Assembly: GCA_051530055.1 (NCBI GenBank)
Contig: CM121342.1
Coordinates: 5,393,489 to 5,457,488 of the forward strand
Direction of reading: 5' to 3'
Length of the DNA stretch: 64,000 bases
From: Neoechinorhynchus agilis
Taxonomy: Eukaryota > Animalia > Acanthocephala
In this document: one piece after another, positions 1-64,000 of the stretch
Layout of the letters: each line of letters starts with the position of its first letter
Position numbering within the stretch: position 1 is the first letter of the stretch
Translations under genes and position numbers: made by a program
The notes under the pieces: generated by a model
Database searches by the model: none
Told to the model about the DNA's origin: nothing
The model's input: only the letters and a program-made list of their open reading frames with translations

Positions 1-510
1 CGCAAAATCGAAGCTTCTCTCCTTCCTCGGCTGTCGCTATCACGCTGGCAGCATTGCTATCGCCGGTCGTTTCTCACAATTTCTTCGAGAGATCCGGAAG
101 CAGAGTGCCGAGCTGCCAATGCTAAATCCCAATATGGCCTCAGACAGTCGATCTGGGACAGATCTCTCGTCGCGAGAGCTCTCTACTTTCAGGTTCTCAC
201 GATGGGGTCGTCGGAGCTAGACTGTTGGCAGTTTCAACGCGAGAATCGGGTACGTGGTTGGAGGCTGTTCCTCTGGCATCTGTGGGAACTCTTCTTACTG
301 ATGAGGTAACGAGGATCGCAGTGCGACACGGTCTCGTTGGCCGAAAGTCAGGACTAAGGTGCTCACGCCATTCTGAGATCAATTTTTCGGGCGTTGAGAA
401 AGGCGAACTTCCTGAACATCCTGGAACCCGCCCATCTTTGTCGACCTGACGGAATTTCGGTCCTTAAGTGGCGAGAGGGCAAATGTCTTCCCCGGGACGC
501 TAACTGCTAG
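1..510. mobile_element. Rearranged fragment of a CRE-clade (RLE) non-LTR retrotransposon: 3' end on minus (1-133) plus inverted 5' part on plus (134-510)
   Basis: Minus strand encodes GNAASVIATAEEGEK (end of the QRGNAAS motif). Plus strand encodes RLLAVSTRESGTWLEAVPLASVGTLL and, after a frameshift, RALRKANFLNILEPAHLCRPDG. Near-identical to 42840-43545. Confidence 0.85.
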
Positions 511-839
511 GGTGTAAGAATGGGGAGAATGACCGATAGGTGATTTTCCAGATTTTGAAATGTTCTGCTCATATGTTCCAGACATTATCAATATTTAAAA
601 TAATCGTCAAATTCACGATTAGAACGAGTTAATTCGTGGAATAATGATCTAAACTGGTTCGAATCGTTTGAGATTACCAAGTGCACAATGTGTTATCAAA
701 ATTAAAACTGCTCTTCTGATTTTGGAAATAAAGAGCGGTTCAAATTCTCAGGCTCAATCAGAGTGCTATTAAATTTTGTTTATTATTATTGAAATAACGA
801 TTGATAATATAGTCTAATTCCATTTAGTCCTACGACGTG

Positions 840-1110
840 ACTAAAGTTCTCACGTCATTCTGAGATCGATAGCGCTTCTGAGATCGATAGCGCAATTTCT
901 CGGGCGTTGAGAACGGCGAACTTCCCCAACATCTTGGAACCTGCCCATCTTTGTCGACTAGACGGTTGTCGACCTGACGGAATTTCGGTCTTTCCGTGGC
1001 GGGAGGGCAAATGCCTTCTCTGGGATGCCACGTCCCTCGCAGTAAGCAACATTCCCTACTCGCTCGAAATCGCTGGAGGTGCAGCCGAAGGGAGTAACGT
1101 ACAAAAGTGC
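840..1110 (+). mobile_element. Internal fragment of the same CRE-like element (RLE endonuclease region)
   Basis: Encodes RALRTANFPNILEPAHLCRLDGCRPDGISVFPWREGKCLLWDAT (PD..D endonuclease motif). Carries a 17-bp internal tandem duplication and is followed by a 46-bp duplication (1099-1190). Confidence 0.8.
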
Positions 1111-1413
1111 CCTTATAAGATCCATTCATTTGTATTCTTCTCAATTACAAAAGTGCCCTTATAAGATCCATTCATTTGTATTCTTCTCAATCTGGCACCT
1201 CTGTTCAGCAAGAGGTGTGATTTTAGAATGTGATTGAAAAAACATTAGACCAGTGCCCGGTTTTATGAGTGTGGAAACGGAAAAATACAAAAAATTATAA
1301 TCGATTTCTCACAATCACTCAATGATTGATCATTGGGAATGGGGGGACAGTGTGTGTGTAGCACAAGATTTGGCATAGTTTTTACACAAACAAGAGATAA
1401 TGCCATTTGTATA

Positions 1414-3206
1414 TCACTTCCTCAGGAATACAAGAAGAATAACAATTAGTACGGTGAAGAGGAAGCAAAGAATTATGGCAATGATTATTTTCTTCTTGAG
1501 AGCGGCACTTCTGTATTTAACAGCTTTTTTGGTATCTGCTTTGGCCGAATCGATGTAATTGACTGATTGGCTGACGTTGTACTCGATCCGATCAATCATT
1601 TCCCCTTGGGATTCAACGAGCATTGCGAGATCCATGAACATATCGTGTAGTTCTTTTATGCTGCTTTCAAGTTTCATTATATCATTATGGCGAGCTTCGA
1701 TTTCGGCCAGTGTTTGTCTGGCGTCCTGAGCTTCAATCATGATCTAATTATGAGATTATTGTGTGTGTTTTGCTTAAAGTCCAACGAACCCCTTTGGTAA
1801 AAATGGCCGGATTGCCCGACTCCAGCATTTGTTCAAGTTCATCACTCGTCGTCGTACGTCCGGCTAAAGACACCCACAGAGATGAAGACGCGTTTAGGTC
1901 TTTCACAACAACACTTTACGAGAGACGCTCACTTATTCGAAGCTGACGCTCGAGCATCTTTTTATACTCCTCTCGATGTTTAACTTGTTCAGCGCTCAAT
2001 TCGGCCATTATTTGGTTCAATCTCATGCTGAGCATTGTTACCTACGAAAACGGACACGGATCACACACACAGATCATGCCACCCGAACAACATATCGATC
2101 GATCACTAGCAACCAACAACAACAACAATGTTAAAATGAAGCGTACTTATTTCCAATTGACGTTGAATCCGAGCCTTACATCGCTCACGGTACTCAATTT
2201 GAGCGGTGTTGTATGTGTTCATGGTGTCAATGAACTTCCTCGATAGAGTGGCGTGCTGAAATGAAACGATTGGACTCGTGTATCAAAAGCAAAAGACAAC
2301 AACACGCATAAACGAGGGAGGCTAGTGATCTATCGGCAGTTATCGATTGCCTCACTCACTTGCAACTTCTTTATTCGAGTGGACGCCGGGATGTATCGTC
2401 CGGATGGCCGATCATCCTTCTCGTTTGCCGTTCGCATACCTGCCAACGAAATAACAAGTCATCCTCTACAACGCAAACACTGGAAAAATGTGTGGAAAAA
2501 GGAACCATTTTGTTAACAACAAAAGACGGGCAAGAGTTTTTCACACCGACAAATCTCTCGATGGGGGGCGAGTGTACTTCTTTGAAGACAACGTCGACAC
2601 GAGACAATAATAACCTGAGATTTTTTAATCCTCAGATCTGCAGAAGTTGCCCTATAGAGTTCATCGTTTTCTTCGTGTTCAATGGTGGCCTCCATAGCTA
2701 CACAAAGACCAACATGGCCTGCATCCCGCCAATCGATACGAAGACAAAAAATCAAACCTTTAAGCTTCCGCCGGACTTCATTTGCTTTCTTTTTTATTTC
2801 CTGCATATTTGTTTCGAGTTTCTCTTTGGTTTCTGGGGCGGAGAAAAGCGACAAACTGAAAAAGGGGCAAAGTCTTACTTTCGTCCGTCTGAGGTGCGGT
2901 CAAGATTTCATTATGTAGAACTTTTACAGAGGCAACGAGTTCGGTGATCCTGTCGATGCTTGACCGGATTTGATCAACCTAAAATGGTTGTGTGTTCAGT
3001 TTGAGATAAGTCAGAAACCTGATCGAAAAATTCAGGCATAAATCCATTTGCATCGGTTGAATTTTGGACGGTGGTGCTATCGCTCACTCCGATATCGACT
3101 TCCCTGTTCAGCTGAGCCTAAATGGAAACCAAAAGAAGACACCAATTACACAAATATGTATTCGAGAACAAACCGCCTTTAAAGCCGCCAATCGATCCTT
3201 GATCAT
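1414..3206 (-). CDS. STX1: Syntaxin-1 (t-SNARE), multi-exon with two pairs of mutually exclusive exons
   Basis: Start [11 protein letters not shown] at 3206; Habc exons; SNARE motif [44 protein letters not shown]; C-terminal TM segment. All introns traced are GT-AG. Confidence 0.96.
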
Positions 3207-4977
3207 CGCTGTTCAATCTCTAAAACTAGTAACTTGAGCTTCTTTTTCGCTCACACAACTTTAAGGACGCAAAAGCAATTCTTGGTAGGGGAAGCAGAGG
3301 CGGCGTCGGCACACACCACTAAGACCCAAATTTGAAAGAGTGATACGCCTCATCGCCATGGCGTGGGAAAGAGCATTTCAAAGAAATTGGCAACTCCATA
3401 CACGCGATCAAATTATTTCTTTAATTTATATTGGTTCTTCCAGATATGAGGAGCCAATCAGGTGACGAAGAATGACCCAAATCTTCTTTTATTATCGGCG
3501 CTTTTAAAATAATATCAAGTCAAAAGGGAGAGCGAAACCATGGAGGGGATTTCTCCTTAGACGAGTACAGAACTTAATACCATTAAGAGATGTGCTCTCT
3601 GGAGTTTCACCGCGTTTTACATGGTTTGCAGTCCAACGAATCCCGCATTTATCGGAGCCAAAAAAATGACTTGTCAAAATCTTTATTCTCATTTCCGTTT
3701 TGTGCCAATCGTTTCCGCTCCTCAAACTCTCAATCTTAACCAAAAATCTGAATCATTTTTTTTCTCGAAAAAAAAGCGTACAACGTGACTTTTTCCGTAC
3801 CGCCGTGCCCAAGAATATCACGTTCTCTCGTTATTAAAACCGATTTGAAAAAATACTGTCGTCTGAGAGATCCGAACATATTTCCAGCAAAAAAAAGAGT
3901 TCTCAAAATGTATTTCGCTTAGCGAACTGGATCATAAAGAGCTCAAGAAAAAACCGCTTAAAATACACGAAATTTGTTTTTGTGTTCCTAAAAAAAACAG
4001 CGAGTTTAGATTGTTAATCTAGAGTTCATGGGCGAAAAAATGCCTGTTCAAAACACTCTTTCCGTTCTAATATAAATCTACTCTCTCATTTTCTTAGAAA
4101 TCTATTTTTATCAGCGCTTGGAAGGAGTATGGACAAAAAAGACTACTTGAATGAACACAAGTTCGCTTTTGAATAAAAATCGCCTTTTTGCCTATAAATC
4201 TAATTTAAATCAAAAAAAAACAATTCAATCACACGTTTTTCCTTTTTTTCTTCAGCCGATCATCACAATTCAGTCCTTTTTTTTAGCAGAACCGAATTGT
4301 TTTTCGAGGTCTACGTAAGGAAAAACAAATACGGAAGAATCCAATACACGAATCGTCACGAGGTTTGGGTATTGTTGACGAAGCTGTGAAAAGTCCAAAA
4401 AAAGAGGGAGGATTTTTTGCTCTCGTCTCTGGAACTACTTAATCAGTAGTAATCTTGTGAAATTCTATTTTTAAGGCGAATGGAAAATTACCGGTCTGAT
4501 TACTCGCGTCAAAGAGTAAACATGCAGTTGAGAAATCAGTCGACAATCCAATACCAACTATTAAATCATTCAATTTTAGTCAATCCCTTTCTTGTCCGGC
4601 TTATTTATTTAGGCATAAAGCCAAACCAATTACATCAGAGACTGAGCCGGACAAGAAAGGGATTGACTAAAATTGAATGATGATAACAATACCGGCTTGC
4701 CAGTAAAACTTAAAAAATCCAACTATTAAAGTAGCGACATCGAACCGGAAAGTTCGTCCCGACTATTGAGCTGGGACTTTGTCGCCTCTCGTGTCCAGAA
4801 AAACTCTCGTTCGCATTGTTTGCACAAATTCCAACGGGATTTCCTAACACTCATTTCCCCGTTCCTTTTTAGATTCCTCAAAAAGACGGCGAAATTTCTC
4901 GGAAATAAAGCTTTTCTTTTTATCACTACAGCAGCTCAAGTTTGTCCATTTTCGAGTCGGAGATAAATCCGTGTTCA

Positions 4978-7900
4978 ATGTACCGCCTCGAAGGTTCTGA
5001 TCCAAGTGAATTGGGCGGTTTAGTTAGAAGGCCGAGACCTCGAGAATCACGAGAACCATCGAAGCGATTGGAAACTTCGATTGACAGCGTTGCGTTCTAT
5101 CAGCGTAAGATGTCAGCTCAACAGAAACAAATCCACGCGGACATAAAGAAATGGGAAACGAACCGGATGCTAACGAGTGGAGTCCTAAGAGCCGGTATTG
5201 GTCATTCGGATGACCTAAACGAAGAAACCGACGTCCGCGTTCATTTACTTGTACACAACATTGTTCCTCCTTTCCTCGATGGTCGGTACGTGTTCACAAG
5301 ACAATTTGATCCGGTAGTTCCGGTCCGCGATCCCAAATCCGATATGGCTGTTATATGCCGTAAAGGTTGTTTGAGTGTCCGTCGGTTCCGCGAGCAGAAG
5401 GAGAGAATGGCTGCTCAGGATAAGAGTTGGCAGTTGGCTGGGTCTCGGATGGGGAACGTATTGGGTTTAAAAGGTAGGTCCGATGATCGGATGAGTCAAT
5501 CAGTCGATTACCGAACAAGCCATCAATTCAGTGAACATGTAGACGAACGTTCACTGACGACGGTTTCCACTATAAAACGCCGATTTTTGCCGATATTCAA
5601 TGTTCGTGAGAAATTGTTGAGTGTTGTAAGGGACAACAGCGTAGTTGTAATTGTAGGCGAGACCGGAAGTGGAAAGACTACCCAGCTAACACAATACCTC
5701 CACGAGGAAGGATACAGTCAAAATGGACTCATTGGATGCACTCAACCTAGACGGGTTGCGGCAATGAGTGTAGCGAAAAGGGTCTCTGAAGAGATGAACA
5801 CTCGTTTGGGCGAGAAAGTCGGATATGCCATTCGATTTGAAGATTGTACATCATCCAATACAGTCATAAAGTACATGACCGATGGTATTCTTCTTAGAGA
5901 AAGTCTAAATGAGTCTGATTTGGACAAATATTCAGCCGTTATTATGGACGAAGCTCATGAGCGCTCCCTAAATACAGACGTTTTGTTCGGTCTACTAAGA
6001 GAAATTGTTATTCGCCGTCAAGATTTAAAGGTAATCATCACTTCGGCAACGCTTGATAGTGAAAAATTTTGTTGCTTCTTCGGTAATGCGCCGGTATTCC
6101 ACATTCCAGGAAGGACTTATCCTGTCGAAAAACTCTACAGCAAAACCGTTCACGAAGATTATGTTGAAGCTGCCGTTAAGAATATCATTCAAGTTCATCT
6201 TGGGATGCCAAGTGGAGGAGACATTCTTGTGTTTATGCCAGGACAAGAAGATATTGAAGTAGCGTGTGATTTAGTTCAACAAAAGCTGTCTCAATTGGAT
6301 AATCCGAAACCGCTTCTCGTTCTTCCGATCTACTCTCAGCTGCCAAGTGAGCTTCAGGCAAAAATCTTTCAGCGGTCCCCTGATGGCAATAGGAAGTGTG
6401 TAATAGCTACGAACATTGCCGAGACTTCTTTGACTGTCGATGGAATAAAGTTCGTGATTGACACGGGTTATTGTAAATTGAAGGTCTATAACCCTAGGGT
6501 TGGAATGGATGCCCTCCAAGTGTTTCCGATTAGTCAAGCGAATGCTGAACAGCGTGCGGGAAGAGCTGGACGAACTGGACCTGGTCAATGTTTTCGGCTT
6601 TACACTGAGAGAGCTTTTAGAGAAGAAATGCTTAAATGTAATGTTCCCGAGATTCAACGCACAAATTTGGCTCACGTGGTTCTTCTTCTAAAGTCCTTAG
6701 GTATCGACGAACTCCTTTCTTTTCACTTCATGGACCCACCTCCTCAAGATAATATGCTCAATTCCATGTATCAGCTATGGATTCTCGGTGCACTCGATAA
6801 CACTGGAGCGCTAACTAAAGAAGGACGACAGATGGTTGAGTTCCCTCTCGATCCAGCCTTGAGCAAAATGCTCATTCAATCTGTGGAAATGGGTTGCAGT
6901 AGAGAGGTTCTGACGGTAGTATCAATGCTGAGTGTTCCGTCTATTTTCTCGAGACCAAGTGGAAAGGAAGTGGAGTCTGATGCGAAACGAGAGAAATTCC
7001 AAGTGCCTGAGAGTGATCATCTCACTTATCTTAACGTGTAAAGGCCACTGATTCTTGATTTGCTAGGACTTGGAGACCCCATTTTTTTAATCGAAAATAT
7101 TTTATTTCAATCAATCTTCATCTCTCTCGACAATTAACACACTCACAGCCTCCCGCCAAATTCCAGCTTCTCTCCTTTATCGACCGTCGCCATCACGCTG
7201 GCAGCATTGCCCCGTTGTACTGCGAGGGAGATATTTTGTCGAAGGAATACGCCTGCTCTTGAGTCTCCGGTTGCCTCTCTCAATTTCTTCGAGAGATCCT
7301 GGAGCAGAGAGAGTGCCGGTATCTTTTTTTTTACAAATGCTCCTAATAAAAGGATCGAGAATTCCCTGGCAGACATTCAATGGAAAGCGAGTGGTTACTC
7401 TAACAACTGGTGCCAAGATCATTACCTACATGCAAAGTCTCTAAGGAAGGTACGAGAAGTACGGCAGCAACTAAAGGACATAATGGACGCCCAGAAATTG
7501 GAGATCATCAGCGTAGGTACAGGGAACGATTGGGATATAATAAGGAAATGCATTTGTTCGGCATATTTCTACCAGGCTGCACGTCAGAAATCAATTGGGG
7601 AATACGTGAACCTTCGAACCGGAATGCCGTGCCATTTGCATCCAACGAGTGCTTTGTATGGATGTGGATTCATTCCAGATTATGTGGTCTATCATGAACT
7701 GTTCATGACCCATAAAGAGTACATGCAGTGTGTCACTGCAGTTGATGGGCAATGGCTAGCTGAATTAGGCCCCATGTTCTTTAGTCTTAAAGATCCTGAC
7801 CGAAGCCGGGTGGAGTCCAGGAAAAAACAAACCGATCATTCTAAACTTACAATGGAACAGGAAATGCAAAGAGCCGAACGCCAACTAACTAGGCAGCGTA

Positions 7901-8028
7901 CTGAACGTGAACAAAAGGCCGCTGTCGTTCCTGCTTCCCTCAAACGATTTGCTACCATTGCAACGCCAGGTAAAATCACCAAAGATCATACACCTTTTAG
8001 GACCAAAAGGACCCGGCCGGGAGTCTGA
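4978..8028 (+). CDS. DHX38: Pre-mRNA splicing DEAH helicase PRP16, interrupted once at 7040-7372
   Basis: N-terminal MYRLEG..GGL resembles the DHX38 start; [15 protein letters not shown] and QRAGRAGR motifs; HA2 and OB-fold regions continue in ORF 7207-8028. Confidence 0.96.
7040..7372 (+). other. Non-canonical stem-closed intervening sequence in PRP16 (333 nt)
   Basis: Removal yields HLTYLNVYIQWK. Stem: GCCA/TGGC plus ATTCTTGAT(7051-59)/ATCGAGAAT(7354-62) with one G-U. Flanks TA...GA. Confidence 0.8.
7143..7325 (-). mobile_element. 3' fragment of a CRE-like retrotransposon nested in the PRP16 intervening sequence
   Basis: Encodes [38 protein letters not shown], the typical CRE-clade C-terminus. 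Confidence 0.85.
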
Positions 8029-8204
8029 GAATATGTTATTGTAAGCAAAAATGTTTTTCACTCCTAAAACTAACTTGAAGCTATTATGGATTTTTCGTGT
8101 CTTTTTATTCGCTACATTTGAGAAATTAAACAAAAAAATTCGGTTTCAACAAATAGAGTTCGGCTTCTTGGTGCTTCCCCTCCTTTTATTACAAATTATT
8201 TTTA

Positions 8205-9131
8205 TTAGGTTTTGCGCAAATATTTTCGTTTCCGGCCAAATATTGGGCGATCGTAATCCTCGTTTTGGTTTTTGGAGACTTTTCTCTGTTTTATGCGTCG
8301 ATCGTCTCTTAAAGCTGATAAAAGTAAATGCCTTATAGGCACTCGACTATCGTTTCTATCATTAAGAACTTTCCATAAGTCGACTACAATGTGGATCCAA
8401 GATTTAATGTCGACGTAAAGCATTCGGACTTCAAAGAATTTTGAATCAAGTACAGAATTGAGACATCGTCCTTCGCAACGATCAGGAATTTGGTCACGAT
8501 CCAATGCGCACGGATAAGCCATGTAGGGAAGTTTTTCGAATCGTCGTGGGCAGAAGAAAATATCGGTCACTTTGACTTGAACGCGTTGTCCAAAATCCAC
8601 AAGGGAAACCTGAACTTTGTCTTGGCTGACAAATGGATCCTCAAGTAATGCTCTGTAAATCACCCTTTGAAATTCGACTACGTAAAGAGAGTTTAGCCGT
8701 AAATTTTTCTGAAAGACGATCTTCCTGTTGGTTTTGGTTGAGAAGTAATCCCTGAGTTCGTTGATTGATTTCCAATTGTTATCGAAATCGCGCATGAGCC
8801 AAATATGAAAGTGTCGCAAAGAATCTACACTGGACACATAGACACGACTTTTGCCGGAAAATTGAGTCTTATCCGGAAGGTTTGCGTTTAGATCACAAAA
8901 TCGAAGATTGCGATTTGAAGGTTTTGGTCGCAAAAGATCTACATCGTTGATTGTTCTCGAAAATCGCTTGTTTTCCCCTAGGTCGCTAAAACGTCGTTTG
9001 TCGTTCAATCTTCGTGGTCGAATGAAGTCGCAATCTTTGCTTTCTGCAATGCTGGAGTTGTTCGCTGACTTTTGATATCTGTTCATTTTTAGAAGAAGAA
9101 GATAGGAATTGCGTTTTGTAGACGATCTCAT
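8205..9131 (-). CDS. Single extended-Tudor-domain protein
   Basis: IYRALL...VQVSLVDFGQRVQV...FEKLPYMAYPCAL matches the extended Tudor pattern; low-complexity basic N-terminus. Exact start uncertain. Confidence 0.7.
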   Translation of the reverse strand: MRSSTKRNSYLLLLKMNRYQKSANNSSIAESKDCDFIRPRRLNDKRRFSDLGENKRFSRTINDVDLLRPKPSNRNLRFCDLNANLPDKTQFSGKSRVYVSSVDSLRHFHIWLMRDFDNNWKSINELRDYFSTKTNRKIVFQKNLRLNSLYVVEFQRVIYRALLEDPFVSQDKVQVSLVDFGQRVQVKVTDIFFCPRRFEKLPYMAYPCALDRDQIPDRCEGRCLNSVLDSKFFEVRMLYVDIKSWIHIVVDLWKVLNDRNDSRVPIRHLLLSALRDDRRIKQRKVSKNQNEDYDRPIFGRKRKYLRKT

Positions 9132-10141
9132 CAATGTTCCGTTGTGTTGAGGGGGGGTCAGTGAGATAAATCAATCGCCATCACGTGTTTAATTAACACT
9201 AATTATCTGCTCCTTGAATCGGTACCGTAAAACAAAAGTATGAATTAAGAAACATTTGTACTCATTAACGAAATTAAGTAATATTTTCCAGGGAACGAAA
9301 TTTTATATGTTGCGGAACTAAATTACTTATTTTATTTTCAAAAATATTTTTCAAAACAGGGAAATTTTTTTAAAAGTAGGTTCCATTCTGCCTCTAAATT
9401 ATTTCGATTCAGTGCCTCTTCCTCCCAAGTAATTTGGAATAAATCTTTATTTCATATACGCGTCTTAATTTTGAATTTTCGATAAAAAATCTCTTTTTCA
9501 AATGGACATCCCGAAATACTTTGAATGCGAATTTTTGCAACTTGGTGTCTCTATTTAAAGTCTCTTTTTCATTATGGTCAAGAATTCGTCATTTAATTTG
9601 CTAAGCGTTATCGTTGTGTTTATTTAAAGTGTTCAAGATTGTTGCCCATTTTTTATGATTTAGAATTTTCCGAAACAACAAAAAGGGGAAGTCGCATTTT
9701 CAATTACCGGCCAATAGTTAATGGACGAGACACGTTGGTTCGGAGCTTTAATTTTTCAAAAGATAAAGGGAATATCATTCCTTCATCTTATCGCACAATT
9801 CCGGCTCAATGAAAGTCGCACATAACGATGCTGTCTTATTTTCTTGAAAAGTTGTAGAGATTCAAAAAGGAGGGGATAAATAGGGCGTTACCTGATCGTT
9901 AGTGGTCATTTCTTAGATTCACAATATCAAAAAGTTTTCGAATCGGCATGGAGATCCATTCGCTTAACGTTCGTATAATAGACGGCAGTAATCAAATTCA
10001 GGGTCTGTAACCATCTAGAGATCCACTTTGAGTTGTTCGTTACAACTGAACTCTGGACCACTTCCTAATTCGTTGGATTGAAATTTTATCGGTTTTCTGA
10101 ATCCTCCAACAGCTCTAAAGTTGTTTAAAGATTCAATGGTC

Positions 10142-10291
10142 GATGTTTGCATCTGACGTAAAAATTAAAAGGATTTATTGGTTCCGATATTTCGGCACAA
10201 TCTTGTGAACCTTGATCAAAAGGCGTACAAGATTGTGCCGAAATATCGGAACCAATAAATCCTATTAATTTTTACGTCAGATGCAAACATC
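10142..10291. repeat. 65-bp near-perfect inverted repeat with 20-nt loop (MITE-like palindrome)
   Basis: 10142-10206 is the reverse complement of 10227-10291 with one mismatch. Confidence 0.9.
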
Positions 10292-10724
10292 TCTAAAGTT
10301 ATCGAACTAACAATGATGATTGGACAATCACATTGTTGTCCTTCATCGAATGTGCAAATTGGTTTGTTCAACCAAACAAGCTTCCTCGTTGAATTCACGA
10401 AACCGTTTAGTCTTCACGAGACTGATGATTGTTCCTTAAGCACGAAAATGTCGTGGGGGTTTACAAACGCCATTCCGCTCCGTGAATTCGTCTTCTTGAT
10501 TTAAATTTGGCATTAAATCGCTTTTAGTCATAAACGACAAATCAGCACCTAATCTGAACAGTTCGTTGTTTTTATAGTTTAAAAGCTCAAAACAGACAAA
10601 ACAACTAAATGTTCATTTGCGCTGAATTCAAATCTCCACTAACTCAGTTGTAGAAATTTTAACGCTCTTAATTCTTATCTTAGCTGCAATGTCACGGCGT
10701 TACAGTCTTAAATTGACGAGGAAG

Positions 10725-10828
10725 TGTATTCCTGCGACAAAATATCTCGCTCGCAGTACAACGAGGCAATGCCGCTAGGGACAGCCGAGGAAGGAGAGAA
10801 GTTTCGATTTTGCTGACGGTGGTGATTG
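10725..10828 (+). mobile_element. Degenerate 3' end of the CRE-like element
   Basis: CAAAATATCTCGCTCGCAGTACAACGAGGCAATGCCGC...GACGGTGGTGATTG matches the 3' ends at 7143-7325 and 42840. Confidence 0.75.
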
Positions 10829-11587
10829 TTGGAAAATTGGATTCAATTGGGAGTTGCGTGCTACTTAAAGACCTTAAGGTTGCGTATATTTAAACTCGAA
10901 TTGAAGCGAATTTTGGCTAATATGCAAAAATTTATGAAAGGTTTTTCTTTTGCGTTCAATGAAAAATTCAGGTTTGTGTTGATATAACGACTTTTGAACC
11001 GACACTTTTGACGCAAAAACGAAAAGTCCCATGTAGATCTTTCTAGCTTTTTATTAAAATTATGCTTTTGGTCTTTATAAACAAAGGAGCCATTTAAGCG
11101 ATTACAAACATCTTGTACCAGAAACCAACGAACTCATCGATAATATTGTACGTTGGCGAATCCTGTCCCCGGTGCTATAGATACTCATTTATTTGAGAAA
11201 TATTTCGCAAGGTTTTCCTTGCCTCTTCAGTCTCTGTTGCTTCTAAGTTTTTAAATATGTGGCAGTGGTCAACTTCGAGGACAACGATATATGTCATCGA
11301 TAATAGTTAACAATCGAACAATCAATTTTTCTTTTCCATTTAAACCATTTGCATCGAATGTGAAGGCTTAGAGGATTCCAAAGTTAGCTAAAATGCGGAA
11401 AATTTGTTCAATTAGTAAAGTTTGATCATTCTGGATACAAATCGGACCAACGGTCAAATGTTAATCATAATTTTAATTATTAATATGTACGCAGCAAGCA
11501 TCCTTATCACTAGAAAGTTTGCGATGAGGGTTGCGTTTTTTAATCGGTCAGATCGGTTATCGTTTCCCCCATACATTATAGATCTTT

Positions 11588-13408
11588 ATGAAAATTCGAC
11601 TGGTTCGAATTCTTGCGACTGTTTCAGCAGGAATTTGTTCGGCTTGTTACTATATGTGGAAAATCGAAAGTCCCTCAGGAATCGATGTCTATTATCGGAT
11701 CGAGCCTCTTGAGCAACCATCATTGCCACAATGTTTAGCCTACCAAAAGACTGTTTTGTGCTGCTTACTCAATGACTTTAACTGTATCAAAAACGGCGTT
11801 AATCTGCTCGGAAGCGATATTCATAGGAGGCTCATTTCATATAGACTCACTCCCGCCGTAAGTGCGATTCTCGCCTTGGATTCCGAGGACCATTCCGATG
11901 TCTTGTATGACGGCATTCCACTGACCAAGCCAGCAGCACTTGATGCGATGATGCAGTTATGGTCCATTGCTGGCGAGCATTGGCCAATAATGATTTCCGA
12001 TCACGAAGCCGCCTCTGATTATCGACATGACTGGTCTAAACTAGGAGATCCCAGGGGGTGAGAGGGAACTTTTAGTGAAAATTACTGGCAGAACTGCGAA
12101 TAATTTGCCTCAGAAGGTTCGACCATTTCGTTTCCAACGAGGGACTCCAGCTACTTCGGACGTCGGTTCTAAATAATCCCCAACTCGTTCTTCAAACCAT
12201 TCAATCATGTATCGATCCAATATGTATGTCTGAGCAGACCAGTGATTTACTTGGCATCATTCATCATGCCGGTTGGCTGAAAATACTCGCAAAGGCTCAC
12301 AAATCCAATGATATTAAACAATGACCTGATCTCCGGAAACGGGTTTTTGAGGATCATTTCCGGTGGAATTCCATGTTTTCTTAATCCATTTTCCACACAA
12401 GGGCCGAAAATGTGTCCAATAATTTTAAGCTCGTGTCTTTCCCGAAAAAAAGAAGGTCAAAGCATCAACGGTTTTTGTAGTAACTTTATATGTTAAACCT
12501 CTGTTCTCACTATGAAATGTGTGAAAAAGATCAGTTCTACTAGAACATCCATGTTGTCCCGCCGGTGTATTGTAAACCTTTTGACCGACGCACGATACGG
12601 TCCAAACGTTTATCCAGTCAGCGGACCCAACAATGACCGCGCCCTCGATATCGTTTTCATTCACGGATTCAATGGAAGCGCATTCTTTACATGGCGACAA
12701 CAAGGGTTCCTTCACCACCACGAGACTCCGAACTTCACGTTTTGCTGGCCACGAGATTGGCTCGCCACTGATTTGAAATCCACAAGCGTTCGGATACTTA
12801 TGATCGACTATGATAGTGATTGGTCTTACGACACTATTCACAGCGCAGTTCGTGAACAATTGATCACTGCTGGTATTGGCGAACGCCCCTTGATTCTCGT
12901 GGGACACTCAATGGGTGGAATAATCGCTAAGCGATTGATTTGTGAGGAAACCAAGATCGCCAATGTCACAAAGGCCATTGTGTTCTACAGTGTTCCTCAC
13001 CTTGGAACAGATCATCTAATGCAAAAGTCTAGAGTATCGCCACAGAACTTAAGAAAGCTCTCGTCCAATAATCCCTACCTGTCTAACCTTCATAATCGAT
13101 TCATCAATTGCGTACTCAGTCGATCTATTGAATTTCTCAGCTTTTGTGAACTGTTGCCCATGAATGGGTTCGCAGGAACTATGCTAGGAAATGCACCCGT
13201 GGTCACTGTTACTGATGCAGATATCGGGATTGGACGATTCATAACCTCACAGAAAACACACGTTAATATATGCAAGTTTGAAGACCGAAAGTGCTCGGAT
13301 TACCTGGAGATGGTGGGTCTTGTGAATGATATCATCGAAAATCTCGATGAGAAGGACACAAAGCGCTACGAGTGTTTTTTTCCCGACTTCTTTTGTCCTT
13401 TTCAATGA
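11588..13408 (+). CDS. SERAC1: SERAC1-like protein: exons 11588-12057, 12114-12315 and 12542-13408
   Basis: N-terminal TM; NEGLQLL and AGWLKILAKAHKS segments; alpha/beta-hydrolase DIVFIHGFNG..TWRQ..WPRDWL..GHSMGG. One GT-AG intron (12058-12113) and one non-canonical interruption. Confidence 0.85.
12316..12541 (+). other. Non-canonical stem-closed intervening sequence in SERAC1 (226 nt)
   Basis: TA(12315-16)...TA(12541-42). Stem GACCTGATCT(12323-32)/AGATCAGTTC(12528-37), 9 of 10 pairs. Removal gives KSNDIRTSMLSRRCIVNL and restores the frame. Confidence 0.7.
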
Positions 13409-13736
13409 AGCGTGATTTCTAAAACGTTGAATACGAAAAAAATCAGTGGAAAAGGGCAATTTTTTGTGGTTTTTCACTTCACAACGTTCAAAAATTATGA
13501 ACCCCTAATATAGAACGCTAACTCACTGACACTCAAGACGTTTCCACGAAAAATAGAAACACCTCATACGATTCTCTATTTTAATCTCAGAGACGTGTAC
13601 AAAAGAAATGGCTGTGTTTTTAATGTACAAAATACGGAATCGTACAAAAGTATCACACACACACAGATTTGAGTACTTTTTATTTTTCAAGATCTCTAAG
13701 CGTCGCTGTAGGCGTTTTCATCGTGTAACCTCCCAC

Positions 13737-15245
13737 GGCAAAACTAAAAGTTGAGATGATGGTAACGATTGAAGGTTGCAGCCATCGCCCGAGTCCATGT
13801 TTCCGTTGATTCTGGATCATCGTTGAGGATCCAGAAAAGTGCCGCCTGGAAACGGAAGCGAAAACGAACCCCCTTCAAAATCCCCTGAGCGACCGCTGGA
13901 TATCTCGGATTCGCCAAGTCTTTTCGACCTGATCGCGTGATCTCGGATCCGATTCCTTGGAGATCCACATTGTCCATGGCAAAAACTAAAAGTTGAGATG
14001 ATGGCAACGATTGAAGGTTGCAGCCATCGCCCAAGTTCAAGTCTCCGTTGATTCTGGATCGCCGTCGAGGATCCAGAAAAGTGCCTCCGGGCAACGGTCG
14101 CGAAAACGAACCCCCTTCAAAATCCCCTGAGCGACCGCTGGATATCTCGGATTCGCCAAGTCTTTTCGACCTGATCGCGTGATCCCGGATCCGATTCCTT
14201 GGAGATCCACATTGTCCATGGCAAAAACTAAAAGTTGAGATGATGGCAACGATTGAAGGTTGCAGCCATCGCCCGAGTCCATGTTTCCGTTGATTCTGGA
14301 TCACCGTTGAGGATCCAGAAAAGTGCCGCCTGGAAACGGAAGCGAAAACGAACCCCCTTCAAAATCCCCTGAGCGACCGCTGGATATCTCGGATTCGCCA
14401 AGTCTTTTCGACCTGATCGCGTGATCTCGGATCCGATTCCTTGGAGATCCACATTGTCCATGGCAAAAACTAAAAGTTGAGATGATGGCAACGATTGAAG
14501 GTTGCAGCCATCGCCCAAGTCCATGTTTCCGTTGATTCTGGATCACCGTTGAGGATCCAGAAAAGTGCCTCCGGGCAACGGTCGCGAAAACGAACCCCCT
14601 TCAAAATCCCCTGAGCGACCGCTGGATATCTCGGATTCGCCAAGTCTTTTCGACCTGATCGCGTGATCTCGGATCCGATTCCTTGGAGATCCACATTGTC
14701 CATGGCAAAAACTAAAAGTTGAGATGATGGCAACGATTGAAGGTTGCAGCCATCGCCCAAGTCCAAGTCTCCGTTGATTCTGGATCACCGTTGAGGATCC
14801 AGAAAAGTGCCTCCGGGCAACGGTCGCGAAAACGAACCCCCTTCAAAGTCCCCTGAGCGACCGCTGGATATCTCGGATTCGTCAAGTCTTTTCGACCTGA
14901 TCGCGTGATCTCGGATCCGATTCCTTGGAGATCCACATTGTCCATGGCAAAAACTAAAAGTTGAGATGATGGCAAGAATTGAAGGTTGCAGCCATCGCCC
15001 AAGTCCAAGTCTACGTTGATTCTGGATCACCGTTGAGGATCCAGAAAAGTGCCGCCTGGAAACGGTAGCGAAAACGAACCTTCTTCAAAGTCCCCTGAGC
15101 GACCGTAGGATATCTCGGATTCGTCTAGTTTTTTCAGCTATCTCGGATTCGTGAAGTCTTTTCGACCTGATCGCTTGATCTCGGATCCGATTCCTTGGAG
15201 ATCCACATTGTCCATGGCAAAAACTAAAAGTTGAGATGATGGCGA
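13737..15245. repeat. Tandem array of about 242-bp units, about 6 copies
   Basis: GGCAAAA(A)CTAAAAGTTGAGATGATGG recurs at about 13737, 13978, 14220, 14462, 14704, 14946 and 15216. Confidence 0.95.
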
Positions 15246-15285
15246 CAATTATGCTTCCGTTGATTCCCGATAGGGACGGTGATTC

Positions 15286-15858
15286 TTGGTTTTATTGTGT
15301 TTGCGACTCGATGATCTTTGGAGTAAGAAAGAATGCATAAAAGACGAGCGTATTGAAAAGCATTTGGTTCAATCACTGATGCCTTCGTCGATTCAATTGG
15401 CATTGAAGAATCGTGTTTACATTGAAGGGCTTCCGCGACGTACAACTGAACGTTGTCTGATTGAACTTTTTAAAGAGTTTGGTGATGTGGATTCGGTTGA
15501 TCTTCGTCCGAGGACATCGGATCTGAAGAATGCGGTGATCACGTTCGTTAGTGAGAAATCCGCTTCGAAGGTCCTAAATTCTAATCCGTTTATGGTTGGT
15601 GGCGTTAAGGTTGTTGTTCGAAACCATCCCGGACGGGACGAAGAAGACGTTTCGGAATATTCCGATATCACGGTCGAGGAGGAGGATCTGGTTCAATGGG
15701 AAATGATTTCGAAAAAGAATGCCGAGCACGATCCATCGGGACGTGCAATGAAGTTTGAAAGGCTAAAATTGCTGAACATTGAGTGCATTGATAAGTACAA
15801 GAAGGTTATCACTACCGGTCGTATGCTTCAAGATTTTCTTGCTAGACATTTTCTATGA
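15286..15858 (+). CDS. RRM-domain protein
   Basis: RVYIEGLP (RNP2-like), LFKEFGDV, NAVITF (RNP1-like). First in-frame ATG is near 15379, so the true start is uncertain. Confidence 0.65.
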   Translation: MVLLCLRLDDLWSKKECIKDERIEKHLVQSLMPSSIQLALKNRVYIEGLPRRTTERCLIELFKEFGDVDSVDLRPRTSDLKNAVITFVSEKSASKVLNSNPFMVGGVKVVVRNHPGRDEEDVSEYSDITVEEEDLVQWEMISKKNAEHDPSGRAMKFERLKLLNIECIDKYKKVITTGRMLQDFLARHFL

Positions 15859-17965
15859 TAGATCGATCAATCGTTGTTATTTTGCCGATTGCTGGGATTG
15901 GGTTTTTTGGCTGATTTGGGACGCGGAACATTCACGGCCGTACATAGAAAGAAAAAAGGTAGCGTTACAATTGAACAAACGAATTTTGAGCCAAAGAAGC
16001 GGCGATTCGTACAAGGGTAGATTTTAATTTTGCAATATTGATTTATTTTGTCGCTTTTTTTAGCAGATTTGGGAATTCAAATTGAATTAGACGCTTTCAA
16101 AATCAAAAGAAATTTACAGAATCCTGACTAATTGGATGAGCCTTTTATTACCAAATCCAGAATCGACTTTTTAACCGTCGTTGGCTTCTGTGTTTGTGTG
16201 AGCGATCCCGATTCAATAATGTTTTTATCCATCATTTGTGGTTTTCTGCTGCTTAGAAGTTAAAATGATTTTTTGTCGAAGAGCACCAATGACCGACTAT
16301 TATCCGAATTAGTTTGAAAGTTATTAGCGCTCACTCGATTCTCTTACTGTGTTCTAGATCAAAGGCAACGTGAACTTTTAATTATGTCTATTGAATGCTT
16401 CATTGGTTCTAGTTATTACATTTCAACGAATCAGAAAACAAGAAGAACACTTATATTGCACACCTACAACGAAACGTAAATTTCAACAATTCCGTCTTAT
16501 TTGCGCGAATTCACGGGCAGATTAAGTGTCACAAAGGAGATTTTACTAGACGCTTTCCGTCTCGTCATTGCTCTTATTTCAGCCTTCTAACGAAAATAAG
16601 AATCATTTCGTTAAAGTCTTTTTTCTCTCGCCATTCTCCTTGAACGATAATGATTTTTATGAAATTTTCCTCAATAGCAAAAGGCCAAGGAAATAGAAGT
16701 TTATCATCGTTTTGGCATATTGGGACTAAATAATAAAATCTAAAATTGGTTGTCACATTTTAGAAGACAGTTAAGAGGGCCCTGTTTTTTAGCAATCATT
16801 GATCAATGAGCATTAATTTCATCGGATTCAAGTTTAAAATTATAAAAGTTTTCTAAGGTCCGTTTTTTGCCGAAATGTTCTTTAGGTTTGAAGGTGAAGT
16901 CGCTAATGAAAAAAAAATCGCAGTGGTGAGTTCTCCAGCATTGAAGTTCTCATATCGCAATTTAGTTTCAGCACTTGGAAACGCTTATTCGTTTATTCGG
17001 CAAAAAGACCTTAAACGCCACCACAAACGTTCATTTTGTGTTCAAGAAACGAAGCCGAGTGTCTTTTGTAGAATGAACCACAAAACTGAGTCAAATTCGT
17101 GAAAAAAGCAATGAAATCCCGATCAATACTGTAGAGATCAGAGAAACCGTCATTGTCTCATGGTAACAAACGGAAGAAGGAAACGTCCACGACAAACGTA
17201 CAAACTCGAGTCTTGGGTTCATTTTTTACTTTACATTGAGCGATCGATCATTTCGTAAGTTCGTCAATATTCGTTCATTTCATCGGGAGCGATTTGAGAG
17301 ATTGATTTTTTGTGTCCTAAATCTGCGACTGAGATATTCCGCGATTAATCATCATTGTTTACAATTAGAACGGCTTTAAGGATTTTAGTAAAGTTGAAAA
17401 GATAATTGATTGTTATTTGTTGATAGGAGAGAGATAAATGAACTTAAGAATTTATTGGATATTTCGATCCACTATCTCGGATCTTCTTCAGCGATTGCTT
17501 GTAAGTTTTTAAATATTCGAGTTAATGAAAGTAAATCGCTTTTCAGCCGAATGCATCTTTTTCATTTGATAAGGTTTGTCCATAGATAAGTTTATGAGTA
17601 AATTTTGTTTGATGATATAAAGAGATTAATTTCTTTTCAGACAATATTTCTTCCTTTACGTGGACTTGAAGTTCCCAAGGGCGAAATATTGTGTGAAAAG
17701 GAACGAATAATCTCTTTATATCCCTAATCATCTTTTACGTGAGACTTCAGAAACCTTGAAACGGTCAAGGTGGGCTTCGATTTGGGTTCTGACTTTCACC
17801 CGAGTTTCTCAATATAATCCATTGAATCCTCCTTGAAGAAATAGTACAAAAGTGACCATTTATTAACCGATTGATCGGTGTTCGTCTGGTCAATTCGCTC
17901 TTCGATTTTTTTCTGGGCCCATAATCATCGTAGTCTAATCGATCAAGTCGTTTTTGCAGATCAAA

Positions 17966-19483
17966 ATGTCATTTAAAGCCGACGGTTTGTCTCTTTTCGA
18001 ACTGTTTGTTCCAGGAGAAGGCATTACGTACAACGACATAATAATCCTTCCTGGATACATTGATTTTGAAAGCAGTGCAGTTGATTTGACATCTCGTCTA
18101 ACAAAGAAGATTTCACTTAAAACGCCGTTAGTGAGTTCACCGATGGACACTGTAACGGAATCAATGATGGCGATCAAGATGGCATTGAATGGCGGCATCG
18201 GAGTAATCCACAACAATTGCACCATCGATTACCAAGCTGCTGAAGTTAATCGCGTCAAACGGTTTGAGCATGGCTTCATTTTTGATCCGGTCGTTTTCAC
18301 CCCGGATAGAACAGTAGCCGACGTGTTAGAGGTCAAACGAAAATTCGGGTTCAGTGGAATCCCCGTTACGGACACTGGATCCATCGGAGGTCGTCTCAGA
18401 GGTCTCATTACCTCACGCGACATTGATTTCCTCGATGAATCCGATTTCTCTAGTCCCGTTTCGAAATTCATGACGCCCTTTACCGAACTTGTGACCGCTA
18501 ATTCATCTGTTTCGTTAAAAGAAGCATTTGAACTGCTGGCTAAATCAAGGAAAGGAAAGCTTCCTATTATCGGCCCGAATAGTAACCTCGTTGCTCTTAT
18601 AGCAAGGTCGGACGTTGAACGAAAAAAAGAATACCCGTTAGCGTCCGTGGATTCTAAGAAGCAATTGATGGTTGGTGCCGCCGTAAGTACACGAGTCTCG
18701 GACTTTGTTCGAGTGGACGCCTTGTTAGCACGGAACGTTGATTTTATTGTGGTCGATTCGAGTCAAGGTAACAGTTCGTATCAAATGGAAATGATAAAGT
18801 ACATAAAGCGAACAAGGCCTGAATGCCAAGTTGTCGGGGGTAATGTGGTCACTCGCGTCCAAGCTGAAAATCTTATAAAGGCTGGAGTGGACGCTCTTCG
18901 TGTTGGAATGGGAAGTGGATCAATTTGCATCACTCAGGAAGTAATGGCAGTTGGACGCGCTCAAGGTTCAGCCATTTTCGCAGTAAAACAAGCTGCTGGA
19001 GATGTTCCTGTCATTGCGGACGGTGGGATTTCATCGGCAGGTCATTTGAGCAAAGCTCTTGCTCTTGGTGCTGATTGTGTTATGATGGGATCAATGTTGG
19101 CCGGCACGACTGAATCACCCGGTGAGTATTTCTATCAGGACGGACTGAGACTAAAGAAGTACCGCGGAATGGGGTCTTTGGAAGCAATGGCAAAGCTAAA
19201 AGGCGATGGAGCATCGGCTCGGTACTTGTATGAAACGGACGAGAAGGTGGCTGTGGCTCAAGGCGTCTCAGGTGCCGTTTCTGATAAAGGGTCCGTCGGT
19301 CGCTATTTGGCCTACTTGACCTCCAGTTTGCAGAAAAGTATGCAGGACATTGGCGTAAAGTCCTTAAAGGAACTTCACGAGAAAGTCGCAACCGGTGAGA
19401 TTAGATTTGAACGAAGAAGCTTATCAGCTCTTCAAGAAGGAAACATTCATAGTCTTCATAGCTTTGAAAAACGCTTATTCTAG
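17966..19483 (+). CDS. IMPDH: Inosine-5'-monophosphate dehydrogenase, intronless
   Basis: [15 protein letters not shown] pair, catalytic [27 protein letters not shown]. Confidence 0.98.
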
Positions 19484-19726
19484 CGTACGCGTGTGGTTGG
19501 CGTCGAAATATTGTTGTTTTTTGTCGCATGCCACCGGTCGTTGTTTTTTTGTGATCCTTCGATTAGACTAAAGCTTTATTCGTTAGTTCTTTATTGACCT
19601 TTTATGGGCCGAAGAATCGGGATTTGGGTTTTTCTGAAAAGAAACAAGGACGCAAAGTTTTAAAAATTTATCCTATCCACTCAAAAAAAAAGATGGGACT
19701 CATTTATTTTAAATTTGTCCTTCAGA

Positions 19727-22700
19727 TGAGTATCACCGATGAGGAATTCAACGGTACATTGTTCTATCGCCACAGCAGCCCGGATTCGAGCGTTGTATCG
19801 AAGTCACCAAGTCACCTAAACTTCATTTACGACGACACGGACAGATTTGAATTTGAACTCATAGGTACGATGTTGCTCATGCGACTTATAATAAAAAAAT
19901 AGATATCTACGCATATGGAGAATACGAGAAACTTTCAATTGACGCTCAGACGTGCTTCTTTAAACGATTATCAAAAGGTTCGTCTCATTTTTTCGATCCG
20001 GCTGATATATTTCTAACCTATCAAAGACAGTGGAAATATTGTATCCTGGTCCTTCGTTGAGTACGATGATAAAGTCGATATTGCCAAATATCTGATCGAT
20101 GGTCTCACAGGCAATCAAAACGATTTCTATGAATGTATACGGGCGCTTTTGTTCCTTATTCATGGTAATTTTTGATTTTCAATTGTATCACAAAGGACTC
20201 ATGTTTTTTATTTGAAGGCGGAAATTTTCAGGACATTAGAAGATTGATGATTGAATGCTCACGTGAAAACGCGCTCATTTTATATCGATGTGGAATCATT
20301 AAAATATTAACTCATAAACTAAACCAATTTAACCAGTTTGCTCCGATTTTGTTTGAAAAACTATTATAACTTTTATGTTCAGGAAAATCGAGGCTGCCGA
20401 CGATGCACAAGCAGAAGTTGAAGATCTAAAGTAGGTGATAGATCCGTTCTTTTAAGAACTAAAGACGTTTTGGCTTTAACTTGCTTTTTTTCTGGAATTT
20501 CACAGCAAAGCAAGCAGTGATCATTGGAGCTTCTTTTAAAATTATCATTCTTCGCCAAAGAATCGTCCGCATAAATACTAATATATCTTAGAAATACGTC
20601 TGAGATACTGGAGAGTCGTTTATCGCCCATTTTCTAAGGTCCGAAATCATGTTCTGAGAAATTTAACCAAGTCAGCCTTGGAGATAAATCACGAATCTTC
20701 TTGGACTAAATGATCACCACTTTACGCTTTTAGCGAAACCGTAATTCTGTTCCATTCAATTCTTGAGCTTATCCGAACTAGCGAGATCAATGATGCAGAA
20801 AAGGAATTAATAAAGAAGCAATTGATCAGCATCTCAAATGGAGAGAAGAAATGGTTGACATCGATAACCATTAACATCGCGAGCCAATTAATCTTCAAAC
20901 ATGTCAGCCCGAATTTCTTGGCTTCAAAGCTAATAATGCTATCGTGGAAAATGTTGATATTTACACTGGGTGGAATGCAGAAGATTATGGAGACGAGAAC
21001 TCAAGAGAGGATTAAATACAACTTACCAGGACCGCCGAATAGGGAAAATCCGGAAAATTCGATCGCGATTATGAGGAAATTTTGTGATTGCATTGATTTG
21101 ATCGAAGCCATGTCAAGTGGAGATGGTAATGATTATTGTATTCCTGCTGACAATAGGCGATGCAAGCGGGTAATTCTTTTTTTTATTCTCTTATATTAAT
21201 GCGAGCGAAAAAAAGTCAAAGGTAGGGATTGACACCATAATCTCGGAAATGAACAAACGCGATTCAAACAGATCGGTTATGATGGTCGATAATAAATTCC
21301 CATGGAAAGCGAAATGCACGTAAGTTCCGTATTTTAAAAAAATTGTTTTTAAAGTATTTAAATGAGGCGACAAACAATTCTTGATTATCTGAACGAAAAT
21401 CGCAAACGATACTTGGGATTTTGTTTCCCCGACGACGATGGAAGCGTGATTGGCTTACCGCCAAGTGTTAAGCACAGCTATGAGATAATGAAAGCATTCC
21501 TTTATGTGCCTCTATCGCAGCAGCAGATCACATCGAGTGACCTAGCCAATCAATGCCCTCTTACGTGTTCTACTGCGAATTCGACAATTGAGGAAGATTC
21601 ACTTGAAATGTTCTATAGAGACATTCTTCTCCTCTTACCTTTCCATATCGTAAGTTCCTTTTTCGTTTGAAAGAACTTTGCTACCTCCGCATCAAAAACA
21701 GGAGCAACTAAGTGAGCAATTCGGACTGTACACGTCAAGCAAAACAATCGAATCAATATATTCCCAACACTCTAATCTTCTTTACATTGAAAGACATGGT
21801 GCTACAGTTTGTCTTTTTTCTGCATTTAATGCTCCTTTCACAACTGCGCTTTAGGAAGCTTTAGTTTCTTTGAAAGCAATCACTGGATTTATTATACTTT
21901 TTCTGAAGCATCTAAAAGTCAATCATATTTATCAGGTCTAGAAACGATAAATCAATTTATTGGTGAAGAGAAATTACATCACTTTTCCGTAGTCGACCGG
22001 GTTTTTCCTATGATTCCAACGCTCTATAGATATTTTTCTGTCCTTCCTTTATTGTAAAACGTTTAGTTTGAGTTTGTGTGCCAACAATTTCCAACCTCTG
22101 GATTTCTGGACAAGATACTTACTTTTTTCACGAAGGATATTGTTTCTCACATACAGTACGTCGCTGCTCGTGCTAAGCCCCGTGAACGTCTTTCATCCAC
22201 AGGACTTGTCAAAAGTCTTCATGACGTGAGTTGATCGCTTCGTGATTTTTTCGTTATATCTTATAGCCGATTGATAACTTCCAAATGGACCGGTCGTGGT
22301 GTGCCGTATTTATCATAGTGAACATTCTTCGAATCACGAACAAACTCGGCAAGGGATCGCATTCACGTTCGGGGCTCATATACTCCAGCAACTTCATGAA
22401 AAGTCTCAGAAAAATGTTCAATAAACAAGATTCGATTGACGGCGAGGACGTATTCGAGTGTACGTTTGTATTGAATTCTCCGACGTTCACAAACATACGC
22501 TCATTAGTAAAACCGCTTTATTCTGCACGGCATTGTCCTCTGGTCCAATACTACAATATAAAACTAGTAAAAATTCTGAGTCGGTATTGTAGTCGACAAT
22601 GGAGGAAAGTCAACATGTACCGTTTTCCTATAATGTATCACATGGTCCGTCATCGATTTAATGACGATTGGGCCTACTCCATTTGCACTGGCGTGATCGA

Positions 22701-23019
22701 TCCCGACGAGGAAATGGCACAAGATTTGAAAATTTCAAAGAAAGTCTACGAGTTCCACATGCGCCGGTACCTTTCAATGACTGAGAAATACCTTACTAAT
22801 GAGCCAAATGTGGATCCGAAACATTTATGGATGAACTTGTCAGATATAAGGAAAATTATGGATGGTATTAATGAGCGCAATTCACGAGCTGAAAGAGATA
22901 ACTTGCCCACTTGGTTTCTTGAGAATGTGCACCATTGGGTGCAACGAGAAGTAATCGATTCGAATATTAATTGGGATGAAGTGCTTGATTCCGATGGAGG
23001 CACTGTGAAGTTGATTTAA
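19727..23019 (+). CDS. STRIP1: Striatin-interacting protein (STRIP/FAM40/Far11 family), multi-exon
   Basis: Exons encode LNFIYDDTDRFEFELIDIYAYGE, CIRALLFLIHG, FPWKAK, KAITGFIILFLKHLKVNHIYQFE, RQWRKVNM..VRHRFNDDWAY and WVQREV..INWDEVL. Confidence 0.85.
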
Positions 23020-23155
23020 GTAAAGCAACTGCTTCTTTTACATCGGCATAAGTAACGACTAATTTGCGACAATCATTTCGTCGAATTTGTATCTACAATA
23101 TTATTATTTAAGCCAGTTTTGCCGAATTTTTTACTTTTAAATCAGGCTCATGGGT

Positions 23156-23370
23156 GGGGTTTAGAAAGATCTCCAAACTGAAATCGGCGTTCTCTTAATC
23201 AATAAACTGTAATCGATTGATCAGTTACAGCATTAGTGCGCTTGGTTCTTCATTTTTGGTATGGGGTTTAGAAAGATCTCCAAACTGAAATCGGCGTTCT
23301 CTTAATCAATAAACTGGAATCGATCAATCAGTTACAGCATTGCTGCGCTTGGTTCTTCCTTTTTTAACGA
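23156..23370. repeat. Tandem duplication of a 107-bp unit
   Basis: GGGGTTTAGAAAGATCTCCAAACTGAAATCGGCG occurs at 23156 and 23263. Confidence 0.9.
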
Positions 23371-23676
23371 AACTTTGAAATGCTTTGCTATTTTAGTTCC
23401 TTTAGATTTTTGATAATAAAAAAATGGACGATATGATTGAAAATAGTCATTTGGTGAGCGCAAATTTGAGATGCAGTTTAGGCTGAAAGGATGCGACTTT
23501 GTTAGTGTTAAAATTTTGACTTTGTCCGCTTTTGAAATCTATGGTAAACCCGAACCGCGGCTCCGATCGCACCCGGTTCTTGCTCTATTTGTGCAGGTAA
23601 ATCGTTTTATTTTAAGAAACAAATAGTTGTCATGGAGAACATTGATGTTTGGGCTTTTAAACCAAATCTTAGCAAA

Positions 23677-25940
23677 ATGATTTTGAGGTTTTTGGTTGTT
23701 TTGCAAAGTGCCAGTGTTTTTTTGATAAAAGAAACATTGGGAACCAAATCAGAGTGCCAATCTATTAAAATGTCCGATGATCTTGTGGTGTTAAAAGTTG
23801 CGCAGTACTTGGAGAGAATGAAGAGGCCGCATTTTCACGACCAAGACCATCTTTATCCGGAGACGCTGGCTAATATTTTGTATTGTGAGCTGAAGGAAAG
23901 TGTCCAGGAATACTTTTTGAACGAAGATGAGCTCAGTGAGTTAAGAAGTGAAGATATGCGGAGCAAGCCATTCACGTATCTATCGGCGGGTGCGCTGATG
24001 TCAAACGATCTCATCCACCAGAGAAATAGCTATCGATGGCTTCTGCTTGCATATCGCTCTCTTTAACGCAGGATCGGGAGATGAGAACTTGAACCAACTA
24101 AAAGAACACCACCGAGAAAAGAAGAGAAACCCAATATTTTTTAGAACATTTCTCCATTTAGAGACATCCAATGCCATCGTAAAGAACAAACCGCGGAATT
24201 TCTAAAGTTGTCGAAACATCGTTTCAGAGTGTAATTGATGTATTTTCGAGTTAACTTTTAAAGAAATTTAACCTCCAAATCACTTAATAACAAAATTCTC
24301 ATCGGTTCTTTATCTCCTGATCTATACATTCAACCGTACATTTATTATCAGGCTCCATCCGGATCTGGATTGAAATTAGACTGCCCTTTAAAATCGAGCG
24401 AGACCGAATGCCACTGGTTCGTCGACAATAAATGCACTCTGGACGCCTTACCGAATCCTCATCGACCACCAGTCCGGCCCTTAAAACTGATTGAATTTGA
24501 AAGTAAGCTATTTCCGGCACTCAACTCAGCATGGACGAACATTAAAGCTTTACTCACCGGTCTTCTCTATGATACGGAACATTCATCGTCCAGTTTCATT
24601 GGTCACCACTGCCATTACAGCTCAAGTGCACCTTTGCAACCGGACGCGGTTGCCGATACTGATTTGATCGTTAACGGTGATTTCGTCTACTTTAAGAGAG
24701 CTTCGGCACACCATTCCGGTCTTTATTCTTGTCATTGTGAAAGTATTGTCGATAATGAGGATGAAGCAATAACTGAGATTACTGTGGACGGGAAATGTGT
24801 TAGGTCGCAGGAATTAAATTCTGAGCTTTCGTTAGCTGTTGAAGCGACTAGACACAAAGAAAGCTCACAATGAACATGATGTCTTAAGAAATGTCTCAAA
24901 TATGTCAAACGCGACTTTAGCATCAAACTACTTCAAAATGACGTCCGCTAAATTTCTGCCATTTCCTGGCATCGTTTACTTTATCGATATAGTCAACCCT
25001 GATCCTCGTCCAATAGAAACAATCACAATCAATGAATTCGCGCAGAAAATTTCTCTTCGTAGTGGAGCAACTAAAATAAAGGCAAGAAACTATTCTCATT
25101 TCCGATCTCTTACCGAAAAAGACTTTCCTCTTCTATATGGAAATTATACTCTATCATCCCTTTGCTATTACGTATATCTGAAATGGAACGAATTTACAGC
25201 CTGCGATTGCACAAAAAAAGAACGGATGCGGACCGGAAAATGTTTTATTCACAAAACTGGAACAAACGAAAATAATCCGCTGGGTAAACTTTTGTCTCTA
25301 CGTCGCCGTCTATTAGATGGCCCGGGTGTTCCATGTGAAAGTACAATCGCTATCGAAAACCTAAATGTGTACTTTGATCGAACACAGGTCGCCAATTTCA
25401 GCAGTATCGGTGAAATTTGTTCCATGGCAAAAATTCCATTAACTCTTTTGTTGAGAACAAATCTCACAGTGAAAAATCTACATTCATCACCAACGCTGTC
25501 AATGTTATTATGGATACAATTTGCCCATTGAAAACGGGAACGTCTCAAACCCATTTAATGTGCGTTACCATCTACTAAACGTTGAAGAGCACAATGATGT
25601 GAAATTGAGATGTGGAAGCCGAAATTTAGATGCAGAAATTGTTTGGGAATTCAAAGGATCACGTATGTTGTTTTCGAGAAAGATTCCGGGTGAAAATAGG
25701 GATCTGTTGGAACTCAACAAAGTTAAAACATCTTTTAGTGGAATATACAAATGTTATGGATACAATCGATCTCTCGTAAACATTTATATGGTCCAAGTAT
25801 CGAAAAAAAGAGTCGCTTTCATTAAAGTACAAATCAAAGCACATTTGCTGCACTCTGTAATGTTCTGGGGTTGGAACCTGATCGCTTTTTCAATAGTGTC
25901 CAGGATTGATTGGGGTTTTAAGAAACTAAAAAAAAGGTGA
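23677..25940 (+). CDS. Signal peptide, Ig-like domains, Cys/Trp module and C-terminal TM; architecture reminiscent of FAM187 (tentative)
   Basis: Hydrophobic N-terminus MILRFLVVLQSASVFL; Ig motifs LKLDCP..W..HSGLYSCHC and VKLRCG..IVWE..SGIYKC; WNEFTACDC..RTGKC; GT-AG intron about 24799-24835. One junction near 25410-25590 is unresolved. Confidence 0.6.
24065..24325 (+). other. Candidate non-canonical stem-closed intervening sequence in the Ig-domain gene (261 nt)
   Basis: TA...TA flanks. Stem GATCGGGAGAT(24072-82)/ATCTCCTGATC(24312-22) with G-U, extendable by GAGAAC/GTTCTT. Removal deletes the stop at 24064 and joins the frames. Confidence 0.55.
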
Positions 25941-27098
25941 GTAAAGTGTGCTGTATAAAGTTTTGTTTTCCAAAATGGACACTTGGTCTTCTGTTGTAAT
26001 GATAAAAAATCTTTTCGATAGCTTTCGCCGTCGGCTTAGCGTGTTAAAGTTGTGGAATGTTCGTCAAGACCATTGAAAATCTCTCGTTTGCATTGTGTGC
26101 ACAAACACTTTTAACAACCGTCCAGTTTTGAAAAAATCAAGTATCCACCAGATTCTACGGTACAAACTTAAAAGCATTTGATTGGAATACTTAGGGGAAG
26201 TGTTCAGTTCTTAGTTGCCTTTGCATCGAGGTCGATCGTCTGACTGTGTGGTTTTATATTGGATTTTATTTAAGGCTGTGTACGTTCATGGGATAAAACG
26301 ATAGAGAGAAAAGTGAGAGAACTTGCCTTTGCTGCGATCGGACTTTCTTTTCAGGGAAAGCGATTTGTGGCAGTAGAAGCTAAAAGAGCGCCAATGAGCT
26401 GAACTTCCAATCACTGAGGCTTTAAAAGATTGCCGCTTTTTAAAACTTGTTCAATAACAATGATGAACACATATGAGTCGCAGTTCAATAAAGCCATAGG
26501 CGATCTTCGTTTTCGGCTTCCTTTTTTTATCAGATTTCGATTTGAAAACGTGTAACATTTGATTTGCTTTATAGATTGCTCACCAAATCAAAATTCAATC
26601 AAAAAACAAGCTAAAACCAATCGCGGGTCCATTTCTTTCTCTCAAAAACTCATCCTTTGGAGATGGATTGCGAATTCAATGGGCGGACTAGAATCTTCGA
26701 TAAAAGTGCACTGGATCGTCAATTTTATCCGGATCGCTGGTTGCTATAAAAGAGACCTTGCAGCGAAACAAGTTTTTTGTTACTTAACAAAAATCCCCTT
26801 AGGGAAATCCTCATTAGAAAAAACACTCGAGTTCAGAGTTGTTCAAAGAATGCGGTTGTTGATTTTGGAGTGGATTACGAGTCCGGTGTCTTTTGTGAAA
26901 ATGAAGCTTTCTATTTCTTTTAAGAACACATCACATTGTGGTTGTCCGAGAAAATCGTATCCGATTTAATTTGGATAAATGACGTTCTACTGTAAATCTC
27001 TTTTCGAATCCACTGAATGTGGAGAGTGATCAGTTTTTGTTAAAGGACGTTTCGTCGCCATTGGAATGGATGGACGAAACGGTACCGAATTGAACGTT

Positions 27099-28645
27099 AA
27101 GATTACTAAGCGCTGCTTAGTTGTTCAGCCGCATGTTTTATCTGGTGATGATTGTTTGATAGACAATCCGACTGAAAGAGAGAGATTTTATTCAAACACC
27201 AAGCTTTCGCCGTCCAGCGGCTTCTTCAGGGTGTTCTTGGCAGCAGCGAAGATCGGACTGTCCATCCGCATGTCGATAAGATTACTAAGCGCTGCTTAGT
27301 TGTTCAGCCGCATGTTTCACCTATTGATGATTGTTTGATAGACAATCCGACTGAAAGAGAGAGATTTTATTCAAACACCAAGCTTTCGCCGTCCAACGGC
27401 TTCTTCAGGGTGTTCTTGGCAGCAGCGAAGATCGGACTGTCCATCCGCATGTCGATAAGATTACTAAGCGCTGCTTAGTTGTTCAGCCGCATGTTTCACC
27501 TATTGATGATTGTTTGATAGACAATCCGACTGAAAGAGAGAGATTTTACTAAAACACCAAGCTTTCGCCGTCCAACGGCTTCTTCAGGGTGTTCTTGGCA
27601 GCAGCGAAGATCGGACTGTCCATCCGCATGTCGATAAGATTACTAAGCGCTGCTTAGTTGTTCAGCCGCATGTTTCACCTATTGATGATTGTTTGATAGA
27701 CAATCCGACTGAAAGAGAGAGATTTTATTCAAACACCAAGCTTTCGCCGTCCAACGGCTTCTTCAGGGTGTTCTTGGCAGCAGCGAAGATCGGACTGTCC
27801 ATCCGCATGTCGATAAGATTACTAAGCGCTGCTTAGTTGTTCAGCCGCATGTTTCACCTATTGATGATTGTTTGATAGACAATCCGACTGAAAGAGAGAT
27901 TTTATTCAAACACCAAGCTTTCGCCGTCCAACGGCTTCTTCAGGTGTTCTTGGCAGCAGCGAAGATCGGACTGTCCATCCGCATGTCGATAAGATTACTA
28001 AGCGCTGCTTAGTTGTTCAGCCGCATGTTTCACCTATTGATGATTGTTTGATAGACAATCCGACTGAAAGAGAGAGATTTTATTAAAACACCAAGCTTTC
28101 GCCGTCCAACGGCTTCTTCAGGGTGTTTGGCAGCAGCGAAGATCGGACTGTCCATCCGCATGTCGATAAGATTACTAAGCGCTGCTTAGTTGTTCAGCCG
28201 CATGTTTCACCTATTGATGATTGTTTGATAGACAATCCGACTGAAAGAGAGATTTTATTAAAACACCAAGCTTTCGCCGTCCAACGGCTTCTTCAGGGTG
28301 TTTGGCAGCAGCGAAGATCGGACTGTCCATCCGCATGTCGATAAGATTACTAAGCGCTGCTTAGTTGTTCAGCCGCATGTTTCACCTATTGATGATTGTT
28401 TGATAGACAATCCGACTGAAAGAGAGAGATTTTATTCAAACACCAAGCTTTCGCCGTCCAACGGCTTCTTCAGGGTGTTCTTGGCAGCAGCGAAGATCGG
28501 ACTGTCCATCCGCATGTCGATAAGATTACTAAGCGCTGCTTAGTTGTTCAGCCGCATGTTTTATCTGGTGATGATTGTTTGATTGACAATCCGACTGAAA
28601 GAGAGAGATTTTATTCAAACACCAAGCTTTCGCCGTCCAACGGCT
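27099..28645. repeat. Tandem array of about 179-bp units, about 8.6 copies
   Basis: AAGATTACTAAGCGCTGCTTAG recurs at 27099, 27278, 27457 and onward. Confidence 0.95.
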
Positions 28646-29209
28646 AGCCGTTATCAAACAATCATCACTAGATGAATTGAACGTTGCAGATGGACAAAAC
28701 GTTAAGAAGCGCTATAGAATGACACGTCTGGTAGGTTCCAGTTTCAATTAGCGATTTGGGAAATCCTCATTAGAAAAAACACTCGAGTTCAATAAAGCCA
28801 TAGGCGATTTCGAGTGCCCGGTAGCTGTATTGAAAATAAAGATTGAATTGTTCAAAAAAACGCTATATTGTAGTTTTTGAAGAAAAATAATGTGATCTAA
28901 AGAATTGATTGAAAAACAAAGTGTAAATGTGAAAATGAGCGCGGGAATAAATGATTTATCTTGTTATTCCCTCCCCGAAACGCTTTCTTTACCGATCATC
29001 TAAGACAACGGCAGAAAAAATCATCCGGAATTTTCTTCTTAATCGTTGAATTGTGTAAAACGACCAAATCTTACGAGAATCGATCAAAAACCTTGGAAAT
29101 CGATCAATTTCGTGATTGAAAAAGTTCTTTTTTGTTGTTGAGAAGATATTCAAGTCTTTCGAGCACATTTAAAATCGTGTGATTTTTTCTGGTCTATTGA
29201 GAAATCGTA

Positions 29210-29539
29210 ATGGTGGACTCGAATGATGAAATGAGAATCGATATAGTGCTTGATCGGTGTTATTGGTTGCGGCAAGTTTGTTCGATTACAATTGGATCGA
29301 TTTGTGGGTACATCAACATACGAGGATCGAGTGGATTCGTCCTTTATTTAAGCCTGACGACTTTAGCAATGTTAACTTGCGTCTATTACGAAGGCGGCGG
29401 TAGCTCAATGGTCGACTATGAAAACGATGACTCTGATGACGACGATCTACTTCCCGCTGCTTGTAAAGAAGGATTTGCTTCCGGATTCTGTACGTTCCTT
29501 GTTACTTGGATTACCGTTTTCTCTATTGTTAACCCTTAA
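29210..29539 (+). CDS. RAB5IF: RAB5IF/C20orf24 (Rab5ip/EMC6 family) small membrane protein
   Basis: LDRCYWLRQVCSITIGSICG..IRG and KEGFASGFCTFLVTWI match the family pattern. Confidence 0.75.
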   Translation: MVDSNDEMRIDIVLDRCYWLRQVCSITIGSICGYINIRGSSGFVLYLSLTTLAMLTCVYYEGGGSSMVDYENDDSDDDDLLPAACKEGFASGFCTFLVTWITVFSIVNP

Positions 29540-29774
29540 AGTCAACCCTTTTTTGAGCGAGAACAAATTGGAATCCGTCTTTGAAACATGCGCCATTCAG
29601 GATTCTCCTCGCTCATCCACCACCACAAAAAAAGAAGCGCTCGTTAATATTTTTTTGAGATCTCAAAACATCCCAGTGCCACTTACGTCATAATGCGTAC
29701 ACGGAAGAAAATACCATCAATTCTGAAGGCTAACCATTCTGGACTAATGCGTCCGGTGAAATCAAAGTTTTTTT

Positions 29775-32575
29775 GAGTTTGACTTGAAAAAACTAAATTT
29801 TTTTGGATTCAATTGAGAAACCCAATCTTTTCCCGATTTTAGGTCGCTTCTATCAAAAAAACACGTAAAACCCCAACTTTTTTAAAAGTAATCGAGATTT
29901 TCTTTTTTTATCACAGTTTGAGCTCTACAAATCCATAGAAATTCTAACTCGAGTCCTAAAAGAGAAGAATTTCTTCACTCCTAAATAAGAGTTTGACTTG
30001 AAAAAACTAAATTTTTTGGATTCAATGGAGAAACCTAATATTTTCCCGATTTTAGGTCGCTTCTATCAAAAAAACACGTAAAACCCCAACTTTTTTAAAA
30101 GTAATCGAGATTTTCTTTTTTTAACATCGTTTGAGCTCTACAAATTCATAGAAATTCTAACTCGAGTCCTAAAAGAGAAGAATTTCTTCACTCTTAAATA
30201 AGAGTTTGACTTGAAAAAACTAAATTTTTTTGGATTCAATGGAGAAACCCAATCTTTTCCCGATTTTAGGTCGCTTCTATCAAAAAAACACGTAAAACCC
30301 CAACTTTTTTAAAAGTAATCGAGATTTTCTTTTTTTATCACAGTTTGAGCTCTACAAATCCATAGAAATTCTAACTCGAGTCCTAAAAGAGAAAAATTTC
30401 TTCACTCTTAAATAAGAGTTTGACTTGAAAAAACTAAATTTTTTTGGATTCAATTGAGAAACCTAATATTTTCCCGATTTTAGGTCGCTTCTATCAAAAA
30501 AACACGTAAAACCCCAACTTTTTTAAAAGTAATCGAGATTTTCTTTTTTTATCACAGTTTGAGCTCTACAAATCCATAGAAATTCTAACTCGAGTCCTAA
30601 AAGAGAAAAATTTCTTCACTCTTAAATAAGAGTTTGACTTGAAAAAACTAAATTTTTTTGGATTCAATTGAGAAACCTAATATTTTCCCGATTTTAGGTC
30701 GCTTCTATCAAAAAAGTAAAACCCCAACTTTTTTAAAAGTAATCGAGATTTTCTTTTTTTAACACCGTTTGAGCTCTACAAATCCATAGAAATTCTAACT
30801 CGAGTCCTAAAAGAGAAAAATTTCTTCACTCTTAAATAAGAGTTTGACTTGAAAAAACTAAATTTTTTTGGATTCAATTGAGAAACCCAATATTTTCCCG
30901 ATTTTAGGTCGCTTCTATCAAAAAAACACGTAAAACCCCAACTTTTTTAAAAGTAATCGAGATTTTCTTTTTTTATCACAGTTTGAGCTCTACAAATCCA
31001 TAGAAATTCTAACTCGAGTCCTAAAAGAGAAGAATTTCTTCACTCTTAAATAAGAGTTTGACTTGAAAAAACTAAATTTTTTGGATTCAATTGAGAAACC
31101 TAATATTTTCCCGATTTTAGGTCGCTTCTATCAAAAAAACACGTAAAACCCCAACTTTTTTAAAAGTAATCGAGATTTTCTTTTTTTAACATCGTTTGAG
31201 CTCTACAAATCCATAGAAATTCTAACTCGAGTCCTAAAAGAGAAGAATTTCTTCACTCTTAAATAAGAGTTTGACTTGAAAAAACTAAATTTTTTTGGAT
31301 TCAATTGAGAAACCTAATATTTTCCCGATTTTAGGTCGCTTCTATCAAAAAAACACGTAAAACCCCAACTTTTTTAAAAGTAATCGAGATTTTCTTTTTT
31401 TAACATCGTTTGAGCTCTACAAATCCATAGAAATTCTAACTCGAGTCCTAAAAGAGAAGAATTTCTTCACTCTTAAATAAGAGTTTGACTTGAAAAAACT
31501 AAATTTTTTTGGATTCAATTGAGAAACCTAATCTTTTCCCGATTTTAGGTCGCTTCTATCAAAAAACACGTAAAACCCCAACTTTTTTAAAAGTAATCGA
31601 GATTTTCTTTTTTTATCACAGTTTGAGCTCTACAAATCCATAGAAATTCTAACTCGAGTCCTAAAAGAGAAAAATTTCTTCACTCTTAAATAAGAGTTTG
31701 ACTTGAAAAAACTAAATTTTTTTGGATTCAATTGAGAAACCTAATATTTTCCCGATTTTAGGTCGCTTCTATCAAAAAAACACGTAAAACCCCAACTTTT
31801 TTAAAAGTAATCGAGATTTTCTTTTTTTATCACAGTTTGAGCTCTACAAATCCATAGAAATTCTAACTCGAGTCCTAAAAGAGAAAAATTTCTTCACTCT
31901 TAAATAAGAGTTTGACTTGAAAAAACTAAATTTTTTTGGATTCAATTGAGAAACCCAATCTTTTCCCGATTTTAGGTCGCTTCTATCAAAAAAACACGTA
32001 AAACCCCAACTTTTTTAAAAGTAATCGAGATTTTCTTTTTTTAACATCGTTTGAGCTCTACAAATCCATAGAAATTCTAACTCGAGTCCTAAAAGAGAAG
32101 AATTTCTTCACTCCTAAATAAGAGTTTGACTTGAAAAAACTAAATTTTTTTGGATTCAATTGAGAAACCTAATATTTTCCCGATTTTAGGTTGCTTCTAT
32201 CAAAAAAACACGTAAAATCCCAACTTTTTTAAAAGTAATCGAGATTTTCTTTTTTTATCACAGTTTGAGCTCTACAAATCCATAGAAATTCTAACTCGAG
32301 TCCTAAAAGAGAAGAATTTCTTCACTCCTAAATAAGAGTTTGACTTGAAAAAACTAAATTTTTTTGGATTCAATGGAGAAACCTAATCTTTTCCCGATTT
32401 TAGGTCGCTTCTATCAAAAAAACACGTAAAACCCCAACTTTTTTAAAAGTAATCGAGATTTTCTTTTTTTATCACCGTTTGAGCTCTACAAATCCATAGA
32501 AATTCTAACTCGAGTCCTAAAGAATAATTTCTTCACTCTTAAATTAAAGTTTGACTTGAAAAAAACTAAATTTGG
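29775..32575. repeat. AT-rich tandem array of about 214-bp units, about 13 copies
   Basis: GAGTTTGACTTGAAAAAACTAAATTTT recurs at 29775, 29989 and onward at about 214-bp spacing. Confidence 0.95.
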
Positions 32576-33752
32576 ATAAATTCGATGGACGATGAAAACT
32601 GACCTTGTCCCGATTGGCGAAAAAAGAAGGAGAAATGAATCGATTTGTCGCTGTACCTTTTTTTAGTGGCATTCACCGATTCAAAAAAGGGAAGAGGCTC
32701 TCCGTGGTAAAGATGTCAGATTTATTTCCCATTTCGGAACTTTTTGCATATTATAAGAAATTTAGTTAAGATCAAAATTGACGTAAAATTTAAAAACAAA
32801 TAGAGCAGTCAAACAACTTCGAATAAACGCCACATGAATTCGAATCAAATTGACAGTTAGGAAAACAGTTGCCATCTTCAAATAAGTGCGAATTGGCGAT
32901 ATTGACACACAAAAAGTAATATTTTTCCTCAAGAAGTTTGAAACGAGCCTGTAAGCTTCCATGGAACGGTAGACGTTCACATTAATTTTTGTATGCTTCA
33001 AACAAAATTTCCCAAAAGGTGGTACATAGAAAATCAGCAATTATTTTACGCTCCTTCCTCATTTTGCAAATTTCTACTATCACTTGGTTTCATGCTGCTT
33101 TGCTCGGTGCGTAAAGATGTTCCCGTTTTAATCAGGTGTCTTCTCAGACCAATAGACTATTTTTACAGCTTTCACCTTTAAAAAGTTCTTGTCGAAATCA
33201 TCTTCTCTTTTATTTTTCTAGATAACACAACCGTTAATCCATAAATTTCAACTTTACTATTGCTTTCTATTTTCCTATTTGCTTAATTTATCAAATCGAC
33301 CTTAACGAACCAAAGGTCTTAGAGTCTCAAATATACAATCTTGTACTCTTAAAGATCTTTTGGTTTCACATAGAAGTCTGATTACACAATAGTCTGCTGC
33401 TGCGGCAATATGCCACCCTTTCTTAGAATGGTATTGAATTTTTTGCTTATTGGCGTGTAAAGTCAAATAACTGGCGGTAAAGGGGATTAGTTGGATGAAA
33501 ATCATTGCGCAAATTTGACGGCTTACTCTCAACAGTGAGTTTCCCGCGATCTACAGCTCTATTCCAAGCTATCCGTCCTTTCAACACCATTAGACCGGGA
33601 CTGCAGTTGAGAGTGGTGATCCAGAACGGTGCCATTAATGTTTATCGAACTCTTTGCGTAGAGAAAACCCGATTTTTCAAACTACTTCTCTTACATTGCT
33701 TTCATTGTCAGATGGTCTCAAAGTATTGATAAAAGGCACTTTTTAATTATAG

Positions 33753-35107
33753 ATGAAAACGCCTGAAGAGAATATCGAGACGGAGGAGGAAAAGCAGCAA
33801 AGGATTTCGATAAGTGAGCTCATTTCAGGGCACTACGACGACCGCAGAAAGGAATACAGCGGCGAACGGTCTTCATCTCGAGTCATATTCCTCCGTGGAT
33901 TTAATAATTGGGTCAAGATTACACTCCTATCAGAAACTTGTGCACGATTAAGTCGTGGACCAATTCGAGTAATCGATTTGGCATGTGGACGTGGTGGTGA
34001 TGTGAATAAATGGAAGCGGACGGGGGCGGCACACGTTGCATTTGTGGATTTCTCAAAGCAATCCATAGAGGAATGCCAAAGGCGGTATTCATCAATGTCC
34101 TCCCTAATTCAAAACAAGTCGATGTACACTGCTGATTTTTACGAACTTAACATGGTCAATGATGATTTGTACCACAATATATTCGGAACTGATGGCCCTG
34201 TTTCGAATGATCGTCTTTTCAAAATTGTCGCCTGCCAGTTCGCTATTCATTATGCTTTCGGCAGCTACAATGATGTTGTCAAACTTCTGTCAAATGTATC
34301 GAAATGCCTGAGATCCGGTGGATATTTCATTGGAACTACAACGGATTGTTTTGAACTGGTTAGAAGGTTGAAAGATTTTGATGGTGAAATCGGAAACAGT
34401 GTCTATCGAATAAAACTCGACGGTATTAGTAGCAAAGATAAAATACCGCTATTTAATGCAGGCATTCTTTTTAAACTAGATTGTTTATCGAGAATACTTT
34501 TGTGTGCGGGGTTTATTCGCGTTAATTTTATGCTTCCAAAAAACCCAATACGAACTATCACTCCTCATTTGTGTCCAAAAGATTGCATTAGACTTTTGGG
34601 CACTCCAAAAAAGTTTTCACTAACAAATGCAATTTTGTTACTTCCATGGGCAAACTTTTTTTATTGAGTTTGCTTCGCGGTACGCCCATTTTTATAACTT
34701 AATTACGGTTCCGTCTCGCTTCTGTCTCCACTCAATGATACTAGAATTCACAAAAGTATTCTGTACTCGAATGTCCGGAATATTTAGTTTACTTTCCCGC
34801 TTTTGAAAGAATAGCAGCGGACTTTGGGCTGAAGTTGGTGATGCGATCGAATTTTAGTGATTTTTTCAAGAATTTTCACAAATCAAACGAGCGAACATTG
34901 CGACGGATGAACGCTTTAGAGCCATATCCTCTTGTTCCGTGTGATGATCTGGTAGGTGGAGATCCTGTTGGGAATCAGTATGCTCACGCCAAAAGGTTTG
35001 TTGATCGTCCACATTCTCGACAGCACACTGATGCTATTGGGACAATGTCAGTTGATGAATGGGAAGTTGCGACATTGTACACTTGTTTTATGTTCAAAAG
35101 AGTGTAA
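33753..35107 (+). CDS. RNMT: mRNA cap guanine-N7 methyltransferase, interrupted once at 34487-34764
   Basis: LRGFNNWVK, VIDLACGRGGDVNKW, CQFAIHYAF, GGYFIGT; second part ECPEYLVYF..MNALEPYP..GTMSVDEWEVATLY. Confidence 0.93.
34487..34764 (+). other. Non-canonical stem-closed intervening sequence in RNMT (278 nt)
   Basis: TA(34486-87)...TA(34764-65). Perfect 14-bp inverted repeat AGAATACTTTTGTG(34491-504)/CACAAAAGTATTCT(34749-62). Removal gives FKLDCLLECPEYLVYF. Confidence 0.82.
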
Positions 35108-35148
35108 CTTGTCCTTTTCAAAAGTTAAGATCGTCTTTGGAATTTCAG

Positions 35149-38100
35149 ATGACTTCTCATATACCATCGTCCTCGTCTGATATGCTCTCAGCTGACGAAG
35201 ATTCAGTCGCCATGTGCAACACTCCGGGAGTATTAGGACGTCGGAGGATATTTCTGAATGTGGATCAAGGACCCAATGACTATTGCACCAACGCCATCAG
35301 GTCTAATTCACAACCGCTTTCGACTTTTCTTTATTATACACATTCAGTACCTGCAAATACACAACACTCACCTTCATGCCTCGTTTTCTCTACGAGCAGT
35401 TCCGCAAATATTCCAACGTATTCTTCCTTGCTATATCCCTTCTTCAGGTTTCTATTTTCACCTTCTTCGCTATTTTAACCCCGGATTTGTATTTAGCAAA
35501 TTCCTGATGTCTCCCCAACTGGAAGATATACCACGGCATTTCCTCTTATTCTCATTTTATGCTGTTCCGCCGTCAAGGAATCTCTAGAAGATATCGTATG
35601 TGTCCTCTTCTTCTCCCTTCCAAAGCAATTTTGAAAAAAAATAGAAACGAAGAATCGAAGACCAGAAGGTCAACAATCAACGAACTTTAGGTATTTGAGA
35701 AAGTTCGCTTTGGCGCTCATAATCGTACGTTTAAAGTGATGCGAAGCCATGGATGGACTTTTATTCGATGGATGGACGTAAGAGTTGGAGATGTTGTCAA
35801 ACTAGTCAATGGCGACTTTTTTCCTGCTGATACTCTAATCCTAAATTCGAGGTTAGATTATCTCGTCTCAACGTAATCTTTTGATTCGATTTTTCATCCA
35901 TCATAATCGATGAGTATGCTTAGATTCGTTATTTCGTCCCAACTCTACCTTGAACCTCGTCTATATTTTACACCAAAAGATTTATGCAAAATTCGTTCGA
36001 TTTAACTAAAATGTACTCCTCAATCTTCTACCATCAGTCCCTTTCCCACCTTATTTTCCGGAAATTAGTTTTTGTGAACTCATCGGTTATCGGATTTTAG
36101 CCGAAATCAGTATTTCGGATTGCACGTAAACTGTGTGGCGTTCATTAGAATCCGTTTCTTAGTGAACCGAACGGAATATGTTATATTGAGACATCCAATC
36201 TTGACGGAGAAACCAACCTGAAAATCCGAAAGGTAATTGATATTTGTGCTCCAAATCACGTCCATATTTAAGCTTAGTCCCCCCCACGCGTCGCAAAACT
36301 GGCGGAATCCGCACTCTCACTTAGGAATCTAAATGGCTACGTGGACGCTGAACCACCAAATAGACATTTGTACGAATTTGTAGGATTAATGAACATCTTT
36401 CCAGACGGACCGAAGATTCCACTCGGTCCCGACCACATCTTGCTCCGTGGATCACAGCTCCGTAATACCAACTGGGCATACGGAATCGTCTTATACACTG
36501 GGCACGAAACAAAGCTCATGATGAATTCACGGTCCATACCGTCGAAAATGTCAAACCTGGAACGAATGGTAAACAAACAAATCGTACTAATGTTTACCGC
36601 CTTGCTCGTGATCGCTTGTTCGTGTACGGCGGCTGCGGTCATGAGTCGGAACAAAAATAGTCATCGCTGGTATGCACCGGTGGCTTCGACATTGAACATC
36701 AAGTCAGAAGAAGGATCCCTATGGGAGATTCTAATGAATTTCCTTACTTTTATAATCCTCTATAACAACCTCGTACCGATTTCACTTACGGTCACTGTCG
36801 AAATAGTCAAATTCGTCCAAGCACTCTATATAAACTGGGACTTGGAAATGTATGACGACGTTACGAACACTCGGGCACTTGCTCGGACGTCAAATCTGAA
36901 CGAGGAACTTGGTCAAGTACGATTTATTTTCTCGGATAAAACGGGAACATTAACCAAGAACATAATGGAGCTTCGAACTATTGCATGCGAGGAAAGCGAT
37001 GGTTCTCAGTACGTTTTAAAGTTTGTTTCTGTGCCCCCATGAGTTCTTGGCTTCAAAATTCGCCCGTAGCTTAAACGATTTTGATACAATGAGAAGATTT
37101 ATTAGTGTCGCCTTGGAGGTTAGTTTGTAAGCTTTTTCTCTCACTCGAAGACTTTAATGATTTAGTCCACAAACACATCTTCAAATCTAAAGCATTTCCT
37201 TTAAACTAGAGCAAGTCTCCAAATCGAATGGGTGCTCTCAGCGAAATATCCTACATTTTTCTCTAATTTTTGCCATAACTTGTTTCAAAAAAAGAAGGAT
37301 GATCGACTCGATCTAATTTATTTTTGAACAATAGAAAATATATATATGGTTAGTCGTGAAAAAGGAAGTTTTATTGTATAAAACTGCAATGTAAAAGACA
37401 GTGAAAAGGGGACAACGAAGCTATTGTCTCGATGTAAACGGCGCCACTATTAGTATCGTAAAATCTTCTCTTCAAACAGATCTCATTGTTAGCGGCGGGG
37501 CATTAGTGAATGCGTAGCTAAGGTTAAGTTGTCTGCAGGTTAAAGAATTGCGCCATTCACGTGGACTTTTGGAACGGAGACTTGGTCTCTTACTGCATTT
37601 TGGCTTGTCATACGGCAGTTCCTACATTGTCTCCGGCTTCCTTCGAGGATGTGGTTGATGGTGCATTCCAGCCAAGTGGTATACAGTATCAGGCATCGTC
37701 ACCGGACGAGCACGCTATTCTAAACGCTTTTCGTCAATTCAATCTTCTGGTCATTGAACGCAGCTACGACTTCCTTTCTATAGATCTAAATGGCAAAATA
37801 GTCAAGTTCAAGCTCTTAAACGTTCTCGAATTTACCAGGTACTCGTTTTTGTAGTTTATTGGGATTTTTTATACTCTGCACAACAAATAGCGCACGGAAA
37901 ATGATGAGTGTAATCGTTCAAAATTGCGAGTCAAACGACATCTTTCTTTATTGTAAAGGAGCGGTATTTATCGTCGAAACACAATTAGTGTTCATCTCTC
38001 TCTCGTGTGTGTGTGAACCTTAGGACGACGTAGTTTGTGAGAAAAGTTCCTTCGACAAATTCGGAATGCATTTTCTCCAGGCGTCATTAACCCAGTTTGC

Positions 38101-41100
38101 AGAGAAAGGTAACGCCTTAATCCGTCTTTCATAGATTATTCCGTTTTATTAAGGACTAAGAACCCTTTGCTTTGCCTATCGCATCATTACCAAGTCCGAA
38201 TATGATTTGTGGAATGAACGGCTGAACGAAGCACAAACTGCTGTTGTAAATCGCGAGAAGCACTTATATCAAGTTATGAGCGACATTGAGCGTGATCTCA
38301 ACATCGTCGGAGTAACGGGAATCGAAGATAAGCTCCAAGAGGTCCAAAAAACAACTCCCTCCCGTCTTCCATCGTATTTCTCGTTAGGGCGTTCCTGATT
38401 CCATCAAAATCCTACGGGAAGCAGGTATCCAGCTATGGGTGCTAACAGGCGACAAAACTGAAACTGCTATTAATATCGGATATTCGTGTGGCATTCTGGA
38501 TCGCGACGCAAAACTTCTCGTACTTGAAGATGCAGACAAAACCGCATTTGAGCAAAGCTTAGATACTCTTAAAAGTATTTTGGACGAATCTACGTCCGTG
38601 TGTCTTGTGCTTTCAGGACGGGCCCTCGAACTTGTATTCGCCGATGTTGATATAAGCACTGGATTTGTCCAATTGGCTGTAAAATGCAAATCAGTTCTAT
38701 GTTGCAGAGCAACCCCTCGACAAAAAGCCACCGTGGTTGATGCCGTCCGTAAAACAACTCGAAAAATAACTTTGGCAATTGGCGATGGTGCCAACGATGT
38801 TGCCATGATACAGGTTAGCATACAAAGATTCTCAAAGATAATGCAACCACATAATTTGTTTACTTTGTCGTGTTCATTTCTGGTGCTCTGAGATCTAAAA
38901 ATCAACATTTATCCACTAACCAAACATTTTCGTATCTGTTAGCTTTCAAAAGTGCCGATACTGTTTCTGGAGAATGTTTATAAAAAAAATCATTTCGGTC
39001 ATAGTGTGATTATCGATTGAGTAGTTTTCAAAAAAAAAGAACAGTTTGAGAAACCAAAGCAGGCCCAATTTTGATTGTATCAAAAAAATATGGCGCGTTT
39101 ATTTGAACAAAATTGGATTTGATTGTGTGTTTTTAGAATAAGGTCATTTTTAGGCAGCTCATGTGGGTATTGGGATTCATGGTCGAGAAGGAATGCAAGC
39201 GGCATCCGCGAGTGATTATTCAATCGGGCAGGTAAATCTTTTGTTCGAATATGTTACAAGAAATCCCAAAGTTTCGGTTCTTAATTCGTCTCTTACTCGT
39301 CCATGGTGTATGGAACTATCGGAGACTTTGCAAAGTGATCTTATACTGCTTTTATAAGAATATTTGCCTTTACATCATCCAGGTCTGTTTTCTCAATTTT
39401 ATTTTGTCTTATTGAATGACCGTTCACTGACAGCTTTGGTTTGCGTTCTATTCTTCTTTTTCGGGACAGGTTCTTTTCGAAAGATGGTCAATTAGCGTTT
39501 ACAATGTCGTAAGTGCTCATACCTTCCATTGATGATTAATTTAACTTGGACGTAAAGATATTCACTGCGGCTCAACCAATCGCTATTGGTATTTTCGATC
39601 GATCCATGGATGCACAGACAGTCATCAAACATCCGTTGATTTACAAAAGCACCCAGAATAAAGAAGATTTTAATTTTCGGGTAAATTCGTACATTTTATT
39701 CTATATGATAATTTGTAGGTATTTTGGACGTGGATCTTGAATGCTGTCTATCACTCAATTGTACTTTTCTATTCAATACAGTCAGTCCTATCGAAAGGTA
39801 ATTTTCAGACATTCATTTTCCTTTAAAATCAACTTCGAACCAAATCTTTCAATGAATCCATCAGGGAACTCCTTTTTAGAAATCCATATGAAAAGCACTA
39901 CAGTGTTTTAACCCCCATTTTTTTAATCAGGTAAACGCATTTTTAGTGGCATTTTTATCTATTGAGCAATGTGCTTGAATTGGCCATTGAAGATAAAGTA
40001 TCATCGAAAATAAAGTAGATTGCTAAAATATTTATTTACGCTCTGATAAATGCAACAAGATTGATAAGAATTCGTTTTCGGTCGAAAGCGACAAACGCCA
40101 AGTAGGGATAAATCTGCTTCAAATGCTCCGCTGACCTTCGCGAAATTTCCCTGTAAAGTCGGTTCAACAAAGCAATAATTGATCGCTTTTTTAAGATTGT
40201 ATATGGTTCAGTGGTCACACTCTGGGTAGCCATTTGTTCGTTGGCAGCGTTGTTTACACGGTTAGTTCAATTCGGTCCGCAGCTGATTTCCTCGTACCGA
40301 ACAACAGTTTGTCGTGATCACAGTCAGCCTAAAAGCTGGTCTGATGTGCGAATCATGGACAGCGGTAGGAACATACTTTTTCTAGCTCTAATAACATTAA
40401 ACTTCTAAAAGATGGTTCATGTTTCCATTTGGGGCAGCATACTCGCCTGGCTCGCGTTTCTCATTCTTCATAGCAGCGTAAGTTACTTCTTTCCTGGACG
40501 AGTTTTGGACATGTTCGGCGTTGTAAGTAGATTATTTACACTTCGAGCAAAACAAACTAATGCTTCTTCATCTAGGGTCAACGAATACTCTTGAGCCCTT
40601 TATTCTACCTCCTTCTCTTAATAATCCCTTCCATGACTTTATACGCAGATTTCGTTTAAGCCAGCGATTCTCACATGCCTCCACCCTCATTTTCTCTCCT
40701 TTTTGCCATTGCTGAGAATCGTTGGTGAACGCAGTGTTCCAAAGGACTTTCTATCCCAATCGAATTCAAGTTATCCAATCAAAAGAGAGATCAGCAAACA
40801 ATTTTGGTCGAGCAAATGAATCTGTGCCACTAAAACATCTTCCTGCTGACATTGCTAATCGTATGAATCAGAAGTTCTCTCGAATTCGAACGGTGTTCAA
40901 TCGAAAGTCGAACTCAGGCGCTAAAGCTAACATCGCTGCCGGCACTGATAATGTTTCTTACAGTAGGTTCTTGAGTTTCGCTAACTTGATTTCGATTCGA
41001 ATTAGGAGGGTTTGCGTTTTCCCAAGAGGAGAACGGCGTTGTGCTTCAATCACAAGTGGTCCGTTCATATTGCACTTCGACATGCAGGCCCAGTCCCACG

Positions 41101-41205
41101 CTTGCTGGATCAGCCCATGTGAACAAACTCTGTCCGACTATAAGTTCTGCTGGATCATCTTCTAGTGAAAACGACTCCCGTACACGTCTTCTATCGAAAA
41201 AATAA
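35149..41205 (+). CDS. ATP8A1: P4-ATPase phospholipid flippase (ATP8A type), more than 20 exons
   Basis: [71 protein letters not shown]. Introns traced are GT-AG except 40658-40728. Confidence 0.93.
40658..40728 (+). other. Non-canonical stem-closed intervening sequence in the flippase (71 nt)
   Basis: Stem CCAGCGATTCTCA(40661-73)/TGAGAATCGTTGG(40713-25) with one G-U; flanks TA...AA. Removal gives YADFVYAVFQRT; the nearby GT-AG pair is out of frame. Confidence 0.8.
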
Positions 41206-41259
41206 ATGTTTTTTTTCTGAAGAATTGTAGTAACATTCTTTTAGACGCTAGTATTTTAG

Positions 41260-42150
41260 ATGCCATCCAATCAAAATGTATTCCTATTCGTACCTAACTT
41301 AATCGGTGAGTCGTCCTAAAAAAAGGGGGCGGTTAAAAAAAAGAAGAACCAATGTGGATTAGCTTAGGTCTAACCAACATTAATCCTTTCAGGTTACCTC
41401 AGAGTCCTTCTTTTACTCGTATTTTTACTGTTATCTCGGCACAATTGCCCAGTAGCCTTAGTTGCCTATGTGTTCAGTGTCGCCCTGGACGGCATTGATG
41501 GAATAGTAGCTCGTCGTCTTGATCAATGTAAGTTGAAAAAAAAGAAGAAACTTATTGCATCGGCCTTTAGGTTCGGATTTTGGCATCATGGTCGATATGG
41601 TCATCGACCGTTGTACCAGCGGCTGTTTGTGTGGAATCATCGGAACACTATTTCCCAATTATGGCATTGGATTCATTCTATGGACCTCACTGGACTTTGC
41701 GTCCCATTGGTTTCATCTCCACAGGTGAGATCGGGGGTTCTCTCTTCTTTAAAGTAAACTTTCGCCCCGTCAGCTGTACGGTCACTGGACTCGGCTCACA
41801 CAAAGACTCCATTTCGTTCTCAAATGATATTCTGAAAACTTACTACTCAGAAAAGGTAAATACTCGGTTTTTGAAAGTTAAACACTTGGCATGCGTTTTT
41901 CTTAAAGCAGAAAATCATGATGCCTCTAGCAATCGGAACTGAAGTATTTCTTCTTTCAGTCTACATCTTGGCGTTCACTGAAGGAGCGCTCTACCACGCT
42001 ATTATGGTAATCGGAACAATGACCCTGCCGTTGTTTGTCGCAAAGACCGTCGTAAACATTATACAACTCATGCAAGCGAGCATTCGACTCGTCCGCAGTC
42101 AATACCGATCTTCGTCGACCTCACTTTTGTTGTCTGAAAAAGAAAATTGA
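41260..42150 (+). CDS. CDIPT: Phosphatidylinositol synthase (CDP-alcohol phosphatidyltransferase), 5 exons
   Basis: NVFLFVPNLIGYLR, LDGIDGIVARRLDQCSDFGIMVDMVIDR, LDFASHW, GSHK; four GT-AG introns. Confidence 0.93.
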
Positions 42151-42168
42151 TGCTTATTTATTATTTTG

Positions 42169-42414
42169 TCACAACAACTTTGGCTTCCATTTTAAACGTT
42201 TCATCAGTGCACGGAGCTCTTTGTTGATCCGCTCAAAATTCTCGTCATCGTTCAAGTAGTCGTCAACGTCTTCGTCCATAACGTAGTCGTCCGAGAAATA
42301 CTTCTTATCCTGACGAACGATTACACGGATCTCTTGAGCAGTGAGTCGCGAGGAAATAGTTGATGAAAGTGGCGTACATATCATGATAATCAACAAAAGC
42401 CACAGACGAGCCAT
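42169..42414 (-). CDS. Small putative secreted peptide precursor (81 aa)
   Basis: ATG start, hydrophobic signal-like MARLWLLLIIMICTPLSS, acidic core, KK and KR dibasic sites. Family not recognised. Confidence 0.5.
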   Translation of the reverse strand: MARLWLLLIIMICTPLSSTISSRLTAQEIRVIVRQDKKYFSDDYVMDEDVDDYLNDDENFERINKELRALMKRLKWKPKLL

Positions 42415-42839
42415 GTTTGCAATTTTTAAACGTACCTTTCTTTTACAAAGACGACTGGAGGTTGTTATGGTGACCGCTAAGTCTAACTTGATCTTAAATT
42501 TGCTGCAATATACCGCTTTAACATTGTCCTTAATGGATTGAAGCAGACAGATAAAAAAATTGAAGCAGCCTTAGTTTAGACACAAATCCACGCCGCGATA
42601 AGAAATAGAATTTAAAATATCTAGCCGAAAAAAGATCATGATAAAAAAATTATTCCTGGACCCCCTTCGAAAAACAATTTAAAAATAAAAAAAATTATTC
42701 TTCGCCCAACCCTTTCAAAAAACTAAAAGAAATGAAAAAACGAAAAAATAATCCATTAAAAAAATTATTACTGAACCCCTATTGCAAAATTTTTTTAAGG
42801 CGATAAAGGAATTTTAATAATAAAGTACAAAACGTGCAA

Positions 42840-43545
42840 TCACCACCGTCCGCAAAATCGAAGCTTCTCTCTTTCATCGGCTGTCGTTATCGCGCTAGCA
42901 GCATTGCTGTCACCGGTCGTTTCTCTCAATTTCTTCGAGAGATCCGGGAGCAGAGTGCCGAGCTGCCAAGCGCTCAATACGTCTCTACCCCAAAGGGGAC
43001 AAAATAGTGGGCCCTTGCTAAATCCCTATATTTTCGTACCTTCCTCCCTTCCGTTGCAATGGTTGCACCTCCAGCGGCTTCGAGAGAATAGAGAATGTTG
43101 CTTACTGCGAGGATGTCCAAACACGTGGCGTCCCAGAGAAGACATTTGCCCTCCCGCCACTTAAAGACCGAAATTCCGTCAGGTCGACAAAGATGGGCGG
43201 GTTCCAAGATGTTCAGGAAGTTCACCGTTTTCAATGCCCGAGAAATTGCGCTATCGATCTCAGAATGGCGTGAGAACCTTAGTCCTGACTTTCGGCCAAC
43301 GAGACCGTGTCGCCCGAAAGCATCAACCAAAGACCCACAGACCAAGTCTTAAGGACACTGCGATCCTCGTTACCTCATCAGTAAGAAGATTTCCCACAGA
43401 TGCCAGAGGAACAGCCTCCAACCACGTACCCGATTCTCGCGTTGAAACTGCCAACAATCTAGCTCGGACGACCCCATCGTGAGAACCTGAAAGTAGAGAG
43501 CTCTCGCGACGAGAGATCTGTCCCAGATCGACTGTCTGAGGCCAT
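42840..43545 (-). mobile_element. About 700-bp CRE-clade retrotransposon derivative (3' RLE region)
   Basis: Encodes ARLLAVSTRESGTWLEAVPLASVG and HGLVGRKSG..RHSEID..LEPAHLCRPDG..WREGKCLLWDATC..KVRKY..FVPFGVET, ending in the GNAAS-type tail. Confidence 0.9.
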
Positions 43546-43603
43546 TCACGGGAACATGATTAGCGCCTGTCTGCTGGCAACATTCTTTAACTGCCCCTAC
43601 AAA

Positions 43604-43898
43604 GTCTTGGTCAAACCGACGACACCGATTCCGTCCCCGAGCAATTCAAGGAGCTAATGGATGGGTTCGAGGCCGTTGCTCCAGGTCTGAAACTCGTGAC
43701 TCCAGAGCAACTCGACCTTCTGGGCAGTTGCGTCTTTGATTCAAATGTTAAAGCTGAGATCGGCCGTATCATACCGAAACTTTCGTTGCTGTGCGATAGG
43801 GTGAAAGCTCTCTCGGCGTTATTTCTGATAAAAAACGCACCCTTTATCCCCAAATTGTCTTCAAACATAAGGAAGGATTTGCTAAGCTCGACGGCAAG
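43604..43898 (+). CDS. Possible internal exon(s) of an unidentified gene
   Basis: Open frame QTDDTDSVPEQFKELMDGFE.. after an AG at 43602-03, with a GTGAGG donor at 43899. No family recognised. Confidence 0.3.
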
Positions 43899-43937
43899 GT
43901 GAGGGCTTGTCCCGAGCGTATTTTAAATGTCCAGCTT

Positions 43938-45812
43938 GATTGCACCGTTTTGTCAGGTTGCACCAGATCTTCTGATTGCACCGCTTTGTCAGGTTGCACC
44001 AGATCTTCTGATTGCACCGCTTTGTCGGGTTGCACCAGATCTTCTGATTGTACCGTGTTGTCGGGTTGCACCAGATCTTCTGATTGTACCGTGTTGTCGG
44101 ATTGCACCAGATCTTCTGATTGTACCGTGTTGTCGGGTTGCACCAGATCTTCTGATTGCACCGTGTTGTCGGGTTGCACCAGATCTTCAGATTGCACCGT
44201 TTTGTCGGGTTGCACCAGATCTTCTGATTGTACCGTGTTTTCGGGTTGCAACAGATCTTCTGATTGTACCGTTTTGTCAGGTTGCACCAGATCTTCTGAT
44301 TGTACCGTGTTGTCGGGTTGCACCAGATCTTCTGATTGTACCGTGTTGTCGGGTTGCACCAGATCTTCTGATTGCACCGTGTTGTCAGGTTGCACCAGAT
44401 CTTCTGATTGCACCGTGTTGTCAGGTTGCACCAGATCTTCTGATTGTACCGTTTTGTCGGGTTGCAACAGATCTTCTGATTGTACCGTTTTGTCGGGTTG
44501 CACCAGATCTTCTGATTGTACCGTTTTGTCAGGTTGCAACAGATCTTCTGATTGCACCGTTTTGTCGGGTTGCACCAGATCTTCTGATTGTACCGTGTTG
44601 TCGGGTTGCAACAGATCTTCTGATTGTACCGTTTTGTCAGGTTGCACCAGATCTTCTGATTGTACCGTGTTGTCGGGTTGCACCAGATCTTCTGATTGCA
44701 CCGTGTTGTCGGGTTGCACCAGATCTTCTGATTGTACCGTTTTGTCAGGTTGCACCAGATCTTCTGATTGCACCGTGTTGTCAGGTTGCACCAGATCTTC
44801 TGATTGTACCGTTTTGTCGGGTTGCAACAGATCTTCTGATTGCACCGTTTTGTCAGGTTGCACCAGATCTTCTGATTGCACCGTTTTGTCAGGTTGCAAC
44901 AGATCTTCTGATTGTACCGTGTTGTCGGGTTGCACCAGATCTTCTGATTGCACCGTTTTGTCGGGTTGCACCAGATCTTCTGATTGTACCGTGTTGTCGG
45001 GTTGCAACAGATCTTCTGATTGCACCGTTTTGTGGGTTGCACAGATCTTCTACCGTGTTGTCGGGTTGCACAGATCTTCTGATTGCACCGTTTTGTCGGG
45101 TTGCACCAGATCTTCTGATTGTACCGTTTTGTCGGGTTGCAGATCTTCTGTGCCGTTTTGTCAGGTTGCACAGATCTTCTGATTGTACCGTTTTGTCAGG
45201 TTGCACCAGATCTTCTGATTGTACCGTTTTGTCGGGTTGCAACAGATCTTCTGATTGCACCGTTTTGTCAGGTTGCACCAGATCTTCTGATTGTACCGTG
45301 TTGTCGGGTTGCACCAGATCTTCTGATTGTACCGTGTTGTCGGGTTGCACCAGATCTTCTGATTGTACCGTGTTGTCGGGTTGCACCAGATCTTCTGATT
45401 GTACCGTGTTGTCGGGTTGCACCAGATCTTCTGATTGTACCGTGTTGTCGGGTTGCACCAGATCTTCTGATTGCACCGTGTTGTCGGGTTGCACCAGATC
45501 TTCTGATTGTACCGTTTTGTCGGGTTGCACCAGATCTTCTGATTGCACCGTTTTGTCAGGTTGCACCAGATCTTCTGATTGTACCGTTTTGTCAGGTTGC
45601 ACCAGATCTTCTGATTGCACCGTTTTGTCGGGTTGCAACAGATCTTCTGATTGTACCGTGTTGTCGGGTTGCACCAGATCTTCTGATTGCACCGTTTTGT
45701 CAGGTTGCAACAGATCTTCTGATTGCACCGTTTTGTCGGGTTGCACCAGATCTTCTGATTGCACCGTGTTGTCGGGTTGCACCAGATCTTCTGATTGTAC
45801 CGTTTTGTCGGG
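43938..45812. repeat. 36-bp minisatellite, about 52 copies
   Basis: Unit GATTG(C/T)ACCGT(T/G)TTGTC(A/G)GGTTGCA(C/A)CAGATCTTCT, contiguous with no spacers. Confidence 0.97.
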
Positions 45813-47306
45813 TAATTGATTTCAGCTGTCAGACAATGCGCACCAACCTCAGTTCCTGATCGAGACGCTCCTTTTCGAAGGGACGTCGCGAGGTGGAAGA
45901 CGCGTTGGCCGAGGACAATACGCGGCCGAGGCAAAATACAGCGAACAGCAAAGCGCGGAAGAATCACGATGATAAGTCTGATGTCGGATTCCCATAATGG
46001 TGAGTCCACTAATGATTTTTCGACACAATGAAGGTACGATATTGATCGTCACATTTTTGGCCTTTATGGAATGGAATTTTGGGTTTAATTCTTTGTGTAA
46101 GCTGTAGTTTTACGGAGTAAATATTTATGATGGCGTGAACTGCGGCTTGGTTTCCCGGTTGCATGTTAAATCAATCTTTTTTTCATATATTTTCGTTCCG
46201 GTCGATAGTATTGAGCTGTGTGCTCGAATTAAACGTAAGTTCCGTTTTTCCGGTTAACGGATTGTTGAATATATTTCGATCTCGAAAGGGAAAGTTCACA
46301 TTTCCGCTCACAACACTCGTGGCGTTCTCCAGGCCGCTATTCATTATTGACCAATGTCTACGCCTATTCTATAGTAAATGTTCTCAGAGAATTTTTTTGT
46401 CTTATTGTTACTTCCACAAAAACACTTCTATCAAGATAGTCTCTTCCCTTGTAGCAACATCCATAATGCCCCATTCGTAATCTGCAGCCTACAAGAATGT
46501 TACCGCAATGTAAAGCAAGTTATTCGGGTCTTCCTCCTCCAGTCGTATATTTTGCCGTCAATCAATGCCGAGCGACAATTTCGATAATAAGCTAAGAACT
46601 CTTCTACAAGGTACAGTACACAAATATACATTTGTTCGGATTTTATCAGCAATTTTAAATCAGTCAAAAAACGTAAAATGCAAGAACGAAACTTAAGAAC
46701 GAGCTTCTTCAAAATAACAAATGCTATCGTTCCTTCTTACAAACTCATGAACAAATGAATAATATTTGATCCGTTTAGCCTCTCAAAAATTCTATTTAAT
46801 GTTTTCAGCCGTGAATTGCTTCTTCTTCTTTGTGTTTGCCAACTTTTGTCACCGTTTTTAAAGCTCACAAACACTTTGTATCCGCCGCCCAGCAGCGAGC
46901 GCCGAGCCTCTCAGGATAACGAGGGACCTTCGTCGAGCAAACTCAACTTGATGCAAAACATGCCCCAAAGTATACTTCAAACTCTCAGCGAGTCCGATTG
47001 AAGCGTCCGAACAAAACCATGGTTCTCAGACATCCGTGAACTTGTCAAAGTCGACTTAATTTCCGGCGATAGAAAGCTGTGAGCTTAATTGCATAGACTC
47101 GGATGGAAGCGCATGTTCACTATCTTGAGACAAAATGTTATTCCTCCAAGTAGGAGTCGATTGTTGATCTTGAATGCTCATATTCTGCCCAGTAGACCAT
47201 GAGCTTGGGGCGCCGTATCAATGGCGAATAGCGTTAGTCCCTAGAAGTGAAATCTCATTTCTGTCATGTTATAAAAAAGTAATGCATTAAGAAGAAACGT
47301 TGTTGT

Positions 47307-49088
47307 TTAGAGTTCACGCAAATCTACATTCCAGTTCTCAGGTCGTCGTTGTTGTTGGACGTAAGCGATTTGACCTTGGGTGATCGTCATAAGAACCGAT
47401 AAGTCATTTCCATTATCGTCTAGTAGAACCATATCAGCGCCCTCTCCATCCACATACCGTCCTTTTTTCGTCAATCCCAAAGCATTGGCAGCGTGGCTAC
47501 TAGCGCATTCTATGGCGTACGGGAGATGATCTCGCCCAATGGCATTCGCGAAGATAGAAACACATTCAACGAGTGAGGCAATACTTCCACAAAGTGTATC
47601 CGAATCTAAAAGCGTTGCTTGACGCCTACTACTCGACGGATTACGTTTCAGTTCGATGTCCAGTTCGCCTAATTTGTACTGTCCATCTCCTAGTCCAAAC
47701 GCAGAAATAGCATCCGTGACAAGAACAAGTCCTTTTGGATTGGATCGATGGGCGATACGAAGTGCAGATGGATCCGTATGGACGCCATCGGATATTATAC
47801 CGTAGAATATCGGTTGTGGAATTCGCGAACTAGTCAATAGACCGACTAGATGCGGGTCTCTATGGTGATACTAAAATGGTTTCAGTAGAGAGAGTAAGTT
47901 TAACCGTTTTTTCTCTGTTTCTATAGAACGCTTTAGATTGTGATCGACTCTTTAGTAACAGTTGCTCATTTTAGAAACAAAATTAAACTTACAGGAAGCA
48001 TCGCATTGAACAAATGAGTAATCATCTTGGCTCCACTAGACACTCCCGCTTCACCCTGTCGAAGATCCGCTGCCGAGTGACCTAAAACTTACAAATTAGC
48101 ATCTCGTTTTTAGTTTAAGATTCTCTTACCCATTGAGACACAAATGTTGTGATTATCCACAATTCCTTCTAAGGCTGCAATTAGTTCTAAGAAACAAGCA
48201 ATGAAATTCTAAATGAAAACCGGAGTCTTAATGAAGACTCTAAAAGGATCTCTTAACGGTTCAGTAGCATTTTAGGGTATTTTACGCAAATTCGCTTAGC
48301 AAGAGAACTAAAGCCTTCGAGCCAAACAAAATAATTGCCACCATATTGCACTTAAAGCATTTTCCAATTCAGGTGCCAAAGTGATTATTCGAGTATTGTC
48401 CAAATTCCCATAGACTTCTAAGACGTCCTCATACCCCCCAAATTCAAACTTCCTTATGTTTTTTGCTTCGTGTGCTCCTTTTCTTTGCGGATTTATGAAT
48501 GGACCTTCTAAATGACAACCGAGCACCGCTGCTCCTTCGGTATCCGAATCTCTAACCACAATATTTGGCAATACCTATTTTAAGGACGGTTTGTTCATGA
48601 AGAACTTCCTGTCAATACCTTCCTATAAGTCTCTTTGCTTGACGTCACCAAAGTTGGACAATAAGAGGTAACGCCGGTTGTCAGCAGGAACTTTCCAAGG
48701 ACTTTTGTGTGTTCTGCTCCTTGGGATTGATCGCAGAAATCCACACCAAGGCCACCTATCCAGAATTTACAGGTATTAAGCTAAAAACAGTCGCCCCATT
48801 TTACCGTTGATTTGAACGTCGATTAGTCCGGGCGCAAGAATACGGTTTTTACAGTCAATCTCCATGTCCCATCTTCGTTTCTCATCATAGAAAACTTTCT
48901 GCATATCGATGAACTTTCCGTTTCGTACCTGTTCAATTTTTTTTCAGATAAAAAGATAACGATATAATAGTTACCCATATGTTCCGTTGAACGAAATTTC
49001 CATCTTTGACAATCCTACAATTCGTAAACTTTATAATCTTGTTCTTTGAACCGAGATGTCGGTTGTAAAGCGAACAGTCAATTGGCAT
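47307..49088 (-). CDS. AMDHD2: N-acetylglucosamine-6-phosphate deacetylase, multi-exon
   Basis: [62 protein letters not shown]. Confidence 0.93.
48171..48344 (-). other. Stem-closed TA-bounded intervening sequence in AMDHD2 (174 nt); a GT-AG alternative also exists
   Basis: On the minus strand: TA-T-GGTGGCAATTA...TAATTGCAGCC-T-TA (one G-U, one mismatch). Removal gives [25 protein letters not shown]. Confidence 0.55.
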
Positions 49089-49871
49089 TTGCGTATTTTT
49101 TTTACTTTAAACGAATAAGACAATTCGTTGCCTATTACTCACTAAACTGTGAGACTTTTTGTGACTCATCCAAGTTGCGACGTCTTTTTTTCAAATTAAT
49201 AAACAAATCACGAAAATGAAGTTCATTTGTAAATTTGTTTTCTCAGCAGGCCGGTCATGCACCGAAAAAAAAGGTTTGAAAACTGCATTTTAGGCGACTC
49301 ATTTTCGTCAGATGGTTCGATTTAGGTAACGAAGTTCGGCCGATGAGTGCCAATCGCGTACAAGATTGTGTACCGGCATTATCGGAATTAACAAAAAAAT
49401 TCCTTTAATTTCTACGCCAAAAACAAATGCAACTTCGATGATCCTTAGAATAATAGCTCGATGAAATGTCTCGAGTCTATTTCGCCCTGACTCATTAGCA
49501 GCAGTACGTTAAGATCCGATGACTTAAACGCCAACGTCCTATAAAACTAAGGTTTTTTCACACTTTGAGCCGAGTATTAAAAGGTTTCTTGCTCAACTTG
49601 CTGCATTTTTGACTACCATTCGGATAAACTAACCAACGCACTGTGCAACGACCTCGTCTAAAAAATAAGAGTCGAAGCGAAATAGCGTGAGATATAACTT
49701 TTTTGTGTAGAAAGTCTCTTAGATCTATTAAGTAATGTGGATCTGTGTGGAATGATCCGCTAAGAATTCAACGGGTGTACTGCTCATGAAGAAATCAGGA
49801 AAGTTTGCTTTTCGATCAGTACGATGACCGCTTGATTTTAATATAGAGAAACCGATAGTGTAGTATCGATC

Positions 49872-52565
49872 CTCTGGCTCCTTTCCGTGAGCACTCGAGT
49901 TCTGATTTGTCAAACGAATGCGGTTCTTTATTTTAAAAAGAGGATTACGGATTTGGTCGAGTGGGAATATCCGGTTGGTTAATTGTTAGTTGTTGTTATC
50001 TTCCGTTCGTAGTCGAACAAACAATAGGGTTTTTCAACCAAGGTTGCCCAAAATTGTTTTTTTTTCGTTACGAACGCGAGTTGGGTTTTTTTTGAAAACC
50101 CTCAAATGTTAAAATCAATGGAGAATACAAAGTAATTGTAAATAATATCACATTTTATTCAAAGTAGGGAAACTATGTCCTTCTCTGGCTCCTTTCCGTG
50201 AGCACTCGAGTTCTGATTTGTCAAACGAATGCGGTTCTTTATTTTAAAAAGAGGATTACGGATTTGGTCGAGTGGGAATATCCGGTTGGTTAATTGTTAG
50301 TTCTTGTTATCTTCCGTTCGTAGTCGAACAAACAATAGGGTTTTTCAACCAAGGTTGCCCAAATTTTTTTTCGTTACGAACGCGAGTTGGGTTTTTTTGA
50401 AAACCCTCAAATGTTAAAATCAATGGAGAATACAAAGTAATTGTAAATAATATCACATTTTATTCAAAGTAGGGAAACTATGTCCTTCTCTGGCTCCTTT
50501 CCGTGAGCACTCGAGTTCTGATTTGTCAAACGAATGCGGTTCTTTATTTTAAAAAAGTTACGGTTTGGTCGAGTGGGAATATCCGGCTGGTTAATTGTTA
50601 GTTGTTGTTATCTTCCGTTCGTAGTCGAACAAACAATAGGGTTTTTCAACCAAGGTTGCCCAAATTTTTTTTCGTTACGAACGCGAGTTGGGTTTTTTTT
50701 GAAAACCCTCAAATGTTAAAATCAATGGAGAATACAAAGTAATTGTAAATAATATCACATTTTATTCAAAGTAGGGAAACTATGTCCTTCTCTGGCTCCT
50801 TTCCGTGAGCACTCGAGTTCTGATTTGTCAAACGAATGCGGTTCTTTATTTTAAAAAGAGGATTACGGATTTGGTCGAGTGGGAATATCCGGTTGGTTAA
50901 TTGTTAGTTGTTGTTATCTTCCGTTCGTAGTCGAACAAACAATAGGGTTTTTCAACCAAGGTTGCCCAAAATTGTTTTTTTTTCGTTACGAACGCGAGTT
51001 GGGTTTTTTTTGAAAACAATCAATGGAGAATACAAAGTAATTGTAAATAATATCACATTTTATTCAAAGTAGGGAAACTATGTCCTTCTCTGGCTCCTTT
51101 CCGTGAGCACTCGAGTTCTGATTTGTCAAACGAATGCGGTTCTTTATTTTAAAAAGAGGATTACGGATTTGGTCGAGTGGGAATATCCGGTTGGTTAATT
51201 GTTAGTTCTTGTTATCTTCCGTTCGTAGTCGAACAAACAATAGGGTTTTTCAACCAAGGTTGCCCAAATTTTTTTTTCGTTACGAACGCGAGTTGGGTTT
51301 TTTTTGAAAACCCTCAAATGTTAAAATCAATGGAGAATACAAAGTAATTGTAAATAATATCACATTTTATTCAAAGTAGGGAAACTATGTCCTTCTCTGG
51401 CTCCTTTCCGTGAGCACTCGAGTTCTGATTTGTCAAACGAATGCGGTTCTTTATTTTAAAAAGAGGATTACGGATTTGGTCGAGTGGGAATATCCGGTTG
51501 GTTAATTGTTAGTTGTTGTTATCTTCCGTTCGTAGTCGAACAAACAATAGGGTTTTTCAACCAAGGTTGCCCAAAATTGTTTTTTTTTCGTTACGAACGC
51601 GAGTTGGGTTTTTTTTGAAAACCCTCAAATGTTAAAATCAATGGAGAATACAAAGTAATTGTAAATAATATCACATTTTATTCAAAGTAGGGAAACTATG
51701 TCCTTCTCTGGCTCCTTTCCGTGAGCACTCGAGTTCTGATTTGTCAAACGAATGCGGTTCTTTATTTTAAAAAGAGGATTACGGATTTGGTCGAGTGGGA
51801 ATATCCGGTTGGTTAATTGTTAGTTCTTGTTATCTTCCGTTCGTAGTCGAACAAACAATAGGGTTTTTCAACCAAGGTTGCCCAAAATTGTTTTTTTTTT
51901 CGTTACGAACGCGAGTTGGGTTTTTTTTGAAAACCCTCAAATGTTAAAATCAATGGAGAATACAAAGTAATTGTAAATAATATCATTTATTCAAAGTGAA
52001 ACTATGTCCTTCTCTGGCTCCTTTCCGTGAGCACTCGAGTTCTGATTTGTCAAACGAATGCGGTTCTTTATTTTAAAAAGAGGATTACGGATTTGGTCGA
52101 GTGGGAATATCCGGTTGGTTAATTGTTAGTTGTTGTTATCTTCCGTTCGTAGTCGAACAAACAATAGGGTTTTTCAACCAAGGTTGCCCAAAATTGTTTT
52201 TTTTTCGTTACGAACGCGAGTTGGGTTTTTTTGAAAACCCTCAAATGTTAAAATCAATGGAGAATACAAAGTAATTGTAAATAATATCACATTTTATTCA
52301 AAGTAGGGAAACTATGTCCTTCTCTGGCTCCTTTCCGTGAGCACTCGAGTTCTGATTTGTCAAACGAATGCGGTTCTTTATTTTAAAAAGAGGATTACGG
52401 ATTTGGTCGAGTGGGAATATCCGGTTGGTTAATTGTTAGTTCTTGTTATCTTCCGTTCGTAGTCGAACAAACAATAGGGTTTTTCAACCAAGGTTGCCCA
52501 AATTTTTTTTCGTTACGAACGCGAGTTGGGTTTTTTTGAAAACCCTCAAATGTTAAAATCAATCG
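49872..52565. repeat. Tandem array of about 305-311-bp units, about 9 copies
   Basis: CTCTGGCTCCTTTCCGTGAGCACTCGAG recurs at 49872, 50183, 50488 and onward. Confidence 0.95.
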
Positions 52566-52825
52566 AGAATAGGCAAAGTATTTCACAAACAAAAATGAGA
52601 ATCATATTATTAACAGGGAAGACCGAACAATTTCGTTATTTTCTTGTCTAAAACAATTTTTTGTAAGAAACATTGTGATGAATCCAAAAAGTCTAATGAA
52701 ATTGATGGATTGCCTATTTAAGGCGCTCTCCAAATCTCGTCCGATTCATCATCAGTTTGTTGGTTATTAAAAGACGAAACTAACAAAATAACGATGAACT
52801 CGATGAGCTTTATATAAAAAATGTT

Positions 52826-53082
52826 GTGTAGTGACGAGAATAATTATGTAAATTAATTGAATCGATATTTCGGCTCAATCCAGAGCCTTTATCAAGATCT
52901 GAAAGGTTGGATTTTGGTTTTATCAAAATCCATAAGGTTTCCATGATGGACAAAATGATTGGACAATCAAAAAGGTGGAAGGCAACAAGTCGACCGCGTT
53001 TTACAGATGAGAGTCTCAATCTTTCAGATCTTGATAAAGGCTTTGGATCAATCAATTTACACAATTATTATCGTCACTACAC
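52826..53082. mobile_element. MITE-like element with long terminal inverted repeats
   Basis: 52826-52905 is the reverse complement of 53021-53082 apart from an 18-bp indel and a few substitutions; spacer about 115 bp. Confidence 0.75.
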
Positions 53083-53446
53083 AGCAATCATGAGCAGTTT
53101 CATTTTTCAACTATATAAACGGATTGTTTAAAAACGCCGCCAATTTCTATTCAAATTAAGCGTCTTTCAAGCATGAACTAAAGACATAACATCCGGAATT
53201 ATTGTTTAGATCGACACCTAAAGACGTTTCGAAACTCGTCGGAAAATTGTTTATTCTGCACCTGATTCAATAGATGGTTTTCTTTCGTGTATAAAGCGCC
53301 AATATTACAAGTGTTACTTTCGGCGCTCAAAAGTGCGAGTGTTCAAAGTGGGTAGTTTGGCCAGCGCACTGTTTCGTCATCGCACTTTTTCTTGAGAACG
53401 AGAGTCGATTGGTGTGTTATTTTCTTGTGACTATCCAAATCCAAAG

Positions 53447-57323
<3,877 letters not shown>

Positions 57324-57849
57324 GCAAATACGGCGTTTCTTAGTCACAAAAAAAGAGAGTATGCATTGTTAATATCGTTGTTAGAGACTTTGAGGATAAA
57401 TGAGCATTAATGGAATTAAACGGATCACAAGTCATGATTTTTATGGGCGTGGACCTATTTAAGAACGTAAAGGATCCCTTTTATGATTGTATCCGCCATA
57501 AATCTCAGAAAGGAAAATTGAAGTAATGTCCAAAGTTTACTTGTTTTTTAGAACTCGAGTCCTTATCCGAATATGGTCGCGGCCAACTCGCTTATATTTA
57601 GACTGCTTTTTGCCATACAAATGAAGTTGGAATCCCAAATGTACAAGAACTTAAAAGCAATAAATTTCAGGCCTCAAGGATTCGTACTGATGAAGTGATC
57701 AGCAGCCAACATTGAATTTTGGCCACTTTTCAAGCTAATTCGCAAAAACACAATTTCCTCACCGAATTCATGTGTTACAGTTTTGGTATCCTAAAATTTT
57801 TGTTTTCTCCCTTCGAGGAGATTGATTCCTTCGATGGATGAACTGAGTG

Positions 57850-58960
57850 TCATTGATCTCCGAAGTCGCTTATAAGAACAGTGTAGTTGCCGTTAAAACG
57901 TCCTATTCGTCCATAAATCGGAAAGGATTCCCCAATATGGATCACATTGCGATCAGGGCCAATTCTCATTTTGTATCTCCAAACGTTGCCTCCCGTATTG
58001 CAGAAATTGCTCAAAATGTAACTTGCAATTGGCTGCTATCTAATTTCCATGAAATCCTGGCTCGCAAATCCTCCGATTCCTTCCTTAGAACAATCATCCG
58101 TTCTGGTTGCAAATTTATGAAATTATCATTCTTATCAATGTTCTTCGACTCATCAAAGTCAACTTTTCGTTCTCCGATCGAATCAAACTGAAAACTTCTC
58201 GATATTCCATTCTTGTCGGTGCTGAGTCCACTTTCATTGATTTGTGAAACCTCTTTTTGCCACACTCTCTATATAAGCCTAAAATTTCACGAATCGTTCT
58301 TTGAGCGTCAGTCGACAAGCAACATACTTTTCGAAAACCAATTCAATGTTCAAACCATCTCATTTCCTCGCTCTCCACCCTACAAATCTTTTGAGCTAGT
58401 CCCCCACATTTCCAAACGCAATCTTATCCCCGCGCCTCTCCCTCTCAACATCCAACGCTCTTCTTCTCTCCGAATACTGGGCCTGATTTTCCACGAAAAC
58501 CTTAAATGGGATGTCCTCATTTACACTCTCTAAAGCAAACCTTCGTCTTTAGCTTCTCAAACTCCTCCGGCGTCTCGGGGTATCCCCTAAACACCTTGAG
58601 CACTTTTATCTTTCTGCCATCCTTTCTATCCTTACGCTTTCCCCACTTTCCACTCCGTCAATGCTCTCCATTCCCTCGAAACCTTCCACAAGAGAGCTAG
58701 AATTTGCGGAACTTCACTCCCTCCCCTCGACGCCCAGCACTCCATTTTCTCCGAAAACGCCCTCGGTCAACCCCCTCCACAACTTTTTTCATCCTCCCCT
58801 CGCTCGTGCCACCCTCTACCAAGAATCTTTCTTCCCCCAAGCCCAATATTTCCTTAATAACCGGAGAACAAGGAAAGACTCCTAATCGGTCATTCTCCTG
58901 TAAAACTCCTTCAAAGACCAGTCCCACCTCCCTTGCCTTCAACATCCGTCATCCAGACGC
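57850..58960 (+). mobile_element. Degenerate L2/CR1-type LINE reverse-transcriptase 3' fragment
   Basis: SSLRILGLIFHENLKWD followed in shifted frames by FLKLLRRLGVSPKHL..FY, typical of the post-RT region of these LINEs. Multiple stops and frameshifts; left boundary uncertain. Confidence 0.55.
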
Positions 58961-59682
58961 CTTTAAGCAAAGATAGATGCTGGCAAGTGTGTGGATCGTT
59001 CTTTTCTTAAATTAATAAAACGTGTTTATATAATCGCTGAAGAAGATCCGAGATAGTGGATCGAAATATCCAATAAATTCTTAATTTCATTTTCTCCTAT
59101 CGACAAATAACAATGAATTATTTTTTCAAAATGAATTTTTTCACGATACATTAAACGAATTAACAATTAGAAGAGGCCAATGAAAGTCGTGGTATTGTAA
59201 AAGTGCGATTCGACTGTTTAGAACATCTAGAATTCACATGGCACGTATCGGGGAAACATCGAGAGAGAGAAAATGGTTTCACGTGCCGCCTACGGATAAA
59301 AAACACGCGATTTCTTTTCCCCTCATTCGAATTTAACAATACGGATTCTGGGAGCGGGAGCATGGCTCATGAATTTCGAGCTGCTTAATAGATCAGGATT
59401 TCAGCAGGACGACACACTTTATATTTTTGTGGCATAAAAATTTAACTGCAAGTTCCAAAAGGCCATATCTAGGATTTTAAAAAGAAGGATTTTAGTCAAA
59501 AGAATGAGCATTTTAAAATCCTGTCAAAGGTGTTCTAAAGGAAAAAATATTTTAAATGCGGATAGATTTTTTGTTTATGAATGTACTACAGAACTAGTAA
59601 GTATATTAGGGAATTCCGTTTTTAAGATACGAATAATAAGGTTTCATCGTTTGAATCAGACTGGGATTCCGCAAGTTCATAT

Positions 59683-61927
59683 ATGGTCGATAGTGGCGAA
59701 AGCAGCAGAATAAATGTTTTAAGTGATCCTTGTGGGAACAGATCGGATTTATCCCATACGGATACAATGAGTCCGGACTTAGTTGTAAAGTCAATGTTGG
59801 AAAAATGCTACGAGTACTCAAACAACAAACTGTTACAAATTGGCCAATACAAACAACGCCGTCGGTCGTATAAAGCATTCTTCACTGCCGGACGATTGCG
59901 ATGGTACCAGAAAGTGGGTTTGCATTGGTATAGGAAACTATTTGATAATCAAATGAATGGAATATTAGCAGACGAAGCGAGTCTCGGTAAAACCATTCAA
60001 ACGATCGCATTCGTATGTGATGTTCTGGCACGGGAACGTAATGGTCCATTCTTAATTGTGTGTCAAAAAACTCTTTTCAATCATTGGATAGTTAATTTCA
60101 AAAGATTTGCACCCCACGTTAAGTGTATAGTAGCCTATGGATCAACAAAGGAAGCACGGGCTGCGTCGAAATCAAAATTTAGCCGAAGTTTGTCCAGCCA
60201 GCCAATGGCTACTACCATCCAAGTACTATTAACTGCCTATGAAATCATCCGTCAGGATAAGAAATTCTTTCAAAATATAGCATGGAAAATTGTGTTTGTT
60301 GATGCACGAAACCGACCCAAAACTTCTTATTCCAAACCATTGGAGACGCTGAATTGTCTAGATACGGAGAGTCGATTCATTGTATCGGAATCTCCTCCAA
60401 GCGAAAAACTCAATGAGTTGTTTATTGTACTTGAGTTCTTAATGCCAGTTGTATTTAAAGAAATCGCAATTCCTGACTTTCACAACGCTGTAAAAAGTAT
60501 CATTGAACCCACAAAGCATTTCGAGAATCAACGTAGCGAAAATAGTCAACATTTGTCTAAAATGGACAAACGTGCAATTTCCGAAATGGTCATCCACATC
60601 CATGAAATCATTTCTTATTTTACCCTTCGGCGGTTCAAAAGTGACGTTGAATCCATTCGGACTCTCCCACTTAAAATCGTTAAGACAATAGAGATTAGAA
60701 TGCACGAAGATCAAATTAGGCTTCTTGAGCATTTCTTGGAGCCAGAAATGGTTAAGAGAAACGGATTACAGCGAATTTGGTCGATTGTGCAACGGTTGGC
60801 TCTAAACCCGCAATTAATCGATGAAGACGATGTTCCGATACCTCATAAACTCTCCCTCGATGCTTGTGAAACATTCTCTGGCTCAAAATTCCGTGCACTC
60901 GGTGTTCTACTGACGAGATTTGTAAAGGAAAATCGAAGAATAGCTATTTTCGTTCAATGTATGGACACGATGGACCTTCTACAGAAGTATTGCGTACGGA
61001 TCCTAAACATTCAGGTTTCCAGAATCGATGCAAAAATGAGCATTTCAAAGCGAAATAGACAGCTTCTTAAATTTAATGATCGGGAAGTAGCTATAATGTT
61101 GCTGAATTCACTGGCAGCAAAATCGGATTTGAATCTAAACAGACCGTGGTCATTAGTGAATGGTTCAAGGAAAGTGATTTTTGACGATTCCATTGTTTTG
61201 CCGTTCTATCACTATTTTTTCTCTCGGAAAGTACTGCTTTTGGACAATGAAAACTACATCTTCACACGATTCATTGACCGTCTCAGTTTAGTTCTTTCCA
61301 GTGATACATTTGGTGGTTTGACATCAAAAGAGAAAATCCTTCGGTAGGTGATCATAATCTAGCCACCCGGATAATGTATTTTATCTGGAGAAGGGGATTA
61401 TGATGTGCACAAATCGAATTGGTTGGTCTAGGAAGAGTCGTTTTTGAACGTCCAGACAAAATCGATCATCTTTCTACACCAACATTGATCGATTTTCGTT
61501 TTTGTAAGGTCTTTTTTTGCGAATAAGAACATGTTTCGTTTGTACGTGAACAAAATTCATGACCGCAGTCTGGATAACGGCAGCAGATACAGTGATTGTC
61601 TTCGATGGCGATCGTAATCCTTTAATAGATGATCGACCAGAAGAAAAATGCAATCGAATTGGAAATCGGGGCGCTCTTCTAATTCTACGTCTTAAGGTCA
61701 CGCCGTCGCCTTATGAGGTACTTTTAAGAAAGCTCACGAGTAGTAATATATCGACGGAAGAGAAAATATTGGAGACATTGAGAGAATCTTACGAGGACCG
61801 TTGTAGTGAAAGAGCGAAAATGCATGCTCAAACAGGTTTTGGTCAACTCAAAGAAAGCGAAGTAGTCAAGTTCGATCCAGACTGCAAAGACTTTTTAAGA
61901 AGGGTTTTGTGTCAAATGACTAAATAA
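59683..61927 (+). CDS. Highly diverged SNF2-family (HELLS/ISWI-like) protein, interrupted at 61137-61575
   Basis: LRWYQKVGLHW..NGILADE..LGKTIQT, GPFLIVC, LLTAYE, FTLRRFKSDV, LNL+TAADTVIVFDGDRNP. Confidence 0.85.
61137..61575 (+). other. Non-canonical stem-closed intervening sequence in the SNF2 gene (439 nt)
   Basis: TAA...TAA. 14-bp stem CAGACCGTGGTCAT(61140-53)/ATGACCGCAGTCTG(61559-72) with one G-U and one mismatch. Removal rebuilds LNLTAADTVIVFD. Confidence 0.82.
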
Positions 61928-62047
61928 AACCCAAGGATTCTGTAGGAAATGCTCTTTCACGCTTCGTTTTTTCCTTCTTCCTAATTTTCAAAGTCATTTG
62001 AAACGATAGGGATCAATTTTTTTGTTAAGATTAACCTCAATTTCGAT

Positions 62048-62779
62048 TTAGAGATCAGATCTCACTCCAAATCCTGGACCTCGTGGTTCTTCATTCAGTG
62101 TTGTTGACATTGGTGCGTTTGTTTTATGATCAATTGGTTCACTACCATGCCGTTTGTTATTAATTGGACCGACACTAGCGCTCCTATTGGCTATTGCTTC
62201 TACGAGATCAGGGACGTCATTAACCGATAAATCTTCATGATAATCATCATTGATCTGGACCATTGGGGCGTTGCAACAAGCTCCTAAACATTCTACCTCT
62301 GCGATTTCGAAATCCTCAGGATTTGGCATCTCAGCTATTTTCTCCTTGAACTTATCTCGAATTCCATGGGCATTGCGAAGCCAACAAGGCGTTGTGGTGC
62401 ACACATTGACTCTATATTTCGCCTTAGATGGCTTCCGATGGAACATCGAATAAAACGAAGCTACTTCATAGACTCTCATTCGTTCGACTTTCAAGATTTC
62501 GGCGACTTTATTCATTGCCGAAAGAGGTAGCCAACCTCCGTTCTGACGCTGAGCCAAGTCCAGGACGGCTATAATGGGGGAATGTTTAAACCCATCAGGG
62601 TAACATGCTCGAATGGACTCGATTCGCGACAAGTTTTCGGCTGTGAATTCAAATGGAGTGTCACATTTGTTCTCAGGAGTATCCACGTGGAGATAGTCGA
62701 TGCCTTTGGCCATTGTGCGGACGTTTGTAAGGTGGCAATGAACAACTGCGGAAAAAAGACGTTGAAGTTTAGACATCAT
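62048..62779 (-). CDS. NDUFV2: NADH dehydrogenase 24-kDa subunit, intronless
   Basis: Mitochondrial presequence, LDLAQRQNGGWLP, VYEVASFYSMF, and the 2Fe-2S ligands CTTTPC and CLGACCNAPM. Confidence 0.97.
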   Translation of the reverse strand: MMSKLQRLFSAVVHCHLTNVRTMAKGIDYLHVDTPENKCDTPFEFTAENLSRIESIRACYPDGFKHSPIIAVLDLAQRQNGGWLPLSAMNKVAEILKVERMRVYEVASFYSMFHRKPSKAKYRVNVCTTTPCWLRNAHGIRDKFKEKIAEMPNPEDFEIAEVECLGACCNAPMVQINDDYHEDLSVNDVPDLVEAIANRSASVGPINNKRHGSEPIDHKTNAPMSTTLNEEPRGPGFGVRSDL

Positions 62780-62803
62780 CTATAAATACGTTACGTTCAT
62801 AGC

Positions 62804-63228
62804 TCAAAACGCGACTTGTGGCACTCGGACGCCGTTTGCGTTGTGTTTAAACATAAAAATTGCGCTAATATTCGTTTTTTGTTTGAGTAGCGGGAAAAAA
62901 ACGGTGGTGAAGGTATCCCGATATTTCGGACCCGATGGCTGAATGCGCCGTTCCGAGTCTATGAAATACTGTTTTGTATAATGAAAAATACCTACTAAAA
63001 TGATGAGAAAGCCGAGAAGTGTTTTGATCTTATTTACTGTTTCATGGACAAAATCCACCTTTTAAGACATCTTTGGTCAGGAGCTCGGGTTTTACTCCGT
63101 GGTTCGGGAGGCTTTTTTTCCAGCAAAGTGCGATAGTTTGAGTCCGTTTCGGCCAAATCAACTCGGTGTTGATTTGTCCGTTCGATATGGCGCCAAAGAT
63201 CGATCCAAACGTCTACACACGATGCCAA
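62804..63228 (-). CDS. Possible small gene directly upstream of NDUFV2
   Basis: Two adjacent minus-strand ORFs, one with a hydrophobic stretch (LLGFLIILVGIF), ending 24 nt before the NDUFV2 ATG. No family recognised. Confidence 0.2.
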
Positions 63229-64000
63229 AATCCCTTTTTTTGGCTATAATCCTCACATTATCCTTTTTTTTGTAAGAATCGAATATTTTCTTCATTAATC
63301 AAAGAAATATATTCGGGTAGAGGAGGTGACCTCGCCTCATCAGTCTTCTAAAAATCTATAAATCAAATGTGCTATTACCGGGGGGAATCTCGCGCTCTTG
63401 AAGGTAACCCATAAAATAACCAATCTTTTGAAAAGAAATGGATTTTGGCCATCGGGCCCGTTTTATTCTCTGGGTCCTCGTGATCACTTGAATTTGGAGT
63501 AAATGACGGTCGACACGCATTAAAAGTGTTCTTTTTTTGAGGGAAATTCTCCTTTGGTTACTTGCTCAAGTTCATCAGTTGACTAAAAGTCACTTTTTTT
63601 TAATGTCGACTTTTAAACAAAAAAACCTAAAGTCCGATTTGATACAAAAACATTCTCACCAGTATAGAGGACCGAAATGAAAAATTGGGTTAATTTGATT
63701 AGAAAAGGATGCAATCGAAAATTGTCGATCTTCTCAAAAACTCTTTTATAAAAGCAATAATTACAGCTTTTCTGAGAATTCCAAAAGATTTCGTGCCTTA
63801 GAGAAGTTCTTCCTGCCTTCAAAGTCTCGTCGATTTTATTAAAAATCAGTTTTGTCGGTCGATAATATTTAAAAGTGCTGGTAAGTTTCGCCAATTAATG
63901 AATCGAATGGCCCTAACAATTGAATTTGCATCTATACCACCCCGTTTTTCATCTCTTATTAACTTTTTCTCGGTTTTTTTAAAGAAATCGAATGAACCAC

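Follow-up and report, generated by a model that had tools for sequence, protein, structure and literature searches.

Conserved genes on chromosome CM121342.1 of the acanthocephalan Neoechinorhynchus agilis are interrupted within their reading frames by segments that do not look like ordinary introns, which raises the question of whether, and how, these segments are removed. An earlier note on a window of 64,000 nucleotides of this chromosome had described nine such segments as a single family. All nine were located in the window, with the sizes and first four bases that had been given for them. Eight (71-439 nt, all in plus-strand genes; Table 1) were upheld as members, while the ninth, in AMDHD2, proved to be a normal GT-AG intron. 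On the evidence of the genomic sequence, the eight insertions are probably excised exactly, by a route new for acanthocephalans; a literature search found no report of such hairpin-closed, TA-bounded introns for Acanthocephala. The class is a minority, comprising 8 of about 30 introns checked, and about 21 introns nearby are GT-AG with sizes mostly of 34-60 nt.

Table 1. Interrupting segments, the AMDHD2 intron and TA-flanked foldback elements in the window (flanking bases in lower case; a slash marks a boundary)
Feature	Position	Strand	Length (nt)	Boundaries	Phase	Repeat at ends	Remarks
PRP16/DHX38 segment	7040..7372	+	333	gtgt/AAAGGCC...CCTGGCAG/acat	1		
SERAC1 segment	12316..12538	+	223	tatt/AAACAATG...CAGTTCT/acta	0	TA...TA	
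Ig-like segment	24065..24325	+	261	cttt/AACGCAGG...GATCTAT/acat	1	TA...TA	
RNMT segment	34487..34764	+	278	gttt/ATCGAGAATAC...GTATTCTGT/actc	2	TA...TA	
ATP8A-type P4-ATPase segment	40658..40728	+	71	gttt/AAGCCAGCG...CGTTGGTGA/acgc	1		
PRP22/DHX8 first segment (PRP22a)	54935..55134	+	200	aact/ATGCGATG...CGTTGATT/aatt	0	TA...TA	
PRP22/DHX8 second segment (PRP22b)	56364..56524	+	161	catt/AAACGCATTG...GCGTACT/aagc	2	TAA...TAA	
HELLS/DDM1-like SNF2 helicase segment	61137..61575	+	439	atct/AAACAGACC...GTCTGGAT/aacg	2	TAA...TAA	
AMDHD2 proposed segment	48189-48344	-	156				Not a member
AMDHD2 GT-AG intron	48187..48351	-	165	GTGCAA...TTGTTTCTTAG			
Foldback element	4578..4668			ttt/AGTCAATCCC...GGGATTGACT/aaa			TA-flanked, perfect, non-coding, upstream of PRP16
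Foldback element	10177..10256			ttt/ATTGGTTCCG...CGGAACCAAT/aaa			TA-flanked, perfect, intergenic

Excision from T/A to N/A regained an open frame at all eight joins, and codon phases 0, 1 and 2 were all found among them. Six of the joins (PRP16, PRP22 twice, RNMT, ATP8A and the HELLS/DDM1-like SNF2 gene) were gapless against homologues. The PRP16 join, of 13 residues, aligned to P. laevis YLNIYQQWKASGY free of indels, and human RNMT, an mRNA cap N7-methyltransferase, aligned gaplessly over the join FKLDCLLECPEYLVYFP. At ATP8A, whose gene also holds 18 GT-AG introns, DFVYAVFQRT aligned without a gap to DVVYKVIKRT of human ATP8A1. Both PRP22 joins, AYGQRT/ plus 14 residues and MEQLHAL/SALDDEG, were gapless against human DHX8, and removal of the two segments left 1,188 codons in a single open frame. 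At PRP22b, the direct repeat CGCATTG, 7 nt long, permits an alternative register of equal length with N for S. The SNF2 segment interrupts helicase motif V, and its join SDLNL/TAADTVIVFDGDRNP was gapless against HELLS and DDM1. In comparison with seven homologues, the SERAC1 join KSNDI/TRTSMLSRRCIVNL was at most one residue off. The Ig-like segment joins a signal-peptide open reading frame with an Ig-like one, in a gene for which no homologues were found beyond N. agilis; because this gene is an orphan, its junction is based on the open frame, TA and stem only.

The segment-bearing genes are conserved, some of them essential as the earlier note had maintained, and free of other frameshifts or stops, in an animal whose remaining introns are GT-AG. 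No GT/GC-AG or AT-AC pair near the eight segments spares the conserved residues. As no canonical pair works without damage to conserved motifs, precise removal is the only reading with functional PRP16, PRP22, RNMT, ATP8A and HELLS, and the argument for it from essential genes was thus borne out. A search of the protein database for an intact N. agilis PRP16 or PRP22 free of interruptions found none, so the paralogue check that had been proposed also came out in favor of removal.

At AMDHD2, the proposed segment was rejected as a member of the class. A canonical GTGCAA...TTTCTTAG intron covers the same place, and the resulting join of 15 residues was ungapped against human and B. subtilis NagA, whereas the T/A join needs a 3-residue gap. 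A terminal stem was also absent (-8.5 kcal/mol, p=0.46). With AMDHD2 canonical, there is no minus-strand example, and the earlier argument that a minus-strand gene supports the sense-strand G-U effect therefore falls.

The register that had been proposed, an exon-final T upstream and an exon-initial A downstream, was seen in 8/8 of the upheld segments. A TA...TA duplication had been claimed for seven segments and is present in six of the eight (chance of the boundary pattern, 7e-12); the second TA is missing at PRP16, which ends ...CAG/A, and at ATP8A, which ends ...TGA/A and so has an A/A 3' junction. Since the frame is still restored at these two sites, a rule of distance from the helix fits better than a TA-dependent transposase. 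The A-W-N-S start is correct as to the first four bases, but it is a post hoc motif drawn from eight chosen sites. Beyond T/A, we found no shared end motif among the eight segments. The absence of a common end motif, which would give a removal machinery no evident mark to recognize, weighs against the explanation that we favor below.

An end-to-end helix of 9-18 pairs closes all eight segments in both minimum-free-energy and centroid folds, in agreement with the stem closure near the TA boundaries described previously; the unpaired overhangs measure 2-7 nt (5') and 1-3 nt (3'). The terminal duplexes had energies of -13 to -29 kcal/mol against a mean of -8.6 for random segments (Fisher combined p=3e-11), and were completely separated from those of the six long GT-AG introns of segment-bearing genes (-1.5 to -8.3 kcal/mol; Mann-Whitney p=0.0003). 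The strongest stem was that of the Ig-like segment (-28.6 kcal/mol), with 0 controls as low. PRP16 (16 pairs, overhangs of 4 and 2 nt, -17.9 kcal/mol), PRP22a (17 pairs, overhangs of 3 and 3 nt, -16.1 kcal/mol) and PRP22b (11 pairs) were similarly closed. The RNMT stem is a perfect 14 bp with arms AGAATACTTTTGTG and CACAAAAGTATTCT (fold z-score -4.4), that of SNF2, with arms CAGACCGTGGTCAT and ATGACCGCAGTCTG, has one G.U and one C.A (z-score -4.3), and that of ATP8A has 14-16 bp including G.U pairs and lies 2 nt in from each end (z-score -4.0; 0/200 shuffles equal). The SERAC1 helix appeared in both kinds of fold, with a duplex of only -13.3 kcal/mol (p=0.11); SERAC1 is the weakest of the eight, in its stem and in a junction placed to one residue. 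Stems of different sites showed no sequence kinship, as had been reported. Among random TA...TA pairs, about 2% attain -13 kcal/mol and 0.2% attain -18, and a window-wide scan for TA plus stem gave no enrichment over shuffle; the combination alone is a weak detector.

The reading that we favor, with somewhat more confidence than doubt, is that these are old TA-inserting, MITE-like elements that are taken out of pre-mRNA by a hairpin-guided, non-GT-AG reaction. Small inverted-repeat DNA transposons with a Tc1/mariner-style TA duplication would have inserted at TA in coding exons, and would persist because the pre-mRNA is rid of them. In the transcript, the former terminal repeats may pair into the 9-18 bp helix and so juxtapose the boundaries, which would lie outside the helix by 2-7 nt (5') and 1-3 nt (3'). 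Cleavage with religation at T/A (5') and N/A (3') would lose the element together with one duplicated TA, and the pre-insertion codon would be regained. Such a reaction would do without GT-AG or AT-AC signals and would operate beside ordinary spliceosomal removal of the numerous short GT-AG introns that these genes contain. It might be catalyzed by a tolerant spliceosome with assistance from the hairpin, on the model of Fritillaria, or by machinery distinct from the spliceosome, of the kind suspected in euglenids. The P. laevis PRP16 gene is uninterrupted at the corresponding site, and its nearby introns are all GT-AG; the mixed phases together with this lineage-specific position fit insertion. 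Because the stems have diverged by mismatches and indels, though the exons are intact, the insertions are not brand new. Alternatively, the stems could be leftover terminal repeats that play no part in removal.

That removal takes place at the level of RNA seems the better guess, and the mismatches within the stems bear on it. Under symmetric DNA scoring, the sense strand had 9 G.U against 2 A.C (binomial p=0.03), compared to 106 against 103 for inverted repeats arising by chance on that strand, and the sense-strand duplex was stabler than the antisense in 7/8. This excess, which had been put forward as favoring RNA, is suggestive of it; the count stands at 11 mismatches, and the minus-strand case is lost. 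A transcription-linked mutation bias could also produce the sense-strand bias in eight segments on one strand with 11 mismatches.

Programmed excision from DNA is the strongest rival, although we regard it as unlikely. It would have a domesticated transposase and end-joining act at TA in somatic DNA, with the assembly representing the unexcised form. Internal eliminated sequences (IESs) of Paramecium are removed from the DNA of the somatic nucleus and have the end consensus TAYAGYNR. They resemble the N. agilis segments in being short and TA-bounded with one TA kept, in interrupting coding sequence in any phase and in the Tc1/mariner-type ancestry that is probable for the segments; terminal inverted repeats and a lack of sequence relationship between sites are further hallmarks in common, and six of the eight have TA on either side, one copy of which would be left after removal. 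However, PRP16 and ATP8A are without the second TA and nevertheless need exact removal, and the segment ends depart from the Paramecium consensus, with A as the third base six times and T twice. The excess of sense-strand G.U over A.C is also unexpected for a DNA substrate. We know of no report of precise IES-type excision in an animal or of chromatin diminution in Acanthocephala. RNA is preferred to DNA on the strength of the 11 mismatches and the two segments without a second TA. The assembled DNA came from pooled whole worms (PMC12690905), a point in favor of DNA excision, but a mostly somatic assembly should show the excised form.

Less probable again is that the insertions are retained, either as gene-killing or polymorphic null alleles that the assembler took by chance from the pooled sample (PMC12690905) or in decaying pseudogenes. 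Exonic MITE insertions do occur, and heavy loss of conserved genes has been published for N. agilis (PMC12256650). Against this, there would have to be eight independent hits in 64 kb of one haplotype, single-copy essential splicing helicases among them, in genes with no further frameshift or stop and, for PRP16 and PRP22, no intact paralogue found in the protein database.

Spliceosomal splicing at cryptic GT-AG, GC-AG or AT-AC sites nearby, to give proteins with small indels, is a poor explanation for the eight, although it is exactly the one that applies to AMDHD2 and also accounts for the splitting of an ESF1 model immediately before the start of the window. Chance frame-preserving GT/GC-AG pairs adjoin most segments, but each loses or replaces conserved residues or inserts 2-74 residues within conserved motifs, and ATP8A has no GT/GC-AG pair at all. 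The three segments that start with AT are without the U12-type ATATCC 5' site, and 0 end in AC. Translational bypassing of the hairpin has counterparts in the hairpin-containing bypass elements of yeast mitochondria and phage T4, but the bypass gaps known to us do not exceed about 50 nt, and none is cytosolic in an animal; it is scarcely credible, as is an artefact of assembly or polishing of the ONT/HiFi/Illumina hybrid (PMC12690905), which does not yield inserts of 71-439 nt with target duplications and inverted repeats exactly at the alignment breaks.

Three sites of the RNA-seq-guided NCBI annotation were examined, and the models were broken or mis-spliced at each segment: PRP16 is split into models of 687 and 222 aa, the SERAC1 model P0242 instead omits the conserved exon before the segment, and the Ig-like model P0241 begins within it. 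We counted this failure in favor of non-canonical removal.

Among known systems, the nearest architecture is that of the nonconventional introns of Euglena gracilis and E. agilis (PMC12501133, PMC11282704). These share genes with GT-AG introns and have non-GT-AG ends of their own, pyrimidine/purine at both boundaries with TSD-like junction repeats, a helix that lies a few nucleotides in from the ends and draws them together, a purine opening the downstream exon, and widely variable lengths with unrelated sequences. However, Euglena requires CAG...CTG at fixed spacing (5'-N3CDG ... CHGN5-6/R), whereas CAG/CTG is seen in 1/8 of the N. agilis segments, and its 3' spacer is 5-6 nt rather than 1-3 nt; the hosts are a protist and an animal. 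The nearest origin is that of the MITE introns found in a larvacean, Fritillaria borealis (Henriet et al. 2019, described in PMC11282704 and PMC13326754). According to these accounts, this animal host also has terminal inverted repeats with target-site duplications, non-canonical introns at lineage-specific positions and GT-AG introns at conserved ones, and boundaries set by the duplication, such that removal restores the original exon. The same accounts give ends that are mostly AG-AC or AG-AT after exonic TAC, in contrast to A...T inside T/A in N. agilis, about 95% non-canonical introns in such genomes as opposed to 8 of about 30, and a demonstration of spliceosomal removal, whereas the N. 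agilis case is read from the genome. Introner elements and their non-canonical variants in Micromonas, Polarella and Amoebophrya (PMC11282704, PMC7789003) are likewise intron-like transposon insertions with boundary duplications and inverted repeats, but they form multi-copy families that mostly supply or co-opt GT/GC-AG, whereas the N. agilis segments are unique in the window and would use no canonical site.

The TA duplication with inverted repeats that had been recognized as the Tc1/mariner-type MITE signature is indeed carried by the segments. Like Stowaway/Tc1-mariner-type MITEs, they fall within 70-450 nt, do not code for protein and have inverted repeats close to their ends, but MITEs are multi-copy with shared ends, whereas the eight have no common sequence, and their repeats are set back from the TA by 1-6 nt instead of abutting it. 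No second copy of any of the eight lies within the window, which counts against membership in the multi-copy families by which MITEs are defined; nucleotides 100-270 of the PRP16 segment match a dispersed repeat. TA-flanked inverted-repeat elements, another point of likeness to these MITEs, are also present outside genes in this window as perfect foldbacks in non-coding DNA. The intergenic element at 10177..10256 (duplex -40 kcal/mol) is nested in an inverted repeat at 10142-10291 and gave no Rfam match beyond a hairpin below threshold, and the element upstream of PRP16 (-45 kcal/mol, zero overhang) lies within an inverted repeat with 37-bp arms at 4565-4681.

The earlier note had described nine segments that interrupt reading frames, each of which was found by its first bases and its size, and in each of the nine the upstream-exon T joined to the downstream-exon A gives an open frame. 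Eight of these, all in plus-strand genes, are treated here as one class. The join is gapless in PRP16 (YLNVY/IQWKASGY, the slash marking the junction) against Pomphorhynchus laevis YLNIYQQWKASGY; at both PRP22 sites (AYGQRT/ followed by 14 further residues, and MEQLHAL/SALDDEG) against human DHX8; in RNMT (FKLDCL/LECPEYLVYFP) against human RNMT; in ATP8A (LYADFV/YAVFQRT) against human ATP8A1; and in the HELLS/DDM1-like SNF2 gene (SDLNL/TAADTVIVFDGDRNP) against HELLS and DDM1. Alignment of SERAC1 to seven homologues leaves one extra residue near the junction. Because the junctions are set by homology, there is no leeway in placing the boundaries. For the Ig-like gene, a protein database search found no homologue outside N. 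agilis, so what places its junction is the open frame together with a TA duplication and a very strong stem; no informative Pfam domain spans the SERAC1 or Ig-like junctions. Searched against the protein database, the junction-spanning peptides match only NCBI genome-derived models in N. agilis and no transcript-derived proteins. The PRP16 peptide is 99% identical to ACOME3_005872, an N. agilis hypothetical protein, the next best match being P. laevis at 74%, and matches to the chimeric junction query are dominated by PRP22 homologues. The locus belongs to chromosome CM121342.1 (GCA_051530055.1), near 5.39-5.41 Mb, in the genome of an acanthocephalan (Syndermata). The second PRP22 segment is flanked, besides TAA, by the 7-nt direct repeat CGCATTG, which permits an alternative register of equal length with Asn replacing Ser; either a longer target duplication or the chance effect of repeated Ala-Leu codons may explain this repeat.

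The ninth proposed member, in AMDHD2, is instead a canonical intron, GTGCAA...TTGTTTCTTAG. Its removal joins a 15-residue stretch whose spacing agrees with human AMDHD2 and Bacillus NagA, and the T/A join requires a 3-residue gap against the same two proteins. A terminal stem was looked for in this segment and is absent, and AMDHD2 alone among the nine conforms to GT-AG. The minus-strand example is thereby lost, AMDHD2 having been its sole case. Another canonical intron of this gene starts with GTAAGTTTAA, and the complementary TTAAACTTAC stands some 30 nt short of the intron's 3' end; an old inverted repeat may enclose its 5' splice site. The split ESF1 in L002, 2.7 kb of extra sequence upstream of the window, is annotated as two genes of 256 and 143 aa; it was rejected as a tenth case, since a canonical intron (GTAAAT...TTAAG) rejoins it in frame.

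The claim that the segments are bounded by TA stands in part: T precedes and A follows the junction in all eight, and the restored site is TA in every one, but TA...TA is present in six, PRP16 and ATP8A keeping the 5' TA only. From base frequencies, the chance of TA...TA in at least six of eight is about 7e-12. Closure by a stem was confirmed for all eight, in which both the MFE and centroid folds are closed by an end-to-end helix, as compared to 24% of controls. The inverted repeats are imperfect, 10-28 nt long, and start 2-7 nt from the 5' boundary and 1-3 nt from the 3' boundary, the same overhangs being left unpaired in the folds. With the first 30 nt paired to the last 30 nt, the terminal duplexes reach -13.3 to -28.6 kcal/mol, against -8.6 +/- 3.6 for random window segments (Fisher combined p=3e-11) and -1.5 to -8.3 for the six GT-AG introns of more than 100 nt that the same genes contain (Mann-Whitney p=0.0003). 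Whole-segment fold z-scores are significant in only four of the eight; the signal lies in the terminal helix and not in global stability. As a detector this energy is unspecific: among 84,063 TA...TA pairs 60-500 nt apart in the window, 2.2% reach -13 kcal/mol and 0.19% reach -18, the latter against 0.16% in a Markov shuffle, and a de novo scan of these pairs by terminal duplex found no further convincing members.

The exons of the segment-bearing genes are otherwise intact, a number of these genes are essential and present in single copy, and no N. agilis copy of PRP16 or PRP22 without its segment was found in the protein database; this would require that the segments be removed exactly. We regard RNA-level removal as probable, if far from assured. 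The evidence on this point is indirect. The earlier note had drawn support for such removal from G-U pairs on the sense strand. This stands insofar as the stems hold nine G.U-type and two A.C-type mismatches on that strand (binomial p=0.03), both kinds of transition mismatch being treated alike in the scoring, but it is weakened by the small numbers and by the placement of all eight segments on one strand. In genic regions, inverted repeats that arise by chance on this strand show 106 G.U-type against 103 A.C-type mismatches, and the sense duplex is more stable than the antisense in seven of the eight segments. Such an asymmetry could also arise from a mutation bias linked to transcription.

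The segments have the anatomy of TA-inserting inverted-repeat transposons placed in exons. Like Tc1/mariner MITEs of the Stowaway type, the segments have terminal inverted repeats and, in six of eight, the TA target duplication; unlike them, the segments form no multi-copy family with common ends inside the 64 kb window. Comparison of the segments with one another and with the rest of the window gave no sequence match except for the PRP16 core, which matches a dispersed repeat. Nucleotides 100-270 of the PRP16 segment are a piece of this repeat, which carries retroelement-like ORF fragments, and the segment is thus a nested insertion or repeat-derived. Duplications of TTAA (piggyBac) or of 3-nt TWA were considered and do not fit the segments.

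In how the segments would work, the closest likeness is to the nonconventional introns of euglenids, which likewise coexist with GT-AG introns and have pyrimidine/purine boundaries and TSD-like repeats. Euglenid introns are excised as circular RNA independently of the spliceosome. The segments share with them non-GT-AG ends, a helix that lies near both ends and brings the splice sites together, and a purine as first exon base (A in 8/8). They differ in the euglenid pairing of CAG at +4..+6 with CTG at -8..-6 (5'-N3CDG ... CHGN5-6/R), since AAACAG at the start and ...CTGGAT at the end are found in the SNF2 segment alone; across the eight, the first paired triplet varies from site to site, with a 3' spacer of 1-3 nt. 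We entertain, tentatively and with more doubt than belief, that this animal has a second, spliceosome-independent route of removal, either a hairpin-guided endonuclease and ligase acting on pre-mRNA, which would resemble the euglenid machinery, or exact excision from somatic DNA in the manner of an IES. The nearest in origin and in host kingdom are the MITE-derived introns of Fritillaria. These have AG-AC or AG-AT ends and an exonic TAC, dominate that genome, and are removed by the major spliceosome. An AG start occurs in none of the eight segments; T/AC is present at five of eight restored sites, the duplication itself being only TA.

Excision from DNA in the manner of Paramecium IESs, which are absent from somatic DNA, would share the TA rule, but we judge it improbable. 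Those elements have TA at both boundaries and the end consensus TAYAGYNR; among the segments TA at both boundaries is confined to six of eight, the full TAYAG occurs in none, and at the third base six have A and two have T. The two segments with no second TA still restore the frame, which is awkward for a TA-dependent excisase. That the insertions are simply unremoved or polymorphic is more doubtful again. Cryptic canonical splicing, which accounts for AMDHD2 and the split ESF1, is highly improbable for the eight, because every nearby GT/GC-AG or AT-AC pair that keeps the frame would delete or substitute conserved residues or bring in 2-74 extra ones, and the ATP8A segment has no such pair near it.

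In window order, the only registers that restore the frame have the ends AA..AG, AA..CT, AA..AT, AT..GT, AA..GA, AT..TT, AA..CT, and AA..AT, and U2-type GT/GC-AG ends are absent from all eight; judged by sequence, canonical splicing cannot remove these segments. U12-type introns are AT-AC or GT-AG with the conserved 5' site /ATATCCTT. The segments starting with AT (ATCGAG and ATGCGA, and ATGGTG in the excluded AMDHD2) contain neither ATATCC nor an AC end, and this class was rejected. Bulge-helix-bulge introns of tRNA and archaeal type, in which an exon-exon helix adjoins two 3-nt bulges bearing the cleavage sites, were rejected as well, exon-exon pairing at all eight segments being no better than chance. 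A self-splicing intron or self-cleaving ribozyme was likewise discarded, an Rfam scan of the entire window (E<=1) placing no family of any kind inside any segment, group I or II introns, hammerhead, twister, and similar included.

The host genes also carry ordinary introns. We verified 21 GT-AG introns, to which ATP8A contributes 18, AMDHD2 two plus the reassigned intron, and SERAC1 one; 16 of the 21 are only 34-60 nt long. The introns of CDIPT, read by eye, are canonical too. Canonical introns are entirely absent from PRP16 and PRP22 in N. agilis. The PRP16 gene of P. laevis contains at least six over 16 kb, and N. agilis has therefore lost many introns compared with this second acanthocephalan. 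P. laevis PRP16 is uninterrupted at the segment site, with six introns nearby that are all GT-AG, which makes the N. agilis PRP16 segment a gain specific to that lineage. Oddly, two of the genes with segments, PRP16 and PRP22, encode DEAH helicases of the spliceosome. All models at the three annotated sites that were checked (PRP16, SERAC1, and Ig-like) are split or mis-spliced. NCBI divides PRP16 into models of 687 and 222 aa, the latter beginning within the segment but out of frame; SERAC1 model P0242 leaves out a conserved 67-aa exon to reach a GT-AG pair, losing an invariant Trp and a GW..L..KS stretch conserved in all homologues; and the Ig-like model begins within its segment and is truncated. 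The annotation pipeline appears to overlook introns as short as the 37-nt one in ESF1.

To our knowledge, transposon-derived non-GT-AG introns occur in very few lineages, namely euglenids, Amoebophrya, and larvacean tunicates, and the machinery is known in tunicates only. We found no report of this segment class for Syndermata, and a full-text literature search gave no report of non-canonical introns in Acanthocephala. The N. agilis genome papers (PMC12690905, PMC12256650) do not mention introns and read missing conserved genes as loss. Some of this reported loss may reflect unrecognised introns of the segment type, and some canonical introns of 34-38 nt that annotation seems to miss. A second removal route, on pre-mRNA or somatic DNA, would if true be the first for Metazoa and would make part of the reported acanthocephalan conserved-gene loss an annotation artefact. 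If the segments are such introns, N. agilis would stand for a second, unrelated animal lineage with transposon-derived non-GT-AG introns. With the non-canonical class a clear minority, two systems could be compared within one gene (ATP8A, with 18 canonical and one non-canonical). It would show how transposon insertions in exons turn harmless, and would test whether a terminal hairpin suffices to define splice sites.

Two perfect foldbacks lie in non-coding DNA, their cores flanked by T/A...T/A with zero overhang, and TA-flanked inverted-repeat elements therefore occur outside genes too; in Rfam, both give only sub-threshold miRNA-hairpin matches. Five tandem arrays of 5.8-52 copies, with 92-97% identity, together make up about 16% of the window.

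Positions of features in the window and in L002, with predicted junction nucleotides
Feature	Position	Size or unit	Remark
ESF1 intron	L002 1704-1740	37 nt	canonical; ~950 nt upstream of the window
Dispersed repeat	1-460, 840-1150, 10695-10890, 42800-43650		
Perfect foldback	4565-4681, core 4578-4668	37 bp arms	non-coding
PRP16	4909-8025		
Predicted PRP16 junction			...CTTATCTTAACGTGT/ACATTCAATGGAAAG
Perfect foldback	10142-10291, core 10177-10256	27+37 bp arms	non-coding
SERAC1 exon left out by P0242	12114-12315		
Tandem array	13733-15135	242 nt	
Tandem array	27098-28645	179 nt	
Tandem array	29775-32573	214 nt	
Predicted ATP8A junction			...CGCAGATTTCGTTT/ACGCAGTGTTCCAAA
Tandem array	43937-45813	36 nt	
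AMDHD2 intron with complementary stretches	47871-47992		minus strand
AMDHD2 intron, former ninth segment	48187-48351		minus strand
Tandem array	49872-52580	311 nt	
PRP22	53396-57323		
CGCATTG repeat	56367-56373, 56528-56534
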